Part shown: positions 1 to 64,000 of the stretch, in pieces | Layout: each line of letters starts with the position of its first letter | Position numbering within the stretch: position 1 is the stretch's first letter | NCBI GenBank assembly: GCA_017463185.1 | Contig: JAFTPS010000003.1 | Span: forward strand, 27,113-91,112 | From: Alphaproteobacteria bacterium | GTDB lineage: Bacteria; Pseudomonadota; Alphaproteobacteria; Rs-D84 | Reading direction: 5' to 3' | DNA length: 64,000 bases | Translations under genes and position numbers: made by a program | The notes under the pieces: model-generated | The model's database searches: none | Told to the model about the DNA's origin: nothing | Seen by the model: only the letters and a program-made list of their open reading frames with translations

Positions 1-1
1 A

Positions 2-802
2 AACATTTACAATAAATACGCGGGACGCGACACGCGATTCAAAATCATACGCCAGGAAAATTCTGGGCCCGCCAATGCGCGTAATCGCGGCTTAGGTATG
101 GCGCGTGGCGAATATGTACATTTTCACGATTGTGATGATTTTGTGGAACTGGATTATTATGAAAAAATGGTTGTGGCAATAAATCAAAGTGAGGCCGATA
201 TTATCTGTGGCGAGGTCAATGAACCAGGATATATGTTCCCAGATTTTAATCGTGTGCAAATCCTGGCGACATTAGAGGATAAAATCATAGTCCCCAAGGC
301 ACATTTGTTTCATGTTGTTTGGCGGTATGTGTATCGTCGTGAATTTTTAAGTGAACATAAATTACAATATCCCACCAATATGTTTATTGGCGAGGATACT
401 ATGTTTATGATGCGTACAACATACTATGCCAGGACAATTGCCACCGCCCCTGGTGCGGTTTATCACTGTGTCAGCGTGCCGACATCGCTGGGTAAAAATG
501 CCGGCAAAATTATGCGCGGACGCGCCAATGGTGATGCGCGTGAACACAGTGAATATGCCAAATTTATGGAACAAAGTGGTATGGCCCAGATTTTGAATCA
601 AATAAACCGCGGCAAAATTGTGGGGCGTACACGATATGAATTTCTGAAAATTCCATTTTTTATGAAAAAGTACTATTCCAATGGCGATATAAAATATTAT
701 GTACTGAATATTCCGCTGTTTATGCGGCGTCAGACGCACAATCGTATCCAGATTTTTATCTGTGGCATTTATGTGTTCCGAAAGTACACCCGCGGCGTAT
801 AA
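2..802 (+). CDS. glycosyltransferase family 2 protein (N-terminus cut by window edge)
   Basis: Frame open from nt 2; translation ...RFKIIRQENSGPANARNRGLGMARGEYVHFHDCDDF... shows GT2-type nucleotide-binding signature and DCDD (DxD-like); track ORF 98..802 is only the part after an internal ATG. Confidence 0.6.
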   Translation, partial: NIYNKYAGRDTRFKIIRQENSGPANARNRGLGMARGEYVHFHDCDDFVELDYYEKMVVAINQSEADIICGEVNEPGYMFPDFNRVQILATLEDKIIVPKAHLFHVVWRYVYRREFLSEHKLQYPTNMFIGEDTMFMMRTTYYARTIATAPGAVYHCVSVPTSLGKNAGKIMRGRANGDAREHSEYAKFMEQSGMAQILNQINRGKIVGRTRYEFLKIPFFMKKYYSNGDIKYYVLNIPLFMRRQTHNRIQIFICGIYVFRKYTRGV

Positions 803-831
803 GAATCCTGCGTATGCAGGATTCTTATACA

Positions 832-1611
832 TTATTCATAATAGCAATCGCCGTCGCTTATATCAAAATATCCAGTTTGGTCCTTGGCCGATGTCCCGTC
901 GGGCAGATAGCAATCGGCACTGGTTGTTTTGCTATATCCATTTGTTGTGGCAACGGCTGACGTAATCTCGCCCAGAGCTGAACAAGAAGTGCAATCCAGT
1001 AATGCGTAGTATGTTGATTCTGTTTGCACCAGGCCAGCGGCACTGTAAAAACCTGTGTTGCAGGTTGCCAAAGTTGTACCGTGATAATCGCAGATGCCGT
1101 CGGTGTTGCAACTTTTGTTGCGCCCTCCAAACAAAATTCCGGAATTATTTTGGTCTGCGGTCCAGCCTTCGCTGCCCGAACAAGTGGAACAACATTCAAT
1201 CTGTTCAAAATTTGTGATATTAAATGTTGTGCCTGATGCCTGGTACGGGTCAAAGTCTGTTGATATGTTCATATTACATAGTGTTGAATCCGCAAAAATT
1301 ATTTCCTGACACGGCGTCGTGCTGGTGAAACACAGTATTACACCATATTGAGGCTCGGACATATAATCATAAATGTCAAAAGCCCCACAAATTGGATAAT
1401 CGGTATATGGTGATGTAAAAGCAAGCAAGTCTGAACGGCAAACCGAGTATTCATTACAGCCTATTTTACCCCGATAACCGGAACTGCACATAGTTGTTTC
1501 GGCGCTGGACAATTCAGTGCTGGCACATGTTTTATAAAACATAACCGTTTGGTCCGCGCCCGCCACAAATGGCATGCCCAGGAACCCCGCGATTAGTAAA
1601 TATTTTTTCAT
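832..1611 (-). CDS. secreted cysteine-rich protein (signal peptide MKKYLLIAGFLGMPFVAGA)
   Basis: 259-aa ORF, N-terminal signal peptide, many Cys/Thr/Ser; RBS aaggagg 6 nt upstream; preceded by conserved leader element shared with two other Cys-rich protein genes. Confidence 0.5.
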   Translation of the reverse strand: MKKYLLIAGFLGMPFVAGADQTVMFYKTCASTELSSAETTMCSSGYRGKIGCNEYSVCRSDLLAFTSPYTDYPICGAFDIYDYMSEPQYGVILCFTSTTPCQEIIFADSTLCNMNISTDFDPYQASGTTFNITNFEQIECCSTCSGSEGWTADQNNSGILFGGRNKSCNTDGICDYHGTTLATCNTGFYSAAGLVQTESTYYALLDCTSCSALGEITSAVATTNGYSKTTSADCYLPDGTSAKDQTGYFDISDGDCYYE

Positions 1612-1760
1612 TCTTAAACCTCCTTTTCATTTTTTTGAATGAAAAAACCGTCGCAGAATTTAGACGGTTGGAGGTTCAGAACAATGATAAGATTGTATGG
1701 TGTATTCAGTATATTCCACCATCCTCCAACCATTTGTGGCTGGAAGTTATTTTTATTGCG
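1612..1760 (-). promoter_or_regulatory. conserved structured 5' leader (copy L1) with intrinsic-terminator hairpin upstream of Cys-rich secreted protein gene
   Basis: Sense (minus) strand: helix arm ggttggagg ... ~50 nt with conserved gaatatactgaata ... aacctccaacc, then hairpin ccgtctaaattctgcgacgg + tttttt 25 nt before RBS; same architecture at 27160-27365 and 33266-33470 with compensatory base changes. Confidence 0.45.
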
Positions 1761-2041
1761 AAGTGTTTATCGCAATACTTATCAGAGGTTCTGACACCCC
1801 GAAATAGCAATACGCCATTTCAAATAAAATGGTAGCATTATGGGGTATTAAAGTAAAGGCAAAAAAAACGCCGGGATTCAGATTGACAGCGGAATACAAC
1901 CCTAGTATAATATGCCTAATCCAAACCACCAATTGGATTAGGCATAAAAACACATTTGAAAACCTCAGGTTTCTGGGAGAAAACGACAAAATAAAAACCG
2001 CCGAATGCAAACGGTGGTTTAACTGACAAAAGGGGACGGCT

Positions 2042-2917
2042 ATGAAAAAGGTTGCGATATTGTATATAGCGCTGGGGCGTTATATTGTTTTTTGGAAAGA
2101 TTTTTTTGAATCGTGCCAGGCGAATTTATCCCCTTGTGAAAAGCATTATTTTATATGGACGGATAATACGGATTTTGATTACAGCGACATCCCCAATGTC
2201 ACGGTTATCCCCGCCCAGAAACGCGGCTGGCCGTATGATACACTGTTGCGGTTTGAAATGTTTTTGGGAATGGAAAAAGAATTAAAAAAATTTGATTACA
2301 TATATTTCTTTAATGCGAATTTTCAATTTGTTGCACCGGTGGATTTGGCGGAAATTACCCCGCGCGAATGGCATGACGGCCTGGTCGCGGGCAGTCATCC
2401 GGGACGCCGCGGCGATGTGCTGGCCGGTAATCCGGATTTGTTTGGCTATGAACGCCGTCCAGAATCAACCGCGTATGTCCCATTTGGCAAAGGCAAAGAT
2501 TATGTTTGTGGCGCATTTAATGGCGGAACAAGTGCAGCTTTCCTGACTATGTGTCAGGTGTTGGCGAAAAATGTCCAGATTGATTTGAAAAACGGCATTG
2601 TTGCGCGTGTGGACGATGAAAGTCATCTGAACGCGTATTTGATTGATAAAAAGTATTTATTGTGTGGGCGTGCCTATGGTTTCCCAGAAGGCAAGTTAAA
2701 GCACGTGAATCGTGTTGAAATGCCAATGATAAAGATTATTTCCCGGCACAAGGAAAGTCCAAAATATGGCGGTGTAAAATGGCTGCGTGGTCAGACAGAT
2801 AAAAAGATGCCCAACAATGCGTTTACGCGAAATATTATGCGACCGTTGTGCCACGGGGTCGCGCTGTTTATACCGATAAAAAAATATCGGTCACGGGTGC
2901 GCGGGTATTTTGGGTAA
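2042..2917 (+). CDS. glycosyltransferase family 6 (ABO/alpha-1,3-Gal(NAc)-transferase-like), bacterial NxN variant
   Basis: Strong similarity to ABO transferase blocks: FWKDFFES..., FGYERRPESTAYVPFGKGKDYVCGAFNGGT (cf. FTYERRPQSQAYIP..GGFFGGS), VDDESHLNAYLI (cf. WHDESHLNKYLL); DXD position reads FFNANF (NAN), as in metal-independent bacterial GT6. Confidence 0.75.
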   Translation: MKKVAILYIALGRYIVFWKDFFESCQANLSPCEKHYFIWTDNTDFDYSDIPNVTVIPAQKRGWPYDTLLRFEMFLGMEKELKKFDYIYFFNANFQFVAPVDLAEITPREWHDGLVAGSHPGRRGDVLAGNPDLFGYERRPESTAYVPFGKGKDYVCGAFNGGTSAAFLTMCQVLAKNVQIDLKNGIVARVDDESHLNAYLIDKKYLLCGRAYGFPEGKLKHVNRVEMPMIKIISRHKESPKYGGVKWLRGQTDKKMPNNAFTRNIMRPLCHGVALFIPIKKYRSRVRGYFG

Positions 2918-2957
2918 AGACCTTGACTTTTAATGGTTTTGTACATACCATATAGGT

Positions 2958-3767
2958 ATGACAAATAATAAAATGAATACTTTTTATCAGGATGCGATTA
3001 GAAGTCGCCGTGGCGATGCGACTAATATTCGCGAACCACGAATCCGTGGCTCTCAGCGCAATGTTTTGTTTGCAGATACGCCCGACGGTGCGCGTGTGTT
3101 TAAGTTCAGTTCGCCCGAATTAGTGGTCAAGGACGAAAAAATCAGTAATCAGTATAAAATGGCGGGGATTCCTGTGCCGAATATAACATCGCATCAGTAT
3201 CGTGGTCTGTCGTTTGAGGAATATCCGATAATCCCCGGTCGCACTTTGTACGAGGCTATTGGTGACGGCATCGGCGCCGATGATATTCGTCGCATTTATC
3301 GTCAGATTTTAGATAATTTTGCTAAAATGGCGCGGGTGCGGGCTGGGAGCCTGCCCCATGAAAATATCAATTTGGCGCACTATGTGGCGCGTGAGAATGT
3401 ATCAACGGCGAATAATCGCACGTTGGGCAATGTGATATGGATGCTGGTTTATCTGATGAACCTAGGTGCGGACAAGAATATAGGCCTGTTCCATTTTGAT
3501 ATCACACCCAAAAATGTGATTATATCGGACGACGGGCATTTGGCGGGCTTTATTGACATAGAAACGGTTGGCATTTGCAATAAAAACTTTGCGTTTGGGA
3601 TGATGGCGGCCAAGTATCAGCAACTGGGGTTTGATATAAATGAATTGGTTGATTACTATGAAAATATCACAGGCGACAAACTGAACCGCACACGGATTGC
3701 CACGATAAGCAATCTGAGCAATGCGGGCAAGGCATTTCTGTGGAAAAACGCACAGCGAAAGAGATAA
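2958..3767 (+). CDS. protein-kinase-like fold phosphotransferase (APH/choline-kinase-like)
   Basis: Brenner-type catalytic motif HFDITPKNVIISDDGHLAGFIDIE (HxDxxxxN...D); located in glycan locus next to GT6. Confidence 0.5.
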   Translation: MTNNKMNTFYQDAIRSRRGDATNIREPRIRGSQRNVLFADTPDGARVFKFSSPELVVKDEKISNQYKMAGIPVPNITSHQYRGLSFEEYPIIPGRTLYEAIGDGIGADDIRRIYRQILDNFAKMARVRAGSLPHENINLAHYVARENVSTANNRTLGNVIWMLVYLMNLGADKNIGLFHFDITPKNVIISDDGHLAGFIDIETVGICNKNFAFGMMAAKYQQLGFDINELVDYYENITGDKLNRTRIATISNLSNAGKAFLWKNAQRKR

Positions 3768-3906
3768 AATGTGGGGAATTTTTGTAAAAAAGTCCTTTGC
3801 CACCGATGGGGCAGGAAAAATCCCGCATTGCGGGATTGGTTGTTTTTGCTTAAATGCCATAAGGTCACTTGCTTTTTGTTGGCAAATAATTATAATAGTG
3901 TGCATT

Positions 3907-3983
3907 GCACCCGTGGCTTAACTGGATAGAGCATCGCCCTCCGAAGGCGGGGATTGCGCGTTCGAATCGCGCCGGGTGCGCCA
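3907..3983 (+). tRNA. tRNA-Arg (anticodon CCG)
   Basis: 77 nt cloverleaf: acceptor GCACCCG/CGGGTGC, anticodon stem TCGCC/GGCGG with loop CTCCGAA, T-arm GCGCG-TTCGAAT-CGCGC, discriminator G + encoded CCA. Confidence 0.8.
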
Positions 3984-4016
3984 TACTTCGCCAAGGCTTC
4001 GTATGGCGCGGCCACA
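3984..4016. repeat. conserved tRNA 3'-flank motif (acttcgc..gcttcgtatggcgcRgccaca), second copy at 38817-38859 after tRNA-Gly
   Basis: tacttcgccaaggcttcgtatggcgcggccaca after tRNA-Arg vs cacttcgcgtctgcgacgcttcgtatggcgcagccaca after tRNA-Gly. Confidence 0.4.
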
Positions 4017-4130
4017 ATCAGACCTTGATTTTTAGGGTGATTTATGGTATAATATTGACCGTGGATGCAGACAGACTGCGTCCGTTTTTTTATTTAAACA
4101 ACTGGTGACATAATGAAAAGGATTTTTTAT

Positions 4131-4628
4131 ATGTCACGACAAATTCAAATACGACGCGGAACAACCAGTGAACATGAAACATTTACCGGTGCAATTGGTG
4201 AAATCACAATGGATACGGATGCCAAGACCCTGCGGGTGCACGACGGGGAAACGGTGGGTGGCGTGCCGTTGGCGCGCGCCGACAGTGTGCCGGATATGAG
4301 TGGTGCGGACTATGTTGTTGCCTGGCAATCGCCAAGTGCAGAAAATAACTATACCTGGTATCGTAAATATAAATCCGGCTGGGTTGAACAAGGGGGATAT
4401 ACAAACAGCAGTACGGTCACCCTGCCCCTGGCTATGGCGGATACGCAATACAATATCCAGATTACCGGTGATGCAAAGTCAACCAATAACAATGTGTACA
4501 TTTTTGGGTGTCAAAGTCGTACGACAACCGGCTTTTCTATGCTGGGGAATGTTGTAAACGGCAGCAGCCAATCGTCAACCGCCAATGGCGCACAACGCTA
4601 TTGGTTTGTGTGTGGGTTTTCCGCATAA
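4131..4628 (+). CDS. phage tail-fibre-like protein with Mtd-N-like N-terminal domain
   Basis: N-terminus MSRQIQIRRGTTSEHETFTGAIGEITMDTDAKTLRVHDGETVGGVPLA closely matches the conserved N-terminal domain of Bordetella phage Mtd-type receptor-binding proteins (..QFRGGTTAQHATFTGAAREITVDTDKNTVVVHDGATAGGFPLA..); RBS aaagga before ATG 4131 (track start 4113 also possible). Confidence 0.5.
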   Translation: MSRQIQIRRGTTSEHETFTGAIGEITMDTDAKTLRVHDGETVGGVPLARADSVPDMSGADYVVAWQSPSAENNYTWYRKYKSGWVEQGGYTNSSTVTLPLAMADTQYNIQITGDAKSTNNNVYIFGCQSRTTTGFSMLGNVVNGSSQSSTANGAQRYWFVCGFSA

Positions 4629-4653
4629 AACTGGGCTTTCTTAGCCCAGTTTT
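4627..4653. terminator. bidirectional intrinsic terminator
   Basis: aaaactgggctttcttagcccagtttt between convergent genes. Confidence 0.6.
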
Positions 4654-6379
4654 ATCGTGTCGCGAATCCATTTTCGTCGCGCGGTGGAATTTTGAATAGT
4701 TGTCCCAGTTTGTGTTGTGTGGCATTATCGTCGGGCGCATAGACTAAATTTCCAGCCGTGGGAGAAAAAGTTAATTCACCAAATACTAATTTACCGTCTT
4801 TTGTTTCATAAAAATCAACACGAACAAAATCAAACGGTTCTGCCAGTTTTTCTGTAATTTCTATTAATTCGTTTAGAAAATCTGGACGTTCTATATCTGT
4901 TGAAATAATTCCCGCTATTCCATAATCAGACTGATTAAAGTCTAAATCAGACCAGTCGCGCGATTTTGTTTTTATCCGAATGTTATTGTGGCCATCCTGA
5001 TAACAGTTTAGGACTATAAATTCAACGCGCCCACCAAAACACCACATTTTATATTCAATATCTGTGCGAATGTCCACCATTTCACGGGCAATTACACGGG
5101 GTGGAATATATCTGTATTGCATTTCACAAAATAGTTCAGAATGATTATATAATAACCATTCTTTAACGGTTTGTTTTAGTTCCTGGGGAGAGAATTTTGT
5201 TTTATCAAAAACAAGTAAGTTTTGTCCGCTGCCCGCATTATAAGTAAGGACAAAAGATTGTGGTAATTTATCCAGTATAAACTCATCGCTGTTTTTATAG
5301 GTCGCATATAATTTTGGCAAATATTTATCACCAATTTTATCACAAACATATTTACGAACGGCCAGTTTGTCCGCACATTGTATTTTTAATGGTGTAACAT
5401 CAAACATACTGGCCCATATAACTTTGTCGCGAAATGTAGTTAGTTCCTCGGTCGGTAATTTGCCGGTGCGTTCATAAAAACGGTCGCGCAACAATATTGG
5501 CAACCGGTCCGCGCCGCAATAACGAACAATTTGTTGTCGGGACAGTGTATCAGAATAAACGATTGTTTGTTTCGTTGTCTGACGTCTTTTATAACTTAGT
5601 ATTTTTATACCGCAAAAGTATATATGGCGGCGACCATTTGGACAACGTTCTTTGTAAAATATTTTCATTGGAACCTTCCTGTGTTTGGTAATTTTATCTT
5701 GATTATGTGTTGCGATATATTGTAATTCAAAATCGCCGTTTGTTCTGTGTTCGCCCGGTGTTGGATACAGTGGGATTGTTTGCACCCCATATTTCCATGC
5801 GGCATAGTTATATGATAATTGGTCGCGCTTTGAATAGTTTTTTACCATATGCCACCATAAATTTAATGTTGATATGATTTCATTATGACGACGGAACATT
5901 ATATTTGTTTCACTCAGACCGTTGTTTTCAGGATATCCGTCGCGATGTAATTTTTTCATTTCGCGATTTACTATGTTTTTATGGTCTATGTGCAGGCGTT
6001 TTATTGTTTCTGCCTCGGCATAAATACAGTTGCGTTCAGGATGCATAGGAATTGCAATTTTAGTATTGTTTGCAATTAGTTTATTCGCTATATCAAATAT
6101 ATGATTGTTCAGGATTGATACATTTCCGTCCATCCATAAACTAATATCATATTCGGGAAACAGTATATGAGCATTGATTTTGTGCCAACGTGCGTTTTTA
6201 ACATTGCCATATTTATGACGCGCCAATTGGCGCACGACATATGGTCCAACATGTCCACACCGTATTAATTCGTGATTATCGGTGAACAGCACATAATCCC
6301 ACGATGGGTCAATGTATTTGTGTGTTGGCACGCTATCGTATCCGCCGGTAATACAAGTGTAGCATACTTTTTTGGTCAT
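4652..6379 (-). CDS. two-domain polysaccharide biosynthesis protein: N-terminal DUF616-type glycosyltransferase + C-terminal TupA-like ATP-grasp
   Basis: N-term CYTCITGGYD.. typical of DUF616/capsule GT family; C-term block (..KMWCFGGRVEFIVLNCYQDGHNNIRIKTKSRDWSDLDF..) resembles TupA-like ATP-grasp (teichuronopeptide-type amidoligase); 1-nt overlap with next gene. Confidence 0.5.
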   Translation of the reverse strand: MTKKVCYTCITGGYDSVPTHKYIDPSWDYVLFTDNHELIRCGHVGPYVVRQLARHKYGNVKNARWHKINAHILFPEYDISLWMDGNVSILNNHIFDIANKLIANNTKIAIPMHPERNCIYAEAETIKRLHIDHKNIVNREMKKLHRDGYPENNGLSETNIMFRRHNEIISTLNLWWHMVKNYSKRDQLSYNYAAWKYGVQTIPLYPTPGEHRTNGDFELQYIATHNQDKITKHRKVPMKIFYKERCPNGRRHIYFCGIKILSYKRRQTTKQTIVYSDTLSRQQIVRYCGADRLPILLRDRFYERTGKLPTEELTTFRDKVIWASMFDVTPLKIQCADKLAVRKYVCDKIGDKYLPKLYATYKNSDEFILDKLPQSFVLTYNAGSGQNLLVFDKTKFSPQELKQTVKEWLLYNHSELFCEMQYRYIPPRVIAREMVDIRTDIEYKMWCFGGRVEFIVLNCYQDGHNNIRIKTKSRDWSDLDFNQSDYGIAGIISTDIERPDFLNELIEITEKLAEPFDFVRVDFYETKDGKLVFGELTFSPTAGNLVYAPDDNATQHKLGQLFKIPPRDENGFATR

Positions 6380-7311
6380 TATATATTTTCTGCCTTTCGG
6401 AAAGATATTTTCAAAACAGGTATTTTATCAAAGATATAGGCTTTATAATTTTGAACAGAACGCAGGTTTTGATGATATATAGTACACAATGGAATTGATA
6501 AAAATGTAAAGCGAAAACATTTCTTATAATCAAAGCGTCGTGGGCTGTTATCCAGTGTAATATTATAACGATTGGCATTTGCAAAAACGGCATTTAGAAA
6601 ATCTGTATTTTGTGCATATGGAATTAGGTATTGGGTACCCTTTATGCGGCCTAAAGATGCTTTTTTAATGAAAGGAATTCCCTTTTTTAATGTTTCTAGT
6701 GGGTTGGCATAAATGATAAATCCAGCATCATTGCAACGGCTGTCTGAGTATGCGTATGATTTATAGCCGCGCTGTATTATAATACGCGATAGACGTATTT
6801 CGTATTTAAGAACAATGTTATCCTTGTCGTCTTGACGTTTTATATCGTTCATAAAATCATCAAAGAAATTTGATTGAAATATTTTTTGTGAGATTCCAAC
6901 AAACCAAGACTGAATATGTAATGGGATTATTTCGTCCGAATTACTGACCATACCAGTAAAATCCACGCCGCGGGATTCCAGGTCTTTTAATATTGGGCTT
7001 ATGTCATACAGTGGCCCCAGGACGGAATCATTTACCAAATACACCCAATCATAGTTTTCCAATATTTTGTTATCGCGGGCGTATTGATATGCGCGCTTGT
7101 ATGAACCAAAGTCATATTCCCCGTGGCGCGTCGCGGCGGCGTACAGCACATTTGGAATGCTTTTTATCTTGGCCAACTCGTTATCCGTTGTGTCGTTGTC
7201 CATTACAACAACTAAATCGCCCAGTCTTGATAATTCGCCCAGATAATATGTTAGCGTATCATCAACTGTGCCGTCGCGATCGTATGCAGCAAACAAAAAC
7301 AGACGTTTCAT
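6379..7311 (-). CDS. rhamnan-synthesis protein F (RgpF)-like glycosyltransferase
   Basis: N-term LFLFAAYDRDGTVDD...VVVMDNDTTD and overall pattern resemble RgpF family (PF05045-like); operonic with previous gene. Confidence 0.45.
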   Translation of the reverse strand: MKRLFLFAAYDRDGTVDDTLTYYLGELSRLGDLVVVMDNDTTDNELAKIKSIPNVLYAAATRHGEYDFGSYKRAYQYARDNKILENYDWVYLVNDSVLGPLYDISPILKDLESRGVDFTGMVSNSDEIIPLHIQSWFVGISQKIFQSNFFDDFMNDIKRQDDKDNIVLKYEIRLSRIIIQRGYKSYAYSDSRCNDAGFIIYANPLETLKKGIPFIKKASLGRIKGTQYLIPYAQNTDFLNAVFANANRYNITLDNSPRRFDYKKCFRFTFLSIPLCTIYHQNLRSVQNYKAYIFDKIPVLKISFRKAENI

Positions 7312-7460
7312 AATCCATTGCCCTTTTTGTACTAAATCGGGTGGGGTTCAAACAACTGGTGACGTTTTTACATCTGTGTGCGGTTGCACCGCCCCACCCG
7401 CGTGAAATTTAAAACCCCAGGGAATAAAATAAAACGCCACCTGATGTATATCCAAGGTGG

Positions 7461-7548
7461 CCGGGAAGTTAAGACTATCATACAAGCGAAATGACACCAC
7501 CGACCTTTGGAACGGAGTGTTCCTGTGGTATAATCGGTGGCTTCCCGG
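7461..7548. ncRNA. candidate structured RNA element, copy 1 of tandem pair
   Basis: gCCGGGAAGtt...gaaatgac-CCACCGA-...cggagtg..cctgtNgtat..-TCGGTGG-CTTCCCGGc; two nested helices; same architecture 234 nt downstream with compensatory substitutions. Confidence 0.35.
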
Positions 7549-7694
7549 CAAATAAAAAGCCGAGTTATAAAGAAATCGCTTGTAAGAGAGCCGTCTTACT
7601 GGCCCCGAACCCTATCCCTAAGGCTCGGCACAGATATTACAGGATAAATTTCATATTTTCAAGACATAAAAATAGTCGCCAATTAAAAAGGCGA

Positions 7695-7777
7695 CCGGGA
7701 AGTTAAGAAAATCACACGCTGAAATGACCCCACGGGCTTTCGGAGTGGGCCCTGTTGTATGGCCCGTGGCTTCCCGG
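7695..7777. ncRNA. candidate structured RNA element, copy 2 of tandem pair
   Basis: aCCGGGAAGtt...gaaatgac-CCACGGGC-...cggagtg..cctgtNgtat-GCCCGTGG-CTTCCCGGt; inner helix differs from copy 1 but stays complementary (covariation); closing pair g-c in copy 1 becomes a-t. Confidence 0.35.
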
Positions 7778-7971
7778 TGAATCCCGAGAACACTGACGCG
7801 CAAGGTGGTGCGCGTCACAACGTGTGGACTTTCTTACGGTCCAAACCCACATTTTACAATGCGGTTCAATCTGATGTTACACAATTGATTGGCTAATCGC
7901 AAGTCATAAATTGAACTTGCGGGATGTAATCTGTTCGGATACACTGAGTCCATAAAAGGAGATAAGAGCCC

Positions 7972-8427
7972 ATGCATAAGATTATGACTTTTTCCATGGT
8001 GTTGGGGTTATGTGCCTGTAACAGTGTTTATATGAAACCAAATTCGTTGGATGCTGGACACGTGGTTTATGCGGACCGTGGCGGGTATTCTATGCGCCGC
8101 AGTATCAAGGAAACAATGGAAAATCGTGGCTATCGCGTTGTTGTTGGGCGTGCCACTGTAAACGAGAATGCAACGGACGAGAGTATTAGCGTTGATATAG
8201 ATAAAAATATTATACCTGTTGATGTAAAATATGTAATCAAGGTCAATGAACGCAATGAGAAGTTCCGGCCGATTTGGTGTGTGTTTAATGGTTTCTGGTG
8301 GTGGAATTTTAATGTTTCAATCGCAAATCAGGAAACTGGTGACGAAATTGTGTCTTGGCGTGGACGCGGATGCGCGAACAGTTCTGTGCGTTTGTTGAAC
8401 AGGATACTGGATAAAGTCGAAAAATAA
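7972..8427 (+). CDS. lipoprotein (lipobox LGLCAC)
   Basis: Signal peptide + Cys lipobox; RBS aaaggaga; followed by intrinsic terminator. Confidence 0.55.
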   Translation: MHKIMTFSMVLGLCACNSVYMKPNSLDAGHVVYADRGGYSMRRSIKETMENRGYRVVVGRATVNENATDESISVDIDKNIIPVDVKYVIKVNERNEKFRPIWCVFNGFWWWNFNVSIANQETGDEIVSWRGRGCANSSVRLLNRILDKVEK

Positions 8428-8452
8428 AAATCCCCCAAACGGGGATTTTTTA
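8426..8452. terminator. bidirectional intrinsic terminator
   Basis: aaaaatcccccaaacggggatttttt. Confidence 0.65.
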
Positions 8453-8674
8453 ACGACGACGATATCCGTTATACTGGGCGGTGTTGCTGGAACGCTTAGA
8501 TAAATAGCGCGCTGCAATCAATAACAACCATTCCAATGATAAACCCGCCAACCCCAATAATGTCTGGGGAACAGTTTCCATCCAAAACAGAACATATACC
8601 AATTGAGCAATGAAAGAGATGTACAAAATACCAAATACGCCTGTAAAGAATACTTTTTTCACTTTTCCGAACAT
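8450..8674 (-). CDS. small membrane protein (two predicted TM helices)
   Basis: 74 aa, hydrophobic segments GVFGILYISFIAQLVYVLFW and LLGLAGLSLEWLLLIAA; RBS aaggaaagg. Confidence 0.4.
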   Translation of the reverse strand: MFGKVKKVFFTGVFGILYISFIAQLVYVLFWMETVPQTLLGLAGLSLEWLLLIAARYLSKRSSNTAQYNGYRRR

Positions 8675-9089
8675 TTTGCCTTTCCTTTGTATTATAAAAA
8701 ATTAAATGCCGGGTTTTCTGGTGCCAGGTCCCCGGCCGACCCCGCAATCGCTAAAGCGAATGTGGTCAACAATTGCCAACCATATTCAAAGCCATATTAG
8801 GCAGCCATTGCAAGGCGAACATTGTCGTTCGCAGCGATTCTATCGCCATTCAGTTTTTAGTTAGTGTTTTACGACAACCATGTCGGATTCAATCTTTTGC
8901 CTTTATTTCGCCTGTCGAATCTATGTCAGCCCCATTTGCAAATATGACATCAATCATATCAGTAAATGGTGGAGCTGTGGGGTACCGCCCCCCAGTCCAA
9001 AACGATTATTCCACAAAGACTTCAGAATCATCACCGTTTACACGGCCGTATTATTATAGGCTTTTGGACTGGAAATTGCAAGTTTTTAA

Positions 9090-10611
<1,522 letters not shown>

Positions 10612-10681
10612 TTTTTTGCTTTTTTGCCAATTGTCTGCTAAGATTTTTCCAGAAACAAAAATCATAAAGGAGAACTATACA

Positions 10682-11305
10682 ATGGTATCATTAAAAGGTA
10701 CACAGACAGAAAAAAATCTGTTGATTGCATTTGCTGGTGAATCCCAGGCGCGTAACCGCTATTGCTTTTATGCGTCTCAGGCAAAAAAGGAAGGGTATCA
10801 GGCGATTTCTAAAATCTTTTTGGAAACAGCAGAACAGGAAAAAGAACACGCATCCCGTTTGTTTAAATTTCTGGAAGGTGGCGATTTGGAAATTACAGCA
10901 TCTTTTCCAGCGGGCAAAATTGGTAATACTTTGGAAAATCTGAATGCCGCCGCATATGGCGAACACGAAGAAAATACCGATATGTATCCAAAATTTGCAC
11001 AAATTGCCGCCCAGGAAGGTTTTCCGGCAATTGCAGAAATTCTGAAAAACATCGGCTATGCGGAACGCTATCACGAATCTCGTTTCCGTGCATTGATTGA
11101 AGCAATTGAAAATGGTACTTTGTTCAAACAGGACAAAATCGTTATGTGGCGTTGCACAAACTGTGGTATGTGGCATATTGGGACCGAGGCCCCGAAAGTA
11201 TGCCCGGCGTGCCTGCACGAACAAGGGTATTTCATCAGCGAAGGCACTACATCCCGTTGCGACACGAACGAAGGTTTCTGTGAATATAGTGTGATTGATG
11301 AATAA
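10682..11305 (+). CDS. rbr: rubrerythrin (ferritin-like diiron domain + C-terminal rubredoxin-like CxxC..CxxC)
   Basis: MVSLKGTQTEKNLLIAFAGESQARNRY..EQEKEHA...YGEHEE...WRCTNCGMWHIGTEAPKVCPAC; RBS aaaggaga before 10682. Confidence 0.85.
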   Translation: MVSLKGTQTEKNLLIAFAGESQARNRYCFYASQAKKEGYQAISKIFLETAEQEKEHASRLFKFLEGGDLEITASFPAGKIGNTLENLNAAAYGEHEENTDMYPKFAQIAAQEGFPAIAEILKNIGYAERYHESRFRALIEAIENGTLFKQDKIVMWRCTNCGMWHIGTEAPKVCPACLHEQGYFISEGTTSRCDTNEGFCEYSVIDE

Positions 11306-11314
11306 AAAAACACA

Positions 11315-11340
11315 AACGCCCAATTGGGCGTTTATTTCTT
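11315..11340 (+). terminator. intrinsic terminator
   Basis: aaacgcccaattgggcgtttatttcttt. Confidence 0.6.
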
Positions 11341-11397
11341 TACTGTTTTTTAGGTTTTCATAAACCTTGAATATTTTATAAAACGTATTATATTTAT

Positions 11398-13161
11398 TTG
11401 GCAATGAAACAATATATTTTACCTCTTCGTGATTTGGTGGTGCATCCGGGGCTGACTGTGCCGGTGTACATTGATAATCCTGTGTCTGTATCGTGCCTGA
11501 AAGGGGCCGCGGCGGCGGACCGCCGTATTGTCTTGGTGCCACAGCACAGTTGGACCTATCCGACCACGCCCGACGACATTTACAATGTTGGCACGGTTGG
11601 CGACATTATCCAAGTTTTGCACATGCCCGATGGGGCGGTACATGCAATTGTTTGCACAACCGCGGCGGTCACGCTGGGGAATATAGAAGTGACAGATGGC
11701 CTGTTTACGGCGGACGCCACACCAATTGAAATTGCGACCGATGAAACCGCGCCGGAAACAATTGCGTTGCGTGATATGATTGCGGAAAATGTCCAGGCCA
11801 TGTCGTCGGTGCGTAAATTCAAAATGGATAAATTGCGCAGTGTGGTAAATAACTATCCCCTGCCCGCGTTTGTGGATTCTGTGGTTCAAATGATGGACAT
11901 TGATACCGATAATGCATTAAAGATTTTATGCGCGCCGTCATGGCGGGACAAATTGATTCTGTTGTTGGAACAGATTAAATTGATGGGTGAAACCGCTAAA
12001 ATAGAAGATTCTATAAATCGTCGTATTCACCAGCAAATGGAAAACGGCCGACGCGAAGCTATTTTACAGGAAAAAATGCGTGCCCTGCAAAAGGAAATGG
12101 GTGAAGACAGCGAGGAAATGGATTCCGAAAATATTCGCAAGCGGATTGTAAAATCGTCTATGCCGACCGAGGCCAAAGAAAAAGCAATGAGCGAATGGAA
12201 GCGTATGCGGTCGTTGTCGCCTATGTCAAATGAGGGCGGATTATTAAAAACATATTTAGACGAATTGTTGGCTATGCCATGGGGTAAAATGGACACAATT
12301 CCAATTGATTTGAATGTGGCGCGAAATGTTTTAGATTCCGAGCATTCCGGAATGACTGGCGTTAAAGAACGAATTTTGGAACACATTGCCGTTATGAAAA
12401 AAACTGGCGGCAACCAGGGCAGTATTTTATGTTTTGTTGGCGCACCGGGTGTGGGTAAGACTTCGCTGGGTAAATCAATTGCTGCGGCGTTGGGACGCAA
12501 GTATCAGCGAATTTCCCTGGGCGGTATTTCTGACGAGGCGCATTTCCGTGGTCATCGCAAGACCTATATTGGCGCACAGACTGGGCGTATTATGGATGCG
12601 TTAAAGCGTTGCAAAACAAACAATCCCGTGATTGTTCTGGATGAAATTGATAAAATGGGCCGCGATTGGCGTGGCGACCCGGAAAGTGCCCTGTTGGAAA
12701 TTCTGGACCCAGAACAGAACAAGACTTTCCGCGACCATTATTTAGAGGTGGATTTTGACCTGTCCAATGTGTTGTTTATTGCGACTGCAAACAGTCTGAA
12801 TTTATCCAATGCATTAAAGGACCGTATGGAAATTATTGAAATTCCGGGCTATTCAATTGATGATAAGGTTAAAATTGCACGTGAACATCTGATTGCGCGG
12901 GCAGCCCGTGATACTGGGTGGAATCCGGATGATATTGTAATCTTTGACGATGCAATTCGTCATATAATTCAAAACTATACATCCGAACAGGGGGTGCGTG
13001 AATTGCAACGTGAACTGACCGCGATTTTGCGTCGTGCATTGCTGGAAAACGATTGTGCGGATGTACGGACTGAATTTACCCCGGCCAAGATTGATGAATT
13101 GTTGTCGGTGCGTAAATCGGCCGGATTTTCCAAGAAAATTGGCTTTGGGGTACGGTTATGA
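11398..13161 (+). CDS. Lon-like ATPase: Lon N-domain + AAA+ module, no S16 protease domain
   Basis: LPLRDLVVHPGLTVPVYI (Lon N), Walker A GAPGVGKTSLGKSIA, Walker B VIVLDEIDKM, sensor/arginine finger regions align with E. coli Lon 1-585; ORF stops (..KIGFGVRL*) exactly where the protease domain would start and tsaB begins 4 nt earlier. Confidence 0.7.
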   Translation: MAMKQYILPLRDLVVHPGLTVPVYIDNPVSVSCLKGAAAADRRIVLVPQHSWTYPTTPDDIYNVGTVGDIIQVLHMPDGAVHAIVCTTAAVTLGNIEVTDGLFTADATPIEIATDETAPETIALRDMIAENVQAMSSVRKFKMDKLRSVVNNYPLPAFVDSVVQMMDIDTDNALKILCAPSWRDKLILLLEQIKLMGETAKIEDSINRRIHQQMENGRREAILQEKMRALQKEMGEDSEEMDSENIRKRIVKSSMPTEAKEKAMSEWKRMRSLSPMSNEGGLLKTYLDELLAMPWGKMDTIPIDLNVARNVLDSEHSGMTGVKERILEHIAVMKKTGGNQGSILCFVGAPGVGKTSLGKSIAAALGRKYQRISLGGISDEAHFRGHRKTYIGAQTGRIMDALKRCKTNNPVIVLDEIDKMGRDWRGDPESALLEILDPEQNKTFRDHYLEVDFDLSNVLFIATANSLNLSNALKDRMEIIEIPGYSIDDKVKIAREHLIARAARDTGWNPDDIVIFDDAIRHIIQNYTSEQGVRELQRELTAILRRALLENDCADVRTEFTPAKIDELLSVRKSAGFSKKIGFGVRL

Positions 13162-13700
13162 TTTTGCTGATAAATACATCTGGGGGAAATTTAGAATTTG
13201 TATTGGGCAATAAATACAAATCGGTTACTGTGGAAAAACAGTCAATCGCCCTGCCCGCTGAGTGCGAAAAATTCATTGATGAGTGTGGCGTAAAGTGGTC
13301 CGATTTACGGGCAATCGGTGTGGTTGTTGGTCCGGGCAGTTTTACAGGGATACGTTTGGGCATCGCGTATGCTAAGGGTTTGGCAATGGGATTGAATATT
13401 CCCATTGTGGGGATTAGTGCATTTGATTTGTATCTGGCCGAGACACCAGATGCGTTTGTAGCAATAGAATCGGGACGCGGTGACTTCTTTGTTGGGGCGG
13501 CGGATTTTGCGCCGTGTACTATGGGAATTGATGAATTGGAAACTAAACAGATGGAATGGCCCCGCACCGTCGGTCATCGGCCATTTGATTTGAAATTAGG
13601 CGTGCAAATAGTGGAACAAAAAATTGCCGCTGGTGATATAGCACCCGCGGTGCCAATGTATCTGCGCCCCAGTTATGCAGAAGAAAATAAAGGTAAATAA
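13158..13700 (+). CDS. tsaB: tRNA threonylcarbamoyladenosine biosynthesis protein TsaB
   Basis: ..AIGVVVGPGSFTGIRLGIAYAKGLA.. TsaB/YeaZ signature. Confidence 0.7.
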   Translation: MILLINTSGGNLEFVLGNKYKSVTVEKQSIALPAECEKFIDECGVKWSDLRAIGVVVGPGSFTGIRLGIAYAKGLAMGLNIPIVGISAFDLYLAETPDAFVAIESGRGDFFVGAADFAPCTMGIDELETKQMEWPRTVGHRPFDLKLGVQIVEQKIAAGDIAPAVPMYLRPSYAEENKGK

Positions 13701-13701
13701 T

Positions 13702-14013
13702 ATGACAAATATGTTTAAGAAATTCTTTTTGCCAGAATATCAACTGCAAGTTTTGGATACAATAAAAAAGTATACAATATATTGTACAGGGAATAATGAA
13801 TTTACAATCAGTGACAAAGGGGTATATATTTCCGTTGTGCGTATGGAAACCACAAATTCGCGTCATCCAATTCTTATCAGATTGTATATGAACGATTTTA
13901 ATAATGGTTCAGCGATTCCAATTGATACATACGAACATAATACAGAATTTGCCAATATGGTATATAATAAAATGTTAAATACATACAAAAAGAATAATCG
14001 CCGTGCTAGATAA
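13702..14013 (+). CDS. hypothetical protein
   Basis: 104-aa ORF between tsaB and rimI, Asn/Lys-rich, no known motif. Confidence 0.3.
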   Translation: MTNMFKKFFLPEYQLQVLDTIKKYTIYCTGNNEFTISDKGVYISVVRMETTNSRHPILIRLYMNDFNNGSAIPIDTYEHNTEFANMVYNKMLNTYKKNNRRAR

Positions 14014-14389
14014 TCTGGCAAATCTTCATAAACTTTGTTTCCCGGACAAGCCCTGGGCGGCGGAAGAGTTCGCGGATTTAAAAAAATCTGGATGTGAAAT
14101 TATCGCCAGTCAGAATGGCTTTATTGTTTATCGCGCTGTTGCTGATGAAGCAGAAATAATTACCATAGGGGTTCATCCAGAGGCTCGGCGGGGCGGAATT
14201 GCGGTCGCAATGCTTGGGATTATGGAAGCGGACTTGAAAAAACAGGGTGTGAAACATATATTTCTTGAGGTGGCGGCGGACAATTCGCCGGCCCGTGCGC
14301 TGTACGAACAGAATGGGTTTGTAAAAATTGGCGTGCGCCCAAAATATTATGACGGCATAGATGCCGTTATGATGAGGAAAGATATATGA
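14003..14389 (+). CDS. rimI: ribosomal-protein-alanine N-acetyltransferase (GNAT)
   Basis: GNAT motifs ..ITIGVHPEARRGGIAVAML.. and ..NSPARALYEQNGF..; classic tsaB-rimI adjacency. Confidence 0.65.
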   Translation: MLDNLANLHKLCFPDKPWAAEEFADLKKSGCEIIASQNGFIVYRAVADEAEIITIGVHPEARRGGIAVAMLGIMEADLKKQGVKHIFLEVAADNSPARALYEQNGFVKIGVRPKYYDGIDAVMMRKDI

Positions 14390-15468
14390 ACATAAAATAT
14401 ATTCCCAGCTCAGCCGGCGTTATCAAGGCTGTGGCACGTACAGATGAAAATATTTATGGCACGCAAGAGGTGGATAAAATCGTCCCGGGTGTTCCGGCGA
14501 TTGTTGTACTGGGTGGGGAATTGACCTATGTCCCGAGATTTGCTAATCATTATATAAAACAGATAAAACGTGTGTTGGCGGAAAATAATGTTAGCGGAAC
14601 AGATATATACTCGGTCTTTTATGAATTCGGGTCACGTGATGCGGCGTTGGAACGCATTCAAATGTTTCAAGCGGCACGACACAAAGTACAAAATTCAAAT
14701 CGTCCAGCAGATGTTGTTGCCTGCAAGATGCAACATATGCAGTCTACCGAGCCAACCGCAAATTATATAAAGCAATTGTATAAAGCTTTAATTCATCCAA
14801 TACTAGTATTGGACACCGCAGGTGTCCAACCGAATGTGGTGGCAACATTACAAAATGCATCAAAGTTGCGATTTTATTGCCATTCGCACGGCGCAGCTGT
14901 GGCACGAATGCTGGGCAATCTGATGCGAGACGAAATGTTAAATATGGGGTTCAAAGCATCTGATATAAAACAAATACAGCAAAGTATTGTGGTTATTCAG
15001 CACGGTCCAATTGTACCACTAGAATATCCGTATTTTACAACATTATCATTTATGTCGGCTTCGGATACCCGAATGAACTTTCATAACGCTTTTTCAAAAT
15101 ATGCATCAGAAAACAGCGAAAATATATACCCCAGTTATTTTCCCCAAGCGGGGGCGCATTTGTTTGTTGCGGGACAAATAAGCCGGAATTTTGGGAACGA
15201 ACACGATAATATCGGATTGGCAAAAGAAGAATTTCAAACCCTGACCGATGATGGCCGCATTATATTTGCCGCAGAAAGAAATGCGATTACAAACGCTGTA
15301 AAAACGGCTATTGCGGGTGTAAAAGTGCCATCTGTACGTGAATTAGTCAGTGGCCCAGGGGTTGATTTTAATGAACTGGTTTGTAATGGCGAATGGTTTT
15401 ATAAATTGATGATGACGGAACTTAAACAGTTGCGTCAACAAAATCTAAAACACGTGAATCAAAAATAA
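14386..15468 (+). CDS. hypothetical protein (possible alpha/beta-hydrolase-like CHSHG elbow)
   Basis: 360-aa ORF overlapping rimI stop by 4 nt; no firm family assignment. Confidence 0.35.
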   Translation: MNIKYIPSSAGVIKAVARTDENIYGTQEVDKIVPGVPAIVVLGGELTYVPRFANHYIKQIKRVLAENNVSGTDIYSVFYEFGSRDAALERIQMFQAARHKVQNSNRPADVVACKMQHMQSTEPTANYIKQLYKALIHPILVLDTAGVQPNVVATLQNASKLRFYCHSHGAAVARMLGNLMRDEMLNMGFKASDIKQIQQSIVVIQHGPIVPLEYPYFTTLSFMSASDTRMNFHNAFSKYASENSENIYPSYFPQAGAHLFVAGQISRNFGNEHDNIGLAKEEFQTLTDDGRIIFAAERNAITNAVKTAIAGVKVPSVRELVSGPGVDFNELVCNGEWFYKLMMTELKQLRQQNLKHVNQK

Positions 15469-16696
15469 CATCGCGTGGGCGCAGTGGTGCGGCTATGTGC
15501 ATATCCGATGCACGACGGGTACGCGACAGGGCCACGTATGTTTGACCGTGGGCGAACGCCCCACGTGAAATATCCACCACAACCGCATCCAGGGTTTTGC
15601 CCTGGGCCTTGTGTATGGTCATTGCATAACCTAAACTTAGCGGGAATTGTTTGTATGAACCGACCTCTGATTCCACCAGGCGGTCGTTTTCATCGCGCGA
15701 GTATTCTATCTTTTCCCATTTATCGGGCTTTACGGAAACCAATTCACGCGAATCCGACAATAATTGTACCACAATTTCACGCGCCCCCAGGCTTTTTATT
15801 ATTCCCATTGAGCCATTATGCCATTTATCGCCATTTTTTACAAAAACAACCAATGCGCCAACTTTTAATGTCAGGCTTAGTGGTGCGGGGACATCGCGTT
15901 CAGAAAAATTACCCGACAAGACACCATTGTATATAACCTCGGGCTCTGGAATCTGGGCCAGTCGCGATGCATTTATACGTTCGGCCACGGCACGAAACGG
16001 CGTGATAAGAACCGCGTTCGCGCGACGGGCCGCGTCATCTATGCGGCACGTATTGAAAAAATCCAGTGCGCCCGCATCATTTCCCCGCAATCGCACCAAA
16101 TTTTCCAACAGTGGCCCATCATTCTGGCGATAAACCAAATCAAAATTGTATTTTATAAAATCCGCGCGTTTGTACGCATTGCTGTCAAAAAAATATGCGT
16201 TTGGATGTCCGTATTCAGATGTATAGTACTGGGTTGCTTCGCGTGTGATAACGGGTGGCAATTGGAACAAATCACCAATTGCAACAATTTGGATTCCGCC
16301 AAACGGTTCATTGTTGCGTCGCGCCTGACGGGCCAGTATATCAATCGCATCCAGCAAATCAGGCGCAACCATTGATATTTCATCAATAATTAAAACATCG
16401 GTTGCATTCAGGATATTGCGGGTTTTAGCCTTTAATTTCAAAAATTCGGGCAGGATAAAATCACGCGGTTGAATCTGGAACAACGAATGAATCGTCTGTC
16501 CCCCTACATTCAGGGCCGAAACCGCCGTCGGGCAAGCACAAACTATGCGTTTTTTTGATGCTGCTTTCAGGTAATTTACAAATGTAGACTTTCCCGTTCC
16601 CGCCGGCCCCAGAATCAACAGATTTGAATTTGTGCGTTCCACGGCGTTAAACGCCGCCATTTGTGTTTCGCTTAAAATTTGGACCAATTCGCTCAT
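15422..16696 (-). CDS. Pif1/RecD-family ATP-dependent DNA helicase
   Basis: Walker A LILGPAGTGKST, Walker B LIIDEISMV, GDLFQLPPV motif; start MSELVQIL at 16696 chosen because longer track ORF would run through the tRNA-Met gene. Confidence 0.7.
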   Translation of the reverse strand: MSELVQILSETQMAAFNAVERTNSNLLILGPAGTGKSTFVNYLKAASKKRIVCACPTAVSALNVGGQTIHSLFQIQPRDFILPEFLKLKAKTRNILNATDVLIIDEISMVAPDLLDAIDILARQARRNNEPFGGIQIVAIGDLFQLPPVITREATQYYTSEYGHPNAYFFDSNAYKRADFIKYNFDLVYRQNDGPLLENLVRLRGNDAGALDFFNTCRIDDAARRANAVLITPFRAVAERINASRLAQIPEPEVIYNGVLSGNFSERDVPAPLSLTLKVGALVVFVKNGDKWHNGSMGIIKSLGAREIVVQLLSDSRELVSVKPDKWEKIEYSRDENDRLVESEVGSYKQFPLSLGYAMTIHKAQGKTLDAVVVDISRGAFAHGQTYVALSRTRRASDMHIAAPLRPRDVIFDSRVLDFVDATV

Positions 16697-16782
16697 AAAA
16701 TCTATGATTACATAAAAAGTTGATAAAGATAATAAAAAATTATCTTGCACGAAAATATAAAAGTATATATAATGTGCGCCGT

Positions 16783-16858
16783 GGGTTAGTAGCTCAGTGG
16801 TTAGAGCGGAGCGCTCATAACGCTTTGGTCGTGGGTTCAAGTCCTACCTAACCCACCA
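16783..16858 (+). tRNA. tRNA-Met (anticodon CAT; elongator or Ile-lysidine type)
   Basis: GGGTTAG...CTAACCC acceptor, anticodon stem AGCG/CGCT with loop CTCATAA, T-loop GGTTCAAGTCC, CCA encoded. Confidence 0.8.
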
Positions 16859-16863
16859 AGATT

Positions 16864-16893
16864 AAAAATCCGTCCCCTGGGCGGTTTTTTATT
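16864..16893 (+). terminator. intrinsic terminator after tRNA-Met
   Basis: aaaaatccgtcccctgggcggtttttt. Confidence 0.55.
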
Positions 16894-17026
16894 TATAAAT
16901 CCCGTATAGCCACTTATTTTTCTGTGTATGTTCATAAAAATACATGATTGATAAATATTCATATTATTTTTCCCTTGCGTAGGGTGCGGTAAATTTTCTA
17001 CCATTATTTACAAAAGAGAGGAAGTC

Positions 17027-20000
17027 ATGGAAAAAAAGCGCAGTTTCCTGGGATTTTTGGCAAGTTTATTTTTGGTATTTTTTACCGCCAATGCGTTCGC
17101 GGCGGGCTATTCGTGTCCTACATATAAGTTGTACACATCGTGTAGCGAGAATTATTTCTTGGCTGATACCGATGTGTCTGACAGTGCTACTTCGGCGGGA
17201 AATGCATGTTCGGCCTGTCCTGGAAATTCTACAAACACTGTTTCAACTGCGACATCCTGTACCTGTAAAACGGGGTATAGTGTTGGCGGTGCAACCACAA
17301 CGACTGGTACGGCGTGTTCGGCCAATACATACACCGTTACTTATAACAGTAACAAGCCAAGTGGTGCTTCTGGCACAATTAGTGGCAGCACAGCGAACAG
17401 CACTCATACATATGGCACGGCCAAGGCATTGACAACAAACGGGTACAGTTTGACCGGGTGGACGTTTGCAGGCTGGAATACCAAGGCGGACGGTACAGGT
17501 ACATCTTATGCAAATGGCGCAAGTGTAACGAACCTGACCAGTACTTATAATGGAACGGTCACGCTGTATGCGAAATGGACTGTGAATACATTGACCATAA
17601 ACTATAACACCAGCAGTGCAACCAGTGGTACGCCATCTGTGTCACAACAGACATGTTCTTATGACGGAGCATGTACAGCGGCAACCCAGGGTACTATGGT
17701 TAAAACCAAGATGGTGTTCCTTGGTTGGACCAAGACATCTGGTGGAACAACCGTTGATTATGCGGCGGATGCATCTATCAAGAACATAATCAGCAGTGGT
17801 TCAATAACACTGTATGCAGTGTGGAAAACGCCGACATGTTCTGCGACCAAGGGTACTGCGACGTTAAAGAGTGTAACCAACAACACGCCAGTGTGTACTA
17901 TTACCTGTTCTACTGGGTACACTCAGGGCGGTGGCACGAATGCAACTGGGACGTTTGAAGTAAACGGTTCTGCCGGTGCAACCAGTGCAAGTGGCACATG
18001 TAAAGCGATTACATTTACAGTTGCATACACCAAAGACCCAAGTTCTGCAACGGGTACGGTTCCAAGTAATCAGACATGTACGTATGATGGCACATGTACT
18101 GCGGCGACGAATCCATTCTCTCATACGGGCTATATGTTTAACAAGTGGTCTTGTACCGCCAGCAGTGGCAGTTGCGCCGCCAGCACATATGCATCGGGTG
18201 ATAGTCTGAAAAATGCAACATCTGTTGCAGGTGCGACGATTACTCTGAAATCTACTTGGGATGCGAACACCATTACCCTGAACTGGGCAAATGGCGGACA
18301 TGGTACAGCGCCGACCAGTCCCGCATCGTGTAAGTATGACAGCACATTCACCATGCCGGCCGCGATGACCGCAACGGGTTATACATTTAATAAGTGGTCT
18401 GTGAATGGCAAAACGTTCAATGCGGGTACAACCGGTGTTGCGTGTACCAGTGCCAATCTGGGGGTAAGCAGTGGAGCCGTCACAATTACAGGTACCTGGA
18501 CCGCAAACAACTATTCCATTAGCCTGGACAATGCAAGCGCGACAAATAATGGGACAGCGACCATTTACACCACATATAAAACAAATGTGTATTTGGACGA
18601 CGCGCGCAGCAAGGCTATGACAGCATCCGCGAATGCTATCACAGAACCGACGCGCGCGTACACGGTCACATATGATGGCAATGGTGGTTCGGTGTCCGCA
18701 ACCAGTGCGACGGCAACATATACATTCAATGGTTATTACAATACGTCCAGCAATGGCACACAATACATTAACTCAAACGGGAATATCACATCCGATGGTT
18801 TGAACGCAGCTAAGGATGTGGATGATAATACAACAACCTGGTACGCACAATGGACCAGTAAATCTGTGACATTGCCAACACCGACCAGAACGGGCTATAC
18901 ATTTAAAGGCTGGGCAGAATCCTCAACCGCGACCGGTGGAGATACGGGTTCATATACCCCGACCAAGAATGTCACATTATATGCAATCTGGTCGCAGAAT
19001 ACCTATGCTGTCGCCTATTCCTGTGGTGATGGAGCTGGGACCGCCCCCAGTTCCACGACCGCGACATATGACAACTCATTTACACCGGCGGCTAACACAT
19101 GCACACGCAGTGGATATAACTTTGCCGGATGGACGGTAAGTGGCACAAGTGATACCAAGACCGCAGGTTCGGCATTTACTTGGACATATACTGAGGGCAA
19201 AACATTTACCGCCAAATGGACAGCCGAGGGCGAGGCGGAAATCAACTATGTCACAAATGGTGGCACAATCAATGGTTCGTACATGGCGGCGTGTAATGTT
19301 GAAACAGCAACATTTAGTTTGCCGACAGATGTCACAAAACCGGGTTATACATTTAATGGATGGTACACCGCATCCACTGGTGGGACCAAGGTGACAAGTG
19401 TTGTAAAGGGCACATGCACATCCGCGCTGACATACTATGCACAATGGACCGCATGCGACAGCACAACCGCGGGTGCTTGTAATTGTACCAGCAGTCAATA
19501 TCCAGACAATGGGACATGTACAAATTGTTCGCACAGCTGTGCCAGCGTCACTGGATATACACTGGGTACATATAATGTATGTGAGGCGGAAACGGATTTA
19601 TGGTGTTATCGCAATTGTACAACCACTGATATTCCAAATTCTACCGGTGTGTCTGGGATTGTTACTAAGGGCGGAAAAATTTTATGTGCAGCAACGACGT
19701 GTGCAGATGATTTCTATATATCAGGCAGTGGCTGTCAGTCATGTCCAGAAAATGCGACATGCGGGGGCGAAGCCGAATGGTCATGTGATGAGGGATATAA
19801 AAAGACCGCCAATGGCCTGGGGTGTGAACCAAATACATACACCGTCACATTGAATGCGAATGGTGGTACGGGTGGGACTGCGTCCGTCACGGCAACTTAT
19901 AACAGCCTGTTGCAAACGGCGACTATGCCAGAGCGCGACAACTATAACTTCCTGGGGTACTATGATACGGATGCAACCACGGGTGGCAATCAGTATTATG

Positions 20001-23000
20001 ACGAGAGTGGTAAGCCGGTAAAGGCATGGACCACGGCGGCAAATGGCACATTGTATGCGCGTTGGGAATTGGGTGTATTTCCATGCACCGCGGGCAAAGC
20101 AGCCGACGGAACAACATGTACGCCGGGATATTACTGTCCGGGTGGAGATGTGACCGCGGGCAATGAATCCAGCGAAACCGCAGGATGTGAAATCAAATGT
20201 CCAAGTGCATCGGGCAAAACGATTAGTTCTGTTTCCGGCGCGACACTGAAAACCCAGTGTACAGCCGCGGGGGATGTAGATATTACAAATGAATCCACGA
20301 CAGTTGTGTCGGGGCGTGGTACCGAAACATGTAGTTGGAACGAAAGTACGGACTCATATTCACTCTCTTGCAATATCGTGCCGACATACTGCCAGGGTGG
20401 ATATTACAGACCGGCTGCGAACTCGCCATTCTGTAATGAGGTTGGCTATGGCTATTATCGTGGCGATAGCGAAGCCGTGACAACACGCAATGCGTGTTCG
20501 GCCCTGTCGGGTGCGTCGGGCGCGACAACATCAACCACGACATCCAGTGCGGCAACAGCATGTTTTAATATGTGTTTGCAGACGGTGACCACAGATGGCA
20601 ACGGGGTATTAAATCCGGTCAATGAAAACGAATTTTATAATGCAACGACCAAGACTATTGCGGCCTGCTCTTATACACTAAGTTGTAATACTGGGTATCG
20701 GGCGGCAAGTGATACAACATGCGAACCAGATGTTTTTGCGATTACACTGGACCACAATGGTGGCACGGGCAGCGTGAATACAATATATCTGAAATATAAC
20801 ACCGGATGGTATTCGGACAGCAATGCCACCAGCAAAATTACCAAGGTCACTTTGCCGACCCTGGCGGGCCAGACATGTTCGGGATATTTAAGTGGCAGCA
20901 CCGTTGTGATTGGTTCTACGGGTAATTTGACAACGAATTACACATTATTCTCGGACGACGCCACAATTAAAGCATCGTATGCCGATAATCCGTCAATCTC
21001 ATGTGCGGCGGGAACATATTATGCCGGTACGGGGACATCATGTACCAACTGTCCGGCGGGCAGTTATTGCGCGGGTGTTGAGGCAATTCAAGACACCGGT
21101 ACGGCCAGTGGTATTGCGACCTGTGAGGCGTTGAATGGCACATATACGGCCGCTGTGGATAAAAATGGTAATAAATTGACGGTGATGATTAGTTCGGCGA
21201 CAAAATCCGATGCGGCGGCGGACTGTTATGCGACAAATGTTGCCTATGCACCCGACCAATACACAGCGGGCAGTCAGACTTGTCAGTATGACGCAGGTAC
21301 TAAATCATATACCGCAAATTGCAGTGCGAAAACCGTTATTACCTGTGCGGGTGGTTATGCCCTGGCCAGCGGAACCGCCACAGTTTGCACGATTGTTGAT
21401 TTGGGATATTACAGCCCGGATAAAGAAACCTCTGCAACACGGTGTCCAGAAAATTCGGATACGGGTACACGCGGCACAACCCAGGAAAAGGGGCGCACCA
21501 GTGCCGAGGCCTGTATAATGGATGACCTGTGGTATGAAAATGATACCAGCGGTCAAAGACGGCAGTGTTTTTATTCGGCCGAGTCGGGCAAATATGACCG
21601 AAACTGTCCACAATCAACGATTGTGACCTGTATCGCGGGGTATTATTACGATGGTGTACAAACTGACAATTGCGTGCCGGTTGGGAATGGGTATTGGAGT
21701 CCGGCTCAATCCGAATGCTCGGGCGAATCCGCGCAGCCAACCGTTGCAGGTTGCTCAACCGAACGCAATTATTGTGGCACAGGTATAGATACCAAGGATG
21801 CCGACGGTAATATCACAAATACCGCGTCCAGCATCACATATTGCGTGGGCCTGTGCGAGGCGGGATATTACTGCGTCCCCGGCGAAGATGCACAAAAATG
21901 CCCCGCCGACTATCCAGACTCTCAGCCCGGCGCAACCAGTATTGATGAGTGTTATGTGGAAGCATCATGTTCGTGTATAGAAGATTCTTCTGTGTGTCCA
22001 GATAATGCTAATAGATGCACATATCGGACTTCTACTGTGACGGGGGTTTATTATTATGCAGACCCAGCCACTTGTGTCGCTAATCCAGAAGACCCAGAAA
22101 GCTCATATTGTCAGATTAACTCTTCATACTGCGCCGATGATTTTTATAGTAGATATTATACTATAACGGGTGAAGAGGTGTCTCGCAGTGAAACGAGTCG
22201 TTTTAGTTCAACCTGTGATAGTTGTTCAACGGTTTCTGCAGATTATCCATATGCATATTCTTATGAAAGCTATAAAGGTGTTAATGGGTGTTGGGCTTAC
22301 TGCGACTTTTACTGTGACGACCCAATTTGTCCACTAGACTCTGAAGGATATTGCGAATATGATAAATATATCATTTCCAAAGAAGGTAAGCTGTATTATC
22401 CGGGCGATGGTGAATGTACCGCGGCTTCCTCTTTGCAAGCAACTTGTTCCGTTACGAAAATTGGCTGTAATACAGGATATGAGTTTAATCCGAATGCCGC
22501 TGATTCAGATAGTATGTGCGAGTTGATTGTTGCTAAGGTCACGTTGAAAGTAAATGGTGGGGATGGGACAGATTCTGTGGTGTACCAGAAGTATGCAACA
22601 GGATGGTATTCAGATGAAGACGCGACAAGTTCTGTTTCCAGGCTTACAACACCAACGCGCACAAACTATTCGTTCTTGGGTTATTCCGCGGACGAAGAAG
22701 GAACAAATATTGTCCTGGCGGCGGATGGCATTTTGCCAGAGCCAGAATTGTTCACAGCCGATACGACATTGTATGCACAGTGGTCGCAGAATCTGGTAAC
22801 CTGTGAAGCGGGCAAGTACTATGATAGTGGCGTGCTGACCGAGTGTGTTGCACCATATTACTGCCCAGGTGAAGGAAATGTGGTTGTTGGTGGTACAGGC
22901 TGCCGTGAAACATGTCCAAATGGCGGGACCATTGATGAAGATGGCGCATCCAGCATCAACAGATGCCACAAGATTATCACGGATTCGTCAAAGAATTTCC

Positions 23001-26000
23001 CGAATGGTACGGCGCAATGGGATTGCTATTACACCAGCGGGACCGGCGATAATGCCCTGTACAGTACAAGTTGCACGGTTGTACCAAGAACCTGTAATCC
23101 TGGGTACTATCACGAGGGTAATAATGCTGTCGGATGTACAGTTGTGGAAGATAAATATTACAGTCCCGCCAATAAGTTGGACAAATATCTGTGTGAAGGT
23201 GGTGACGGGTCGGTACTGCCACGTGATAGCCAGGAAAATTGCTATGTATCCTGTGATTTGACCGCGGCGGATGTGCCACACAGCAAAACCGTGACACCCG
23301 ACAGCGAACAGGCCATGTATTCTGGTAGTGCATATGAAACATGTACATATACATTGACCTGTGACCCAGGATATACTGCGGTACCGGGTGCAAATCCACA
23401 ATGTAAGGCAAATGAATATACAATTACATTGGATAAAAACAAGGGCACGGGCAATATTGCGGACAGTGTACAATGCACATTTGACAGTGGGGCATGCGCC
23501 CTGCCCGCGACAAGTTCGCTGGTACGACCGGGATACAATGTAATTGCCAAGTGGTGTAAAAAGGACGACGGCACCGGTGATTGCTATGGCGCGGGGAACA
23601 CGATTACGGACAACATATCGGCAACGGGTACGGATGTGACGCTGTATGCGGTATGGCAACCGGCAGTATTCAAAATCATACTGAGTGCATCGGATGCAAC
23701 GGCAAATGGCGCACAGGGACCAGTGTATCTGAAATATGCAACGGGTTGGTATTCCGATGAATCGGCAAACACCCCGATAACCAGTTTGGGTACAAACCTG
23801 CCCCAAAAGACGGGATATGAATTTGCGGGCTATAAACTGGGCGACATTAGTATCATTGACGCAAATGGCGCATTGCAGACGAATGAAAATGCATTGAGCG
23901 CAACAACAGTGGATGCAACCGCAACGGCGGTGTGGTCGGCGGGCTTTACATCCTGTGCGGCGGGGACATACTATTCCGGAAATGGCAGTGTATGTTTGAC
24001 CTGTACGGAAAATAACTGGTGCCCAGGTGGCGACAAATTCGCAACCGATTCCGGCACGCCGGATGGACTGAATGCGTGTCCGAATGGCGGTTTGTCGGCG
24101 GGTGGCGAAAGCGCAACCAATGTTGGCGTGTGTTATAAGGAACAGTTGCCTTATACATCGGCCAGCACACACGCGACGGGAACCCAGACATGCTATTATG
24201 GTACAGATGATTATAATGCAAACTGTAAAGACATTGTGGTCACGGCATGTGGGGCGGGATACTATTATGTGTCAGGAACCGATTGCTCAGAGGTTGACGT
24301 AGACCATTATAGTGGCGCGGACGATATGAAACGCTATGCGTGTCCAAACGGTGGTGGCACGGGCAGTCTGACAACGGCCAGCGTGATAACTGAATGCTTT
24401 AAGACGGTTGACTTTACATCCGCGTCGGGCAATGGTACTGGAACCCAGGTATGTACATATACCAGTGGCGAAGGTGCGGATGCCAGATACGCAACCGAAT
24501 GTCGCGAACAGTATGTCAGTCATTGTAAGGGCGGTTATTACAAGACAACCGATGATGCGATTGACTGCGACAAGGTGGGCAAGAATAATTACAGCCCAGA
24601 GGGATCTGTAGCACGTGAGAAATGTCCAGATGGCGGGTTGACCGAATCCGAAACAGCGAATGCACCGACATTCTGTTATAAAACGGATACGCCGTATTCC
24701 AGCGAACACGGTCGGGGTATTCAGTTGTGTTATTACAACGCGGAAACAACCGTGTATGATACCGGGTGCAGCACAATCATAATGCATGAATGCGACGCAG
24801 GGTATTATTGGAAAAATGGCGACAAAGACTGTGAACCAGTTGACTATGGATTCTATGGACCAGTTGCAGATGTAAATAACAGCAACCGTCCAACCACACG
24901 CGATATGTGTCCGGATAACGGACTGACCAAAACAGACACCAGTGCGGATATATCAGAATGCTATCGCACGGATGTGGAATGCACGGTCAACAATGGTGTG
25001 GGTGAAGCGACCTGTAATTATGACGCGGATGCGGGCGCATATTCTGCGGAATGCGGCACATGTGCGGTGACGGGTTGTGGTGAAGGCTATTATTCAACCG
25101 ACGGCACAAACTGTGTTGAATGCCCAGCGGGCAGTATCTGCGACGGTAGCGATGACGATGGCGATGGAATCCCAGATGCCAAGACTTGTGCAAGCCTGAC
25201 CGGTGGTACGCATACCAAGTCTGACAGCGGTATAAGCGATGTAAACTATTGCTATACAGACTGTCCGATTGTTGAGAATGCAAACAGTGTGACGGGACGC
25301 GATTACTATGGCGCGACGGACACTTGCAAGATCAATTCCTGCCGGCCGGGGTATAAGTTGCAGAATTTCCAGTGTGTGGCGTGTGCCGAGGGCGAAATTT
25401 GCGATGGCTCGGTCAAAGACGAAGACGGCGACGGGAACCAGGACGAAGAACCTAAGACCTGTGCCGAATTGACCGGCGGCACGCACACAATGTCAGACGC
25501 AAAATCGGATAGCATAAACGACTGTTATCATATGTGCGAGGCATATGAACTGGATGGTGGCGAGGCCGTGCCAGTCAGTGAACGCGCCCAGTATCCAGAT
25601 GACTGCGAATTTGAAGGCATATCCGATACCGGAAATCCGTGCGATATTGTTGATGGACGCTGCGTTGAAACATCGTGCAATTCAAATTTTGAATTGATAA
25701 ACGGGTCGTGCAAGCCATGTAATCGTGAACACGCAATTACATATAAGCCAACGGGGAACTGTGTTGTGGAATCTTGCGCGACGGGGTATCATCCGAATGG
25801 CCAGGCCTGTGAAGATGATGTTGTGTCGTGCAGTGCACCGAATGCAATATCCGCGACGCGGGTATGGAATACCAAAAAGAACGCGTTTGGCGAATGTATT
25901 ATCACCGAATGCGACGACGGTTATCATTTGGCGGCAAATGCATGCCAGGCCGACGAACAACCGTGCGAGGTTGAACATGGTACCGGTATGCGCGAATGGA

Positions 26001-26326
26001 ACCATAAAACAAATACCTGGGGGGCGTGCATTGCCACCAGTTGCGAACCGGGATATACCAGCGACCGTTCTTTGACCAATGAACTGTCCAAACAGTGCGG
26101 ACGCTGCAACAATATGTACAGCGCGTTGGGAGAACTGGCCGCCAGCAGTTATGTAAGCGAATGTGAAATCGCATCGTGTATGTATCAGGGTGAAAAGTAC
26201 ACATTGGAAAACAATGAATGTATTCTGATATGTGATACGCGCAGCGATGAAACTGGCAGCCAAAAATGGAACGCATCGCGTGGCAAGTGTGAACGAACCT
26301 GTGCGGATGGGTATATTGAGTGGTAA
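17027..26326 (+). CDS. giant secreted surface/adhesin-like protein (3099 aa): signal peptide, Listeria-Bacteroides (Flg_new) repeats, ephrin-receptor/GCC2-like Cys modules, EGF-like Cys-rich C-terminus
   Basis: Signal peptide MEKKRSFLGFLASLFLVFFTANAFA; >10 repeats of ..GYTFxGWNTxxDGTGTxYxxGxxV..LYAxW; recurring CxAGxYYxGxGxxCxxCPxGxYCxG modules; DGDG Ca-binding-like stretches; RBS agagaggaag; terminator follows. Confidence 0.8.
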   Translation: MEKKRSFLGFLASLFLVFFTANAFAAGYSCPTYKLYTSCSENYFLADTDVSDSATSAGNACSACPGNSTNTVSTATSCTCKTGYSVGGATTTTGTACSANTYTVTYNSNKPSGASGTISGSTANSTHTYGTAKALTTNGYSLTGWTFAGWNTKADGTGTSYANGASVTNLTSTYNGTVTLYAKWTVNTLTINYNTSSATSGTPSVSQQTCSYDGACTAATQGTMVKTKMVFLGWTKTSGGTTVDYAADASIKNIISSGSITLYAVWKTPTCSATKGTATLKSVTNNTPVCTITCSTGYTQGGGTNATGTFEVNGSAGATSASGTCKAITFTVAYTKDPSSATGTVPSNQTCTYDGTCTAATNPFSHTGYMFNKWSCTASSGSCAASTYASGDSLKNATSVAGATITLKSTWDANTITLNWANGGHGTAPTSPASCKYDSTFTMPAAMTATGYTFNKWSVNGKTFNAGTTGVACTSANLGVSSGAVTITGTWTANNYSISLDNASATNNGTATIYTTYKTNVYLDDARSKAMTASANAITEPTRAYTVTYDGNGGSVSATSATATYTFNGYYNTSSNGTQYINSNGNITSDGLNAAKDVDDNTTTWYAQWTSKSVTLPTPTRTGYTFKGWAESSTATGGDTGSYTPTKNVTLYAIWSQNTYAVAYSCGDGAGTAPSSTTATYDNSFTPAANTCTRSGYNFAGWTVSGTSDTKTAGSAFTWTYTEGKTFTAKWTAEGEAEINYVTNGGTINGSYMAACNVETATFSLPTDVTKPGYTFNGWYTASTGGTKVTSVVKGTCTSALTYYAQWTACDSTTAGACNCTSSQYPDNGTCTNCSHSCASVTGYTLGTYNVCEAETDLWCYRNCTTTDIPNSTGVSGIVTKGGKILCAATTCADDFYISGSGCQSCPENATCGGEAEWSCDEGYKKTANGLGCEPNTYTVTLNANGGTGGTASVTATYNSLLQTATMPERDNYNFLGYYDTDATTGGNQYYDESGKPVKAWTTAANGTLYARWELGVFPCTAGKAADGTTCTPGYYCPGGDVTAGNESSETAGCEIKCPSASGKTISSVSGATLKTQCTAAGDVDITNESTTVVSGRGTETCSWNESTDSYSLSCNIVPTYCQGGYYRPAANSPFCNEVGYGYYRGDSEAVTTRNACSALSGASGATTSTTTSSAATACFNMCLQTVTTDGNGVLNPVNENEFYNATTKTIAACSYTLSCNTGYRAASDTTCEPDVFAITLDHNGGTGSVNTIYLKYNTGWYSDSNATSKITKVTLPTLAGQTCSGYLSGSTVVIGSTGNLTTNYTLFSDDATIKASYADNPSISCAAGTYYAGTGTSCTNCPAGSYCAGVEAIQDTGTASGIATCEALNGTYTAAVDKNGNKLTVMISSATKSDAAADCYATNVAYAPDQYTAGSQTCQYDAGTKSYTANCSAKTVITCAGGYALASGTATVCTIVDLGYYSPDKETSATRCPENSDTGTRGTTQEKGRTSAEACIMDDLWYENDTSGQRRQCFYSAESGKYDRNCPQSTIVTCIAGYYYDGVQTDNCVPVGNGYWSPAQSECSGESAQPTVAGCSTERNYCGTGIDTKDADGNITNTASSITYCVGLCEAGYYCVPGEDAQKCPADYPDSQPGATSIDECYVEASCSCIEDSSVCPDNANRCTYRTSTVTGVYYYADPATCVANPEDPESSYCQINSSYCADDFYSRYYTITGEEVSRSETSRFSSTCDSCSTVSADYPYAYSYESYKGVNGCWAYCDFYCDDPICPLDSEGYCEYDKYIISKEGKLYYPGDGECTAASSLQATCSVTKIGCNTGYEFNPNAADSDSMCELIVAKVTLKVNGGDGTDSVVYQKYATGWYSDEDATSSVSRLTTPTRTNYSFLGYSADEEGTNIVLAADGILPEPELFTADTTLYAQWSQNLVTCEAGKYYDSGVLTECVAPYYCPGEGNVVVGGTGCRETCPNGGTIDEDGASSINRCHKIITDSSKNFPNGTAQWDCYYTSGTGDNALYSTSCTVVPRTCNPGYYHEGNNAVGCTVVEDKYYSPANKLDKYLCEGGDGSVLPRDSQENCYVSCDLTAADVPHSKTVTPDSEQAMYSGSAYETCTYTLTCDPGYTAVPGANPQCKANEYTITLDKNKGTGNIADSVQCTFDSGACALPATSSLVRPGYNVIAKWCKKDDGTGDCYGAGNTITDNISATGTDVTLYAVWQPAVFKIILSASDATANGAQGPVYLKYATGWYSDESANTPITSLGTNLPQKTGYEFAGYKLGDISIIDANGALQTNENALSATTVDATATAVWSAGFTSCAAGTYYSGNGSVCLTCTENNWCPGGDKFATDSGTPDGLNACPNGGLSAGGESATNVGVCYKEQLPYTSASTHATGTQTCYYGTDDYNANCKDIVVTACGAGYYYVSGTDCSEVDVDHYSGADDMKRYACPNGGGTGSLTTASVITECFKTVDFTSASGNGTGTQVCTYTSGEGADARYATECREQYVSHCKGGYYKTTDDAIDCDKVGKNNYSPEGSVAREKCPDGGLTESETANAPTFCYKTDTPYSSEHGRGIQLCYYNAETTVYDTGCSTIIMHECDAGYYWKNGDKDCEPVDYGFYGPVADVNNSNRPTTRDMCPDNGLTKTDTSADISECYRTDVECTVNNGVGEATCNYDADAGAYSAECGTCAVTGCGEGYYSTDGTNCVECPAGSICDGSDDDGDGIPDAKTCASLTGGTHTKSDSGISDVNYCYTDCPIVENANSVTGRDYYGATDTCKINSCRPGYKLQNFQCVACAEGEICDGSVKDEDGDGNQDEEPKTCAELTGGTHTMSDAKSDSINDCYHMCEAYELDGGEAVPVSERAQYPDDCEFEGISDTGNPCDIVDGRCVETSCNSNFELINGSCKPCNREHAITYKPTGNCVVESCATGYHPNGQACEDDVVSCSAPNAISATRVWNTKKNAFGECIITECDDGYHLAANACQADEQPCEVEHGTGMREWNHKTNTWGACIATSCEPGYTSDRSLTNELSKQCGRCNNMYSALGELAASSYVSECEIASCMYQGEKYTLENNECILICDTRSDETGSQKWNASRGKCERTCADGYIEW

Positions 26327-26354
26327 AAAAATCCCGCCAATGGCGGGATTTTTA
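26327..26354 (+). terminator. intrinsic terminator of giant gene
   Basis: aaaaaatcccgccaatggcgggattttt. Confidence 0.7.
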
Positions 26355-26502
26355 TCGTCATTCGTCACTCGTCATTCGTATCTTTGTCATTGCGAGCGAA
26401 TGCGCCTGCCACACGAAGCTTTAGCGTAGTGTGGTGGCAATCCAGTAAATAGAATCATTATTATTTATAATTTTTCGTCAGAAAAATTGTCATTCCTGCG
26501 TA

Positions 26503-26547
26503 GGCGGTAATGACAAAAACGCAATGCGTTTTTGTAAAAAAAACACC
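26503..26547. repeat. dispersed hairpin-containing repeat (ggtaatgacaaaaaYgcaatgcRtttttgtaaaaaa), second copy 59682-59719
   Basis: Near-identical ~40-nt sequence at two intergenic sites, each adjacent to additional palindromes. Confidence 0.5.
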
Positions 26548-26583
26548 CCCTCCCGGGGGCGGGTAAAATCCGCATGGATGAGT

Positions 26584-27159
26584 TTAATTGCTATAATAGC
26601 AATTACTGGTGAATGTGTATGTGCCGGTAGTGTCGGACATAGATGAATTTGCCGGTATATAGCACGATGTGATGGCGGTACTGCCCGCGGCACTGGTGCC
26701 ATAAACGCCACCAGATGATGGGCAACGGGTACAGGTTGTGCCGTCACCATAATATCCCGCGCGACACTGATATTCACAGGCCGGAATTATCAGTTCATCG
26801 TTGCAACGTATTTGTTGCGTGTTTCCATAATCGGTCCAGGTGTTTTCTGGGCACAGATCTGGACAGGTTGGTGTTATTGGTTCTATTGGCGACAATGTTC
26901 TTGTACAGGTGCCGATTGTATAACTTTCGGTGCTGGATATAGTAATGGTTTCCGTGCTGCGGGTATAACCACTGGCACAGGTGTTGCAGTCCGTGTATGT
27001 GGCGGTGCCACAGTTGATAACGCGGTTAACATCACTGCATTCAGTTGTAGAGCCGCCGGTTGATTCAATAAAACACATGATTATGGTATCTAGGGCCCAT
27101 GCATTATGCGACAGACCAATCGCCCCCAAGACGATTGGGATAAAGATTTTTTGATTCAT
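26584..27159 (-). CDS. secreted cysteine-rich protein
   Basis: 191 aa, signal peptide MNQKIFIPIVLGAIGLSHNAWA, Cys/Thr-rich; RBS aggaga; preceded by conserved leader L2. Confidence 0.5.
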   Translation of the reverse strand: MNQKIFIPIVLGAIGLSHNAWALDTIIMCFIESTGGSTTECSDVNRVINCGTATYTDCNTCASGYTRSTETITISSTESYTIGTCTRTLSPIEPITPTCPDLCPENTWTDYGNTQQIRCNDELIIPACEYQCRAGYYGDGTTCTRCPSSGGVYGTSAAGSTAITSCYIPANSSMSDTTGTYTFTSNCYYSN

Positions 27160-27365
27160 TGTTTTCTATCTCCTGTTTTTTTATTTTTCAAATGAAAAAC
27201 CGCTGAAAAAAATTTTCAGGCGGTCAGGAGGTTAGTAACAATCTAACGAATTGCGTGCTTATTCAATATATTCGCAACCCTCCTGACCAGGGGTCAGGAG
27301 ATATTTCGTCGTAATAATAAAAAACAGCGCGTAAAGCGCGCCATAAGCATATATTCCGACGCGTT
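27160..27365 (-). promoter_or_regulatory. conserved structured 5' leader (copy L2) with terminator hairpin
   Basis: Sense strand: ctcctgacc-cct-ggtcaggagg / gttgcgaatatattgaataag... / aacctcctgacc / ccgcctgaaaatttttttcagcgg+ttttt, 35 nt before start codon; near-identical copy L3 and divergent covarying copy L1. Confidence 0.5.
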
Positions 27366-27477
27366 AGCAGAGGTTACTACGCCTCATCAACGGAATCCCC
27401 GTTGACGATATTAGTATATATAAAATCATAACGAGAAACAATAGATTTTTTGTATGCAAATGTGTAATATATAAAAT

Positions 27478-28635
27478 ATGAAAAATTATGATGTGATTAT
27501 TATTGGGGCGGGTGCAGCCGGGCTGAGTGCCGCGGGCACGGCGGTGGCACGTGGACGGCGGGTTGCGGTGCTGGAAATGGGTAATCAAATCGCACGCAAA
27601 GTTATGGTATCCGGTGGTGGGCGGTGCAATTTTACCAATATGGGTGCCACATACGATCGGTACTTTGGTAAAAATCGCGAATTTGTGCGGGGCGCACTAA
27701 GCCGCGTGTCACCACGCGATATTTTGAACTGGGTGGATGCACACGGCATAGAATCAACCGAAAAGTCCCCGGGACAATATTTTACCGCGGATGGTGCAAA
27801 AGGAATTGTTGAAGCTTTGCTGATGGATGCACGTGGCGCAGATATTATTACAAATTGTGTCGTACAAAGCGTGGAAAAATCCGATGATTTTTTTATAATT
27901 CGTACCACGCGTGGTGATTTTTGTTCGCAATCTGTTATTATCGCAACCGGCGGCACATCGTTCCCCAGCCTGGGGGTATCAGATGCAGGAATGCGATTTG
28001 CCAAACAATTTGGACATAAAATTGTCCCAGTTCGCCCCGCTTTGTGTTCATTGGTGGTGTCGGGCTTGCCAGCGACACTGGCGGGTGTGTCATTAAACGC
28101 AGAAATAAAAATTGGCAAAAGTATTGTATCGGATTCGCTTTTGTTCACACATTTTGGGATTGGCGGTCCGGCGGCATATCGTGCATCGCTGTACGATTTA
28201 TCGGGTGGAATTTATATCAATCTGATGCCAGGGGTGGATGTAGCGCAATGGTTGTGCGAACAAAAGCCCATCAATGGCCGTCGTACGGTGGCGAATATCC
28301 TGGGTGGTGCGTTACCCCAAAGTGTAGCTAAATGGATTGTGGGGATGGATTCGCGTCGCATTGCAGATATAAAGAATAATGAACTAAGTCAAATTGCGGG
28401 GCGGGTATCAGATATCTTTATCCCGGGTGATAAAATAAAATTACACGGTCTGGCCGCCGCAGAGGTGGTGCGTGGAGGCGTATCAACGCGCGATGTATCA
28501 TCCAAAACTATGGAATCAAAACTGTGTCCGGGTCTGTTCTTGGCGGGCGAGGTTCTGGACATAGTGGGTGACCTGGGCGGGTTTAATTTACATTGGGCGT
28601 GGGCCAGCGGACGTGTTGCAGGTGCAAACGCGTAA
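27478..28635 (+). CDS. HI0933-family NAD(FAD)-utilising flavoprotein
   Basis: MKNYDVIIIGAGAAGLSAA..VAVLEMGNQIARKVMVSGGGRCNFTN.. typical HI0933/YhiN family. Confidence 0.75.
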   Translation: MKNYDVIIIGAGAAGLSAAGTAVARGRRVAVLEMGNQIARKVMVSGGGRCNFTNMGATYDRYFGKNREFVRGALSRVSPRDILNWVDAHGIESTEKSPGQYFTADGAKGIVEALLMDARGADIITNCVVQSVEKSDDFFIIRTTRGDFCSQSVIIATGGTSFPSLGVSDAGMRFAKQFGHKIVPVRPALCSLVVSGLPATLAGVSLNAEIKIGKSIVSDSLLFTHFGIGGPAAYRASLYDLSGGIYINLMPGVDVAQWLCEQKPINGRRTVANILGGALPQSVAKWIVGMDSRRIADIKNNELSQIAGRVSDIFIPGDKIKLHGLAAAEVVRGGVSTRDVSSKTMESKLCPGLFLAGEVLDIVGDLGGFNLHWAWASGRVAGANA

Positions 28636-28663
28636 AAAAATCATCCCAGTGGGATGATTTTAA
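28634..28663 (+). terminator. intrinsic terminator
   Basis: aaaaaaatcatcccagtgggatgatttta. Confidence 0.6.
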
Positions 28664-28780
28664 AGAACAAATAGCAAAGGCAGAGAGCAGAAATTCGGCT
28701 TATTTATTGGGGTTTTATACCTATGTATTTATAAAAATTCCTTAGGTATCATTGTGGACGATACAAAAAGGGATTTACAT

Positions 28781-29671
28781 ATGAAACAAGAGATTTTTAT
28801 TGCGCGTGATGGTCGTCGCCTGGGGTGCAGTTTATGGGATGATGTTGCACATCCGCGCGGCGTAGTGCAAATTATTCACGGGATGGACGAATATGTAAAT
28901 CGCTATGACAGATTTGCAAAATTTCTGAATAAAAATGGATATATCGTTTTTGGCGATGACCATCGTGGACATGGGCGGACCGCAGGTAATGCCACCAAAG
29001 TTGGCAAGCCTGATGGCGACACTGATATTTTTTCAGCAACAGTTGATGATGAAATAGAAATTCTAAAATTTTTGAAACAAAAATATAAATTACCGGTTCT
29101 GTTATTCGGTCATGGATATGGCAGTTTTATAACCCAGCGAATTATGGAAAATACAAAACTGTGTACGGCGGGGGTGTGTCTGTCGGGTGGTGGACGGTAT
29201 TCGTTGGGTATGCTGTGGATGGGGATAATTGTTGCCTGGGTTGGGATGAAATTATGGGGTGCGAACGCATGTGCACGATTTATTGAATTTTGGTCGCCGG
29301 TACGCGGTAAATTAAAGGCTGCACATAAATTGACGCGCGACCCAGTCCAGGCAAACGTACGTGACACATCTGTTTGGCGTGGGGAATGTTTTGCGTATGG
29401 ATTTTATTATTCTTTGTTCAAAAATCTGATAAAATTAAATCAAGATGCCTGTCCGGAAACGCCGCTGTTGATAATTAGTGGTGGACGCGACATAGTCAAT
29501 CTGAACGGACGGTTGGCGGCATCGCTTTATCGGGCATACGGGGCGCGCGATATGAAAAATCTGACATTTTTAATTTATCCAGAGGCTAAACATGACCTGT
29601 TGTTGGATTTAGATTACCAAGATGTTCAAAATGATATTGTAGAATTTTTTAATCGCGCAATACGGAAATAA
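28781..29671 (+). CDS. alpha/beta-hydrolase fold protein (lysophospholipase/monoglyceride-lipase-like), nucleophile elbow reads GHGYGS
   Basis: VVQIIHGMDEYVNRYDRFAKFLNKNGYIVFGDDHRGHGRT.. and LLFGHGYGSFI (canonical GHSxG has Ser where Gly is found); ATG 28781 with RBS aaggga preferred over GTG 28754. Confidence 0.55.
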   Translation: MKQEIFIARDGRRLGCSLWDDVAHPRGVVQIIHGMDEYVNRYDRFAKFLNKNGYIVFGDDHRGHGRTAGNATKVGKPDGDTDIFSATVDDEIEILKFLKQKYKLPVLLFGHGYGSFITQRIMENTKLCTAGVCLSGGGRYSLGMLWMGIIVAWVGMKLWGANACARFIEFWSPVRGKLKAAHKLTRDPVQANVRDTSVWRGECFAYGFYYSLFKNLIKLNQDACPETPLLIISGGRDIVNLNGRLAASLYRAYGARDMKNLTFLIYPEAKHDLLLDLDYQDVQNDIVEFFNRAIRK

Positions 29672-29696
29672 AAATCCCGCCGGAGGCGGGGAATTA
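29672..29696. terminator. bidirectional intrinsic terminator
   Basis: aaaatcccgccggaggcggggaatt between convergent genes. Confidence 0.6.
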
Positions 29697-30002
29697 TTCC
29701 TCTACTAAAATCATGGTGTTGCCGTCTTCTACTATCATATCGGGGTCATCGGCCGTTGTTTTGCCACCCGTCCAGACATAGTACGAATATTTTGTTTCCG
29801 GTTGGGCCGCAATCTGAATCACGTGGCGGTCCGTTTCCAAGACCAAATCATTTCCGTTTGGTGTATCATACTTTATCACCGCACAATTTTCACCAATACA
29901 TTCATTGCCAGCATCCGCATAGGATGTGGATTCATCAGATGCCGTCCGACAACCCGCCAGAGCCAGCATAACAACCAATAAAGGTAATATAATCTTTTTC
30001 AT
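29694..30002 (-). CDS. small lipoprotein (lipobox LAGC)
   Basis: MKKIILPLLVVMLALAGC signal/lipobox. Confidence 0.5.
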   Translation of the reverse strand: MKKIILPLLVVMLALAGCRTASDESTSYADAGNECIGENCAVIKYDTPNGNDLVLETDRHVIQIAAQPETKYSYYVWTGGKTTADDPDMIVEDGNTMILVEE

Positions 30003-30084
30003 ACCATGTATTATATCACAAAATTCATATGAATAAAAATATATTTTATAGACAGATTTTTATAAGAAAATGTGTCTATTGCCA

Positions 30085-30112
30085 CTTGAAATGCTTTTCT
30101 GTTTAACTATAT
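30085..30112 (+). promoter_or_regulatory. possible heat-shock (sigma-32-like) promoter of dnaK
   Basis: cttgaaa -35-like box, 15-nt spacer, ctatat; -10 match to CCCCATNT is weak. Confidence 0.25.
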
Positions 30113-30145
30113 GGTGGGTAAGCAAAAAATTTTAAGGAGTAAAAA

Positions 30146-32041
30146 ATGGGAAAAGTATTAGGTATTGACCTGGGGACAACCAATTCAGCCATGGCGTTTA
30201 TGGATGGGGCAGACCCCAAAATTATTGAAAATGCCGAGGGTCAGCGTACCACACCGTCGGTCGTTGCACTGACATCGGGTGGCGAACAGTTGGTTGGTAT
30301 TACCGCCAAAAACCAGGCGGTGACTAATCCGGAAAATACAATTTATGAAATCAAGCGTTTGATGGGCTTGCGCTTTGACAGCCCCGCCGTTAAAGAAATC
30401 GCAGCGCGCGTACCATATAAAATCGTGGCGGGCGACAATGGCGACGCATGGGTAGAAATGGATGGCAAGAAATATGCACCGTCCCAGATTTCCGCTATGA
30501 TTTTGGCGAAATTAAAAAAGGACGCGGAAAGCTATTTGGGTGAAACGGTGACGGACGCAGTTATTACCGTGCCGGCGTACTTTAATGATTCCCAGCGTCA
30601 GGCAACCAAAGACGCTGGACGCATTGCGGGCCTGAATGTATTGCGTATTGTGAATGAACCAACGGCCGCTGCGTTGGCGTATGGTTTGGATAAAAACAAA
30701 GACGGCGTTATCGCGGTTTATGACCTGGGGGGTGGGACGTTTGACGTTTCTATTCTGGAAATCATTGATGGCGTGTTTGAGGTAAAATCCACAAATGGTG
30801 ATACCGCATTGGGTGGTTCGGACTTTGATGCACGTATTTTGGATTATCTGATTGCGGAATTCAAATCCCAGACAGGCATTGATTTATCTGGTGACAAATT
30901 AGCCTTGCAACGCTTAAAAGAGGCCGCAGAAAAAGCCAAAATTGAATTGTCGTCTAAGACATCAACTGATATCAACCTGCCCTTCTTGACTGCGGATGCA
31001 ACGGGTCCAAAACACTTTAATACAACATTATCACGCGCAAAGTTGGAATCCCTGGTTGGTGATTTGATTGAACGCACAATTGAACCGTGTAAAAAGGCTT
31101 TGAAAGATGCAGGTCTGGACAAATCACAAATCAACGAAGTTATCCTGGTTGGTGGTCAGACACGTATGCCAAAGGTTGCAGAAATAGTTAAAGAATTCTT
31201 TGGTCGCGAACCGCACAAAGGTGTGAACCCAGATGAAGTTGTTGGTATGGGTGCCGCAATTCAAGGTGGTGTATTAAAGGGCGATGTAAAAGACGTTCTG
31301 TTGTTGGATGTAACCCCACTGTCGCTGGGGATTGAAACTTTGGGTGGCGTGTTCACACGTCTGATTGATCGCAATACTACAATCCCAACCAAGAAATCAC
31401 AGGTGTTCAGTACCGCCGAAGATAATCAATCAGCCGTGACAATTCGTGTATTCCAGGGTGAACGCGATATGGCGGCGGACAACAAACTGTTGGGTCAGTT
31501 TAACCTGGAAGGAATTGCCCCTGCCCCACGTGGAATGCCACAGATTGAAGTTTCGTTTGATATTGACGCAAACGGTATTGTTCACGTATCTGCAAAAGAC
31601 AAAGGCACAGGTAAAGAACAGGCTATTTCAATTAAATCCGACGGCGGTTTGAGTGAAGATGAAATCAAACGTATGGTTGATGAAGCCGCAGCAAATGCCG
31701 AAGCGGATAAAAAGAAACGCGCCCTGGCCGAAGCGAAAAACACAGCTGAAACCGCTATATTCAGCATTGAAAAATCACTGAAAGAACATGGCGATAAAAT
31801 CAGCGAAGATGAAAAGAAAGCCATAGAAGAAGCCAAGCAAGAATTGGCGGACGAATTGGCAAAAGCAGACGCAACGGCAGAAAGCCTGAAAGAAAAAACA
31901 GACGCATTGTCTGAAAAGGCGATGAAGTTGGGCGAAGCGGTTTATAAAGCCGCCCAGGCCGAACAAGCCACCGCACAGGGCGAGTCAGAAAAGAAAAATG
32001 ACGACGGCAGCGTTGATGCAGACTTTTCTGAAAAGAAATAA
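30146..32041 (+). CDS. dnaK: chaperone DnaK (Hsp70)
   Basis: [18 protein letters not shown].., [12 protein letters not shown], full-length Hsp70; RBS aaggag; terminator after stop. Confidence 0.95.
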
Positions 32042-32068
32042 AAAATCCCCGAAAGGGGATTTTTTAAT
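32042..32068 (+). terminator. intrinsic terminator of dnaK
   Basis: aaaaatccccgaaaggggatttttt. Confidence 0.7.
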
Positions 32069-32114
32069 AGTAGCTGTGCAAAGTTCAATTATGGCAGCCA
32101 CTAATAAACAATAA

Positions 32115-32840
32115 CTAATTCCCCATACTGATTGTGGCGAACAAGGCGGTGCGAAATGTGGCGTTGTCCGCAAATTTTGTTGCGCAATTGGTGACACAAT
32201 TTGTATCACAATTTGTGGAAGTTGCAAATGTTGTGGCATATGCCCACTGGGATACGGCTGGCGACATTATTCGGCACCAACAATATAAATTTTCGGTGGC
32301 GGTATCACTTAGTTCAACCGCGAATATACTGTCGCCGACACTGCCGGTGCTGATACCACAATGCGATATACCATTGACCGTGGTGTTGCCCGTTTGTCCA
32401 GACCAATTTATTGTGTTTATAGATGGGGTAATTTTTGTTGTTGTGGCGTCCGGGTCAAGCACACCACACAATTTTAATTCGCTTGTGTGATATGTTGTAT
32501 TATTGTGTTTTATATGAATTGTATCCGTTGCCGTTCCCGCCACCAGATTTGCAAAACATTCTGTATCACCCAGTTTTATGTGTATTGATGGCGTTGTGTA
32601 TTGTTCCCGATAAAGTGATGTTGCGGTGTCTTGGCTTGTGCGTATTACCGTTGCACCAGCGGAACATGCCAAATCCGGCGAGTTTTCCGACGATACAACC
32701 CCCAGCGTTTGATGTGTACATATTGGCGACAGTTCAACCGCAGCATTTCGCGTGATTGCAATTGTCCCAGTTGGACAGATGGCGGCACGCACACCGTCAC
32801 AACAACACAGAACTATTAAAAAACTTAGCGTGCGATACAT
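32115..32840 (-). CDS. secreted cysteine-rich protein
   Basis: 241 aa, signal peptide MYRTLSFLIVLCCCDGVRA; 1-nt overlap with upstream paralog; Cys/Thr-rich. Confidence 0.5.
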   Translation of the reverse strand: MYRTLSFLIVLCCCDGVRAAICPTGTIAITRNAAVELSPICTHQTLGVVSSENSPDLACSAGATVIRTSQDTATSLYREQYTTPSIHIKLGDTECFANLVAGTATDTIHIKHNNTTYHTSELKLCGVLDPDATTTKITPSINTINWSGQTGNTTVNGISHCGISTGSVGDSIFAVELSDTATENLYCWCRIMSPAVSQWAYATTFATSTNCDTNCVTNCATKFADNATFRTALFATISMGN

Positions 32841-33265
32841 TATTCCAACAGGTTATTTAACATTGTTTTGCGAAAAGTTTGGTCCATATCGTTATCAAAT
32901 ATCATTCCGTTGCGACAACCGCGGGCGCAATTTTTTACACACATATTTGCGGACGTGTATGTATAGCGTGCAACCCATTTTGATATTGCTGGCACGGTCA
33001 TTTTACACCAGCAATACAGATTTTTACTGGTTGTACCACTGGTGCTGATATTAGTTGTACTGTCCGTATCGGCGGTGCCGGATGTTGATGCGCATCGGCC
33101 AACTATGTTGACGGTTGTGCCGTCGCAGTCAACGGTACAATCGGATGTACTATAACAATCATCGCTGGTAGTGCATACCGTGGACGCGGCCAATTTTATA
33201 CACTGGGTCAGGGCATGAACATTTGTGCAAAAAAATAAAATTACTGTGAATAAAAAAATTCTCAT
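32840..33265 (-). CDS. secreted cysteine-rich protein
   Basis: Start MRIFLFTVILFFCTNVHA at 33265 (RBS aagggat) preferred over track start 33301 which lies inside the leader; Cys-rich. Confidence 0.45.
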   Translation of the reverse strand: MRIFLFTVILFFCTNVHALTQCIKLAASTVCTTSDDCYSTSDCTVDCDGTTVNIVGRCASTSGTADTDSTTNISTSGTTSKNLYCWCKMTVPAISKWVARYTYTSANMCVKNCARGCRNGMIFDNDMDQTFRKTMLNNLLE

Positions 33266-33470
33266 ATCCCTTATGCCCCTGCCCCCGATTTTGTGCAGCA
33301 AAAGACCGCCGAAAAATTCAGACGGTCAGGAGGTTGGAAACAATTGTTGGAATTGTGTCGCTTATTCAGTATATTCGCAACCCTCCTGACCCCGGGTTCA
33401 GGAGATTTTTACGTCGCAATAATAAAAAATACGCACGGCGTGCGTAATAAGTATATATTCCGACGCCAAC
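33266..33470 (-). promoter_or_regulatory. conserved structured 5' leader (copy L3) with terminator hairpin
   Basis: Sense: ctcctgaacccggggtcaggagg / gttgcgaatatactgaataag... / aacctcctgacc / gaccgtctgaatttttcggcggtc+ttttgc. Confidence 0.5.
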
Positions 33471-33572
33471 AAAGGGTTTCCACACCCCAATACGACAATA
33501 CGTCATATCAAAGTGTATTCTAGCGTATTTTATATTTGTTGGCAAGAGAAAACGCCCATTTGGGCGTTTATA

Positions 33573-34652
33573 TTATTTAGTTTCACCAATATATATACCC
33601 AAATGTGGCGCAACATCCAACAGGGGGTCATCAGGCGACACATAAGCATTAGAGGTCAACAAATCTGGGATTTTTGGGTCACGAACCGTTTCGCCCGCCG
33701 CAACAAAATCCGACAATGCGACGGTTTTACACCCATTGCAATCCAGTGCCGTCATAACATATGTTTCACCATTATCAATTGCATGCAACGCACAATCCGC
33801 CAGGCGCGACGCCAGGATTCGGTCTGCGGCGGTTGTGTCACCAGCACGCTGGGTATGTTCTGGGAACGCGGTGCGATTGACTATACCAGCGGCGGTCAGT
33901 TTGCGTGAAATCATATCCGCAGGTTTCCCCGAGTGGCCTCGCAGGGATATACCCTCTGACACGATAATAACGCCATAGTCTGTTGGTGCATGCTTTATAT
34001 GGCGAACCAATGTGTCTATATCAAATTTAATTTCCGGGATTAAAATTGCCGTGGCCCCGACCGCAACACCGGCATTCAGGGCCAATTGCCCACAATCGCG
34101 CCCCATAGCCTGGACCACGAACCAGCGATGATGACTGCGTGCGGTCAGCATCAGTTGGTCGCAAAATCCGGTCAGTTGTTGCACCGCGGTATCAAATCCG
34201 ATTGTGCGGTCGGTCATAGGCATATCCATATCTATGGTTTTTGGGATACAGACCAATTGCAAATCACGATATGTTTCACGATTGGCCCATGCCAATGACA
34301 GACTGCCATTCCCACCAATCAAAATCAAAGCATCTAAATCCAATGCACGCAATCCACGATATAATTTTTTATTAAATGCCGCAATTCTTCCATTTTCGGC
34401 TGCGGTTTCAAAATTTAATGCACCAGCGTGACCATTGTGCAGAAAACTGCCCGCAAGGCGCGCGTTTTCAATCGGCAATGTATGTTCGTCAAATTCCAGT
34501 ATCCGTGGCGGATTTTCACATAATCCATCCGTCCCGTCCAGGATACCAACAACCGTCCAACCACGCAGTATTGCACCACGCACCACGCGATGAATAACCG
34601 TGTTCAGGCCACTGCAATCGCCACCAGTTGTCATAATTCCTATCTTTTTCAT
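33573..34652 (-). CDS. pfk: 6-phosphofructokinase family (PfkA-like)
   Basis: MKKIGIMTTGGDCSGLNTVI.., ..KTIDMDM.. (TIDxD), MGR motif; note GGNGS where GGDGS is usual. Confidence 0.8.
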   Translation of the reverse strand: MKKIGIMTTGGDCSGLNTVIHRVVRGAILRGWTVVGILDGTDGLCENPPRILEFDEHTLPIENARLAGSFLHNGHAGALNFETAAENGRIAAFNKKLYRGLRALDLDALILIGGNGSLSLAWANRETYRDLQLVCIPKTIDMDMPMTDRTIGFDTAVQQLTGFCDQLMLTARSHHRWFVVQAMGRDCGQLALNAGVAVGATAILIPEIKFDIDTLVRHIKHAPTDYGVIIVSEGISLRGHSGKPADMISRKLTAAGIVNRTAFPEHTQRAGDTTAADRILASRLADCALHAIDNGETYVMTALDCNGCKTVALSDFVAAGETVRDPKIPDLLTSNAYVSPDDPLLDVAPHLGIYIGETK

Positions 34653-34763
34653 ATTCCCCCCGTTTTTTCGTGTAGAATTATATCACAAATAAGTTGACAA
34701 AGAAATATATTTTGGAATAATTTGTCCAAGAAATATTTAATCTTATCCACCGGGGGTTTTAAT

Positions 34764-35906
34764 ATGGTAAAAAAGAATAACTCAAACACAAATATGGGAA
34801 GAACCAAGCGTTCAACCGATGATTTAATCAACGATGCAATTGCGCAACAAAATGATTGGCAGGAAAATCGCCGTGAATACACACGAGGATTTTTGAAGTC
34901 TTTGAATATGTTTGCGCGCAAATCCCCTGAAAATGAATCTGTGGACAAGGCCGAAATTGAAAAGGCGCGCAATCGTCGCACGGGTTTGGTGGCGTATTGG
35001 TTTCCTATTGCATGTGCAATAATTGTTATATTTATTGCAATTTGGGTTGCATTTATTCGCACAAATGCCCAGCCTCGCGTGGTGGTAGTGCCCGCAATCC
35101 CAGCCCCCGTCGTCCAAGAAATCAAACGCGATACAGTTCCGACATTTGATATTGTGCGTATTGAAAAAGACGGAAATATCGTTATTGCAGGTCGTTGGTT
35201 GCCACACCAGAATATATCAATTATGGTAAACAACAAAATTATTGCAACTGAACGCACAGATTACAGTGGCGAATTTGTCTATGCCCCGACCACACCGTTT
35301 GCACCAGGCAACTATACAATAGCCCTGTTGGGAACAGACCCGGAAATCAAATCAGACGATAAAGTTTTTATTTTTGTTTCCGACAAAGGACATGAAAATT
35401 CTATTTCCCTGTTGATGACCAAGGACGGCAGTACATTATTACAGGCCCCAACGATGCTGCACGATGGTGATTTGGTGGTATCAAAAATTGACTATCTGGA
35501 CACAGGGCGCATTGTGGTGACTGGCGATGCATTTCCGCGTCTGCGTGTGTCCATGGCATTGGATGGTAAATATATGGGTTTTGCGCGTGTTTCCGACCAT
35601 CGCCATTTTGGTTTGGGTGCGGATGTGGGCGAACTGGAATCGGGACGCGAATATGAATTGGCGGTACGTCTGCACGACGGGGATGGCCACGCGGTTGCAA
35701 CCGTAAAACATAATTTCGTTATGCCGGAAATGACGGGCGATGACGATACATTCTATACCGTGCGTCGCGGCGATTGCCTGTGGATTATTGCGCGCAATTT
35801 CCTGCGCCGTGGGGTATTATTCAGCATTATTGCCGAACGCAATAATATTGAAAATCCTGATCTGATTTACCCGAAACAATTATTGCAAATTCCAACAAAA
35901 AAATAA
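34764..35906 (+). CDS. membrane-anchored LysM domain protein
   Basis: N-terminal TM helix (WFPIACAIIVIFIAIWVAFI), C-terminal LysM (YTVRRGDCLWIIARNF...YPKQLLQIP); ATG 34764 with GGGGG RBS. Confidence 0.6.
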   Translation: MVKKNNSNTNMGRTKRSTDDLINDAIAQQNDWQENRREYTRGFLKSLNMFARKSPENESVDKAEIEKARNRRTGLVAYWFPIACAIIVIFIAIWVAFIRTNAQPRVVVVPAIPAPVVQEIKRDTVPTFDIVRIEKDGNIVIAGRWLPHQNISIMVNNKIIATERTDYSGEFVYAPTTPFAPGNYTIALLGTDPEIKSDDKVFIFVSDKGHENSISLLMTKDGSTLLQAPTMLHDGDLVVSKIDYLDTGRIVVTGDAFPRLRVSMALDGKYMGFARVSDHRHFGLGADVGELESGREYELAVRLHDGDGHAVATVKHNFVMPEMTGDDDTFYTVRRGDCLWIIARNFLRRGVLFSIIAERNNIENPDLIYPKQLLQIPTKK

Positions 35907-36745
35907 TGAATACGGATAAAATTAGTTTTGCTTTAAAAATTACCAATTGGTGCAATATGAATTGTACCCATTGCAGCGAATACAGCAATGCGCAAATTGC
36001 ACCAAATATTATGCCCTTGGACAAAGTTGAAAAATACATCGGGGAATTTAATGCAATACCAATGGACAAATGGGAATATATGGTCTTTACTGGGGGCGAG
36101 GCCATGGCCCCCTATTACCACAAACAGACAGAATATATTCCAAAGTGTTTAGATTTCGCCGGACAATTAAAAATGGCACCATTTATCAAGACAAATGGTG
36201 CGTGGGGCATCAATGATACGATGCGAACAAAAATTCTGCGTGATTGTGCGGGCGCGGCATACAGGAACGACATTTTATCATCATTGGATATATCGGTTGA
36301 TGAATTTCATAACAACACCAAAGCGGTTGTAAAAATTATCAATGATGTTGTACGCAGTGATTATCTGGCCCCAGCGGTACGGATATCATTGGTTGGACTA
36401 AACACTCGTAAATCACGAGTTGATTTTGCTAATCTAATAGAAACATTGCGTCAAACCGGATTAAAGGTTGAATGGCGTCAAGACGGTTTGTTGGTCGTCA
36501 CTGTACCTGGGGTTAGAGGTGTACGATTGTACTATGACTTGTGGACGAATGTCGCCAATGTAGGACGAGCAAAAGACAATGCACTGGGGACATATACCCC
36601 AAATGGTCAACCAGATTTTCAAACGGGACATTGTTTCCAGATTGATAATAACGACATTGCAACATTGAATTATTATCATCGCACCCCGGTCAATAACCGC
36701 CCGGTATTTGATGTTGTAAAAGAATTAGTCACAAAGACCAAATAG
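35906..36745 (+). CDS. radical SAM domain protein
   Basis: CNMNCTHC = CxxxCxxC cluster motif at N-terminus; 1-nt overlap with LysM gene. Confidence 0.55.
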   Translation: MNTDKISFALKITNWCNMNCTHCSEYSNAQIAPNIMPLDKVEKYIGEFNAIPMDKWEYMVFTGGEAMAPYYHKQTEYIPKCLDFAGQLKMAPFIKTNGAWGINDTMRTKILRDCAGAAYRNDILSSLDISVDEFHNNTKAVVKIINDVVRSDYLAPAVRISLVGLNTRKSRVDFANLIETLRQTGLKVEWRQDGLLVVTVPGVRGVRLYYDLWTNVANVGRAKDNALGTYTPNGQPDFQTGHCFQIDNNDIATLNYYHRTPVNNRPVFDVVKELVTKTK

Positions 36746-36753
36746 TTTTTATT

Positions 36754-37323
36754 ATGGACACAGAAAATCAAATTGATAAAGGCACAACACTGCAACAGCG
36801 TAACGCTGAATATTATGCACACAACAAGCAAACTATTATTCAACGTTCTAAAAATTACTATCAGAAAAACAAACAACTATTGCGCCCCAAACGCAGAACA
36901 TACGAGAAAAATTATCGCGAAAAACACAAAGATTATATCAAACAAAGAAAACATATCTGGGATACAGAAAACGCACAAGCCTGCAAGGAATATGCCGCAA
37001 AACGGTATCGCATAGTAAAGGAAATGACGCAACGGGCCGCGTTCGTATGTCCCAGTTTTGTATTCCTGAGTCAAGTACGCAAAACAAGTATAGAAACATA
37101 TAAATTGGCCTATGGGCAAAACGAACGTGTGATTCCTAAAATCGCAAAACTATGCCCTGCTTTGGAAAAAATGAGTCCTGGCATATGCCCGTTGGTTCGG
37201 CGCGACTTTGAAACAGTGGAACAAATGACAGAAGTTTGCCCAATGAAACGAGCGTTTTTAATTCCGCGGGCTGCGGATGCTATCACACAATGTGCCAGAA
37301 CTTTGCGTGAACAAATGCGTTAA
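36754..37323 (+). CDS. hypothetical basic protein
   Basis: 189-aa ORF, Lys/Arg-rich N-half, Cys pairs in C-half; third gene of LysM-rSAM cluster. Confidence 0.35.
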   Translation: MDTENQIDKGTTLQQRNAEYYAHNKQTIIQRSKNYYQKNKQLLRPKRRTYEKNYREKHKDYIKQRKHIWDTENAQACKEYAAKRYRIVKEMTQRAAFVCPSFVFLSQVRKTSIETYKLAYGQNERVIPKIAKLCPALEKMSPGICPLVRRDFETVEQMTEVCPMKRAFLIPRAADAITQCARTLREQMR

Positions 37324-37352
37324 AAATCCCACCATTTGGTGGGATTTTTTCT
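37324..37352. terminator. bidirectional intrinsic terminator
   Basis: aaaaatcccaccatttggtgggatttttt. Confidence 0.65.
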
Positions 37353-38604
37353 AATACCAGCCACGTAATTTCATTGCGGTGGCTACGCGTTTTATAGAGT
37401 GCATATAGGCAGCTTCACGCATAGAAACATTGTATTCACATTTGATTTTATAAATGGCATCAAACGCGTCACGCATTGCACGGTCTTCTTTGGTGGCTAC
37501 CTCGGCCTCGTCCCAGTAATAGCCATAACGATTCTGGACCCATTCAAAATACGAAACCGTGACCCCGCCCGCATTTGCCAAAATATCTGGCACAATGGTG
37601 ACGCCACGTTCGCTTAGTATTTTTTCACCGTCCAGTGTTGTTGGACCGTTTGCCCCCTCTACCACCAGATTGGTTTTAATCAATGGCGCAGTATCTTTGT
37701 TGATTGTGTTTTCCATAGCGCACGGACACAATACATCTACATCCAATCCCCAGAACTGGTCCGTGGTAATTTCTGTTGCGGATGGATATCCTTTGATACT
37801 GCCACCGTTTTCTGATTTAAATTTCATCAACGCGTCAATATCCAGGCCATTTTCATTATAAATTGTCGTATTCCATTCGGCAATGGCGACTATTTTTGCG
37901 CCCATATCGGCGGAACATTTTGCGGTGAATGAACCGACATTTCCAAATCCCTGGATTGCGATTTTTGCACCACGCATTTCTTTGCCCATCGTTTTCAGGG
38001 ATTCGCCGATAATAATTGAAATCCCCAGCCCGGTTGCCGGTGTGCGCCCCTGGGACCCCATAAGTTCAACGGGTTTGCCGGTAAAGGTTCCAAATGACTG
38101 TTCGCCAGACAATTTGATGTATTCATCAATAAACCATGCCATAATTTGACCGTTGGTATTTACGTCTGGGGCGGGAACATCCATCTTTTCGCCCAGGATT
38201 GGATAAATCGCATCAACATAACCACGGCACAGGCGTTCTAATTCGCCAGCAGACAAGGTCTTGGGGTCAACGATAATGCCGCCTTTGCCCCCGCCATATG
38301 GGATGCCGGTGACGGCGCATTTGAATGTCATCCAAATAGATAGGGCTGCAACCTCGTCCCGCGATACCATTGGATGGAAACGCACACCACCCTTAGATGG
38401 ACCAATCGCGGTGTTATGCTGGGCGCGAAAGCCCGTAAACACACGGACCGAGCCATCATCCATTTTTACAGGGATGGAAACTTCCAGCATTCTTTGCGGA
38501 TTTTTCAAAATTTCATACACATCGTTTGGCAGCCCCAATCGCTCGCATGCAACCTTTACGCGACTTTGCGCACCAATCAATGGATTTAAGTTTTCATTTG
38601 TCAT
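37351..38604 (-). CDS. gdhA: NAD(P)-dependent glutamate dehydrogenase
   Basis: ..GPSKGGVRFHPMVSRDEV..IPYGGGKGG.. GDH signature; start MTNENLNPL at 38604 with RBS aaggaag (track ORF extends spuriously upstream). Confidence 0.9.
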   Translation of the reverse strand: MTNENLNPLIGAQSRVKVACERLGLPNDVYEILKNPQRMLEVSIPVKMDDGSVRVFTGFRAQHNTAIGPSKGGVRFHPMVSRDEVAALSIWMTFKCAVTGIPYGGGKGGIIVDPKTLSAGELERLCRGYVDAIYPILGEKMDVPAPDVNTNGQIMAWFIDEYIKLSGEQSFGTFTGKPVELMGSQGRTPATGLGISIIIGESLKTMGKEMRGAKIAIQGFGNVGSFTAKCSADMGAKIVAIAEWNTTIYNENGLDIDALMKFKSENGGSIKGYPSATEITTDQFWGLDVDVLCPCAMENTINKDTAPLIKTNLVVEGANGPTTLDGEKILSERGVTIVPDILANAGGVTVSYFEWVQNRYGYYWDEAEVATKEDRAMRDAFDAIYKIKCEYNVSMREAAYMHSIKRVATAMKLRGWY

Positions 38605-38742
38605 AATGTTTTCTTCCTTTTGATATTGGACACTGTTCAATGTACGACCATACGATATAAAAAGCAAGGGGTGGGAAAATAAAAAAGTTTTGTTCTGGAC
38701 AAGTGTGTCAAATTATTATAAAATCACGCCCATATAAGTTCC

Positions 38743-38816
38743 GCGGGCGTGGTATAATGGCAGAACGAAAGCTTCCCAAGCTTTAGACGAGGGTTCGATT
38801 CCCTTCGCCCGCACCA
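38743..38816 (+). tRNA. tRNA-Gly (anticodon CCC)
   Basis: GCGGGCG...CGCCCGC acceptor, anticodon stem AAAGC/GCTTT with loop TTCCCAA, T-loop GGTTCGATTCC, CCA encoded. Confidence 0.8.
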
Positions 38817-38835
38817 CACTTCGCGTCTGCGACGC
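38817..38835. repeat. palindromic direct repeat cacttcgcgtctgcgacgc (left flank of GIY-YIG gene)
   Basis: Repeated at 39168-39185 (cactcgcgtctgcgacgc); core gcgtc-tgc-gacgc is self-complementary. Confidence 0.55.
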
Positions 38836-38916
38836 TTCGTATGGCGCAGCCACAGGGAAAGCTGAGCAGAAACGAGAAGTAGTGCCCTGCGAAGCCTTTG
38901 GCGAAGGGGGGCATAA

Positions 38917-39165
38917 ATGTATTATGTATATTTGATTCAAAGTAAAAACTTTCCAAATCAACGTTATATAGGTTATACAGAAGATTTGAAACAACGACTA
39001 AAAGAACATAATGCAGGAATGTCAACACATACTAAAAAATATGCTCCATGGGACCTGATAACATATGTCGCTTTTTCAAACAAATATGCAGCATTAGATT
39101 TTGAAACTTATTTGAATAAAGGTTCAGGACACGCGTTTGCCAACAAACGTTTATGGACGAAATGA
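38917..39165 (+). CDS. GIY-YIG nuclease superfamily protein (YhbQ/UPF0213-like)
   Basis: MYYVYLIQSKNFPNQRYIGYTEDLKQRLKEHN = canonical GIY-YIG motif; 82 aa. Confidence 0.7.
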   Translation: MYYVYLIQSKNFPNQRYIGYTEDLKQRLKEHNAGMSTHTKKYAPWDLITYVAFSNKYAALDFETYLNKGSGHAFANKRLWTK

Positions 39166-39167
39166 TG

Positions 39168-39185
39168 CACTCGCGTCTGCGACGC
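39168..39185. repeat. second copy of palindromic direct repeat flanking GIY-YIG gene
   Basis: cactcgcgtctgcgacgc; followed by terminator aaacgcccaaacgggcgttttt. Confidence 0.55.
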
Positions 39186-39220
39186 AGCGCAAATACGAAA
39201 CGCCCAAACGGGCGTTTTTG

Positions 39221-39754
39221 TTATATTGTATGCTCGGATTTGGTCTTTGCCATTTGTACGGTTGGCGAAACATCCGATGGCGCGGCCATTTGTGCAACCT
39301 TAGACTGGGCCATTTCCCATTTGCGACGTGGCTCGCCAATAATTTTGTCATAAAATGCATCAACGATAAAATCAAATGCCGGGATGTCTGTTGGTAATTT
39401 TATCGGGGCGATATTGCGCGGGTCGCTGCCACGAATAGCTTTGTCAAACTGACCCTCGGTCAATTGCGCACCATATTCAAAAATCTCACATAATGGGCCG
39501 GCAACATCTGGTCCAACTTCCATACTTTCAAATCCCATTATATTATAGATACGGGCACCCGCCCCTTTTCCATTGTTATAGAAAACTATTTTAGATAATC
39601 CAGACTGTACACGGTAATATGCGCCCTCAGGTTCGTCTGCAACGCGCCGGTCATTTTTATCAATTCGCTCGCCAATTTTTACGATTGCGCGTTTTGATGT
39701 TTCCTGTTTGCGCAACAGCTTCTGTAATTCGTATATTTTATCTATATTTGCCAT
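39221..39754 (-). CDS. hypothetical protein
   Basis: 177-aa ORF with RBS aaagggaaa; no recognisable domain. Confidence 0.35.
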   Translation of the reverse strand: MANIDKIYELQKLLRKQETSKRAIVKIGERIDKNDRRVADEPEGAYYRVQSGLSKIVFYNNGKGAGARIYNIMGFESMEVGPDVAGPLCEIFEYGAQLTEGQFDKAIRGSDPRNIAPIKLPTDIPAFDFIVDAFYDKIIGEPRRKWEMAQSKVAQMAAPSDVSPTVQMAKTKSEHTI

Positions 39755-40069
39755 AGCATATTTCCCTTTTTATACATAATAAAACCGCCATACGGAATCT
39801 GGCGGTCGGGGAGTTGCTAAATCAGTGTATTAGTGATTCTGTCGCTTTCGGGTTGTCCCTGTTGTATAGCAAACAGCTCCCCGACTTATACAAGTCAGGG
39901 ATAAATCACGATACAAAACCATCGGAATGACATCAGATAACGATGCCATTAACAATTTTGCACCGAATACACTGGGCCTAGCACAGCCCCGAACCCATAT
40001 CCCTATGGATTCAATTCATAGTTTATCACTAAATTTCAGAAATGTAAATTGAATATATTGTTTGATGTT

Positions 40070-41155
40070 TTACTCAAACACGCTTTTGACATCTGTCATT
40101 ATATCACCGGCGCGTTTGTCGGATATGCCGACACGATGTGCGACCGCCAACATATCGGCACCTGTGATGTCTATGCCTTTGCCATTTACAGATGTTGTGT
40201 GTTCCCAAATTCCAGGTGTTCGGGTTAAGTCAAAGACAGGGGAAACATGCCAATCACCGTCATCATATAAAAATGCAAAATTTTTGGTGTGGTCATCGGT
40301 ATTGTTTATCCAAATGTTAAACACCATAAGGCGGAACATTTTTTCAACTTCAACCATATTACGGGTTAATTTCGCAGTCAAAGACAATAAATCAGAATAA
40401 TCAACCACAGGTTGTGTATGGTCTGCGTCCAACAGACCTGCTGCAGAAATCATAAAGACTTTATCGCCATTTGGTTTGCGGTCAAAACGCCGAACCCCAA
40501 AGTATTTTCCATTAAACAATCTATGTTCTGGTGTATCTAGGCCCGCTTTGATTGCAGATTCCATAATATTAAATTCTTGGGCACCAATATCTATTGGGTC
40601 TGTTCGGGCAGGAAATTTGATAATCCAATCCATACCATCAACTTTGCGGAATATTTTTGGACGTGTTCCACCGGACGAGCCACCAATACGAAACAATTCT
40701 TCGGTGATTTTATCTTCTGTGGTTATTGCATTGTCTTCAATGATTTTTCTGACCTGAATTGCAATGTCGTCCAGTTCGGAATCTTTGTATTCTGCAATCA
40801 TTTCAGCAGCAGGTTCAAATTCCAATGCCCCAGGCCCATTTTTACCAACGATTGCCAATCTGTCCAATACAGAAATGCTGTTCGGTGCAATTCCACGCCG
40901 CTGTAATTCACGATTTACCAATAATTGTCCCCAACTGTCTGGCAAAGAATCATTAAAAACACCAAACACACCGTCAAATGGATTGCGATTTGCAATAAAT
41001 ACGCGCTTTTCCAATGGTAATTTAAATGGTGATATACTAAAACCATTTTCCAGCCAACCTGCGTCATATTCAAATGCCATAAGGTTATCAGGGGTCAATG
41101 CCAAACGCCCAACCACCATGTCATGATATTTAACCGTCAGAATTTTATTTTGCAT
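40070..41155 (-). CDS. hipA: HipA-family serine/threonine kinase toxin
   Basis: HipA N-domain (..FDGVFGVFNDSLPDSWG..), catalytic NTDDHTKNFAF motif; start MQNKIL at 41155 overlaps hipB stop by 11 nt. Confidence 0.8.
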   Translation of the reverse strand: MQNKILTVKYHDMVVGRLALTPDNLMAFEYDAGWLENGFSISPFKLPLEKRVFIANRNPFDGVFGVFNDSLPDSWGQLLVNRELQRRGIAPNSISVLDRLAIVGKNGPGALEFEPAAEMIAEYKDSELDDIAIQVRKIIEDNAITTEDKITEELFRIGGSSGGTRPKIFRKVDGMDWIIKFPARTDPIDIGAQEFNIMESAIKAGLDTPEHRLFNGKYFGVRRFDRKPNGDKVFMISAAGLLDADHTQPVVDYSDLLSLTAKLTRNMVEVEKMFRLMVFNIWINNTDDHTKNFAFLYDDGDWHVSPVFDLTRTPGIWEHTTSVNGKGIDITGADMLAVAHRVGISDKRAGDIMTDVKSVFE

Positions 41156-41426
41156 GTTCGCCACCGTCCCGTACAACATCAAATATAGACTGATAATTTT
41201 TACGCACAAACAGGTTGTCAAAATCGCCTTCGTATCCCAGCGCCTGCGATAACTTAATCAGTGCAGTTAATGATATTTCCCCGGTTCGTTCAAATCGCTT
41301 GATTGAGCCCAAAGATACCCCAGAACGCTGGACCAATGTCATTTGCGACATCTTGGCGGTGCGTCGAACGGTACGGAACCTGTCTTTTATTCTGGTTTTG
41401 ATAGATAATATATTATCTATATTCAT
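41145..41426 (-). CDS. hipB: HTH XRE-family antitoxin HipB
   Basis: 93-aa Cro/C1-type HTH (..MSQMTLVQRSGVSLGSIKRFERTGE..) immediately upstream of and overlapping hipA. Confidence 0.65.
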   Translation of the reverse strand: MNIDNILSIKTRIKDRFRTVRRTAKMSQMTLVQRSGVSLGSIKRFERTGEISLTALIKLSQALGYEGDFDNLFVRKNYQSIFDVVRDGGEHAK

Positions 41427-41638
41427 TGTTTGTGCCTGTGTTTAGATATTATATTGTCTATAATTATAATGCAGCGTTGTAGATTTTGCAATAAAAAATC
41501 ATACAAAATCGTTTACAAACGACGGAAAACACGATAAATTATAAAAGCGCCAAGCAAAGTGTCAGGCAAACTGATAAAAACTGCTGAAAATCGGGTTGAA
41601 ATGGGCAGAAAAATGCCAAAAATGGCGTAAACACAGTC

Positions 41639-41654
41639 CCCTTCGCCCGCACCA
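41639..41654 (+). repeat. 16-nt duplicate of tRNA-Gly 3' end (cccttcgcccgcacca): candidate attR of tRNA-Gly islet
   Basis: Identical to 38801-38816; 2.8 kb downstream of the tRNA. Confidence 0.5.
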
Positions 41655-41751
41655 AAAATAGAGCCGACCATTGTGGTCGGATTTATTTTTGGGTTGCCTC
41701 AACAAAAATATCCCCGAACGAGTCGCGCCAGCAGCGGGACGGTTTGGATTT

Positions 41752-43092
41752 TTAAAACTTTTGACGCATAGTAAATTCTGCGCTGAATTTATCAAATTCA
41801 CGTTGCCAAATGTTTGAATCGCGATGCGTGTATCCCAATACTATCGTTGGAACAAATCCCCAAATATCAAATTTGTTATTAGACAAAGATACAGAATAGC
41901 GCTGGGTAAAATCGTGTTCTGTTATTTGTGAAAAACGACCATTATGCACAACCCATTTGTCGTCATCGTATGCTGTCCAATAAAAGTATGGTTCGGCATA
42001 TATGTGAAAACCAAAGGGTAATTCCACCCCCAGTCCAACACCAAATCCAGGTTGCCAATATGAATATTCGGGGGCATTTGCAGATTCGCGTAATACACCA
42101 ACGCGCGCCGCGGCATACAATCGCGCATTAAATGAATAAGAAAATCTCAATTGCGATGAATATGTATTACCAGTCAGGAAATCATCATATAAATCGTATG
42201 AATTATTCAAGTATTGCAAGTATAGACCACCAGATAATTTTCGGGTAAAGTCATAGTTCAAATCCAGTTTTGCACCGACCGACCAATTATATCGTTCCCA
42301 ACCATACCAACGACGATTCCAGACACCGGCCAACCAAATATCCCCACGTTTCCATATATATCGCGGGCCCGAACCAACCGACAGGTATAAATCGTCATAA
42401 TCAGAAATATCATAAATATTGCTGTATATAAACGCGTCTGATTTCCATCGCCAATGGTCGGACAGTTTGAATTCATAATTTCCACCCAATGAAAAATTAT
42501 AACCAATTGCAGATTCTGGGGCGCTTAAATCACGACACATTGGTCCAAACATTGTGTTTACACACTCGGTCCCACCAACCGCATTATTTATATTATTATC
42601 TGGTGCAGCACCAAAATTAAACCAAACATTCCAATTTTTATTTTGGCGCACAATCCACCGGTAATAGTTCATTACTTTACGCACATTATCCGGTAAATCC
42701 GCCCCCGCCATAGCCAGTCGCAAATGATAATCCGCCCGATACCATTGTTTTGTGTGCATATAACAAATTGCCAATTCAAAACGGATACGCGCCAAATCAG
42801 GCTGCTCGTCCAATATTTTATGAAATATTTTTATCGCGGTATTATAATCACCACGACGCGCCGCAATTTGCCCAAGTAAAAACCATCGTTCAATTTCCAA
42901 TGCAGGATTACCTGTTTGCGGAACGGTTATCAATATTTGTTCTGCTTTGTCGTAGTTACCAGCGTCTACAAAATTACCCGCCAACTGTATAACCTGAATT
43001 GTATCCAATTGTATGGTTTTTGTATTGTCCGTTTCTGCCCAGACAAAGCCAGGCAGAAACAACAGGCAAAGAATGATAGCCAGACGTTTCAT
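41752..43092 (-). CDS. surface lipoprotein assembly modulator (Slam, DUF560-like): signal peptide + TPR region + C-terminal beta-barrel
   Basis: Signal peptide MKRLAIILCLLFLPGFVWA, TPR-like ~150 aa, aromatic-rich alternating beta-strand region ending ..FTMRQKF (terminal Phe); 3 nt downstream of a GGSGGG-type lipoprotein gene, as in Neisseria SLP-Slam pairs. Confidence 0.6.
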   Translation of the reverse strand: MKRLAIILCLLFLPGFVWAETDNTKTIQLDTIQVIQLAGNFVDAGNYDKAEQILITVPQTGNPALEIERWFLLGQIAARRGDYNTAIKIFHKILDEQPDLARIRFELAICYMHTKQWYRADYHLRLAMAGADLPDNVRKVMNYYRWIVRQNKNWNVWFNFGAAPDNNINNAVGGTECVNTMFGPMCRDLSAPESAIGYNFSLGGNYEFKLSDHWRWKSDAFIYSNIYDISDYDDLYLSVGSGPRYIWKRGDIWLAGVWNRRWYGWERYNWSVGAKLDLNYDFTRKLSGGLYLQYLNNSYDLYDDFLTGNTYSSQLRFSYSFNARLYAAARVGVLRESANAPEYSYWQPGFGVGLGVELPFGFHIYAEPYFYWTAYDDDKWVVHNGRFSQITEHDFTQRYSVSLSNNKFDIWGFVPTIVLGYTHRDSNIWQREFDKFSAEFTMRQKF

Positions 43093-43095
43093 TGA

Positions 43096-44808
43096 TTATC
43101 TGGTTCCACCAAAGCCCAATTCAACATTTATATTACCGTCACCGCCATTGTCATTAGGACGCCAATTTCCATTATCGTTGACCCATTCCCAGTCAGAAGA
43201 ATTATCCAGGCTATAACGCATTGTTGCGGTGGCTTCAGTTGGGGTGTTATTATCCCCATAATATCCAGCAGTAAATGCCATAGTTTCAGAATCCTTGCTG
43301 ATTAGGTTGCCTTGGTTATCAAATTCAGGTACAACATTATTGTCGCTGGTCAACCCAGATGCTGATGTCACAAGTGTAAAATCATATGTTCGCAAGCTGC
43401 CATCGCCATCAACATCAAATGTTTTTGTTACACGGTCATTATCGTTTGTTTTACCATCACCATTTCTGTCACCAAAAACAACCAATTTATTTGTACCATC
43501 TGCGGATTGCACAGCTTGAATTTTATACCAATTGTCTGAAAAATCTGCGGTTAGTGTTTGGGTGCCTGTATTATCAAATACCAATGTAGCATTGGTATCG
43601 GTCATCATATCGTCTGTCAACGGCACATCAATACCATTTCCATTATATGCCAAACCATCGCGATATCTGACATCTGCAAATGCGGTTCCTGTAAATGTTA
43701 TACTGCCATCATTTGCCAATGTTTTCATATCTTCATTTGATATTTTCTTGGACGCATATCCACCAGCAAAAGGAGTAATCATAACACCCCAAGCATCCAA
43801 AAATTCTCGCACTTCCTGTTTACCTGCATCGTTCAATCCTGTTGTGGCAAACGTTGCGTTTTTAAAATCATTTTTCATGATACCAAAATCGGCATATTTC
43901 AGTCCCAGTTGTTTGCCATAACTGATATATTCGTCATACAATTCAAGATTGATGCTGCCACTAGCGTCGGTTATATTTTCTGTGGATACAATATTTGCAT
44001 CTGGATCTTCGTCGTTCATTTGACTCAAAGGAATCATACTTGCTTGGACAAAGATATTTGTATTATCCCGACGCACAATCACACCATCTGTATCATCATC
44101 AACTGGATATTCAGGCGAACCATCGTCATCATATCTCGTAAAACTGACAGAACCATCATCGTTATGAACCAGATAATCTGGATATTCATACGATACAATT
44201 TTACCATTTTTATCAACATTAAACTTGATTCTTTGCATTTGTGATGTGTATAAGTCCACACCATCCAATGTCATAATTTCTGTTCTTTGTTGCAGGTCTG
44301 CCAACGTTTTTTCAAAATTACTTTCCTTGATACGGCGTGCGGTCTCGGTTGCGTCACCACCGACAAAGCAATACATATCATCCATCAGCTTCAATGCAGA
44401 TTTAATTTTGTTTTTATCCAATTTTGATTTGTTGAACATTTCAACAATATCGCTTTCAGATGTTGTGTCTTCAACCAGCCAAGCCGCCAAATCAATCAAT
44501 TCACGCGCTGTGTCATATTCTGTATCCCCTGTTGGGGTTTTAGGCACAAACGCCCCGCGGGTTGTCGCAACACGTGATAAATTTACATCAGCCGCATAAT
44601 CACCCAATTTATGCGCAACATAACGTGCAACCTGATATTCACTGTTTGAAACCATACCTGTAATTTCTGAATTACTGGTCGCAACCGTATCAACAAATGA
44701 AGAGTTTGGAACAACTGGTTTTTCAAGCATCGCTGGGGCAGAACCACCACCTGAACCGCCACAAGCCGCCAATGCCAAAACAGAGGTTAAAAATGCAATT
44801 TTTTTCAT
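43096..44808 (-). CDS. surface lipoprotein (SLP-type; lipobox LAACGGSGGGS)
   Basis: MKKIAFLTSVLALAACGGSGGGSAP: lipobox followed by flexible Gly/Ser linker typical of Slam-dependent surface lipoproteins; 570 aa. Confidence 0.55.
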   Translation of the reverse strand: MKKIAFLTSVLALAACGGSGGGSAPAMLEKPVVPNSSFVDTVATSNSEITGMVSNSEYQVARYVAHKLGDYAADVNLSRVATTRGAFVPKTPTGDTEYDTARELIDLAAWLVEDTTSESDIVEMFNKSKLDKNKIKSALKLMDDMYCFVGGDATETARRIKESNFEKTLADLQQRTEIMTLDGVDLYTSQMQRIKFNVDKNGKIVSYEYPDYLVHNDDGSVSFTRYDDDGSPEYPVDDDTDGVIVRRDNTNIFVQASMIPLSQMNDEDPDANIVSTENITDASGSINLELYDEYISYGKQLGLKYADFGIMKNDFKNATFATTGLNDAGKQEVREFLDAWGVMITPFAGGYASKKISNEDMKTLANDGSITFTGTAFADVRYRDGLAYNGNGIDVPLTDDMMTDTNATLVFDNTGTQTLTADFSDNWYKIQAVQSADGTNKLVVFGDRNGDGKTNDNDRVTKTFDVDGDGSLRTYDFTLVTSASGLTSDNNVVPEFDNQGNLISKDSETMAFTAGYYGDNNTPTEATATMRYSLDNSSDWEWVNDNGNWRPNDNGGDGNINVELGFGGTR

Positions 44809-44940
44809 TTAATATCCTTTCTGGAATATGTTGTGAATGTTTTCACAAAGCAATAATTAAATCAACCGCTTTTGCGCATCTTACCAATGCACCAGGTCCA
44901 TAGAGAAAGAAAAAAACAAAAAACTTTACAAACAGGAAAT

Positions 44941-45003
44941 CCAAACTGCAACACCAACATAAAAATAAAACGCCCGCATGGGGCGTTTGATTTTTGTGGC
45001 GGA
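44941..45003. repeat. 63-nt direct repeat (copy A) = tRNA-Ser 3'-end (8 nt) + 3' flank incl. terminator hairpin; candidate attL
   Basis: caaactgcaacaccaacataaaaataaaacgcccgcatggggcgtttgatttttgtggcggag; 60/63 identical to 56115-56177 which ends inside tRNA-Ser. Confidence 0.6.
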
Positions 45004-45132
45004 GTATGATTTTATTACGAACCCTCGCATACAAATTCCAATTTTACAGGGAATTTACAGGGATTTGTCCACTATAAAACTCTTGTATTTTTCATATAAA
45101 ATCCTATATGCAATAATAAAGGATAAATAGAC

Positions 45133-45810
45133 ATGAATATTGATGACATTATAAACGCATTTTATAAACTGCATGATTATAAGGGAAAATTCAGATTTAA
45201 TACCCCAGAATATATCAGTTTCCATAGGAATCTCACGGATTTTATCTATGAAAACCACCTGGAAGATACTATGTATTGGAAGAAAATATCCGACAATTTA
45301 TTGTATACAGCAACGGAATATATGACACTGCGAGAAGCTGGCATTATATCAAAAAATCTAGAACTTTTACGACGCCATATTTTACAGACTCGAGACGAAC
45401 CTTTCTGGAAGTATATCCATCCTTTGTTATCGCCAATAACACAACCAAAATTCCAAGCACAACAATATGCCGATTGTGTAGAATCTGCATTCAAGGAAAT
45501 TAACTCTAGGTTAAAAGAGTTATATCTTAAATTGCGAAATACGGAACTAGACGGCAGCACCCTAATGAATCATGTATTTTCGCCTAATAACCCGGTGTTA
45601 ACTTTTGAGAACATAGAAACACAGACTGGCAAAGATGTCCAAATTGGATATATGAACATATTTGCTGGCGCAATGACAGGCATAAGAAACCCCAAGGCAC
45701 ACGGAAATCAGATTATATCGAAGGACATGGCTATAAAGCGATTGATTTTTGCTAGTTTATTAATGGACAAAATAGATGAAGCCATATCGTATTCCAACAT
45801 AGAAGAATGA
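45133..45810 (+). CDS. hypothetical protein, possibly TIGR02391/Hypoth_Ymh family (abortive-infection-like)
   Basis: C-terminal ..FAGAMTGIRNPKAHGNQ.. resembles conserved RNxxAHG block of Ymh family; assignment from memory, low certainty. Confidence 0.35.
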   Translation: MNIDDIINAFYKLHDYKGKFRFNTPEYISFHRNLTDFIYENHLEDTMYWKKISDNLLYTATEYMTLREAGIISKNLELLRRHILQTRDEPFWKYIHPLLSPITQPKFQAQQYADCVESAFKEINSRLKELYLKLRNTELDGSTLMNHVFSPNNPVLTFENIETQTGKDVQIGYMNIFAGAMTGIRNPKAHGNQIISKDMAIKRLIFASLLMDKIDEAISYSNIEE

Positions 45811-45908
45811 TTATATCGCAATAAAGCCGATGTGCTATCTGGGAAAAATATTGACTTTCTGGGAATTATCTGGTAACATCTGGGAAAAATTATAAAAAGA
45901 GTATAAAG

Positions 45909-46967
45909 ATGCCAAATAACCGCGATATTATGATTACACCAGAAATACTGAACGGTATTGCCGAGATTGATGCGTTTAATGGTGCGTGGACCGGTGGGGC
46001 GGTAAAACTGTCCGCGGATGAACTGCGTGTTATGCGCAGGGTCGCAACGATTGAATCTGTTGGCTCATCCAATCGCATAGAAGGCAACCGTATGACAGAT
46101 GCAGAGATTGAAGTGCTATTCGCTAATATCAATCGTCAGTCATTTGCCACACGTGATGAGCAGGAAGTTGCAGGCTATTCAGATGTAATCAATACCATAT
46201 TTGAAAACTATGCGTCTATACCGCTTAGCGAGAATTATATTAAGCAGTTGCATAAAATATTATTGAATTACTCTGACAAGGACACCCGCCATCGTGGGGA
46301 ATATAAAAAAGACAGTAATCGTGTTGCCGCTTTTGATGCAAACGGTAATGAAATCGGTTCTATATTCGAAACCGCTATACCATTTGATACTCCACGTCTG
46401 ATGAGCGAAACAGTAAAATGGGTCAATGACGCATTGGCAGACAAGTTCTTTCACCCTATTATTGCTATTGGGGTATTTGTGATACACTTTCTGTCCATCC
46501 ACCCATTTACCGATGGAAACGGGCGTCTGTCACGCGCATTGACTGTTATGCTGATGCTGAAAAGTGGATACACATATATGCCATATGCATCTATGGAATC
46601 TATTATAGAAGCAACCAAGGACGCATACTATCGTGCATTACGCGGCACACAAAAAAACATCTGGGGCGACAAAATCAATTATGAACCTTGGCTGACTTTC
46701 TTTGTTCGTGCCTTGGTTGCACAAAAGCGCCAATTGGAAGATAAAATTGCGAAGGCACGTGGCACAAGTGCCGCAAAATTATCATCTACTCAGAATGAGA
46801 TTCTGAAACTGTTTTATAAAGCACCAGAATTGACCATGTCACAGATTATATCTGCGATGGATAAAAATCCAGAAACCATTCGCAAGGCGGTACAGGCACT
46901 GGTAAAACGAGGACACATATCAAAGCAAGGCACGACCCGTGGCGTGTTTTACACTTTGCATAAATAA
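45909..46967 (+). CDS. fic: Fic/Doc family protein
   Basis: Canonical Fic motif HPFTDGNGRLSRAL; C-terminal winged-helix-like region. Confidence 0.8.
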   Translation: MPNNRDIMITPEILNGIAEIDAFNGAWTGGAVKLSADELRVMRRVATIESVGSSNRIEGNRMTDAEIEVLFANINRQSFATRDEQEVAGYSDVINTIFENYASIPLSENYIKQLHKILLNYSDKDTRHRGEYKKDSNRVAAFDANGNEIGSIFETAIPFDTPRLMSETVKWVNDALADKFFHPIIAIGVFVIHFLSIHPFTDGNGRLSRALTVMLMLKSGYTYMPYASMESIIEATKDAYYRALRGTQKNIWGDKINYEPWLTFFVRALVAQKRQLEDKIAKARGTSAAKLSSTQNEILKLFYKAPELTMSQIISAMDKNPETIRKAVQALVKRGHISKQGTTRGVFYTLHK

Positions 46968-47055
46968 CCCATAGCCCGCTGCAAAAACAGCGGGGATAAT
47001 TTCTATATTCTTTGCGGCCTACGCGGAATGGATTAATCATCTATGAAGAACGTAT

Positions 47056-47883
47056 ACCATAGCTCGCATTTCAAATCGTCTTTGATATAATTATGGCGTC
47101 AACGATTCGCCACAATCGCGCGTTATAGGTTGCTTCTCAAATCGTCTTTGATATAATTACAGTTGTTGAATATATGCCCGGCAAGACGTTATAGGTTGCT
47201 TCTCAAATCGTCTTTGATATAATACATGTGTTTATACATGGTTGCCTCTGCGCGTTATAGGTTGCTTCTCAAATCGTCTTTGATATAATGCAGATAATTA
47301 AAAATAGCAGTTGCAATCAGTTATAGGTTGCTTCTCAAATCGTCTTTGATATAATAAACGTTGACAATGATTTAGGAGTTGGTGCGTTATAGGTTGCTTC
47401 TCAAATCGTCTTTGATATAATTGTCTTGCGACCCAATGCATACGCACCAGCGTTATAGGTTGCTTCTCAAATCGTCTTTGATATAATACAACTTGAATTG
47501 CCGTTACACAGTACATAGTTATAGGTTGCTTCTCAAATCGTCTTTGATATAATAAACGTTGAAAATGATTTAGGAGTTGGGGCGTTATAGGTTGCTTCTC
47601 AAATCGTCTTTGATATAATGCCCGGTTCTTGTCAACCCTAACGCATTCGGTTATAGGTTGCTTCTCAAATCGTCTTTGATATAATGACCATATATCTTTG
47701 ATGCCGAATTGGAAAGTTATAGGTTGCTTCTCAAATCGTCTTTGATATAATAAGGGGCGTGAAGACTATGGAAGATTTGTTGTTATAGGTTGCTTCTCAA
47801 ATCGTCTTTGATATAATCGTGATGTATGTAAATCGCAACGCGGGTGCGTTATAGGTTGCTTCTCAAATCGTCTTTGATATAAT
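47056..47883 (+). CRISPR. CRISPR array, 13 repeats (first degenerate) of 36 nt GTTATAGGTTGCTTCTCAAATCGTCTTTGATATAAT, 30-nt spacers
   Basis: Perfect 66-nt periodicity from 47122; repeats at 47122, 47188, 47254, 47320, 47386, 47452, 47518, 47584, 47650, 47716, 47782, 47848; degenerate repeat 47056-47091 keeps 3' 21 nt; each repeat ends in extended -10 box TGATATAAT. Confidence 0.95.
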
Positions 47884-47987
47884 AGACACACAAAAAAACC
47901 GCTGATATTCTGCGGTTTTTTGTGTCTATACCGTCAAAAAAATACGTCTGTTTTTGATAAATTCTATTGATTCGTTTTATTTTTTTC

Positions 47988-48317
47988 TTAAAACATCAAC
48001 ATCTGTTGCGTGCCGATTTTTTCGGCAACTGGTGGTGAACCAACCAAGAAAAACATATCTGCAAATTGCTTTTCTGTGACAGTTAACACACGAACCGACC
48101 CTGATGGTGGTGCCAAGTGACGCAAACGCTGAACATGCTTGTCAACTGCAGCAGCCCCTTTGACCATGCGAGAATATATAGAGAACTGCATCATATAATA
48201 CCCGTCGTTTAACAAATCGTTTCTGAACCGTGTGGCTGCATGGCGTTCACGCCGTGTACCAACCGGCAAATCAAAAAATACTAGTATTCGCATAAACTTT
48301 TCCCCTGATTGATACAT
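47988..48317 (-). CDS. cas2: CRISPR-associated endoribonuclease Cas2
   Basis: ..MRILVFFDLPVGTRRERHAATRFRNDLLNDGYYMMQFSIYSR.. Cas2 fold; alternative start MRIL at 48293. Confidence 0.8.
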   Translation of the reverse strand: MYQSGEKFMRILVFFDLPVGTRRERHAATRFRNDLLNDGYYMMQFSIYSRMVKGAAAVDKHVQRLRHLAPPSGSVRVLTVTEKQFADMFFLVGSPPVAEKIGTQQMLMF

Positions 48318-48318
48318 A

Positions 48319-49233
48319 TTAGTTATCCGTATTTACAATTTTAGGCGCAGATGTAATACAAGGTAATTTTAAGGCTTGTAAATCCTTGGCCTTGAAAGAT
48401 GACGCAATTGATTCTGAATACAACGGTATCGCATTCATAATAGAATGCCGCATACCATTAAACGTGCAACTGTGCAACAAGACAGATACTAATTGTCGCT
48501 TGATATCCGGCGTCAATTTGTCTGCGTCGCCAAAATCCATATTAAACACAATATAATCCAGAAAAGGACGCCACGGTTCAATCAAATCATCAGCCAGACA
48601 AAAATTATCCAGCTTATTGCAATGATGTATACCATAAAACGGCAACATACCCGCGCCAACAATACTGCGCGCGACACATCCACGCAAAATCGCATAACCA
48701 TAATCCAGCGCATGATTGCGAATATCATTGTCATTACTGCGATTGAAATTTTCCCATAATGCCGACCAATAAATACGCGCAGCAACCCCTTCTAGGTTTT
48801 GAGCGTCGCCTGATTTAACATTATCTGCCAAAATATCTAGCTTTTTATACACAGCATTGTCGCACAGTCGTAATACCGCAGATTGATTGCGAATTTTTTG
48901 CACAACGATATTTTGCCACATACGTTTGCGCAGTGGCTGCGACGTTTCTATCTGAGCCCAGGCAGTTTCTGTGTAGCGTGAATTTTTATGAAACGGAAAG
49001 AACGCGCCATTCGGCATATGCGATGCATCACAGGAAAATACAACAGCGCCGTTTTCCGCCAACGACGACAATAATGTGGACGTTATCTGAATTTGCGGTG
49101 ACTCTAAAATGACGACAGAAATATCTTCTAGTGGGACGTTTTGTGTTTCACCACTGTCTGCCGTCCAGTTTAATTGTTTATTCCTGACACAAATCCGCGA
49201 CGGTTTGGACAGGGTAAGAATGCGCCAAGACAT
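48319..49233 (-). CDS. cas1: CRISPR-associated endonuclease Cas1 (type II)
   Basis: 304 aa, Cas1 conserved residues, between cas9 and cas2. Confidence 0.85.
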   Translation of the reverse strand: MSWRILTLSKPSRICVRNKQLNWTADSGETQNVPLEDISVVILESPQIQITSTLLSSLAENGAVVFSCDASHMPNGAFFPFHKNSRYTETAWAQIETSQPLRKRMWQNIVVQKIRNQSAVLRLCDNAVYKKLDILADNVKSGDAQNLEGVAARIYWSALWENFNRSNDNDIRNHALDYGYAILRGCVARSIVGAGMLPFYGIHHCNKLDNFCLADDLIEPWRPFLDYIVFNMDFGDADKLTPDIKRQLVSVLLHSCTFNGMRHSIMNAIPLYSESIASSFKAKDLQALKLPCITSAPKIVNTDN

Positions 49234-49286
49234 TTGAATGCCCCGTATTTGTATCCTTTCCCCCAGTCCAAATGTTATATAGTGCG

Positions 49287-52208
49287 TTATTTTTTATTTA
49301 CAACTGGCATACGCTTTTCCGGCAATTTTACATCGCGTATCGCCCCCAACACAGTGACAAAGCACTTTTTTATTTCGGTGCACATTCCGACTGATTTTTT
49401 AACAACTTGGATATTTTTATTATCTTGGCGATATAATATAAAATTTGTTCCATGGTCCATTTGGGTTATGTATCCTTCATACTCTTCGTCTGTACGGGTT
49501 TTGATTTTTATATAATCATCTTTGTGCAGGGTGCAGACGAATTCTGCATCGGGGACAATGAATTTTGTATCATCCCCAGACACAGTATCTGATACAAATA
49601 TCGGCACACAGGTGTATTTGCCTGTGTTCGTCCGCCAAATATCAAAACGAAACATATCGCCACGAACAGCGTTGCCAAAACGTATTTTTATACTGCCCTT
49701 GGCCCCCATTGTATTTTTCCCTTTCTTGGTGCGATACGATCTGGGATTTATATAAATCGTTTCGTTATGCGCAGATCCTGTGGCGTTGCAACGTGGTGGA
49801 CGCGAAACTGTAATCATATCCAACGCAGCCAGCACATCATTACGGAAAGTAGGCCATGGCGACTGTATGGCAGTTTTTAATTTTTTATACCATGCTTCGC
49901 CATTTTCGCCTATTAACCTGCCCTTGTTCTCAAACTTGCCAGACAAGGTTGACAGATAACGAACCATTTCTTGGGTAGCGCAAGCAATTACTATGGCATC
50001 TTGGGCATGATGTTTATCAGACTCTTCGCGGTTCTTGCTTAGCCCCCATTGATGACGAAGATAGTCCGTCAACGCCCCCGTACGAACCAGCACACGCATT
50101 TTGCCGTCATTTGTTGTTGACCATTTTATGCCTTGGGTCAAGTACTGGGCTGCAAAACGTGCAATCGTTGCATTGTCGTTCGCATTGCGGGCAATAAAGT
50201 CATTTTGTTCATCGCTGCTTTGTGGCAAATCTGTGTTTGTCAGTTTTCTGAACTTGGCCATATTATGATAACCGCGTGCACGCAGAGTCATTTCATAAAA
50301 CTGATTAGCATCCAAATATTCAGACGGGGTTTTGCTGCCTTTGGCCTGATTACAGGCGCGACAGACCAATACTTTGTTAGATTGCGAATTGTCCAATGAA
50401 CGTGAGTACGGCAAGATATGATCAATTTCATACGCATCCCAATTATTCGCATCAATAGATGCGCCACAATATGGACATTGACAATGCTGCTCCATATACA
50501 GTTTGTATTTTTTGGCATTTTTACCATGTTCTTGAAGCGCCGCTTCGTTCGCGGCACGATTTCGTTCATTTTCTTTTTGTAATAGTGCCAATTCTTTGGG
50601 GGACTTTTTTAATTCACGCCCTATCTCCAAATGAATTCTGTCAGGTGTGCCATAGCGATACACCATCGCATTATAAACACGACGTAATTGTGACAATGTA
50701 CGACGTGCCACAGGCGATGTTAAGCGTTTGCCCAGAACCGACCAATCTATCTGGCGCAACATGCCGTCTGCAACATCATCAGACATATCAATAAAACTAT
50801 CGCCTGTGCTGCGATGGTCCCAATCATTTATTTTGCACGCATCGGCATACGTTTTGCCCGCACGCATTTCTGGGATAAGTTTGTTTAATGCAGACAACGA
50901 TAAATTCAAAAATTCAGACGTACTTAGTTGTGAAATCGCATCTGCGTGTTCAGGCAAGAATTCAGACACTCCTTTTTTTATGCGTCCTGGCGTTTTCTCG
51001 GTCGCCAAAACTTCATATATTTTATCCATCAAAGCGATGTTATTGGTATACGGCAACAAGGTATGATAGCCACTAAACTTGCTAAACACGACTTTTTCAA
51101 CATCTGCAATTTTTGGTTCAACCCAAATTTTTTGTTCTTTGTCGTATTTACGTGAATAATTCAGTGCCTTGAACCGATACTCGTCATCAAATTGTAATAA
51201 TTTACGGACATCCGAATATTTTAAACCTGTTTTCTTTTTGTATAATTCTGCCAAAACTAATTCTATTTGGTCAGGCGTCAAACCGTTTTGATTGCACGTT
51301 GATAACGCCACAAACAACTGGGCAGATGGCGCCCCCTTGGGCGCAACAGGTTCACCGGTAAATTTGCACGCCCCACGCATAGATGCAACAGAACGATATA
51401 ATGGCGAATCTGATTCATTGAACTTGCGCTGACGCGAGGCAATCGGATACCACGCATCAAATACCGCAGTAAAATCATTGCCAAACGTTTTTTGTGCCGC
51501 CAATATCATTCGTGCTTCACGGAAAATTTCAGAACGAGGAATGGAATTTGTATAGGTGGATTCTTCACTTGTTTTTGCCTCGCCCTTTGCGCTGATTTTT
51601 GTGATGGTCTTTTTTTGGTTGCGCATTTGAGCCGGATTTTTTGCATACAAAACCTGACATAATGTTTTGTTGTCGCCCGATTGGCGCAACAAAGCCAGAT
51701 TATCCGCAATACAACCAATCGCCTTTAACTCTTCTTTGGCATCTGGGCTGTCTGTATCCGCTGTTTTAGCCACATCAACAGGATATGTAATATCGTCATA
51801 CCCACGATGCTTGGCCAAATGGTATAAAACACGACCTGTTTCACGTGGTGTTAATTTCCGCTGAAACGCATCAACCGCACGCAAACGCCAGATGTTTATA
51901 TCTGTGTCACGGTTTAGATAAAAATTATTGTGACCGTTTTTCTTGGGCTCTGGAATGTCTATTAAATTTGCAGATCGCAACAATGCACGAATTTGACGCA
52001 TACGCAACGCACGATGACGTAGGCGACGCCGCATACCACGGGCAACACGTCTGTCAGCGGCATTTGTCGCAGCAGTAAAGCAGCGTACGCCACACCCCAA
52101 GATTTTACTGCCCACAAAACCTTGATTTTCGTCTACTGTGTCTGACATTTCTATTGTAGCCCACCCAATACTGGCGACCCCTAAATCAAAACCGAATATT
52201 CTAGCCAT
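49287..52208 (-). CDS. cas9: Cas9, compact type II-C (973 aa)
   Basis: RuvC-I MARIFGFDLGVASIGWATIE; HNH ..YEIDHILPYSRSLDNSQSNKVLVCRACNQAKGS..; arginine-rich bridge helix after RuvC-I. Confidence 0.95.
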   Translation of the reverse strand: MARIFGFDLGVASIGWATIEMSDTVDENQGFVGSKILGCGVRCFTAATNAADRRVARGMRRRLRHRALRMRQIRALLRSANLIDIPEPKKNGHNNFYLNRDTDINIWRLRAVDAFQRKLTPRETGRVLYHLAKHRGYDDITYPVDVAKTADTDSPDAKEELKAIGCIADNLALLRQSGDNKTLCQVLYAKNPAQMRNQKKTITKISAKGEAKTSEESTYTNSIPRSEIFREARMILAAQKTFGNDFTAVFDAWYPIASRQRKFNESDSPLYRSVASMRGACKFTGEPVAPKGAPSAQLFVALSTCNQNGLTPDQIELVLAELYKKKTGLKYSDVRKLLQFDDEYRFKALNYSRKYDKEQKIWVEPKIADVEKVVFSKFSGYHTLLPYTNNIALMDKIYEVLATEKTPGRIKKGVSEFLPEHADAISQLSTSEFLNLSLSALNKLIPEMRAGKTYADACKINDWDHRSTGDSFIDMSDDVADGMLRQIDWSVLGKRLTSPVARRTLSQLRRVYNAMVYRYGTPDRIHLEIGRELKKSPKELALLQKENERNRAANEAALQEHGKNAKKYKLYMEQHCQCPYCGASIDANNWDAYEIDHILPYSRSLDNSQSNKVLVCRACNQAKGSKTPSEYLDANQFYEMTLRARGYHNMAKFRKLTNTDLPQSSDEQNDFIARNANDNATIARFAAQYLTQGIKWSTTNDGKMRVLVRTGALTDYLRHQWGLSKNREESDKHHAQDAIVIACATQEMVRYLSTLSGKFENKGRLIGENGEAWYKKLKTAIQSPWPTFRNDVLAALDMITVSRPPRCNATGSAHNETIYINPRSYRTKKGKNTMGAKGSIKIRFGNAVRGDMFRFDIWRTNTGKYTCVPIFVSDTVSGDDTKFIVPDAEFVCTLHKDDYIKIKTRTDEEYEGYITQMDHGTNFILYRQDNKNIQVVKKSVGMCTEIKKCFVTVLGAIRDVKLPEKRMPVVNKK

Positions 52209-52313
52209 TTATGCCCCCTTGGGTTATGTTATACATTATATAGTGCAAATGTGAATAAATGCAAATTTTATCCGAGACTTGATTTTTATGATTAGTTGGT
52301 TATAATACGGGTA

Positions 52314-52425
52314 TAGAAATCTTTATTCAACGGACGATTTGAGAAGCAACCGTTTATATAATAAAGAATATTTTCTGTGGAGTAACAATTTAAGTATCTC
52401 CGGGGGCTTCGGCCCCGTTTTTATT
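52314..52425 (+). ncRNA. tracrRNA (predicted)
   Basis: Anti-repeat GACGATTTGAGAAGCAACC (52333-52351) is exact reverse complement of repeat nt 7-25; sigma70-like promoter ttgatt-16-tataat at 52279-52306; ends in hairpin ccgggggcttcggccccg + ttttt; divergent from cas9. Confidence 0.6.
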
Positions 52426-52441
52426 AAAAAGGCATAAAAAT

Positions 52442-52906
52442 ATGGCGAAGCTATTTCTGATATGTGGATTTTTGGGTGCGGGCAAAACGACTGTTTCAAA
52501 ACAACTGGCGAAACAATATAACGCAGAATATATGAACGTTGATAGCCATGTGACGCAACTGTTTGCGCGGGACGAATATGAACACAATTGGGAAAAATGT
52601 TTTAGCATAGCAGAAGATGATTTGTGGCAAAAAATTAAACTGTGTGCCCAGTCAGACACTGATGTTGTTTTCGATGTCGGATTTTGGACACGTAAATCGC
52701 GCGACATGGCTAGCGCACGAGCCAGACAAATCGGGATGACGCCAATTGTATATTATGTTTATGCCCCAGACGAAATATTAAAGAAACGTATCGCGCAACG
52801 TTCTGGCCGAATTGCAGAAAATAACATCAAAAACTTTGACACAATCAAACAAATGTTTGAAAACCCCCAAGTAGATGAAGATTTTGTGCAAGTTGATAAT
52901 TTTTAA
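52442..52906 (+). CDS. P-loop kinase (AAA_33/zeta-toxin-like NTPase fold)
   Basis: Walker A LICGFLGAGKTTVSKQLA; 154 aa. Confidence 0.5.
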   Translation: MAKLFLICGFLGAGKTTVSKQLAKQYNAEYMNVDSHVTQLFARDEYEHNWEKCFSIAEDDLWQKIKLCAQSDTDVVFDVGFWTRKSRDMASARARQIGMTPIVYYVYAPDEILKKRIAQRSGRIAENNIKNFDTIKQMFENPQVDEDFVQVDNF

Positions 52907-53106
52907 TACCACACGACGCTTGACCGTTTTTTTGCGGAAATTATTGGCAAGAATCTCTGCGGGATAACTTATCTATTTCTTGAAACAAAACTTTTTGCGG
53001 GCTTACTGTCCATTGTTTTATCTAAGTCAAATTTTGACGGGTACAATGATATTTTATGATTGCATTTAGAAAATTCCATATCAGAATAATAAAAAAGGAC
53101 GAATTA

Positions 53107-53613
53107 TGAGAAAGACACCCCTGCTTGATGACATAACAAATGTTTATTTAGAAAAATTGAAAAAGCTTTATAATGCACCCCCGTTGCTTTTTATACGTTT
53201 ATTGAAACACTAATACAAAAACCACTTGTTGGGCTGACCTTTTCAAACAAGACATAATGTGTAAAATTACCAGAAAGAAAAAATATATCCCGCAATAATT
53301 TGGCATCCGTACTACGAGGTCTTTATCCTGAGCAATCAGGAAACATTGCTAAATCAAGAAACCTTAAAAAAATACATTGATTTAATTACAGATGAGGTCA
53401 TTTTCCACAAATCATCCTTGTTGCCGCAAACAAATATAATATGAAAACCATCTTATCCCAATTGACTGATATTTTGCCGGCAAAAACAGACAGCATGAAC
53501 TATAATCTATCTGTTATTACGGATGCGGAATTTAATCAAGCGTACGCCGCCGCAAAAGGCGCCGCCATTAAAGAGGCATTAACAAAAATCAGCCGTCTAA
53601 AAAAACAAGTTTA
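53107..53613 (+). pseudogene. decayed gene (multiple frameshifts/stops)
   Basis: Four short ORF fragments in different frames (MRKTPLLDDITNVYLEKLKKLYNAPPLL..., ...NNLASVLRGLYPEQ..., ...MKTILSQLTDILPAKTDSMNYNLSVITDAEF...) span a 700-bp stretch with no intact gene. Confidence 0.25.
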
Positions 53614-54303
53614 ATCTTTGTACTTGGGTGGGATTTCAAGATACAGACACTGAAATTTCTCACCAGACACATTAGAAACCATCAAAAAGTCTCGCCATTC
53701 AAAGTCATATGTGTTTTTGATATCTAAGTCAGGACGAGTTTTTTGTATTTCTGCAATTCTTTGTTCGGAGCAGCGATTTGTCGACTTCCATTTTTTCTCG
53801 CCTCGCTCATGCGTACCGCCCTCTATAGAAAAATTTGAGTAAATTGTGTTTTCATGTGCTTTCTTATAATTCGGTGCATTTGTTAAAAAAATACATACGC
53901 CCGCTTCGCACTCGTTCTTCTCTATCAAACATTCGGTTCTATTAATATCTGCCCAAAAGTCATACGCCCCAAAATCGTAAGCACTATGATCTTTTAATAG
54001 CGCACAAGCAAGCTTGCTATCATCATCAATACTTGGCGCATGTTTTATTGATTGCGTTTTGTATTTTAATTCAATTATATATTTTTTACCGTTATCTTTT
54101 ATTAAAATATCCGCATAAATATGATCACCTTTGGTCGTCTTAACTGTATCAGGTTTTTTGATCGGATATTCCAATCTAACATTACCAGGGAACTTTTCTT
54201 CCAGCACCATTGCAAATGAATGTTGAAAATCTGCCTCGGACACAAAAACACGTTTTTCTAAATCGTTAAATGCTTCTTTTATCTTTTTTAATACATCACT
54301 CAT
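53611..54303 (-). CDS. PD-(D/E)xK nuclease-like protein
   Basis: ..YADILIKDNGKKYIIELKYK.. fits D-x(n)-ExK catalytic core. Confidence 0.4.
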   Translation of the reverse strand: MSDVLKKIKEAFNDLEKRVFVSEADFQHSFAMVLEEKFPGNVRLEYPIKKPDTVKTTKGDHIYADILIKDNGKKYIIELKYKTQSIKHAPSIDDDSKLACALLKDHSAYDFGAYDFWADINRTECLIEKNECEAGVCIFLTNAPNYKKAHENTIYSNFSIEGGTHERGEKKWKSTNRCSEQRIAEIQKTRPDLDIKNTYDFEWRDFLMVSNVSGEKFQCLYLEIPPKYKD

Positions 54304-54312
54304 ACCACACCC

Positions 54313-54573
54313 TTATTTCAACAAATCAGCACATTCATGCAGTTTTATCGCATGCTTATAACTGATTTCAAACTTACGCTGAACATCTGTTATGTTTGGT
54401 TCTTTTTCAAGAATATAGCTTATTGCATTTTTTTGCAAGTCTATGTAATCGGCATACTTGGTTGCCAGTCCATCTACTAATTTGGTCACACCGTCTTCTG
54501 AAATATATGCTGGATGAATACGTTCTGGCTGTTGCGATCGTATACTATATACCGCATCACCGTACGACCACAA
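54313..54573 (-). CDS. small hypothetical protein (partner of nuclease-like gene)
   Basis: 86-aa ORF 9 nt upstream of nuclease-like gene. Confidence 0.3.
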   Translation of the reverse strand: MWSYGDAVYSIRSQQPERIHPAYISEDGVTKLVDGLATKYADYIDLQKNAISYILEKEPNITDVQRKFEISYKHAIKLHECADLLK

Positions 54574-55137
54574 AGTTAAAGCATTGGCATCCGCCCCAAG
54601 AATTTTTTTTCAACTCATTTTTTGGCATATCAAATACAAATCGTGTATCAAAGCATGATGCGTGCAGACGGTTTTCGTGAGATGTCCTGGTATCTGTTCC
54701 AGTGGACCGGCAAAATACGCCCAATTGCACCGAAGGAATTGGTCAGTACCTATAACAGCATTTTGAAAGACATCATCCTGAACAGCCAGTCTGGCAAGTA
54801 AGTCATTTTTGGTCTGGGTCGATTTTTCTAATTTAATTTTGCTGAAATACCTGTTAAAGTTGCTTTGTAAGCAAAGCCCCCAATTCAGAACGAGAAAAGG
54901 GAGGTCTGTTTTCGTAGCACCTAGGGTTGAGTAAAACTCCCTTTTGCATCTTTGCTTGCGTTCCTGCGAGAGGGCGAATTCTAATAATACCAGTCATCGC
55001 AGACGGTCACCAAATCTGCTGTCACGAAAGTTATATAACGACAAAGGCATACGTTTTGTTAACCAACACGCATGCTCCAAAGATAAGGTCGGCCCATATT
55101 ACTATGCGACACGGGGGGCTATCTGCCAGCTGCACAG

Positions 55138-55359
55138 GTGGACGAAATAACCATGTCTATTGTAGCCGAATTTCTGGGCAGCGATATGAGCGCCCTGCGC
55201 CATATTTATAAACACCTGTCGCTGGCATATCTGAACCCAGAAGTCGTAAATCATATATTGAGTAATCAATGTCATATATCTGTTCGCGATATGTTGGACA
55301 AGGCATCACGCAGCAATGACTTTGCTGAACGGAAAAGGTTATTTACCGCCTATTTATAA
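55138..55359 (+). pseudogene. possible tyrosine-recombinase C-terminal remnant
   Basis: ..ALRHIYKHLSLAYLNPEVVNHILSNQCHISV.. loosely resembles integrase box II (LRH..A..L...G......LGH) but lacks catalytic Tyr; preceded by ~550 bp without ORFs. Confidence 0.2.
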
Positions 55360-55407
55360 TTGCATTTTATTACCTCGCTTTTTATAATCATATAAAGTGA
55401 GGTTGAT

Positions 55408-55824
55408 ATGAAAATAGCATTTTTGATTTTTCCTTTATTTCTTGTTGCCTGTGCGGAACAATCTTTTATACAGAAGATAAGTGCACCATCAGAAACAATC
55501 CACAATGAAAAGTGTGCAGAGATTCAAAAATATAGAATTTTTCAAGTTATTGATAATGGTTCATTGGCCATGGCTTGCGAAAACACATATGGCATTGAAT
55601 CGTGTATGGGCTTAACTGTGTTTATTCCAAAAGAAAAAGGTAAAATATATTATGACGACATGATTGTCGGACCATCAACTGATAAGTGCATAACCTATGC
55701 TGATGTTTATCGCTATACAACAAATCGTGGTGATACTAAAACAGTTCCAAAAATCAAATTTGAAAACAAAGACATTCCAAACCCCGCTTTTGTAGAATGG
55801 GAAAAAACACAATCTAATCAATAA
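55408..55824 (+). CDS. lipoprotein (lipobox LVAC)
   Basis: MKIAFLIFPLFLVACAEQ signal/lipobox; RBS gaggt. Confidence 0.5.
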   Translation: MKIAFLIFPLFLVACAEQSFIQKISAPSETIHNEKCAEIQKYRIFQVIDNGSLAMACENTYGIESCMGLTVFIPKEKGKIYYDDMIVGPSTDKCITYADVYRYTTNRGDTKTVPKIKFENKDIPNPAFVEWEKTQSNQ

Positions 55825-55982
55825 AATTGCCACGGTGGTTTTGGCCATTGTATGTAAGTGGTGGGGATATTCGGTTATTTGATAACTTCGTTGTACATAC
55901 TGGTAACCTTGCGGGGGAAAAGTGGCGGAAGTGTGGCTAAAAACAAAGCCCCGACAGATATTGTCGGGTTTTTGATTATTTC

Positions 55983-55996
55983 TGGCGGAGACGAAG
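55983..55996. repeat. 14-nt partial copy of tRNA-Ser 3' end (tggcggagacgaag)
   Basis: Identical to 56170-56183; third occurrence of tggcggag with 45001 and the tRNA itself. Confidence 0.4.
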
Positions 55997-56114
55997 TATT
56001 CCCTCGCCCCGCGGATGGCGGGGCTGCGGGGCATTCCTGACGGTTTGACGATGTTTCACTTGTCAAACCTACTCATTGTCGAACCCGGCAATCATAGATT
56101 GCGAACGTTTCGTC

Positions 56115-56177
56115 CACACTGCAACATCAACACAAAAATAAAACGCCCGCATGGGGCGTTTGATTTTTGTGGCGGAG
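56115..56177. repeat. 63-nt direct repeat (copy B) overlapping tRNA-Ser 3' end; candidate attR
   Basis: cacactgcaacatcaacacaaaaataaaacgcccgcatggggcgtttgatttttgtggcggag. Confidence 0.6.
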
Positions 56178-56260
56178 ACGAAGGGATTCGAACCCTTGAT
56201 ACCCTTGCGAGTATACTACATTTCCAATGTAGCGCACTAGACCAACTATGCGACGTCTCC
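56170..56260 (-). tRNA. tRNA-Ser (anticodon GGA)
   Basis: Reverse complement GGAGACG...CTACA-TTGGAAA-TGTAG...long variable arm TATACTCGCAAGGGTATC...AAGGG-TTCGAAT-CCCTT-CGTCTCC-G-CCA (91 nt). Confidence 0.8.
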
Positions 56261-56278
56261 GGGTCTGTTGCTTTATGT

Positions 56279-56650
56279 TTATTCGGTGGCAGTCTCTGCC
56301 GCCTCAGCCGCGGTGATTGTTCCTGGTTCTTCGGTGGACAGGGTGGCTTCCAACTCCGCATCAATTTCACGTAGTAATGGGTCTTCGCTGCCAATTTCCA
56401 GGGATTCTTCGCCCGCGTCGGACACTGGTGCCTCTTTATACGACTGGACAAATTCGTGGCGGATGGCATTCACATCCAATTTACCGCTGGCGATTTCACG
56501 CAGGGCAACAACAGTCAATTTGTCATCGTCTTTATCAACCACAGGTTCGGCACCGCCATTCAAATCACGAACACGCTGAGATGCCAGCATTCCCAGTTCA
56601 TAACGGCTTTCTACGTATGGTAATGTATCAGAATTTGTTGTACGTGCCAT
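56279..56650 (-). CDS. rpoZ: DNA-directed RNA polymerase subunit omega with acidic C-terminal extension
   Basis: MARTTNSDTLPYVESRYELGMLASQRVRDLNGGAEP..KLTVVALREIASGKLD matches RpoZ core; start MARTT at 56650. Confidence 0.8.
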   Translation of the reverse strand: MARTTNSDTLPYVESRYELGMLASQRVRDLNGGAEPVVDKDDDKLTVVALREIASGKLDVNAIRHEFVQSYKEAPVSDAGEESLEIGSEDPLLREIDAELEATLSTEEPGTITAAEAAETATE

Positions 56651-56710
56651 CATTAAATCCTTTGTTGAAATCATTTTTAGTCAGGTTATAATGCCTTATG
56701 GACGGTAAAA

Positions 56711-57958
56711 ATGCAAGCAGAAAATAACAAAAATAATATAAAAACATTATCTTTTGGATGCAGGTTGAACGCGTTAGAGTCTGAAAAGATTAAAAATATG
56801 CTATTCTCGGTAATTGATACGGCTGTTGTTGTCAACACCTGTGCCGTCACGGCCGAGGCGGAACGCCAATCGGGCCAACAGGTACGAAAAATCGCACGCG
56901 AAAATCCAAACGTGCCAATATTTGTGACAGGTTGCGCCGCAACGCGCAATCGGGAACTGTTTTGTGATATTCCGAATACCATAGTGGTGGCAAATTCAGA
57001 CAAAATGAAACTAAGCGCGTATATTGATGGGCTAAATGCCCGCCCCTGCGGAATTGAAAACCCGGAAATCGTGCGTTTTCATCAGGCGGATGAAAAACTG
57101 TCCAAAAAATTTATTCAGATTCAAAATGGCTGCAATCACGACTGTACATATTGTATTACGCGCCTGTTGCGGGGGCGGTCTGAATCATTTGAATACGCAA
57201 ATATTCTTGGTGATGTGCAACAGGCGGTAAAAAACGGATTTTATGAAATTGTTTTAACAGGGGTTGATTTGGCATCGTATGTAAAGCAAATTGATGGCAA
57301 ACCGTTTTTAATATCGGACCTGTGTCGGAAATTGTTGGCGGATGTGCCGGGGATACGGCGGTTGCGTCTGTCGTCGGTGGACCCAGCGGTACCAGACATT
57401 GACCGTGTAATTGATTTAATCCTGGCCGAGTCGCGTATGATGCCACATTTACATTTTTCTATGCAGTCCGGTTCGGACGCCATACTGAAATCAATGCGGC
57501 GGCGACATACGGCACAGCGCGTGTGTGATTTGGTGGCGCGTGGTGCGGGTCGGATTACATTCAGTTGGGATATAATCTGTGGATTTCCAGGGGAAACGGA
57601 TGAATTGTTTAATGAAACACTGCAATTAGTACAAGAAACAAAACCGATAAAAATTCATGCGTTTCCGTTTTCGCCCCGGCCTGGAACCGTGGCAGCAGAT
57701 ATGCCTAATCAGGTCAATCGCGCGATTTCCAAGGAACGCGTACGAATTATCAGTGATATGGCAAATAAAAATCGTGCCGAATTTATGCAGGCGCAAATTG
57801 GAAAAGTCGTTCAAGTGTTAGTAGAAGAAAACAACACCGCCCGCGACCCGCATGACATTGCCGTACGAATTGAGGGGCAACCAATTGCCGCCCGTACAGT
57901 TTGCGATGTAAAACTGATTGACATAAAAGACGATTATTTTATTGGCAATAACTGTTGA
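56711..57958 (+). CDS. mtaB: MiaB/RimO-family radical-SAM methylthiotransferase, MtaB-like
   Basis: UPF0004 N-domain (TLSFGCRLNALESE), radical SAM CNHDCTYC, C-terminal TRAM-like region. Confidence 0.75.
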   Translation: MQAENNKNNIKTLSFGCRLNALESEKIKNMLFSVIDTAVVVNTCAVTAEAERQSGQQVRKIARENPNVPIFVTGCAATRNRELFCDIPNTIVVANSDKMKLSAYIDGLNARPCGIENPEIVRFHQADEKLSKKFIQIQNGCNHDCTYCITRLLRGRSESFEYANILGDVQQAVKNGFYEIVLTGVDLASYVKQIDGKPFLISDLCRKLLADVPGIRRLRLSSVDPAVPDIDRVIDLILAESRMMPHLHFSMQSGSDAILKSMRRRHTAQRVCDLVARGAGRITFSWDIICGFPGETDELFNETLQLVQETKPIKIHAFPFSPRPGTVAADMPNQVNRAISKERVRIISDMANKNRAEFMQAQIGKVVQVLVEENNTARDPHDIAVRIEGQPIAARTVCDVKLIDIKDDYFIGNNC

Positions 57959-58015
57959 CATTTCTTTTTTTTGTATTATATTTAGAGGTGTAAAACATTA
58001 TAAAAGGAGATTAAA

Positions 58016-58387
58016 ATGTTATCATCTAGTAATAAAACAGCAAATAAAAATCTTTTACACGGTTGGGAATTTCATATGTTCGGTAGCCCAGCTGACTTTG
58101 AGAAAGAACAAAACGAAGTAATTAAAAAAATGGAAAAAGCGGCTTCGGCAGAAGAACAAGCACAAATTTGGAATGCTTGGGAAATGCGTGTTAATGGATT
58201 TAAGAAAAAAATGCGCACTCTTTTTATAGGTGCTCCAGCAGCCGTAGTTATATTTGCTGCAGTTTTGGGTTTAGGTGTGACAAATGCAGAACCGATTGCA
58301 ACAGAACGTGCTAAAATAGTAAAAAAGGTATCTAATAGTTTTAATACTATTATGAATAAGGCTAAAACAATGCAATTTACAAGATAA
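58016..58387 (+). CDS. hypothetical membrane protein
   Basis: 123 aa, one TM segment (LFIGAPAAVVIFAAVLGLGV); RBS aaaggag; terminator aaaaaatgcgccactggcgcatttttt follows. Confidence 0.4.
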   Translation: MLSSSNKTANKNLLHGWEFHMFGSPADFEKEQNEVIKKMEKAASAEEQAQIWNAWEMRVNGFKKKMRTLFIGAPAAVVIFAAVLGLGVTNAEPIATERAKIVKKVSNSFNTIMNKAKTMQFTR

Positions 58388-58640
58388 AAGTAAAAAAATG
58401 CGCCACTGGCGCATTTTTTAATGTTCAGTGTTCAGTGTTCAGTTGTAATAGACATAAAAAGTTATTAGTCATTGGTCATTAGGTATTAGTAAAATTAGTT
58501 CTCCTACTGTGGAGGAGTACGGCGAAGCCGGTAGGTGGTCTTTTTTATTTACATATAAATTCTGTGATTATTATCAAAGCCCCCGTCGCTATGCGCCCCC
58601 CTCCACAGGAGGGAAACTTGTACTTGAGCTAAAAAACTTA

Positions 58641-59288
58641 TCATCGTTGGCGGGTGAACACAATATATTCCGGCAGGACTTTGTTTTTTATAAAAAAGTC
58701 TGTGTTGGGCATGCCCCACCATCGCTTGGTACTGTTGAGCATTTCCGGTGCAAATATAAATTCAGCATCCGCCAAAGTTTGCTGATTTACAACCGCGCGC
58801 GCAGTAATGGGGACCGGTGTGGTTGGATTTTTGTCATGAGATTCCGGAATTACCGTATTTGGCGACATATACAAATACCCAGATTTTGTTATTGGCGCGC
58901 GATACCAAGCCGGCGACACACAAAAACCGTTATAGATAACCAAACGATGTTTTTTAGCACAGAAAATATAGAAGGCCTTGCCCTGCATCTGGTCGCATTG
59001 TTCGCGATGCATTCGCACCAGGCAAAACCGCAACGCTGTACATAAATCGCCCATATGCACAACATTGCCACCAAAATATGATGTGCGTGGTTCCAACATA
59101 TCCACCCCCGGTTCCAGTTTTACGGGAGAGCCGTGAAATACCCATTTGTCTTCAAGGCTGTAATTCACCATATCGGCCAAGGAAACTTCACCAAACACTG
59201 GGGCATTGGCTGTGGGTATCGGGGCACAATCAGATATCAGTGTGTTTTTTGTAAAAATCCGACGCAGAAAGTCAAACATAGCAAACAC
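58641..59288 (-). CDS. hypothetical protein embedded in repeat-dense DNA
   Basis: 215-aa ORF flanked on both sides by cattagt/ggttagtg micro-repeats and palindromes; no family recognised. Confidence 0.35.
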   Translation of the reverse strand: MFAMFDFLRRIFTKNTLISDCAPIPTANAPVFGEVSLADMVNYSLEDKWVFHGSPVKLEPGVDMLEPRTSYFGGNVVHMGDLCTALRFCLVRMHREQCDQMQGKAFYIFCAKKHRLVIYNGFCVSPAWYRAPITKSGYLYMSPNTVIPESHDKNPTTPVPITARAVVNQQTLADAEFIFAPEMLNSTKRWWGMPNTDFFIKNKVLPEYIVFTRQR

Positions 59289-59681
59289 AATAGCAAAAAT
59301 TCCCGCCCCGTCAATGGATAATTAGTGGTTAGTGTAAGTGGTTAGTGGTGGAAGGCATTAGTTATTGGTCATTAGTCATTAGTGTATTCTTCTTTATACA
59401 AGGTTTATTATAGCCACCCCTCGGCTCGCGGTACGCTCGCCACTCCCCGCCAAGGGCGGTGAGAATTAAAGGCATAGATTAGTGGTGAGCCGTAAGTGGT
59501 TAGTGGCGGCGGGCATTAGTTATTGGTCATTAGTTATTAGTTGTTAGTGTGTTTTCTTATTGTCATCCCGTGGCTTGACCACGGGACCCAGGTTATAGAA
59601 TCTTTTTTATAGTAATATATATTCCTTATATTATAAATTTTAGGGTCTAAGAAATTTTATAGACCCTATTACCGCGATGGC

Positions 59682-59719
59682 TGGTAATGACAAAAATGCA
59701 ATGCATTTTTGTAAAAAAG
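59682..59719. repeat. second copy of dispersed hairpin repeat (see 26503)
   Basis: ggtaatgacaaaaatgcaatgcatttttgtaaaaaa. Confidence 0.5.
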
Positions 59720-59747
59720 TCAAGGGGCGGTGAGAATTATATGTTAT

Positions 59748-60065
59748 TTATCGCAGACCTTTGGCACGGCAACAGGCCGAGGCCGCAGATTTCCAATCGG
59801 AATATTCCCGGGACGGGTTGCGCAGGTCACGCCAGCCCTGCCAACCGGAACATTTTTTTGCGGTGCCTTGCCCCGAACATTTTGCATAACGGCGCAGGGA
59901 ACAAGTCTGATTTGAAACCTTGCCAGTATCGGTGGTGCATTTTACAACAACATTCTGGTTGCGAGCGTCGTTTTTACCCAGTTCCTTAGACGATAGAACC
60001 TGGTATGCGTTGGCGGACGCAATTGTCGTGATTATCATCAGTGCAGCCAGAAATATTTTCTTCAT
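59748..60065 (-). CDS. small secreted cysteine-containing protein
   Basis: Signal peptide MKKIFLAALMIITTIASANA; RBS aaaggggg. Confidence 0.4.
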   Translation of the reverse strand: MKKIFLAALMIITTIASANAYQVLSSKELGKNDARNQNVVVKCTTDTGKVSNQTCSLRRYAKCSGQGTAKKCSGWQGWRDLRNPSREYSDWKSAASACCRAKGLR

Positions 60066-60128
60066 AATGCCCCCTTTGCGATTTCATTATAATTATAGGG
60101 AAAGAGACCATAAAAAACAATGGGATTT

Positions 60129-61238
60129 TTATCGTGATAGCGGCTCGGTCGTTGGCGTATGGCAACCATTGTCGCGTATTAGGCGGATTCGGTTCATCCA
60201 ACCTTTTAAGAAAACCTTGTTATTGCCACGGTGCGAGACATCTATCATATATTGCTGTTGGTCGTCCATATAATCCCGATGCAGGTCGCCGGGATAGTTT
60301 TCAACCGCACGAACGATTTCATCGTCTATTTTATTACGCTCAGGCAAGTCCAAAACACGACACAGATGGCGAATACCGGTGACGGGGCCCGCCGCCCAGC
60401 CGAACATAAATACATCGCCACGAATCTGGTCCGGCAGACGGTCCAGACCATATGCGGAATAATATTTACGGAAAGCAATATTTTCAGCATCGGCACGGGT
60501 GATATTGCGGACGTCTATCTCTGGGTTATTATTCTGGGAAATGCCATAACAGGTGTATCCACCACTGTCGCTGGGGTGATTGCCACAACCGCCCTCGGTC
60601 CGGAAAGTGGTAATCATAGCCTTTTCAAATGCGGGGTCGCGGGATTCATATTGACCACTGGTTAAAATCTGGTTCACAAAATGCTTACTGCGCTGGGGCG
60701 GTGTACATGGCCCGTCGTGAATACGTACACTGGCCACAACGGGCACCCCAAGCATACTGTATCCCACAACATTAGCCGCCACAGCCGGGGCCGATGGTGC
60801 AGATGGGGCGGTGTGTTCGGTTGGCTGTGTCAGTTGAGCGGGCGTTGGGGTGGATGAACCATTACCAATTGCGACAAGCGACTCCGTCAAGCCCGGGGTT
60901 TGTGGGCATTTTTTATCATCCGTTGGGTATTTATCGCAATATTGCGCATCGGACATTGTAGCTAGGTCGGATTGACGCTGGGCCTCGGCCCGTGAGACAA
61001 GACGGGTTAGATAGGCTTCCTCGGATTCTATGGCCATTGTTTTATATGCAGATGTGCCGGCGTATGGGGCATAGCCATCGCGCTTGGCATCCATACGTTC
61101 AACAAATGAGGTGTCGGATTTATCCGTCGGGAACGCAACTGGTTTTAACAACGACAATGCATCCGCGTCCATAGCAATACCCGAAAGCAATAAAAATAAT
61201 AACGCTTTAATTTTCATTTGTTGTCCACGGTTCATCAT
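60129..61238 (-). CDS. secreted peptidoglycan hydrolase, GH108-family muramidase + PG_binding_3-like C-terminal domain
   Basis: ..TEGGCGNHPSDSGGYTCYGISQNNNPE.. (GH108 EGG...D.GG.T.YGI signature), C-terminal ..NKVFLKGWMNRIRLI..; signal peptide MKIKALLFLLLSGIAMDA. Confidence 0.6.
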   Translation of the reverse strand: MMNRGQQMKIKALLFLLLSGIAMDADALSLLKPVAFPTDKSDTSFVERMDAKRDGYAPYAGTSAYKTMAIESEEAYLTRLVSRAEAQRQSDLATMSDAQYCDKYPTDDKKCPQTPGLTESLVAIGNGSSTPTPAQLTQPTEHTAPSAPSAPAVAANVVGYSMLGVPVVASVRIHDGPCTPPQRSKHFVNQILTSGQYESRDPAFEKAMITTFRTEGGCGNHPSDSGGYTCYGISQNNNPEIDVRNITRADAENIAFRKYYSAYGLDRLPDQIRGDVFMFGWAAGPVTGIRHLCRVLDLPERNKIDDEIVRAVENYPGDLHRDYMDDQQQYMIDVSHRGNNKVFLKGWMNRIRLIRDNGCHTPTTEPLSR

Positions 61239-62877
61239 TCATAATTAAATAGTATAATTCTGGGTTTTCTGTGCCTGGATTACGCAAGACCGGGCGCACA
61301 ACAAAAATATCTACATTACACGGAGAATTCGTATCATTTTGAGCTTCTGATAAATCCTGGTGAAATTTAGCGGCAAAATCCATTGCCTGTAAATAGGCAG
61401 CATCATCGTCGTTTACACTGACCGAATCGCCGGCCCACATCAGCCACATTCCGTGATTTACCACATTTTCTTGGCCCTGTAAATCATCGGCAGACAATAA
61501 CAACAATGGTGCAAAATCAACACCGCTGGTAAATTCACCGGTACTGGTTTCTGTCCAATCATACATACCACCAATAAAGTTTAATGCACCATAGATTGCA
61601 CCACCAGTGGCTTCTAATTTTCCCAACATACCGATATTGTGCATAGTGGAATCAAACAACCAATCCCGTACCCGTGCAGACATTTGTGAACTGCGTGCCA
61701 CTTTCGCACCAGCACGAATTTTTTTGTTTCCTGTTATTGCGGCACGACCAGCCCGCGCCAAGCGCGCAACAATATTTCCACGCTGGGCAGGACGCGCGAT
61801 ACGCATTCCCCGTAACGCACGCCGATATTGATTTAACTCAGAAAAACTTTTAGTTGCATCACGATATTTTTTGACATCTGAATTGGCTTCTAGGGTGCGA
61901 ATGGTATCACGTGTACGTTCCAGTTCACGGGTTTTGTCCGCAATTTTGGTGGCATCTGCAACCTTGTCCAAAGCTTTGATTTCATCAGCCAGACGGGATG
62001 CCGTAGATGTGGCTTTGATATAATCGCGGACAGCATCTATTTTGGACAAATCGCGAATAGTCGTGGTCAGATTTTTTAACACACGTGCCGCACGAGCTGA
62101 TTTTGTAGCCCCAGAAATTACCAGTCCACCACCCATTGTTGCCACAGTAATAACCACATCAAGAGCAATTTCCAAATATGAAATCCACTGTAAGTTGACA
62201 TCACCAGCAACATAATAATCATTGCTGTCATCATCAATATTTACGGTCCGTTTTACCGTATCGTTTATTGTGGTATTGCGGGATACAGCACTGCGATCCG
62301 TACAATTACCACCAGAACCGGACGGGAACAATGAATCAATATTATCGCGTATATAATTTAATGAAATTGTGTTGTTTTTTTGTGGTCCAACAAATTCGTC
62401 CAGTGCACCTGATTCTGTTACCATAATCGCGTACCAAGCAGGTTCAGTATTAGTCCAAATTGCATCGTCGCCCGCGGCACCAATTCGTGGATTATCCCCA
62501 CCCGACGGCAGTGTTCGCTTGCCCGCCAGTGTTAAACGCTGTTTCAAAATCTTGGGCTGGGTTTCATAATTCACAATAATTTCACGCCCCGTAGAAAAGG
62601 TATATTTTATCGGCATAAATTTAATTGTGTCCGTATCAACAGCACCCGCAATTTCGGGACAAGCCAACACCGCCCGCAATGTATCAGGGGACGCAAATGT
62701 ATTATAAATCCAGGATTGTATTTTTGTTTCGTGATCATCAGCACTGACCGCCTGTGCTGTATTTGCCAAAGCATTGGCAAACGCAGCCGTTGCACACTCA
62801 GTGCCATTGGGCAAAATATCCGCCCACCCCACCCCCGGCATCAATAACGCAAATAAGATTAGTATTTTTTTAATCAT
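61207..62877 (-). CDS. large secreted protein with central coiled-coil region
   Basis: Signal peptide MIKKILILFALLMPGVGWA (start 62877); Arg/Ala-rich heptad-like segment ..LADEIKALDKVADATKIADKTRELERTRDTIRTLEAN.. Confidence 0.45.
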   Translation of the reverse strand: MIKKILILFALLMPGVGWADILPNGTECATAAFANALANTAQAVSADDHETKIQSWIYNTFASPDTLRAVLACPEIAGAVDTDTIKFMPIKYTFSTGREIIVNYETQPKILKQRLTLAGKRTLPSGGDNPRIGAAGDDAIWTNTEPAWYAIMVTESGALDEFVGPQKNNTISLNYIRDNIDSLFPSGSGGNCTDRSAVSRNTTINDTVKRTVNIDDDSNDYYVAGDVNLQWISYLEIALDVVITVATMGGGLVISGATKSARAARVLKNLTTTIRDLSKIDAVRDYIKATSTASRLADEIKALDKVADATKIADKTRELERTRDTIRTLEANSDVKKYRDATKSFSELNQYRRALRGMRIARPAQRGNIVARLARAGRAAITGNKKIRAGAKVARSSQMSARVRDWLFDSTMHNIGMLGKLEATGGAIYGALNFIGGMYDWTETSTGEFTSGVDFAPLLLLSADDLQGQENVVNHGMWLMWAGDSVSVNDDDAAYLQAMDFAAKFHQDLSEAQNDTNSPCNVDIFVVRPVLRNPGTENPELYYLIMNDEPWTTNEN

Positions 62878-64000
62878 CAATACGCAATCCGTCAATCAAT
62901 AATCCCGTTGCGCCATTTCCTGTTGGCATCAGGGTGGACGGGTCATACAACGGTGCACCGATATACATATCTATATCGTCTTCGTTCCAATCACAATTAC
63001 CCTTATTCTTTACATCGGATTCTATTTTTGCCTTGGCGGCGGCCCATTTATCATTTGTTGTTATAAAGACATCACCCGCCATTGGCAACCCTGTACTGGG
63101 GATTTCACGCAGGACATAATTATTTTCTTCGTCTATGCACAGGTTCTTGCCGAATATGGGTTTGAAAACCTTGGTATTCAAATCATCGGTGGGACTGCCC
63201 AGGGAATCTTTGGTACAGGATAAATAACAACCCTCGCCCTGGTCTGTGTCGGTGCAATTCATTATCTGTGGATTAAAACCAGATTCCAGAAAACTGTACA
63301 CACTTCCCACAGCACCCGCAACAGCAATAGGTGTAGAAATGGCAAATTTTGTTAAAGCGGTTGCTAATGCTTTGCTGGCGGCGGCCTGTTCAGCGGTCAA
63401 AGCAGCAACGGCGGCATTTAATTCCGCAGTGGCAGCACCCGCGGCCCCAGCAGCCTCGGCGGCGGCGGCTTTTTTGGCCGCGGTACGGGCCGCGGCTTTG
63501 GCCGCTTTGTCATCAATTAAATCCAGGGCTGCTTTACCAGCATCTGACGCAACAGAACCACTGGTTATCCGGGCCTGAATTTCAGTTTTTAACATTTTGT
63601 CCGTGACGCGTTTTGCCCCCGCGCGTTTCAAATCCGCTTTTACTGTCGCGACGGTGGCATTTTTTGCAACAGCCTGGGATGCGGCTTTGAGCGCAGCCTC
63701 AGACGCGGCAACTTTGGCTGCGGCTTCTGTGACGGCTTGTTTTGCTGCTGCCTCGGCTGCAATTTTAGCAGATGTTTTACCGGCAATATCAACCCCCAGT
63801 TTTTTTGCGGTGGCCTCTATTACAGTGGCCTTGATTCCCTTCTTCACACCAATCTTGGTTAAATTTTTCGCCCCTTGAACAACGGCTGTTTTTCCAGCCT
63901 GGACCGCGACGCCACCAGAGCCATATGAAAATACAGCCGCAACAATTGTGGCAACCCATAGGGCGGCATCAATAGCAGCCTGATAGGAACGATTGTTTTC
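62870..64000 (-). CDS. Ala/Lys-rich low-complexity envelope protein, 5' end beyond window
   Basis: Frame stays open upstream of track start (63847 is GTG) to window edge, encoding a TM-like segment ..AALWVATIVAAVFSYGSGGVAV..; N-half AAKxA repeats. Confidence 0.45.
   Translation of the reverse strand, partial: ENNRSYQAAIDAALWVATIVAAVFSYGSGGVAVQAGKTAVVQGAKNLTKIGVKKGIKATVIEATAKKLGVDIAGKTSAKIAAEAAAKQAVTEAAAKVAASEAALKAASQAVAKNATVATVKADLKRAGAKRVTDKMLKTEIQARITSGSVASDAGKAALDLIDDKAAKAAARTAAKKAAAAEAAGAAGAATAELNAAVAALTAEQAAASKALATALTKFAISTPIAVAGAVGSVYSFLESGFNPQIMNCTDTDQGEGCYLSCTKDSLGSPTDDLNTKVFKPIFGKNLCIDEENNYVLREIPSTGLPMAGDVFITTNDKWAAAKAKIESDVKNKGNCDWNEDDIDMYIGAPLYDPSTLMPTGNGATGLLIDGLRIDD

Follow-up and report, generated by a model that had tools for sequence, protein, structure and literature searches.

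A lineage-core GT6 glycosyltransferase gene adjoins a small insert of probable phage origin in an uncultured gut alphaproteobacterium

We analysed a 64,000-nucleotide stretch of DNA (the window) whose host, by NCBI names and related genomes, is an uncultured gut member of the Alphaproteobacteria and a close relative of Candidatus Enterousia; a permuted tmRNA of alphaproteobacterial type is also present. Positions 1–7311 hold five sugar-handling genes, all with domains above Pfam cut-offs at the coordinates given below. These genes are real, yet they form a patchwork and not a single coherent locus: a GT6 glycosyltransferase gene that belongs to the core of the lineage adjoins a small insert of likely phage origin. 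The two enzymes of this insert, judging from their sequences, probably attach an acidic sugar at the cell surface and amidate it. The picture is built on established domain identities, conserved catalytic residues, synteny, the insertion itself, a link to phage genes and recurrent domain pairing. As the best explanation of the whole we favour, as fairly likely, a GT6–kinase operon beside a phage-derived cassette that installs an amidated uronic acid on a surface glycan.

Organization of the interval

The left half of the interval contains the following features.

2–802, + strand: GT2 glycosyltransferase, 3′ part (PF00535, E 1.7e-16)
797–830, no strand: terminator-like hairpin, 15 pairs, where the GT2 and Cys-rich genes converge
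832–1611, − strand: Cys-rich secreted protein gene, 259 aa, with an N-terminal signal peptide read directly from the sequence
1883–1911, + strand: sigma-70 promoter upstream of GT6, perfect consensus TTGACA-17-TATAAT (12/12 matches)
2042–2917, + strand: GT6 glycosyltransferase, metal-independent NxN type, 291 aa (PF03414, E 7.9e-20)
2958–3767, + strand: APH-fold kinase, 269 aa, or 264 aa if the start is 2973 (PF01636, E 1.4e-11)
3819–3837, + strand: terminator-like hairpin closing the GT6–kinase unit

Comparison with related loci revealed a conserved backbone, ACC-HU-AhpC-MGMT-Amidase_3-GT6-(variable)-orf151-Rbr-Obg, with two strain-specific insertions flanking GT6: the GT2 and Cys-rich genes on one side, and a block of tail-protein, DUF616–ATP-grasp fusion and RgpF-like genes on the other. 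Terminators divide positions 1–7311 into separate transcription units. The GT2 gene, which encodes 318 aa at full length on the source contig (L001, 7805–8761), lies in the insertion between the Amidase_3 gene and GT6 and is missing from this position in all 12 related species loci compared. Its Cys-rich neighbour is not a glycan enzyme and has no match in Pfam, NCBIfam, PHROG or PADLOC; orf212 of L085, a locus from another metagenome, is weakly related to it and also matches window positions 26584–27159. Similarity to the nearest species begins at position 1905. Amidase_3 is kept on the GT6 flank in 10 of the 12 loci, at a spacing of about 60–350 nt in 8 and further off on the same flank in 2. 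We conclude that GT6 belongs to the lineage core and keeps a fixed position. Only 40 nt separate it from the kinase gene, and the pair reads as a predicted operon, served by a strong promoter and a terminator of its own.

The GT6 enzyme and its kinase neighbour

The structure of BoGT6a (4ayj) matches the GT6 protein at E 1.2e-40 with 35% identity, and the protein scores 236.7 bits, just under the NCBIfam subfamily cut-off of 250. Its subfamily is distinct and comprises about 85 clusters at 90% identity; it occurs in about 38 species-level genomes, which makes the rarity of bacterial GT6 enzymes, as claimed in an earlier sequence-only reading of this DNA, a relative matter. That reading had also noted NAN in place of DVD, which is correct (N91-A92-N93), and had proposed a metal-independent enzyme; the residues that replace the metal in BoGT6a are all kept (NAN plus Y14, K237 and R249), in agreement with that proposal at the level of sequence. 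N91, A92, N93, R70, D192, E193 and K237 are invariant in the 85 subfamily clusters, Y14 occurs in all 82 clusters that cover its column, and R249 (R243 of BoGT6a) is invariant in an alignment of 28 sequences. Loss of the equivalent of human GTA E303, or lack of a GT6 profile match, had been named as grounds against the family; E193 occupies the E303 position and PF03414 matches. Together with Y14, R70, D192, K237 and R249, the NAN motif and E193 make up the metal-independent machinery of bacterial type that the window enzyme keeps.

Other positions are changed. An acceptor-contacting Trp is present in every solved GT6, and in the window enzyme this stacking position is Val190. The His that contacts donor O6 (GTA H301) is Asp191, Gly stands at the T245 position, where most of the subfamily has Pro, and Cys-Gly-Ala forms the donor-selectivity triad. 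The changes at the Trp, T245 and H301 positions hold across the subfamily. Because the acceptor site differs from those of the ABO and alpha-Gal enzymes, an ABO-type product is unsupported, and from these residues the enzyme probably makes neither an A nor a B antigen; the ABO-like epitope proposed earlier is not indicated. The C-terminal tail (residues 250–291) is basic and hydrophobic and is conserved in the subfamily; in BoGT6a the 17 truncated C-terminal residues resemble lipid-binding domains. The GT6 protein would work by the mechanism of BoGT6a, as a retaining glycosyltransferase that needs no metal, and most likely moves an alpha-linked, galacto-configured hexose from a UDP-sugar to a cell-surface glycan at the inner face of the membrane, reached through its lipid-binding-like tail.

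The kinase is predicted to fold with a pLDDT of 93.4, and the best structural matches of the model are APH(3′) kinases (TM about 0.62). K49, H179, D181, N186 and D200 are present. The family comprises 37 clusters, and the pairing with GT6 is loose, since the kinases of relatives are only 29–38% identical to that of the window. Its phosphate acceptor is probably either a sugar hydroxyl or a small amino-alcohol.

The insert 3′ of tRNA-Arg and its link to phage

The variable slot and its contents are as follows.

3907–3983, + strand: tRNA-Arg(CCG), left border of the slot
4093–4109, + strand: left copy of the 17-nt direct repeat TTYAAACAACTGGTGAC
4113–4628, + strand: phage tail protein, 171 aa, Mtd_N domain and tail-fibre-like C-terminal domain (PF18454, E 1.8e-15)
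4652–6379, − strand: bifunctional fusion, 575 aa, with DUF616 and TupA-like ATP-grasp profiles
6379–7311, − strand: RgpF-like glycosyltransferase, 310 aa (PF05045, E 4.4e-24)
7347–7363, + strand: right copy of the 17-nt direct repeat
7454–7553, − strand: sRNA-Xcc1-like structured element, copy 1, within the slot
7686–7778, − strand: sRNA-Xcc1-like structured element, copy 2 (RF02221)
7972–8427, + strand: orf151, conserved putative lipoprotein of 151 aa, right border of the slot

The insert (3984–7971) occupies about 4 kb directly 3′ of tRNA-Arg and is missing in the nearest species; at L009 the distance from tRNA-Arg to orf151 is 88 nt. GC content is 0.355–0.387 over 4.5–7 kb, compared with about 0.43–0.47 in the flanks. 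The insert carries three genes, encoding the tail protein, the fusion and the RgpF-like enzyme, and the 17-nt repeat, which occurs only twice in 64 kb (0.04 expected by chance), encloses all three together (4110–7346). Orf151 is syntenic in L009, L015, L018 and L019; at L015 a GT2 gene occupies the equivalent slot. Copy 2 of the sRNA-Xcc1-like element scores 30.5 bits (E 0.0031), under the RF02221 gathering score of 53. The element has 26 predicted pairs, 7 of them with compensatory changes across five copies, and is also found in L015, L010 and L085.

The tail protein matches phrog_9648 (‘tail protein’, 1.2e-12) and phrog_1396 (‘tail fiber’, 6.7e-5) and is 41.5% identical to Mtd of Bordetella phage BPP-1. 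Its gene is convergent with the RgpF-like and fusion genes, which form one operon because the RgpF stop overlaps the fusion start by 1 nt. RgpF, fusion and Mtd_N genes show the same arrangement in L085 and L086, with Bbp19, portal, terminase and DnaB genes after them. The L085 proteins are 40% (RgpF), 47% (fusion) and 52% (tail protein) identical to those of the window, and the three-gene block lies there at the edge of a phage-derived region that appears rearranged, since opposite-strand DnaB and HTH genes split its terminase pieces. The convergent tail-protein gene lies 22–23 nt from the fusion stop in both the window and L085, and a convergent tail-protein gene also accompanies a third fusion lineage (L088) and is missing from a fourth (L087). 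An IMG/VR viral contig (L128) carries the same phage genes as L085 and L086, and does not show the cassette inside a virus genome because it ends 44 nt past the tail-protein gene; among 41 further viral loci whose tail proteins are related, none has DUF616, TupA or RgpF genes within 8 kb. DUF616 genes lie on 37 IMG/VR loci, L111 has DUF616 and TupA genes beside a family-B DNA polymerase gene, and phages isolated on Cellulophaga and Synechococcus carry DUF616-like genes. Neither an integrase nor any further phage gene is present in the window, where the cassette enzymes are intact, and identical in six samples, although all other virion genes are gone. We suggest that the RgpF–fusion–tail block is the remnant of a prophage cargo cassette.

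Three other accounts of the interval deserve weighing. The sequence-only reading took the genes for a single surface-glycan locus building an amino-acid-decorated, A/B-like glycan, and five glycan-family enzymes do lie inside 7.3 kb; four further genomes of Alphaproteobacteria (L020, L021, L036 and L046) have GT6 next to RgpF-like and GT2 genes, and an O-polysaccharide cluster (L127) holds both GT6 and a TupA ATP-grasp gene, together with two GT2 genes, Wzm and Wzt. We nevertheless consider a single locus quite unlikely. The gene histories differ, with a GT6 core at a fixed site and separate strain-specific insertions around it, the pieces differ in GC content, and the interval is broken up by the tRNA, tail-protein and secreted-protein genes and terminators; the window ORFs scanned, those up to 52.4 kb, include no Wzx flippase, Wzy polymerase, ABC-exporter, priming-transferase or sugar-nucleotide gene, and the GT6 lacks the acceptor-site residues of the A/B synthases. 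It is unlikely, though less so, that the RgpF–fusion operon is an ordinary chromosomal glycan islet that was never phage cargo, with the tail-protein gene an unrelated phage scar. Such an islet would fit the L128 contig stopping directly after the tail-protein gene, the missing enzymes at the other viral loci, the L087 fusion with no evident tail-protein gene, and a general insertion hot spot marked by the tRNA and sRNA-Xcc1-like elements, as with the GT2 in the L015 slot; but the three-gene arrangement recurs at 40–52% identity in a genome that holds the rest of the phage and in similar form in L088, the repeat takes in all three genes jointly, and viral contigs commonly carry DUF616 and TupA genes, which also occur in isolated phages. 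Highly improbable, in our judgement, is a cassette that serves the phage particle by modifying the tail protein or other virion proteins. Virion glycosylation by phage-encoded enzymes is known in mycobacteriophages, and three lineages show tight linkage between the enzymes and the tail-protein gene; however, their persistence after the loss of the other virion genes fits a host-beneficial function, the characterised homologue (Cj1438C) acts on polysaccharide, and the enzymes are, from their sequences, of cytoplasmic type with no secretion signal. We retain the patchwork of a core GT6 operon and a phage-derived cassette. The Cys-rich gene, tRNA-Arg(CCG), the tail-protein gene and the terminators are absent from the sequence-only reading; its five domain names (partial GT2, GT6, kinase, DUF616–ATP-grasp fusion and RgpF-like) were all recovered by Pfam matches, and the surface-glycan role it proposed is sensible at family level.

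Proposed chemistry of the cassette

Residues 1–222 of the fusion form a DUF616/TOD1_MUCI70 (GT116-like) glycosyltransferase domain (profile match 39–197, E 6.4e-16) and residues 280–575 a TupA-like ATP-grasp amidoligase domain (ATPgrasp_TupA match 331–563, E 4.6e-27). The latter is 28% identical to Campylobacter jejuni Cj1438C (E 1e-22), a protein of TupA-like fold that uses ATP to join serinol-P or ethanolamine-P, as an amide, to the C6 carboxylate of a GlcA at the chain end. Cj1438, in which a GT2 domain is joined to the ATP-grasp domain, is a characterised analogue of the fusion. The fusion called unusual in the sequence-only reading is real; the pairing is not unique, because dozens of protein clusters show it, some in one order and some in the other. 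Among the best 150 matches, 27 further 50%-identity representatives have both domains, again in either order, and of 35 proteins with both, 20 are DUF616–TupA and 15 TupA–DUF616; RgpF–DUF616 and GT2–TupA fusions likewise exist. We found no characterised bacterial member of the DUF616 domain; the plant GT116 enzyme RGGAT1 transfers GalA onto rhamnose. The PF05045 match of the RgpF-like protein spans model positions 2–213 of 503 only. Neither an amine-phosphate synthesis gene nor a HAD phosphatase gene was found near the fusion.

The ATP-grasp domain (predicted with a pLDDT of 91.6, structural matches to ATP-grasp ligases) conserves R520, D522, E535 and T537, whereas Thr379 stands where Cj1438C and most relatives have a Lys ahead of the Gly-rich loop. 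In a rival reading, to which this replacement lends weight, the domain is inactive or ligates amino acids or peptides, as in a teichuronopeptide-like or polyglutamate product; the ATPgrasp_TupA family is named for TupA of teichuronopeptide synthesis, and the nearest solved structures are the peptide and amino-acid ligases LysX/ArgX, RimK and RizA. We regard this as very unlikely. Thr or Ser takes the position in 13 of 27 other aligned sequences, a clade-wide change among intact proteins that argues against decay, and the remaining catalytic residues are kept; the sole relative with known biochemistry is a glucuronate amidoligase, and the fact that such domains are repeatedly fused to glycosyltransferases suggests that the substrate is a sugar. 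Amidation of a sugar remains our preferred reading. The sequence-only reading had proposed an amino-acid-decorated glycan; an amide-decorated uronic acid is better founded, because the characterised homologue links amino-alcohol phosphates, not amino acids, to the glucuronate carboxylate.

Substrates, products, target glycan and biological effect we infer as follows. Family analogy suggests that the sugars added by the RgpF-like enzyme and the DUF616 domain would be a rhamnose-type residue and a uronic acid, and the ATP-grasp domain would spend ATP to turn the C6 carboxylate of the uronate into an amide with an amine; alternatively, the DUF616 domain may extend the chain from the amidated uronate. 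The cassette would in this way remodel a surface polysaccharide of the host, and the outcome would be an altered serotype or phage receptor, as in lysogenic conversion.

Gene content and patchwork structure of the interval

Pfam scans were clear and above curated cut-offs for every domain named in the sequence-only reading, which had treated positions 1-7311 as one surface-glycan locus; these domains are all real. The interval also holds three features absent from that reading, a gene for a Cys-rich secreted protein, a tRNA-Arg(CCG) gene and a phage tail-protein gene.

2-802 (+): GT2 fragment, PF00535, E = 1.7e-16
832-1611 (-): Cys-rich secreted protein gene without any family match
2042-2917 (+): GT6, PF03414, E = 7.9e-20
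2958-3767 (+): APH-family kinase, PF01636, E = 1.4e-11
3907-3983: tRNA-Arg(CCG)
4113-4628: phage tail-protein gene, 171 aa, with an Mtd_N domain, PHROG matches and identity to Mtd
4652-6379 (-): fusion protein gene, 575 aa, TOD1_MUCI70/DUF616 at residues 39-197 and ATPgrasp_TupA at residues 331-563
6379-7311 (-): RgpF-like gene, PF05045, E = 4.4e-24
7454-7553 (-) and 7686-7778 (-): two structured elements of ~95 nt each, 74% identical to each other

The window carries a permuted alphaproteobacterial tmRNA at 8707-9085, and database entries identical to its proteins are labelled 'MAG: Alphaproteobacteria bacterium'. At species level, its closest genomes are metagenome assemblies from the gut of various hosts (goat colon, yak caecum, horse, mouse and human), and several bear the name Candidatus Enterousia. 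We compared 12 loci from related species and found a backbone common to most of them, ACC-HU-AhpC-MGMT-Amidase_3-GT6-[variable]-orf151-Rbr-orf162-Obg, in which orf151 encodes a putative lipoprotein. GT6 lies ~60-350 nt from Amidase_3 in 8 of the 12 and further off, on the same flank, in L009 (the nearest species) and L016; L010 and L014 yielded no Amidase_3. Because of this recurrent place beside Amidase_3, we regard GT6 as part of the lineage's core gene set, fixed in position.

The backbone is interrupted on both sides of GT6. On the left, between Amidase_3 and GT6, the window genome has an insertion comprising a toxin-antitoxin pair, GT2 and the Cys-rich gene. GT2 is full length (318 aa) on the source contig, where it is preceded by the Gp49/HI1420 toxin-antitoxin pair, Amidase_3, MGMT, AhpC, HU and ACC; we found no further glycan genes upstream of it on that contig. 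The toxin-antitoxin pair (source contig 5516-6125, ~2-2.5 kb upstream of the window start, between Amidase_3 and GT2) was undetected in all 12 related loci, and GT2 and the Cys-rich gene may therefore have arrived together with a mobile element. A 15-pair hairpin separates these two genes. The Cys-rich protein belongs to a family without a database entry, with members at window 832-1611 (-) and 26584-27159 (-) and at 5975-6613 of L085, a locus from another metagenome; the 259-aa member has a signal peptide. The L085 member (orf212) resembles the 26584-27159 protein (30% identity, E = 2.6e-15) and, weakly, the 832-1611 protein (30% over 117 aa, E = 3.6e-4), and its gene sits just outside an RgpF-fusion block.

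On the right, the variable slot lies between tRNA-Arg and orf151 (7972-8427, +). It spans 88 nt in L009, whose GT6 is 85% identical, as against ~4 kb in the window, and in L015 it contains a GT2 gene and an sRNA-like element. GC content over window 4.5-7 kb is 0.355-0.387, compared with ~0.43-0.47 in the flanks. A 17-nt direct repeat, TTYAAACAACTGGTGAC, occurs at 4093-4109 and 7347-7363, the only two copies in 64 kb (0.04 expected by chance), and the pair encloses the tail-protein, fusion and RgpF-like genes; L085 did not yield the repeat, which may be a scar left by recombination or attachment. The 3' insert combines a tRNA insertion site with an atypical base composition and flanking repeats. 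GT6 and the kinase are framed as a two-gene unit by a perfect consensus promoter (1883-1911) and a terminator-like hairpin (3819-3837), and the RgpF-like stop codon overlaps the fusion gene start by 1 base. Synteny, base composition and these interruptions count against a single coherent locus.

Both structured elements are located in the 660-nt non-coding stretch that runs from the RgpF-like gene to orf151. The second copy (7686-7778) matched Rfam sRNA-Xcc1 at 30.5 bits (E = 0.0031), below the gathering score of 53. An alignment of five copies (two from the window and one each from L015, L010 and L085) gave a three-stem fold in which 7 of the 26 pairs show compensatory changes. In L015 and L085 the element is found alongside inserted glycan genes; the empty L009 slot lacks it. 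We considered the two copies as attachment sites flanking the insert and rejected this, as both lie on the same side.

Elsewhere in the window, positions 17027-26326 (+) form a giant 3099-aa open reading frame with four Listeria-Bacteroides repeat domains (PF09479, E = 4.4e-49), which is probably a surface adhesin. A compact Cas9 of 973 aa with HNH and RuvC domains (48319-52208, -) adjoins Cas1, which indicates a type II CRISPR-Cas locus. A Lon homologue of only 587 aa (11398-13161, +) has substrate-binding, AAA and lid domains but no recorded Lon_C protease domain; the gene that follows is of the TsaD family, and the short form is conserved in the related species L009, L015, L018 and L019. 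An accessory-gene cluster occupies 40070-46967:

40070-41221: HipA-like toxin kinase
41752-43092: Slam surface-lipoprotein assembly modifier
43096-44808: 570-aa protein without a family match, possibly Slam cargo
within 40070-46967: Hypoth_Ymh protein
45909-46967: Fic-domain protein

GT6 enzyme and neighbouring kinase

The match to the GT6 profile PF03414 (71.3 bits, cut-off 25) and the NAN motif, which is N91-A92-N93, were both borne out. The protein aligned with the structure of BoGT6a from Bacteroides ovatus (PDB 4ayj, 4cj8), a metal-independent bacterial GT6 that makes the A antigen, at E = 1.2e-40 and 35% identity, and with human GTA/GTB at ~1e-16. It scored 236.7 bits against NCBIfam NF041524, just under the subfamily cut-off of 250. 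A protein search yielded ~90 full-length clusters at 56-84% identity, every one with the same C-terminal tail. We read an alignment of 85 of these clusters with BoGT6a and GTA, and a second alignment of 28 of them.

The catalytic Glu is conserved in all known GT6 enzymes. It corresponds here to E193 (GTA E303, BoGT6a E192), invariant in 85/85 subfamily clusters; the sequence-only reading would have been abandoned on loss of the E303 equivalent or lack of a GT6 profile match, and we found neither. N91, A92, N93, R70, D192 and K237 are likewise invariant across the 85 clusters, Y14 is present in 82/82 clusters covering that column, and R249, which corresponds to Arg243 of BoGT6a, does not vary among the 28 sequences of the second alignment. 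According to the BoGT6a papers, the kept residues bind UDP, diphosphate or sugar or serve catalysis, with Tyr13, Lys231 and Arg243 binding the diphosphate in place of a metal. The corresponding set in our two alignments, N91-A92-N93, Y14, K237 and R249, is kept through the subfamily. The window enzyme resembles BoGT6a as a GT-A fold GT6 with NxN for DxD that retains the catalytic Glu, Arg, Asp and Tyr and two C-terminal basic residues replacing the metal. Its tail, too, is like that of BoGT6a, whose C-terminus has been likened to a lipid-binding domain, but is ~25 residues longer. In common with human GTA/GTB and bovine alpha-1,3-galactosyltransferase it keeps the E303, R188, D302, H233 and K346 equivalents; unlike these vertebrate enzymes it has no transmembrane stem and no DxD, W300 and H301 are replaced, and Cys occupies the GTA-266 position. 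With no DxD motif, the enzyme is predicted to be metal-independent. We assign it to the GT6 family and, as a prediction, to the metal-independent mechanistic class, and read it as a putatively active, retaining enzyme.

Several residues of the substrate pocket differ from those of characterized GT6 enzymes, and they do so across the subfamily.

Specificity positions in the GT6 subfamily (BoGT6a / GTA numbering; role; subfamily residue)
Trp189 / W300; touches the acceptor in every solved GT6; Val in 81/85 clusters
His190 / H301; donor O6' binding; Asp in 83/85 clusters
Thr134 / T245; acceptor contact; Pro in 54/85 clusters, Gly in 9/85 including the window protein
Ile228 / A343; fucose-accommodating position; Ser
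Donor-selectivity triad; Leu-Gly-Gly in GTA, Met-Gly-Ala in GTB, Ala-Gly-Gly in BoGT6a; Cys-Gly-Ala

Compared with BoGT6a, the window enzyme has Val for Trp189, Asp (Asp191) for the donor-O6 His190, Gly for Thr134 (Pro in most of the subfamily) and Ser for Ile228, and its donor triad is Cys156-Gly157-Ala158 instead of Ala-Gly-Gly. Leu266 and Gly268 in GTA select GalNAc, and Met266 and Ala268 in GTB select Gal. The Ala at the GTA-268 position matches GTB in the 3sx3 alignment and is of the Gal type, and the small Cys leaves room; the donor is probably a galacto-configured UDP-sugar. The alpha-1,3-galactosyltransferase triad, which we take to be His-Ala-Ala, would match at the same Ala. Five acceptor-site residues are common to BoGT6a, GTA and GTB (His122, Thr134, Tyr153, Trp189 and Glu192), of which the His, Tyr and Glu are kept in the window enzyme and Trp189 and Thr134 are changed. 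Its acceptor would differ, and we therefore predict neither A nor B antigen; the ABO-like epitope proposed from sequence was not upheld, and the enzyme should not be filed as an A/B synthase. H antigen or LacNAc is an unlikely acceptor in a vertebrate-type binding mode.

Relatives of the enzyme occur in polysaccharide settings. Four other alphaproteobacterial genomes have small clusters in which they accompany RgpF-like and GT2 genes, and a GenBank entry from human faeces (MT838506.1, positions 1-7692, 'UNVERIFIED: Bacteriophage sp.') has co-directional genes for a TupA ATP-grasp protein, two GT2 enzymes, Wzm, Wzt (Wzt_C) and a GT6. We considered this entry as a case of phage co-carriage of GT6 and TupA and rejected it; its genes form an O-polysaccharide cluster of the ordinary Wzm/Wzt kind, the DNA is most likely of bacterial origin within a virome, and we used it solely as evidence of polysaccharide context.

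In the protein encoded at 2958-3767 we found the PF01636 profile match, the kinase fold and the catalytic residues K49, H179, D181, N186 and D200 (the Lys, HxD, Asn and Asp of a DFG-like motif). Its model is confident (pLDDT 93.4), and the best structural matches are aminoglycoside 3'-kinases, APH(3'), with TM scores of ~0.62 at 13-18% identity. The family comprises 37 clusters, confined to the lineage of the window. Choline kinase LicA was the only hint from PDB sequences (E = 0.054), and a Pfam scan relaxed to E 10 added nothing. Kinases near GT6 in other species are 29-38% identical to the window kinase. After GT6, L009 has a tandem pair of APH-fold kinase genes (10937-12558) in place of the single one of the window; neither product is more than weakly similar to the window kinase, and one of them aligns at 29% identity. 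A sugar hydroxyl or an amino-alcohol would be a reasonable option for the substrate. That the kinase makes an amine-phosphate for the ligase, or caps chains in the manner of WbdD, is speculation only.

Fusion protein and its probable phage setting

The ATP-grasp half of the fusion protein matched PF14305 at 95.5 bits (cut-off 25) and was 28% identical (E = 1e-22) to Campylobacter jejuni Cj1438C, the sequence of which we took from a paper supplement. Cj1438C has a TupA-like fold, is fused to a GT2 domain and, at the expense of ATP, joins serinol phosphate or ethanolamine phosphate through an amide bond to the C6 carboxylate of a glucuronate at the chain end; the GT2 domain takes amidated glucuronate only. 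The model of the window protein has two domains (pLDDT 91.6), and its structural neighbours in Foldseek are ATP-grasp ligases; a PDB sequence search gave no match even at E 1. R520, D522, E535 and T537 are kept. Thr379 takes the place of the Lys that precedes the Gly-rich loop, a position that is Thr or Ser clade-wide; we rejected Thr379 as the mark of a decayed, dead ATP-grasp, since the change is clade-wide and not an isolated lesion.

The N-terminal domain, which is modelled confidently, matched TOD1_MUCI70 (formerly DUF616) at 59 bits (cut-off 21.4, E = 6.4e-16, profile positions 121-289 of 314). The plant member of this Pfam family, RGGAT1/MUCI70 (GT116), transfers galacturonic acid onto rhamnose, and UDP-GalA:rhamnose galacturonosyltransferase activity is known solely from plant RGGAT1. 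Unlike RGGAT1, the window protein is bacterial or phage-borne and has no membrane anchor. In the literature we found no characterized member of bacterial DUF616; one apparent 'DUF616' match in an antiphage study was in fact DUF6161. The RgpF-like protein (310 aa) matched PF05045 at 85.5 bits, over model positions 2-213 of 503 only. RgpF is a rhamnan-synthesis family. Transfer of a uronic acid (GalA) onto rhamnose, as by RGGAT1, fits both the neighbouring RgpF-like gene and a fused uronate-directed ligase.

An exhaustive search of 1.84 billion representatives returned 14,145 relatives of one domain or the other, and both domains occur together in 27 of the best 150. With eight fusions found earlier, the order is DUF616-TupA in 20 and TupA-DUF616 in 15; RgpF is likewise found fused to DUF616, and GT2 to TupA. 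Independent fusion in both orders argues strongly that the DUF616 and TupA activities would act on the same substrate. Either the DUF616 domain would add a uronic acid that the ligase amidates afterwards or, as in Cj1438, the ligase would amidate an in-chain uronate from which the DUF616 domain extends. By analogy, the fusion may work like Cj1438 of C. jejuni HS:2 with another glycosyltransferase family. Both proteins join a glycosyltransferase and a TupA-like ATP-grasp on one polypeptide, and their ATP-grasp halves have the motif R-V-D...G-E-L-T-F in common. Unlike Cj1438, it has a DUF616/GT116-like transferase in place of GT2, lacks the 127-residue middle domain and has Thr for the loop Lys; there are no serinol-phosphate or ethanolamine-phosphate synthesis genes and no HAD phosphatase nearby, and its setting is a probable phage-derived islet as opposed to a capsule locus.

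The phage link begins with the tail protein. The open reading frame at 4113-4628 has an Mtd_N domain, matches PHROG tail and tail-fibre families and is 41.5% identical to the N-terminal two-thirds of Mtd from Bordetella phage BPP-1. A full-length fusion 47% identical to that of the window is found in another metagenome (L085, L086), in the order RgpF-like, fusion, convergent Mtd_N tail-protein gene and then Bbp19, head-tail connector, T7-type terminase, DnaB and HTH genes. The opposite side of the block is chromosomal, which places it at the edge of a phage-derived region. The RgpF-like, fusion and tail proteins of L085 are 40%, 47% and 52% identical to those of the window; no other L085 phage protein had a counterpart in all 64 kb by tblastn. 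A third fusion lineage (L088, L089) also has a convergent tail-protein gene after the fusion, sharing the C-terminal domain.

We found DUF616 genes on 37 IMG/VR viral loci, 3 of them also with a TupA domain; on one (L111), DUF616 and TupA genes lie side by side and adjoin a family-B DNA polymerase gene. DUF616-like glycosyltransferase genes are also found in phage isolates of Cellulophaga and Synechococcus. No DUF616, TupA or RgpF genes were nearby in 42 viral loci found through the related tail protein. One of these, the IMG/VR contig L128, carries the same phage genes as L085 and ends 44 nt after the tail-protein gene, just short of the cassette position. Only the tail-protein gene remains in the window of the phage structural genes seen beside the prophage edge in L085/L086: Pfam scans of the larger open reading frames in 14-52 kb revealed no phage structural, glycan export or polymerization genes, and these scans and tblastn of L085 proteins against the 64 kb revealed no integrase or further phage genes. 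PADLOC defence models had no match in the seven proteins scanned (all but the GT2 fragment). Positions 4110-7346 are intact and identical in six samples. With moderate confidence, we take 4110-7346 to be what survives of the cargo end of a prophage.

Prophage serotype-conversion modules are familiar from the Shigella Gtr/Oac phages, Salmonella P22 gtrABC and Pseudomonas D3. The cassette resembles them in position: a few glycan-modifying genes lie at a prophage edge, by a tRNA site and close to a receptor-binding tail gene, and by analogy would be expected to change the phage receptor or serotype. In chemistry it does not resemble them, having cytoplasmic GT-A enzymes and an ATP-grasp ligase, with no bactoprenol-linked Gtr flippase/transferase sets and no acetyltransferases, and the window prophage is down to one tail-protein gene.

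Competing explanations and biological meaning

We favour, as somewhat probable, a core GT6-kinase operon lying beside a phage-derived cassette, which would decorate the surface polysaccharide of the host with an amidated, uronic-acid-containing group and thereby change receptor or serotype. The original picture of one ABO-like locus is improbable in the face of the synteny, composition, interruptions and altered acceptor site. A chromosomal islet that happens to lie beside an unrelated phage scar would fit the early end of L128 and the absence of the enzymes from the 41 other viral loci with related tail proteins; set against the phage-edge position of the block in L085/L086, we consider it rather unlikely. 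With the clade-wide Thr379 on one side and the conserved ATP-grasp residues on the other, an inactive or peptide-directed ATP-grasp appears very improbable, and modification of virion proteins by the cassette, which the nearby tail gene might suggest, is the least probable of these readings.

A more specific version of the favoured account, in which a gut-phage receptor-remodelling cassette amidates an acidic host-surface sugar and was kept after prophage loss, next to a core GT6 perhaps of new specificity, we put forward only tentatively. If true, a cassette of a previously undescribed kind would stand directly behind a receptor-binding tail gene, and amidation, by neutralizing or re-decorating an acidic sugar, would achieve lysogenic conversion and superinfection exclusion by a new kind of chemistry. 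The core GT6, with its changed acceptor site and Asp at the donor-O6 position, would then be a possible gut source of non-ABO alpha-galactosyl-type epitopes. Nothing here is categorically new or overturns current knowledge, and every biochemical step is one that we infer.

The A, B and alpha-Gal epitopes, by which natural antibodies are shaped, are products of GT6 enzymes, and to our knowledge the gut bacteria presenting epitopes of these types are known only in part. An entire alphaproteobacterial lineage of animal guts has, as a fixed gene, a GT6 of a distinct clade, which is a candidate source of such epitopes. That DUF616 and TupA domains are fused repeatedly, in either order, hints strongly at what bacterial DUF616 domains do. 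Uronate amidation has, as far as we know, so far been shown in the Campylobacter capsule alone; the pairing of a glycosyltransferase with an ATP-grasp ligase beside a tail gene suggests that gut phages may carry uronate-amidating enzymes that rewrite the surface of their hosts.

Follow-up and report, generated by a model that had tools for sequence, protein, structure and literature searches.

Gene A, gene B and the operon D-C, three transcription units in the 64,000-nucleotide stretch of DNA analyzed here (the window), encode secreted cysteine-rich proteins and are each preceded by a copy of the same conserved leader RNA (Table 1). A leader common to all three units suggests a single repertoire of secreted or surface proteins under joint regulation, and since it appears to be switchable in each case, the genes would make up a regulon gated by this leader, with secreted or surface-associated modules as its products. 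The reading that we hold to be somewhat better supported than an even chance is that of a regulon of disulfide-stabilized binding modules, belonging to two unrelated module types, in a partner-dependent symbiont. The DNA derives from an uncultured gut alphaproteobacterium which has gene families in common with Candidatus Enterousia and MAGs of the order Rs-D84.

Table 1. Genes and leader RNA copies of the window
Feature	Coordinates	Strand	Description
Gene A	832..1611	-	259-aa secreted Cys-rich protein, 18 Cys
Leader, A copy	1626..1767	-	CCAACC/GGUUGG variant of S1/S2/S3; 91.6 bits, E = 5e-18
Giant gene	17027..26326	+	3099-aa secreted protein with 10 Listeria-Bacteroides (Flg_new) repeats and 13 Cys-rich units
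Gene B	26584..27159	-	191-aa secreted Cys-rich protein, 15 Cys
Leader core, B copy	27178..27321	-	124 bits
Gene C	32115..32840	-	241-aa secreted protein: extra N-terminal domain and C/D domain (aa ~119-238)
Gene D	32840..33265	-	141-aa secreted protein: signal peptide and one C/D domain
Leader core, D-C operon copy	33284..33423	-	118.5 bits
Weak divergent leader-like element	39763..39922	-	25.6 bits, E = 0.009

Four genes for secreted cysteine-rich proteins

The four minus-strand ORFs that a preliminary description of the window had pointed out are present where it placed them and are real genes, and A, B and C are annotated as hypothetical proteins in one MAG (IJX89_00385, 00490 and 00515, respectively). 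The ATG at 33265 is the correct start of D, since a start at the alternative TTG (33301) would fall within the leader RNA. Since the start of C overlaps the stop of D by one base, C is the second gene of a D-C operon, and it is translationally coupled to D. The ORF 362-832(-) abuts the stop of A, as might be expected of a coupled gene, but was dismissed as an artefact antisense to the glycosyltransferase gene 98-802(+). Neighboring genes of family copies encode Obg, Lon, DnaK, PFK and oxidoreductases.

By direct reading of the sequences, each of the four proteins begins with a signal peptide, in which an n-region with K/R precedes the hydrophobic core and a cleavage site of the AxA-like kind, and export is probably of the Sec type. 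Cysteine accounts for 6.9% of the residues in A, 7.9% in B, 5.8% in C, 8.5% in D and 6.0% in the giant 3099-aa protein, compared to a mean of about 2.5% among the window ORFs of at least 250 aa. The enrichment is real, while the 8-12% Cys given previously for the small proteins was too high. All four are presumably stabilized by disulfides. The motifs described as recurring among them (CxxC, DCTSC and CNTGY-like) are not common to all four proteins: A and B contain two CxxC each and C and D none, DCTSC is found only in A when A-D and the giant are compared, and CNTG[YF] is confined to A and the giant. None of A-D matched a known C-terminal sorting domain in NCBIfam/Pfam (T9SS CTD, PEP-CTERM, LPXTG, GlyGly-CTERM or autotransporter) and none has a hydrophobic segment at its C-terminus; the A/B proteins end in …NCYYSN and …DCYYE, without a hydrophobic anchor. 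A search of PHROGs with A-D yielded no family at E <= 0.01, and the best match among predicted viral structures (BFVD) had an E-value of 0.27.

Two unrelated module families

The four proteins had been proposed to constitute a single paralogous family. BLASTP, HMMs and profile-profile comparison instead divide them into two unrelated families, A/B and C/D. That all four belong to one family sharing descent with the Cys modules of the giant is very improbable, even though they have a Thr/Ser/Gly/Cys-rich composition, signal peptides and the leader in common and A/B do relate to the giant. Neither BLASTP nor the B-family or D-family HMM matched A/B to C/D above background, and hhalign of the A/B (121-sequence) against the C/D (50-sequence) profile aligned the signal peptides alone. 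At the level of sequence the single-family reading is already largely refuted, and by the same comparisons A/B and C/D share nothing but their composition and signal peptide. The pairwise and profile alignments suggested as a check recovered a relation between A and B, between C and D, and between A/B and the giant; the absence of any relation beyond composition, named in advance as refuting the claim, applies to A/B versus C/D.

The homology searches suggested at the same time were productive for B and for the C/D domain. Among MAGs of gut Alphaproteobacteria, 120 homologues of B were identified, in which a variable N-terminal half is followed by a strongly conserved module at the extreme C-terminus. 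A search with a 10-sequence alignment of this module located 70 B-type loci in MAGs that derive from the gut of deer, goat, chicken, mouse and human, and at least 17 B-type paralogues reside in one genome. The module shared by A and B comprises ~60 aa (C-x-R-C-P-S-S-G-G...C-Y-I-P...C-Y-Y) and exhibits in the B family a conserved tail (...S-D-x-T-G-x-Y-T-Y-T-x-N-C-Y-Y-S-N). A k-mer homology search with A returned A itself as the only match among 5.8 billion proteins, and no homologues were found for its N-terminal ~175 aa; its membership was therefore established via the B-family HMM, whose match to A (E ~2e-8) falls on the C-terminal module. When the HMM of the B-family C-terminus was run against the 398 window ORFs, A was found at E = 1.7e-8. 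Judged by this module (CNTGFY...CTSC...CYLPDGTSAKDQTGYFDISDGDCYYE), A is a divergent member of the B family. Thirteen of the 121 B-family members match PF07699 at E <= 0.1 (best 8.7e-11) and two carry a precomputed PF07699 annotation, while A and B themselves have no Pfam match at E <= 1 and a PDB sequence-profile search with the module gave nothing below E = 0.2. Of the AlphaFold models called for in the preliminary description, that of B was informative (AF2, pLDDT 88, all-beta), its top fold matches, none of them significant, being R-spondin furin-like repeats, TNFR CRDs and the EphA2 CRD. Sequence matches and model together suggest a divergent beta-hairpin module of the Ephrin_rec_like/GCC2_GCC3 type.

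C and D are related by BLASTP (E = 3e-12) and by the D-family HMM, which matches C at E = 3e-33. Their common domain spans ~115 aa and contains the signature N-x-Y-C-W-C...P-x-x-S-x-W, the consensus for D being ...N-x-Y-C-W-C-K-M-x-S-P-A-V-S-x-W-V...C...C...C...F-R. The domain family counts 947 cluster representatives, and the domain has no Pfam relative and nothing below E = 0.2 in a PDB sequence-profile search; the AF2 model of C, built from a 4-sequence alignment, was unusable (pLDDT 42). Elsewhere the domain occurs alone in ~140-aa single-domain proteins and also in giants, with five copies in one 4750-aa protein that has an endonuclease I domain as well as Flg_new repeats, six in number. 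P0136 is a giant Flg_new protein with the domain, and a different giant, P0208, carries it repeatedly. The leader and the D-C operon adjoin a phosphofructokinase gene in two other genomes as well.

The giant protein of the window contains ten stretches of Flg_new (PF09479, E = 4.4e-49; TIGR02543, 2.3e-22), a repeat that is missing from A-D, and its 13 Cys-rich repeat units extend from about aa 1031 to 2750 (nt ~20117-25260). The proposed link between these units and the small proteins holds for A/B and not for C/D. Profile-profile alignment (hhalign) of the A/B module with the giant's repeat unit gave a probability of 94.5% and E = 7e-8 over 41 columns, and for each of the 13 units at most 2 of 200 composition-preserving shuffles reached the real score. 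With default bias correction neither the full-length nor the C-terminal B-family HMM matched the giant; the relation emerged only with null2 off combined with the shuffle controls, and by the profile-profile alignment. The C/D domain, on the other hand, is absent from this giant according to the D-domain HMM. Neither does the leader that was thought to be shared extend to the giant gene, as the covariance model has no match in its upstream region (16859-17026).

A shared leader RNA with mutually exclusive helices

The covariance model matches upstream of A, B and D, in agreement with the shared leader RNA noted previously, and has 76 matches in total. At least 54 of these lie immediately before B-family genes and 2 before D-family genes, while 7 are located upstream of other small ORFs with a signal peptide, 6 of them Cys-rich. 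The supposition of a co-regulated secreted repertoire is well founded, because the leader is common to A, B and D-C and other genomes have it in front of genes of either family. The core is ~140 nt long, and a structured leader of ~140-250 nt is present on most of the family copies examined. It comprises a 5' strand (S1), an SD-like middle strand (S2) and an anti-SD-like 3' strand (S3), which in the B copy are arranged in the order S1, S2, hairpin P2 (loop GAAUAUAUUGAAUAA), hairpin P3, S3 and terminator; in the A copy the 3' end consists of the terminator followed by the Shine-Dalgarno (SD) sequence. Rfam gave no leader match at gathering score in the whole window, and a permissive scan of the B leader had DUF3800-VI as its best result (18.7 bits vs 35, E = 0.3). 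We consider the leader a well-supported candidate for a cis-regulatory RNA missing from Rfam.

Further features were observed around individual copies. In the B leader additional 5' sequence reaches to about 27420 and includes a terminator-like hairpin at 27324-27344, and the D-C leader has a terminator-like hairpin upstream at 33430-33446 as well as a promoter-like site (TTGCCA-17-TAGAAT) at 33517-33545. The weak element at the end of Table 1 keeps the layout of S1, S2, S3 and terminator with a different P2, lies upstream of a non-secreted 177-aa ORF (39221-39754) and was not recovered by leader model R2 at E <= 0.001; its membership is uncertain.

Both alternative helices exhibit covariation. 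S2:S3 shows 98% pairing, and 7 of its 9 pairs are altered in both strands; for S1:S2 the values are 95% and 5 of 6, and for hairpins P2 and P3 pairing amounts to 97-100%. The observed covariation score was reached by none of the shuffles, slid controls collapsed, and a comparison of own with cross duplex energies favored the cognate pairings. The three complementary segments change in concert with the SD. Folding of the whole B leader gave z = -6.8, and its minimum-energy fold pairs S3 with the SD. An intrinsic terminator stem with U-tract is positioned just 5' of the SD and overlaps S3 by only 3-4 nt. Mutually exclusive helices with covariation support adjoin an intrinsic terminator and an SD, the arrangement characteristic of attenuation- or riboswitch-type control. 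The conserved P2 loop region was also inspected as a possible leader peptide, and this was rejected on account of indels between copies that break the frame.

We propose that in the OFF state the S1:S2 hairpin would leave S3 free, whereupon the intrinsic terminator forms and S3 pairs with the SD, and that in the ON state the S2:S3 helix would close a three-way junction whose other two arms are hairpins P2 and P3. This assignment of the helices is the one we infer from their arrangement; the signal that selects between the states may be read by the conserved P2 loop.

Many copies per genome and terminator-like hairpins inside the element might also be expected of a dispersed repeat (MITE/REP-like) or of the terminator of the upstream gene, which would render the co-regulation illusory. 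This is the least probable of the explanations weighed here. Most copies are oriented with the downstream gene and end about 20-40 nt before its SD and start codon. Their sequence diverges while the pairing stays, four helices showing compensatory changes, and the SD varies together with the three complementary segments. Orthologous positions are kept across genomes with 54-84% protein identity.

Only slightly more credible is that the genes are recombination-based antigenic-variation cassettes, with the leader and the C-terminal module acting as homology arms around a variable center. A conserved 5' leader, a variable N-terminal part and a conserved 3' module in many copies per small genome would fit such cassettes. 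However, an alignment-based count at conserved four-fold codons within genomes found third positions to be 37-43% identical in the C-terminal module and 31-42% in the variable part, whereas amino-acid identity was 57-68% and 31-34%, respectively. Four-fold sites are saturated despite the protein identity, which argues for a module kept by purifying selection and not by recent gene conversion, and on this saturation of synonymous sites the cassette idea was rejected. In addition, the copies are not silent, each being an entire gene equipped with a promoter, a leader and an SD of its own, and RNA structure accounts for the conservation of the leader.

Possible function of the regulon

Small size, secretion, richness in cysteine and many diversified paralogues are also what antimicrobial peptides or toxins of bacteriocin or defensin type, secreted against competitors, might display, with the leader as their induction switch. 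D weakly matches the AtDEF-like family PF25052 (E = 0.02), and one of 50 D-family members weakly matches each of two defensin-like families (PF25052 and PF10868, E >= 0.02). The score of D is 15.6 bits and falls below the 25-bit cut-off, however, and immunity, ABC-export and processing genes are absent beside any copy examined. With 140-260 aa and ordinary Sec signal peptides instead of bacteriocin leaders, and with modules that are also embedded in giant adhesin-like proteins, the proteins are improbable antimicrobials, and nothing specific speaks for the bacteriocin-like peptides that the preliminary description had considered.

Within the favored reading of a leader-gated regulon of binding modules, A/B proteins would present a variable N-terminal part on a conserved C-terminal module that also serves as the giant's repeat unit, and C/D proteins would present a new Cys/Trp-containing domain that in other genomes either stands alone or recurs within giant Flg_new proteins. 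The products would bind a partner or host surface, and interaction with such a surface is the most likely use of the modules. Bacteria of the Rs-D84/Enterousia type have genomes of about 0.7-1.6 Mb, are devoid of respiration and the TCA cycle and, according to predictions, live at the expense of other cells (PMC12306168). They are widespread gut residents. With at least 17 genes in one genome and the leader on most examined copies, these genes are prime candidates for the interaction machinery.

A more far-reaching version, which we put forward tentatively and regard as rather unlikely, is that the leader represents a new riboswitch-like class of reduced-genome gut Alphaproteobacteria which commands a variable coat or attachment regulon that binds the partner cell. 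The partner could be the host epithelium, a protist or another microbe to which obligate symbionts bind through their coat, and the regulon would comprise secreted Cys-rich proteins, some of them eukaryote-like (Ephrin_rec_like) and others with a novel fold. If true, this would be a bacterial analogue of the variant surface-protein repertoires of protozoa, in which an SD-mimicking three-strand switch integrates one signal across dozens of genes. Two uncharacterized modules are now delimited, a putative bacterial branch of Ephrin_rec_like and the C/D domain with neither Pfam nor PDB relative, and because the leader regulon is cleanly defined, its signal is experimentally approachable.

Comparison with known systems

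The leader resembles riboswitch and attenuator platforms (terminator/antiterminator/anti-antiterminator) in its exclusive helices and in the terminator 5' of the SD, and SD-sequestering leaders in the anti-SD-like S3 that is able to pair with the SD. It differs in the unusual three-way complementarity of S1, S2 and S3 with an SD-mimicking middle strand, in the small overlap between S3 and terminator, and in falling outside the Rfam families.

The PF07699 domain (Ephrin_rec_like, formerly GCC2_GCC3; furin-like/TNFR Cys-rich class) has been described mainly from eukaryotic extracellular proteins. The A/B module shares with it the pattern C-x2-C-P-x-G...G-x-T/S...C-Y, and the model of B shows a disulfide-type beta-hairpin ladder that may resemble the fold of this class. 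In contrast, A and B score below the Pfam threshold, and the module is found once per protein, at the very C-terminal end of small secreted proteins of bacteria, and has a conserved tail in addition.

Giardia VSPs (PF03302) are likewise Cys/Thr/Ser/Gly-rich extracellular multigene families with a variable N-terminal and a conserved C-terminal part, and 3 of the 121 B-family members match PF03302 weakly (best E = 0.0016). The B-family proteins end in CYYSN and therefore have no CRGKA tail or C-terminal transmembrane helix, and CxxC, frequent in VSPs, is rare in B and missing from C/D. A-D show neither the frequent CxxC nor the TM anchor with CRGKA tail by which VSPs are recognized; moreover, the organism is a bacterium and each gene carries the leader. 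Compared to giant Flg_new (PF09479) surface proteins, and in contrast to the giant gene with its lack of the leader, A-D are stand-alone, single-module proteins under leader control, and the modules of both small-protein families recur as units in such giants.

Four secreted cysteine-rich genes

The four ORFs A-D were found at the coordinates proposed in the preliminary description, and all four carry a Sec-type signal peptide as judged from their sequences (table). Three exact-match proteins bear locus tags IJX89_00385, 00490 and 00515 in the MAG "Alphaproteobacteria bacterium". The window (GC ~43%) contains a two-piece alphaproteobacterial tmRNA (RF01849, 161.8 bits). The cysteine content of A (6.9%), B (7.9%), C (5.8%) and D (8.5%) represents a true enrichment over the ~2.5% in long ORFs of the window but remains under the 8-12% originally claimed. 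The motifs thought to recur in all four do not: CxxC was limited to A and B, DCTSC to A, and CNTG[YF] to A and the 3099-aa giant protein. Neighbours of the four ORFs encode glycosyltransferases, Obg, rubrerythrin, a Lon-like ATPase, a TsaB-like protein, a PIF1-type helicase, an HI0933-like oxidoreductase, an alpha/beta hydrolase, DnaK and phosphofructokinase. Since these are ordinary chromosomal genes, A-D lie outside any island, prophage or secretion-system cluster. It is possible that A-D are bacteriocin- or defensin-like toxins, but this reading finds no supporting context. A fifth small secreted ORF of this window had neither a leader nor a family match.

Features of the window and of related loci (slashes in sequences mark by-eye signal peptide cleavage sites)
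Feature	Position (strand)	Description	Sequence
A	832-1611(-)	A/B family	MKKYLLIAGFLGMPFVAGA/DQT
B	26584-27159(-)	A/B family	...LGAIGLSHNAWA/LDT
C	32115-32840(-)	C/D family	...LIVLCCCDGVRA/A
D	32840-33265(-)	C/D family	MRIFLFTVILFFCTNVHA/LTQ
Giant	17027-26326(+)	Flg_new-repeat protein, 3099 aa	
Fifth secreted ORF	59748-60065(-)	105 aa, 6 Cys, signal peptide	
S1		first of the core elements, 5' to 3'	CUCCUGACC
S2		next after S1, SD-like	GGUCAGGAGG
P2		hairpin after S2; loop kept in most copies	GAAUAUAUUGAAUAA
P3		hairpin after P2	
S3		after P3, anti-SD-like; 3-4 nt overlap with 5' arm of terminator stem	CCUCCUGACC
Leader 3' end		terminator stem, U-tract, A-rich spacer, SD, start codon	CAGGAG (SD)
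Upstream hairpin, B leader	27324-27344(-)	second GC-rich terminator-like hairpin, then U-run	
Upstream hairpin, D leader	33430-33446(-)	as in B leader	
5' domain, B / D leaders	to ~27420 / ~33510	conserved, before upstream hairpin	GGGGUGU..GAAACC
Divergent element	39763-39922(-)	S1/S2/S3-terminator, different P2	
ORF 3' of divergent element	39221-39754(-)	non-secreted, 177 aa	
Tandem leaders	L024:6471-7935	three, in another genome; one 5' of XRE-like HTH gene directly upstream of leader and D-family gene	
XRE-like gene	L018:4447-4576(-)	another, with leader	
Slam gene and preceding ORF	41752-43092(-), 43096-44808(-)	surface lipoprotein assembly modifier (PF04575); 570-aa lipobox protein	LALAAC-GGSGGGS
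CRISPR-Cas	48319-52208(-)	compact type II; Cas9-like, 973 aa (HNH, RuvC domains), and Cas1	
Mtd_N ORF	4113-4628(+)	171 aa; major tropism determinant N-terminal domain, phage tail-fibre type	
tRNA-Arg	3907-3983	beside the Mtd_N ORF, which stands alone	
Lon-like protein	11398-13161(+)	587 aa; substrate-binding, AAA and lid domains; next ORF TsaB-like	
HipA-like kinase	40070-41221(-)	between Slam and CRISPR loci	
Fic/DOC	45909-46967(+)	between Slam and CRISPR loci	
Hypoth_Ymh	45133-45810(+)	between Slam and CRISPR loci	

Two families rather than one

All-against-all BLASTP related C to D (E = 3e-12, 37% identity, 68 aa) and, weakly, A to B (E = 1e-3), with no cross-link between the pairs. An HMM made from the 120 homologues of B matched A at ~2e-8 via the C-terminal module and left C and D at background score. 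The D-family HMM matched C (E = 3e-33) and D (4e-45) but no other sequence of the window, not even the giant. When a 121-sequence A/B alignment was compared with a 50-sequence D alignment by profile-profile methods, the signal peptides alone aligned. The idea of a single paralogous family of four is thus refuted at the sequence level: relationship beyond composition was detected within A/B and within C/D but not between them. Every homologue of either family is unannotated.

The A/B family and the giant protein

The B homologues (~160-290 aa) are all unnamed or "hypothetical", and their named sources are gut Alphaproteobacteria MAGs. Many align with the last third of B only, the N-terminal halves being far less conserved; strong conservation marks the last ~60 residues, with which the protein ends (C-A-A-G-Y-Y-G...C-T-R-C-P-S-S-G-G-V-Y-G-T-S-A-A-G-S-T-A-I-T-S-C-Y-I-P-S-G-T-S-x-S-D-x-T-G-x-Y-T-Y-T-x-N-C-Y-Y-S-N). 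When each member was scanned against Pfam, 13 of 121 matched PF07699 Ephrin_rec_like, formerly GCC2_GCC3 (best E 8.7e-11), a few weakly matched TNFR_ELAPOR1 or Giardia VSP, and A and B themselves gave no match.

Searching 185,579 species genomes with this module gave 70 loci. All but two belong to Candidatus Enterousia or to uncultured MAGs of Alphaproteobacteria/Proteobacteria or "Rickettsiales", sampled from the gut of roe deer, goat, chicken, mouse and others. The exceptions were a weak partial Streptomyces match and a contig labelled Bacteroides fragilis (L059, CAVGNU010000010.1), which carries a B-family gene with leader and is probably an alphaproteobacterial binning contaminant rather than a case of horizontal transfer. 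At least 17 distinct paralogues occur in a single genome. Within genomes, protein identity of paralogues was 57-68% in the module and 31-34% in the N-terminal part, and third positions of conserved four-fold codons in the module were merely 37-43% identical. The contrast between third-position and protein identity in the module indicates that the paralogues are old and that the module has been retained by selection on the protein, not gene conversion. That the A/B genes are recombination cassettes is disfavoured because their synonymous sites are saturated.

The giant has a signal peptide, 10 Flg_new (Listeria-Bacteroides) repeats and, at ~aa 1031-2750, 13 Cys-rich units each starting C-x-[AG]-G-Y-Y. 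It was not reported by the A/B module HMM under default composition correction; once the correction was switched off, all 13 units scored 13-25 bits versus 4-8 ± 3 for composition-preserving shuffles, a real unit score being equalled by at most 2 of 200 shuffles, and C and D tiles scored at shuffle level. When the B module was aligned profile to profile with eight units of the giant, the probability was 94.5% (E = 7e-8) over 41 columns (C-P-x-G-G...I-T-x-C-Y...G-x-G-T...C-Y-Y), a stretch excluding the C-x-x-G-Y-Y motif by which the units were chosen. With moderate confidence, module and giant units can be regarded as homologous repeat units, beyond composition. The recurrence of the small proteins' style in the giant accordingly holds for A/B but not for C/D.

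The C/D family

A word-based search found two relatives of C. An exhaustive HMMER profile search recovered the ~115-aa C/D domain in 947 cluster representatives at E <= 1e-3, 285 of them at E <= 1e-10. The majority are D-like (135-150 aa, signal peptide and one domain) and ~20 are C-like (240-250 aa, additional N-terminal domain); the domain also occurs in 2-5 copies within large proteins, such as one of 4750 aa that combines six Flg_new repeats with a C-terminal endonuclease I domain. Its consensus (K-C-V-x-L...C...D-W...C...V-x-G-I-x-x-C-S-S...N-x-Y-C-W-C-K-M-x-S-P-A-V-S-x-W-V...C...C-A-x-x-C...F-R) has no relative among PDB sequences, and no family member reached any Pfam family. An AF2 model of C, with only four sequences in the alignment, was poor (pLDDT 42) and suggested a four-stranded sheet and two helices for the domain region. 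The D stop and C start overlap by one base, and the leader and D-C pair adjoining the phosphofructokinase gene are kept in two other assemblies (C identity 84% and 54%).

A structured leader common to both families

When aligned, the sequences 5' of A, B and D show a shared leader (mean column identity 70%), including a 32-nt block that differs between B and D in one base, at a degenerate (Y) position of the pattern. Three copies of the core motif GAATATAYTGAATA lie in the window, where 0.08 would be expected, and 23 of the 70 foreign loci also contain it. A covariance model from 27 copies found 76 matches in the window and foreign loci, with the first ORF 3' being a B-family gene in at least 54, a D-family gene in 2, another small signal-peptide ORF (90-118 aa) in 7, of which six are Cys-rich, and a small non-secreted protein, XRE-like HTH proteins among them, in a few. 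This search found no leader at the giant gene, and no Rfam family matched. Given the XRE-like genes with leaders (L024, L018), the regulon may include a regulator. The divergent element in the window suggests wider use of the design in the source genome; the ORF behind it had no Pfam or PHROG match.

From copy to copy, S1, S2 and S3 vary together (CUGACC, CAACC, CCGGCC and CCCGAC types). In model-based alignments, which are fitted to the structures under test and hence biased somewhat in their favour, S2:S3 was 98% paired (both sides changed in 7/9 pairs), S1:S2 95% (5/6 pairs) and P2 and P3 97-100%, with almost every pair compensatory; the concerted changes are also evident in the raw sequences. 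The observed covariation score was reached by 0/500 shuffles, and pairing fell to 33-57% when partners were slid. Cognate duplexes were more stable than cross-copy ones for S1:S2 (-14.7 versus -9.8 kcal/mol), S2:S3 (-20.2 versus -14.0) and S3:SD (-9.7 versus -7.7). A non-regulatory dispersed repeat is disfavoured, as orientation, position and covariation of the leader speak otherwise.

The B leader (271 nt) has a folding z of -6.8, and its minimum-energy fold is predicted to combine the S1:S2 hairpin, the terminator and S3:SD pairing. This arrangement would correspond to an OFF state in which S3 masks the SD; in the ON state, S2:S3 would close a three-way junction with P2 and P3, leaving the SD exposed. 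The upstream hairpin of the B and D leaders, flanked by CGUCG...CGACG and absent from the A leader, may represent either a second attenuator in tandem or an independent small RNA.

Other loci in the window

The Slam gene and its 570-aa neighbour, which had no Pfam match, probably form a pair in which the surface lipoprotein depends on Slam, here in a gut alphaproteobacterium. The HipA-like, Fic/DOC and Hypoth_Ymh genes may form a defence or toxin island. A Lon protease domain was not detected in the Lon-like protein.

Function and comparison with known systems

In the related Rs-D84/Enterousia lineage, genomes (0.7-1.6 Mb) lack the TCA cycle and respiration, and an obligate symbiotic or parasitic lifestyle drawing metabolites from other cells has been predicted (PMC12306168). 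We lean towards A-D being a repertoire of secreted or surface-associated binding modules that are stabilised by disulfides, gated by the leader and used to interact with a partner or host. This reading is favoured because an organism of that predicted lifestyle retains numerous old paralogues in which variable heads are joined to a conserved module, because the same modules build giant adhesin-like proteins, and because one structured leader is common to dozens of such genes. The A/B module may provide a shared docking or stalk element. Support is good for the genes, the families and the RNA structure, whereas cellular location, disulfides, switch direction and binding role are inferred. Full-text literature searches on Enterousia, Rs-D84 and bacterial GCC2_GCC3 yielded no paper that deals with these proteins or the leader in its title or abstract. 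The components are of known kinds, namely extracellular repeats rich in cysteine and leaders that work through a terminator or the SD. Three of them appear to be undescribed: the C/D domain, the leader RNA and, within the Ephrin_rec_like class, the branch of small bacterial proteins.

What the first reader, a model, noticed from the sequence alone, without database searches (positions are those of the whole stretch)
7461..7777. Tandem pair of ~85-nt structured RNA elements with compensatory base changes in a divergent intergenic region
Two elements 234 nt apart share an identical outer helix CCGGGAAG...CTTCCCGG, whose closing pair covaries (g-c vs a-t). They also share conserved unpaired blocks (ttaaga, gaaatgac, cggagtg, cctgtNgtat). 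The inner helix differs in sequence but stays complementary: CCACCGA/TCGGTGG versus CCACGGGC/GCCCGTGG. Retention of pairing despite sequence change argues for selection on RNA structure rather than chance repetition. The intervening DNA contains further long helices (gccgag...ctcggc at 7556-7629; gggtggggt...gccccacccg at 7347-7401). The unit does not match any riboswitch consensus I can recall; I checked glycine, c-di-GMP, ZTP and SAM-II, and also compared with RNase P, SRP RNA and tmRNA. It sits upstream of a lipoprotein gene and downstream of (divergent from) the glycan locus.
Basis: seen in the sequence. Interest (0 to 1): 0.7.

Follow-up and report, generated by a model that had tools for sequence, protein, structure and literature searches.

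The report
Self-pairing leader RNAs before surface genes
The two repeats are real folded RNAs, but on the opposite strand: each is the tail of a ~210-250-base leader RNA, found over 100 times in tiny-genome gut bacteria ahead of surface-protein and sugar-coat genes, and each tail pairs with its own head through a copy-specific sequence, as phage immunity RNAs do.

Summary
Two 74%-identical ~88-nt elements sit at 7461-7548 and 7695-7777 and fold into a three-way junction (3WJ) with compensatory changes.

They are read on the minus strand, not the plus strand. Each is followed there by an intrinsic terminator and points toward the glycan genes.

A third copy lies at 39803-39887. About 126 copies were found in relatives (uncultured gut Alphaproteobacteria, Candidatus Enterousia / order Rs-D84). 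Across 104 of them, 96% of cells pair and 21 of 27 pairs show compensatory change.

Each 3WJ is the 3' domain of a larger unit:
- a promoter;
- hairpin H1, with a GNRA loop;
- hairpin H2;
- variable hairpins, often with an internal terminator;
- the 3WJ;
- terminator T2;
- usually an RBS and ORF 36-60 nt downstream.

The H2 loop pairs with the 3WJ junction strand, and the linker after H2 pairs with the P3 loop. These sequences differ in every copy (cognate -17.6 vs non-cognate -8.1 kcal/mol).

Downstream genes are mostly secreted or surface proteins and glycosyltransferases.

The closest known family is sRNA-Xcc1 (below Rfam threshold). Five canonical sRNA-Xcc1 loci show the same head-tail complementarity. 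Three of them also have target sites at the downstream gene's ribosome-binding site, as in phage P1 C4 RNA.

The regulatory output is inferred, not shown.

The parts
7874..7902 (-). Unit 2 promoter-like site, TTGCGA-17-TAACAT, about 6 nt upstream of H1
   Evidence: Read, coordinates checked. The same position holds TTGnnn-16..18-TAnnnT in 46 of 65 family units.
7843..7867 (-). Unit 2 hairpin H1 with GNRA loop (GUAA)
   Evidence: H1 has a GNRA tetraloop in 41 of 55 distinct family units.
7826..7842 (-). Unit 2 hairpin H2. Its loop GUAAGAAA (7830-7837) holds site a1, complementary to the J3/1 strand UUUCUUA (7704-7710).
7818..7825 (-). Unit 2 site b1, ACACGUUG, complementary to the P3 loop CAGCGUGU (7714-7721) with one G-U pair
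7783..7817 (-). Unit 2 middle hairpin (UGACGCGC...GCGCGUCA) followed by UUCUCGGG, which is complementary to the 5' strand of P1 (a possible anti-P1)
   Evidence: The pairing with P1 is inferred; it could not be tested by covariation.
7692..7780 (-).
   Evidence: R1 93.6 bits. Rfam sRNA-Xcc1 30.5 bits, E 0.0035, full length. Covariation.
7666..7695 (-). Unit 2 terminator T2, GUCGCC-9 nt-GGCGAC then UAUUUUUAU. It overlaps the last 2 nt of P1.
   Evidence: T2-type hairpin plus U-tract found in 97 of 102 family units.
7634..7662 (-). Unit 1 promoter-like site, TTGAAA-17-TAATAT
7587..7629 (-). Unit 1 5' domain: GCCGAG (outer strand), H1 (GAGCCUUA GGGA UAGGGUUC) and H2 (GGGGCC AGUAAGAC GGCUCU). Site a1, UAAGAC (7593-7598), is complementary to J3/1 GUCUUA (7470-7475).
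7551..7583 (-). Unit 1 site b1, ACAAGCGA (7576-7583), complementary to the P3 loop UCGCUUGU (7482-7489). It is followed by CUCGGC (7559-7564) and the U-run UUUUUAUU. CUCGGC can pair with GCCGAG (a terminator-like helix) or with the 5' strand of P1.
7458..7551 (-).
   Evidence: R1 93.5 bits; covariation. No Rfam match at E<=10.
7423..7461 (-). Unit 1 terminator T2, GCCACC-14 nt-GGUGGC then GUUUUAUUUUAUU
7338..7400 (-). Extra long hairpin, CGGGUGGGG...CCAGUUGUUUGAACCCCACCCG, between T2 and the first glycan gene. It is specific to leaders of glycan loci.
   Evidence: A comparable hairpin in 12 of 13 family units with a start codon 145-171 nt after the junction (not L090); basal stem covaries, (G/A)UUGUUU(G/C)A(A/U)C kept. 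No Rfam match.
6379..7311 (-). First downstream gene, an RgpF-like glycosyltransferase, followed by a TupA-ATPgrasp/TOD1 protein (4652-6379)
   Evidence: Pfam PF05045 at 4.4e-24; PF14305 and PF04765
39966..40048 (-). Unit 3 promoter (TTTACA-17-TAAACT, 40020-40048), H1 (39991-40012, GGGA loop), H2 (39974-39990, a1 UGCUA 39979-39983) and b1 AGUGUAUU (39966-39973)
39888..39965 (-). Unit 3 middle region (nested hairpins, then UUAUUUAU) and CCCUGAC (39894-39900), which is complementary to the 5' strand of P1
39803..39887 (-). Unit 3 three-way junction. b' AAUACACU is at 39824-39831 and a' UAGCA at 39815-39819.
   Evidence: R1 49.5 bits, E 1e-10. Rfam sRNA-Xcc1 38.8 bits, E 1.6e-5, full length.
39777..39807 (-). 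Unit 3 terminator T2, GACCGCCA...UGGCGGUU then UUAUUA. The RBS and ATG at 39754 follow 48 nt after the 3WJ.
39221..39754 (-). ORF downstream of unit 3, 177 aa, no Pfam family. A HipA-like kinase gene lies upstream at 40070-41221.

Best explanation
Each element is the 3' three-way-junction (3WJ) domain of a self-contained leader RNA unit transcribed on the minus strand. The unit runs: promoter, H1 (GNRA hairpin), H2 hairpin, linker, variable hairpins (in about half of units an internal terminator T1), a short strand complementary to P1, the 3WJ, then terminator T2.

Two parts of the 3WJ pair with the unit's own 5' end. The junction strand J3/1 (a') pairs with the H2 loop (a1). The P3 loop (b') pairs with the linker after H2 (b1). 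These sequences are different in every copy, so each unit recognises only itself.

Units sit directly ahead of genes for secreted or surface proteins and ahead of glycan loci, so RNA polymerase must pass T2 (and T1) to express those genes.

I therefore read the unit as a cis-encoded antisense/attenuator module of the sRNA-Xcc1 kind. It would work like the leader-embedded immunity RNAs of phages P1/P7 (C4) and P4 (CI). On this reading, head-tail pairing selects between alternative leader folds and so sets how much transcription terminates in the leader. Terminated transcripts would release an RNA able to act on nascent leaders of the same unit only.

In this window two units stand in tandem ahead of the glycan operon, where orthologous loci have one. 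A third unit stands ahead of an unrelated ORF.

Shown: the structure, the family, the strand, the unit-specific pairing, and the position relative to genes. Inferred: that pairing controls termination, the direction of control, and any action in trans.
For: Strand and unit boundaries:
- A terminator directly follows each 3WJ; 97 of 102 family units have one.
- A promoter-like site sits at a fixed position before H1 in 46 of 65 units.
- The covariance model hits one strand only.

Structure: 96.2% of cells pair, and 21 of 27 pairs show compensatory change, far above the slid controls.

Family: 104 + 22 strong hits, plus one weak hit (25.7 bits), among loci from gut Alphaproteobacteria, with several per genome.

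Unit-specific long-range pairing:
- Cognate mean -17.6 against non-cognate -8.1 kcal/mol (sd 2.9). The cognate partner is the best in 37 of 62 units and within the top 5 in 60 of 62.
- Both sub-interactions are specific: a, -4.55 against -0.84; b, -5.49 against -1.26. Cross-controls are null.
- Whole-unit minimum-free-energy folds use this pairing.

Gene coupling:
- The ORF start lies within 75 nt of the 3WJ in 69 of 96 units, typically 36-60 nt.
- Downstream products include GT2 x10, RgpF x4 and OMP beta-barrel x4, but most have no Pfam family. A crude heuristic finds 43 of 69 signal-peptide-like.

Kinship with sRNA-Xcc1:
- Full-length sub-threshold Rfam matches with the same junction and the AUACAA...GAA loop.
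- Five canonical sRNA-Xcc1 loci (E. coli x2, Pseudomonas, Neisseria, Aeromonas) have the same order: promoter, hairpin (a1), b1, T1, 3WJ. The cognate upstream partner is the best in 5 of 5.
- In three of them, second copies of the sites lie downstream, with b2 abutting the Shine-Dalgarno of an antirepressor-type gene.
- The literature places sRNA-Xcc1 upstream of symE and ORF6N genes and reports it as an 88-nt RNA.
Against: - There are no expression data for this organism.
- No cognate target sites exist downstream of the Enterousia-type units, so the simple C4-style block of the ribosome-binding site does not apply here.
- No covarying antiterminator partner was found for T2. Only 2-3 nt overlap between P1 and T2.
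- About 30% of copies are not closely followed by an ORF. Unit 2 is followed by another unit, which would also fit free-standing RNA genes.
- The long-range pairs are almost all Watson-Crick (G-U in 75 of 1031). A strand-asymmetry test did not favour the sense strand (-16.15 against -16.65). The pairing alone therefore does not prove selection at the RNA level.
- It is unresolved whether the head-tail pairing coexists with H2, P3 and P1 as kissing contacts or replaces them as a second conformer.
- Pairings of the conserved GGGG/CCCC strands could not be tested by covariation.
Confidence: 0.55

Rival explanations
1. The elements are free-standing, trans-acting small RNA genes, as the name sRNA-Xcc1 implies. 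Each unit would make a stable RNA ending at T2 that regulates distant mRNAs. The neighbouring ORFs would be incidental.
For: Each unit has its own promoter and a strong terminator. Tandem units without an ORF occur here (unit 2 followed by unit 1), in Neisseria and in Xylella. sRNA-Xcc1 accumulates as a discrete 88-nt RNA in Xanthomonas and is abundant in EHEC.
Against: The variable single-stranded segments match the unit's own 5' end rather than a common target. No other exact bipartite site exists in the 64-kb window. In 69 of 96 units an RBS and ORF follow within 75 nt with no room for another promoter. The seed-like sequences differ in nearly every copy (50 distinct P3 loops in 55 units).
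Confidence: 0.2
2. The three-way junction is a riboswitch-like sensor that binds a small molecule, second messenger, ion or protein and controls T2. The head-tail pairing would be only tertiary scaffolding.
For: The arrangement is a three-way junction with a strongly conserved asymmetric internal loop (UAUACAACAGG / GAAAG) and junction, followed by a terminator, an RBS and an ORF. Multi-copy leaders ahead of surface genes recall c-di-GMP riboswitches (my own knowledge).
Against: The downstream gene set is heterogeneous and points to no ligand. Relatives sit in phage immunity regions, where their loops match ribosome-binding sites. The junction strand J3/1 is hypervariable and paired to H2 rather than conserved as a pocket. 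No terminator/antiterminator pair covaries.
Confidence: 0.15
3. The unit is a processive-antitermination RNA, like HK022 put or Bacillus EAR. The folded leader would modify RNA polymerase so that it reads through T1, T2 and downstream terminators of long surface-glycan operons.
For: The unit lies at the 5' end of glycan and surface operons, contains terminators, and has a compact, conserved multi-domain fold.
Against: Most downstream genes are short single ORFs. There is no similarity to put or EAR in Rfam. Unit-specific pairing codes are not needed for this function.
Confidence: 0.07
4. The signal is at the DNA level: inverted repeats of a mobile element (MITE) or of an invertible switch, not an RNA.
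For: There are many dispersed copies. The long-range complementarity is almost entirely Watson-Crick and is equally good on both strands.
Against: G-U pairs are frequent inside the junction (for example, columns 21/58 U-G in 67, and 68/97 G-U in 47), and the model scores on one strand only. The repeats differ in every copy, so no shared recombinase site exists. The promoter lies outside the repeat-flanked segment. No terminal repeats or target-site duplications are present. Copies diverge by compensatory change. Canonical relatives carry direct-repeat copies of the sites at ribosome-binding sites.
Confidence: 0.03

Closest known systems
sRNA-Xcc1 (Rfam RF02221). First described in Xanthomonas campestris; found in integron cassettes, prophages and plasmids of beta- and gamma-proteobacteria.
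   Same: - The same three-way junction: a 9-bp P1, a P2 with a 5' AUACAA / 3' GAA internal loop and a small apical hairpin, a P3 hairpin, and a 6-7-nt J3/1 strand.
- The same unit order upstream: promoter, then a hairpin whose loop matches J3/1, a linker that matches the P3 loop, an internal terminator, and the junction. This was seen here in 5 canonical loci.
- It lies just upstream of a gene on the same strand.
- It occurs in tandem arrays (Xylella; Neisseria).
   Different: - Scores are 30.5 and 38.8 bits, and one copy gives no match, against a gathering score of 53. None of 18 related loci passes. My model does not find the canonical loci.
- This family adds an H1 GNRA hairpin at the 5' end and a terminator T2 directly after P1.
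- It lacks the second set of target sites at the downstream ribosome-binding site.
- Its context is chromosomal surface and glycan genes of reduced-genome Alphaproteobacteria, not antirepressor or symE genes of mobile elements. No confirmed viral copies were found.
C4 antisense RNA of phages P1/P7 (Rfam RF01695) and CI RNA of P4
   Same: A small structured RNA is embedded in the leader of the operon it controls. Two short segments are complementary to two sites on the same transcript, and specificity changes through matched changes on both sides (heteroimmunity). This mechanism is from my own knowledge of Citron & Schuster 1990 and the P4 literature, and is summarised in PMC12197685. In an E. 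coli prophage, an sRNA-Xcc1 and a C4-like hit occupy equivalent positions ahead of Rha and ORF6N genes.
   Different: No sequence or structure match to the C4 model at E<=10. Only the upstream pair of sites exists in the family studied here. The output is likely an intrinsic terminator rather than occlusion of a ribosome-binding site. RNase P processing is untested.
Riboswitch or attenuator leaders present in many copies ahead of surface genes (for example, c-di-GMP-I in Clostridia)
   Same: A structured domain, then an intrinsic terminator, an RBS and an ORF. Many copies per genome sit ahead of adhesins, surface proteins and polysaccharide genes (the comparison is from my own knowledge).
   Different: No evidence for a ligand. 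The junction strand is variable and base-paired to the unit's own 5' hairpin. No Rfam riboswitch match.

Membership tests
sRNA-Xcc1 (Rfam RF02221) | Score at or above the family's gathering threshold (53 bits) with the Rfam covariance model | tested here: not met
   Element 2 scores 30.5 bits, the third copy 38.8 bits, and element 1 gives no match at E<=10. There are no hits at gathering level in the window or in 18 related loci. A genuine E. coli copy scores 79.6 bits.
sRNA-Xcc1 (Rfam RF02221) | Three-way junction with the AUACAA/GAA internal loop in P2, a P3 hairpin and a short J3/1 strand | tested here: met
   Full-length alignments to model positions 1-87. Independent RNAalifold and covariation support.
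sRNA-Xcc1 (Rfam RF02221) | Upstream hairpin loop and linker complementary to J3/1 and to the P3 loop. This feature was found here in canonical loci; it is not a published criterion. | tested here: met
   Enterousia-type units. Canonical loci L131, L132, L136, L137, L138.
sRNA-Xcc1 (Rfam RF02221) | Second copies of the target sites downstream, at the ribosome-binding site of the next gene. Seen here in 3 canonical loci. | tested here: not met
   Cognate -6.7 against non-cognate -6.3, and -7.25 against -7.24 kcal/mol; ranks are uniform.
sRNA-Xcc1 (Rfam RF02221) | Accumulates as a discrete RNA of about 88 nt | not testable with these tools
   Shown for Xanthomonas only (PMC2996969).
C4 antisense RNA / P4 CI RNA (RF01695) | Similarity to the C4 covariance model | tested here: not met
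   No C4 match at E<=10 over either region.
C4 antisense RNA / P4 CI RNA (RF01695) | Two segments of the small RNA complementary to paired sites on its own transcript, with matched changes between variants | tested here: met
   Met for the upstream pair of sites. The downstream pair is absent.
C4 antisense RNA / P4 CI RNA (RF01695) | Processed from the leader (RNase P) and acts in trans to block translation or cause termination | not testable with these tools
   Requires transcript mapping and genetics.
Riboswitch / transcription attenuator | Structured domain immediately followed by an intrinsic terminator and the regulated ORF | tested here: met
   T2 in 97 of 102 units. ORF start within 75 nt in 69 of 96 units.
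Riboswitch / transcription attenuator | Mutually exclusive terminator and antiterminator pairing | tested here: inconclusive
   P1 and T2 share only 2-3 nt. No unit-specific partner was found for the T2 strands. Whole-unit folds show an alternative conformer with an anti-P1 hairpin and a full T2, but its conserved strands cannot be tested by covariation.
Riboswitch / transcription attenuator | A coherent downstream gene set pointing to a ligand | tested here: not met
   Glycosyltransferases, OMP-like proteins, many orphan secreted proteins, and a few nuclease, helicase and ankyrin proteins.
MITE / dispersed DNA repeat | Near-identical copies with terminal inverted repeats and target-site duplications | tested here: not met
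   Copies are 70-75% identical with compensatory changes. There are three in 64 kb. Each is embedded in a promoter-to-terminator unit.

The most novel reading that the evidence does not exclude
Each unit could be an RNA-only, address-coded feedback switch. Transcripts that end at T2 would release the junction RNA. That RNA would then pair in trans with the nascent 5' hairpin of its own unit only and bias termination in the leader, as P4 CI RNA does. Every surface-protein or glycan gene in these reduced genomes of under 1 Mb would then get its own independent, possibly bistable (phase-variation-like), on/off control without dedicated protein regulators. The same logic would reinterpret the widespread sRNA-Xcc1 family as C4-like, leader-embedded antisense regulators of antirepressor and toxin genes.
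Probability: 0.15. Interest if true: 0.9.

Novelty: new variant of a known kind. Interest (0 to 1): 0.72.

Why it matters
If the model holds, three things follow.

First, a group of uncultured gut bacteria with genomes of 0.75-1.0 Mb (order Rs-D84, PMC12306168) would control much of its cell surface through one reusable RNA module rather than through protein regulators. The controlled genes include secreted proteins, outer-membrane proteins and glycan loci. From the density of extra copies in the fetched loci, I roughly estimate about ten copies per genome.

Second, the copy-specific head-tail pairing would be a natural set of orthogonal RNA-RNA 'addresses' on a constant scaffold. That is directly useful for synthetic regulators.

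Third, sRNA-Xcc1 has been called a trans-acting virulence sRNA of unknown mechanism since 2011. The same complementarity in its canonical loci gives it a concrete, testable mechanism: pairing with sites in its own leader and, in three loci examined, at the ribosome-binding site of the next gene (ORF6N, AntA/AntB or BRO antirepressor-type genes).

Tried and rejected
- **Rfam.** Scans at gathering and at E<=10 thresholds gave only sub-threshold sRNA-Xcc1 matches. All other hits (suhB, Chlorobi-1, Histone3, snoRNAs) are chance-level.
- **Plus-strand reading.** Single-sequence folding energy does not separate the strands (z -2.8 to -3.7 on both). Terminators, the covariance model and gene order do.
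- **Anti-Shine-Dalgarno idea.** The CACUCCG loop in P2 is not conserved outside the two window paralogues.
- **Second target sites.** I looked for sites at the ribosome-binding site or anywhere in the 60 nt downstream. None are present in this family.
- **Antiterminator for T2.** I tested the middle region and H1 for a unit-specific partner of the T2 strands or loop. None was found.
- **Conserved GGGG/CCCC strands.** I tested covariation between UUCGGGG, CCCUGAC and the P1 strands. They are too conserved, and the signal is mixed.
- **Fixed-register alignment.** A composite alignment meant to count the a:a' and b:b' pairs column by column failed, because the b-site register shifts by 0-3 nt (0.60 against 0.50). 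I relied on cognate versus non-cognate duplex energies instead.
- **Strand-asymmetry (G-U) test** on the long-range pairs was uninformative.
- **Viral contigs.** Three pattern matches all failed the model and are chance matches. Seven genome loci from unrelated phyla also failed the model.
- **Trans targets.** No other exact bipartite site exists in the window.
- **Lipoprotein-anchored loci** L007/8 and L011-13 carry no copy within 2.5 kb, so the RNA is linked to the glycan side, not to the lipoprotein gene.
Full report

Yes.
- They are 74% identical over 97 nt (blastn E 5e-10).
- The shared 14-mer occurs exactly twice in 64 kb, against 0.28 expected.
- The differences in the inner helix are compensatory.

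**2. Which strand?**

Single-sequence folding is equally good on both strands (z -2.8 to -3.7). Four other features point to minus.
- On the minus strand each element is followed directly by a GC hairpin and a U-run: GCCACC-14 nt-GGUGGC GUUUUAUUUUAUU at 7461->7423, and GUCGCC-9 nt-GGCGAC UAUUUUUAU at 7695->7666. The simple terminator scanner missed both because their loops exceed 8 nt.
- A covariance model built from five sequences scores 93.5 bits on minus and 15.8 on plus.
- Many G-U pairs inside the junction would be A-C mismatches on the other strand.
- Promoter-like sites lie upstream on the minus strand.

The RNAs therefore point toward the RgpF-like glycosyltransferase gene (6379-7311, minus). 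They point away from the lipoprotein-like gene (7972-8427, plus).

**3. Relatives**

The neighbouring 151-aa protein has 653 homologues in uncultured gut Alphaproteobacteria. Orthologous loci L004/5, L006 and L009/10 carry one copy of the element at the same place between the glycan genes and that protein. The pair in this window is therefore a local tandem duplication of the whole unit.

The model found a third copy in the window at 39803-39887 (minus, 49.5 bits, E 1e-10). It sits between a HipA-like gene and a 177-aa ORF.

- Nearly all come from gut, rumen or termite Alphaproteobacteria, many named Candidatus Enterousia.
- The model confirmed 104 + 22 copies, plus one weak hit.
- It rejected seven loci from unrelated phyla and three viral contigs as chance matches.
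- On the 104-sequence alignment, 96.2% of cells pair and 21 of 27 pairs change on both sides. The covariation score is 0.352 against 0.05-0.10 for slid controls, and 0 of 500 shuffles reach it. The alignment is fitted to the model, so the slid controls are the fairer comparison.

Enterousia belongs to order Rs-D84, with genomes of 0.75-1.0 Mb (PMC12306168).

**4. The element is only the tail of a larger unit**

Printing 170 nt upstream and 55 nt downstream of every copy shows a conserved architecture.
- A promoter, TTGnnn-16..18-TAnnnT, at a fixed position in 46 of 65 units.
- Hairpin H1, with a GNRA tetraloop in 41 of 55 distinct units (GGGA in 39) and 36 different stem tops.
- UUCGGGG, then hairpin H2.
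- A linker.
- Variable hairpins, including an internal terminator-like hairpin plus U-tract in 45 of 98 units.
- A short strand, CCCUGAC or similar, complementary to the 5' strand of P1.
- The three-way junction.
- Terminator T2, in 97 of 102 units.
- In 69 of 96 units, an RBS and start codon within 75 nt, typically 36-60 nt.

The three window units are mapped to coordinates in the parts list.

The helix gggtgggg...ccccaccc is really at 7338-7400. It belongs to an extra element found only ahead of glycan genes.

**5. Copy-specific head-tail pairing**

In the full-unit alignment, the H2 loop is complementary to the junction strand J3/1, and the linker after H2 is complementary to the P3 loop. 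The sequences differ from copy to copy.

| Unit | H2 loop (a1) : J3/1 (a') | Linker (b1) : P3 loop (b') |
|---|---|---|
| Unit 1 | UAAGAC : GUCUUA | ACAAGCGA : UCGCUUGU |
| Unit 2 | UAAGAAA : UUUCUUA | ACACGUUG : CAGCGUGU |
| Unit 3 | UGCUA : UAGCA | AGUGUAUU : AAUACACU |
| L004 | CUAGACAA : UUGUCUAG | not recorded |
| L095 | UCGUAA : UUACGA | ACGUCAUU : AAUGACGU |

The pairing is quantitatively specific.
- For 62 non-identical units, the cognate 5' and 3' segments give -17.6 kcal/mol on average. Non-cognate pairs give -8.1 (sd 2.9).
- The cognate partner is the best of 62 in 37 units and among the top five in 60.
- Tested separately, both contacts are specific (a, -4.55 against -0.84; b, -5.49 against -1.26), and the crossed controls are null.

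Whole-unit minimum-free-energy folds use this long-range duplex together with an anti-P1 hairpin and a full-length T2. Covariation separately supports H2, P3 and the inner pairs of P1. Either the contacts are kissing interactions within one compact fold, or the leader has two selected conformers. I could not decide between these.

The pairs are 93% Watson-Crick, and a sense/antisense energy comparison is uninformative. The case for RNA-level selection therefore rests on the junction, the terminators and the relatives described in section 7.

**6. What lies downstream**

Of 84 downstream products scanned:
- 10 are family-2 glycosyltransferases, 4 are RgpF, and 1 is a family-1 glycosyltransferase.
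- 4 are OMP beta-barrel or opacity-type proteins.
- Single examples are LicD, polysaccharide pyruvyl transferase, surface antigen, ankyrin, PLD, Mrr, UvrD and similar.
- Most have no Pfam family.

Among the 69 closely coupled ORFs, a crude heuristic finds 43 signal-peptide-like and 25 with more than 4% cysteine. The module therefore precedes envelope, surface and other accessory genes, not a metabolic pathway.

**7. Closest known family and how it works**

Rfam's sRNA-Xcc1 model aligns full-length to element 2 (30.5 bits) and to the third copy (38.8 bits, E 1.6e-5). The alignments share the same junction and the same AUACAA...GAA internal loop. Both scores are below the gathering score of 53, and element 1 does not match. 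None of 18 related loci passes.

The literature calls sRNA-Xcc1 a trans-acting sRNA of unknown mechanism. It places it upstream of symE in Xanthomonas integron cassettes, upstream of an ORF6N gene in APSE phage, in a five-copy tandem array in Xylella, and as an 88-nt RNA in Xanthomonas.

I fetched five canonical loci.
- **E. coli prophage L131.** A genuine sRNA-Xcc1 (79.6 bits) lies about 40 nt upstream of an ORF6N gene.
  - Its leader starts with the hairpin GGUG-CUCAAAA-CACC, whose loop complements J3/1 UUUUGAG.
  - CAAGUAG follows, complementing the P3 loop CUACUUG, and then a terminator with eight U.
  - After the junction, both sites recur: a hairpin CCCU-CUCAAAA-GGGG, and CAAGUAGGA overlapping the Shine-Dalgarno.
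- **E. coli L132 (AntA/AntB gene) and P. aeruginosa L136 (BRO gene).** The same layout occurs with entirely different site sequences: CUUCAAAG: CUUUGAAG and CAAGCAG: CUGCUUG. In both, the downstream copy abuts the Shine-Dalgarno.
- **Neisseria L137 and Aeromonas L138.** Both show the upstream sites. In Neisseria the junction is followed by a second unit.
- **Energies.** The upstream cognate duplex is the best in 5 of 5 loci (-23.6 to -29.8 against -17.7). The downstream signal is clear in L132 and L136, visible by eye in L131, and ambiguous in L138.

This is the logic known for phage P1/P7 C4 RNA: loops a' and b' against sites a1/b1 and a2/b2, the latter covering a ribosome-binding site. It also resembles P4 CI RNA. 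The site details are from my own knowledge; the general mechanism is summarised in PMC12197685.

The Enterousia-type family keeps the upstream sites, adds H1 and T2, and has no downstream sites. Its output is therefore more likely termination in the leader than occlusion of the ribosome-binding site.

**8. Mechanism: what is shown and what is inferred**

Shown:
- the fold,
- the strand,
- the unit boundaries by sequence signals,
- the copy-specific pairing,
- the tight coupling to downstream ORFs,
- the kinship of architecture with sRNA-Xcc1 units.

Inferred:
- that the pairing decides between leader conformers and so sets read-through of T2 (which shares 2-3 nt with P1) and T1;
- that terminated transcripts yield an RNA acting on nascent leaders of the same unit;
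- the sign of regulation.

Against a simple switch, no covarying antiterminator for T2 was found, and the conserved GGGG/CCCC strands cannot be tested.

Rival readings are a free sRNA, a ligand or protein sensor, a processive antitermination RNA, and a DNA-level repeat. They are weighed in the rival explanations. The first two are not fully exclusive of the favoured model.

**9. Verdict**

- It is a new, large branch of sRNA-Xcc1-like leader RNAs with a distinct layout and host range. Its copy-specific head-tail pairing has, to my knowledge, not been described for either branch.
- I rate it a new variant of a known kind, with interest 0.72.
- The main weakness is that there are no expression or functional data.

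Noticed in passing
window 7338-7400 (minus); also L004, L006, L009, L014, L039, L049, L063, L064, L086, L091, L109: A second conserved RNA-like element lies between terminator T2 and the first glycosyltransferase gene, and only in glycan-locus leaders. It is a long hairpin whose basal stem covaries (GGGUGGGG/CCCCACCC, GGGCGGG/CCCGCCC, GGGUGGAUG/CAUCCACCC), with a nearly invariant GUUGUUU(G/C)A(A/U)C on the 3' side. It has no Rfam match. It might be an operon-polarity or antitermination signal.
   Followed up: partly
window 47071-47883 (array); 48319-49233 and 49287-52208 (minus): A CRISPR array of about 12 repeats (36-nt repeat GTTATAGGTTGCTTCTCAAATCGTCTTTGATATAAT, period 66) lies next to Cas1 and a compact 973-aa Cas9-like protein (HNH and RuvC domains). 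This is a small type II system in a genome that is probably under 1 Mb.
   Followed up: partly
window 8707-9085 (minus): A two-piece (permuted) alphaproteobacterial tmRNA gene (161.8 bits) lies 0.9 kb from the elements, between a 74-aa ORF and obg.
   Followed up: no
L131 2360-2625 (E. coli E2855 prophage); L132 1075-1345; L136 740-1040; L137; L138: Canonical sRNA-Xcc1 units carry matched target sites both in a 5' hairpin/linker and, in three loci, at the ribosome-binding site of the downstream antirepressor-type gene (ORF6N, AntA/AntB, BRO). In L131 a C4-like hit lies upstream of the neighbouring Rha gene. This suggests sRNA-Xcc1 is a C4-like cis-encoded antisense regulator.
   Followed up: partly
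Family units, middle region (for example window 39901-39965; L101, L092): The region between site b1 and the junction carries a twice-repeated motif (hairpin followed by CGUUAUCC / CGUUAU..CCCUGAC). In one subfamily it has a clear terminator/antiterminator arrangement (AUCCGC...GCGGAU against GGCGC-GGAU-GCGUC plus U8). It was not analysed statistically.
   Followed up: no
L024, L027 (labelled Bacteroides fragilis), L035, L046 (Muribaculaceae), L085 (Endomicrobiia), L127 (Gastranaerophilales), L105 ('bacterium'): Good copies of the RNA (44-86 bits) sit on contigs assigned to unrelated phyla. L024 shares its downstream gene type with the alphaproteobacterial loci L014, L049, L063 and L064, so these are probably mis-binned contigs rather than horizontal transfer.
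   Followed up: no
Family units, RBS region after T2 (listing): The ribosome-binding sites of the downstream ORFs are unusually often GGGG(A/G). That sequence is complementary to the CCCC of the P1 3' strand and of the anti-P1 strand, so translational masking is possible. This was not compared with other genes of these genomes.
   Followed up: no
window 40070-41221 (minus): A HipA-like toxin kinase gene lies immediately upstream of unit 3. Fic/DOC (45909-46967) and Hypoth_Ymh (45133-45810) genes are nearby, so this stretch looks like an accessory or defence island.
   Followed up: no
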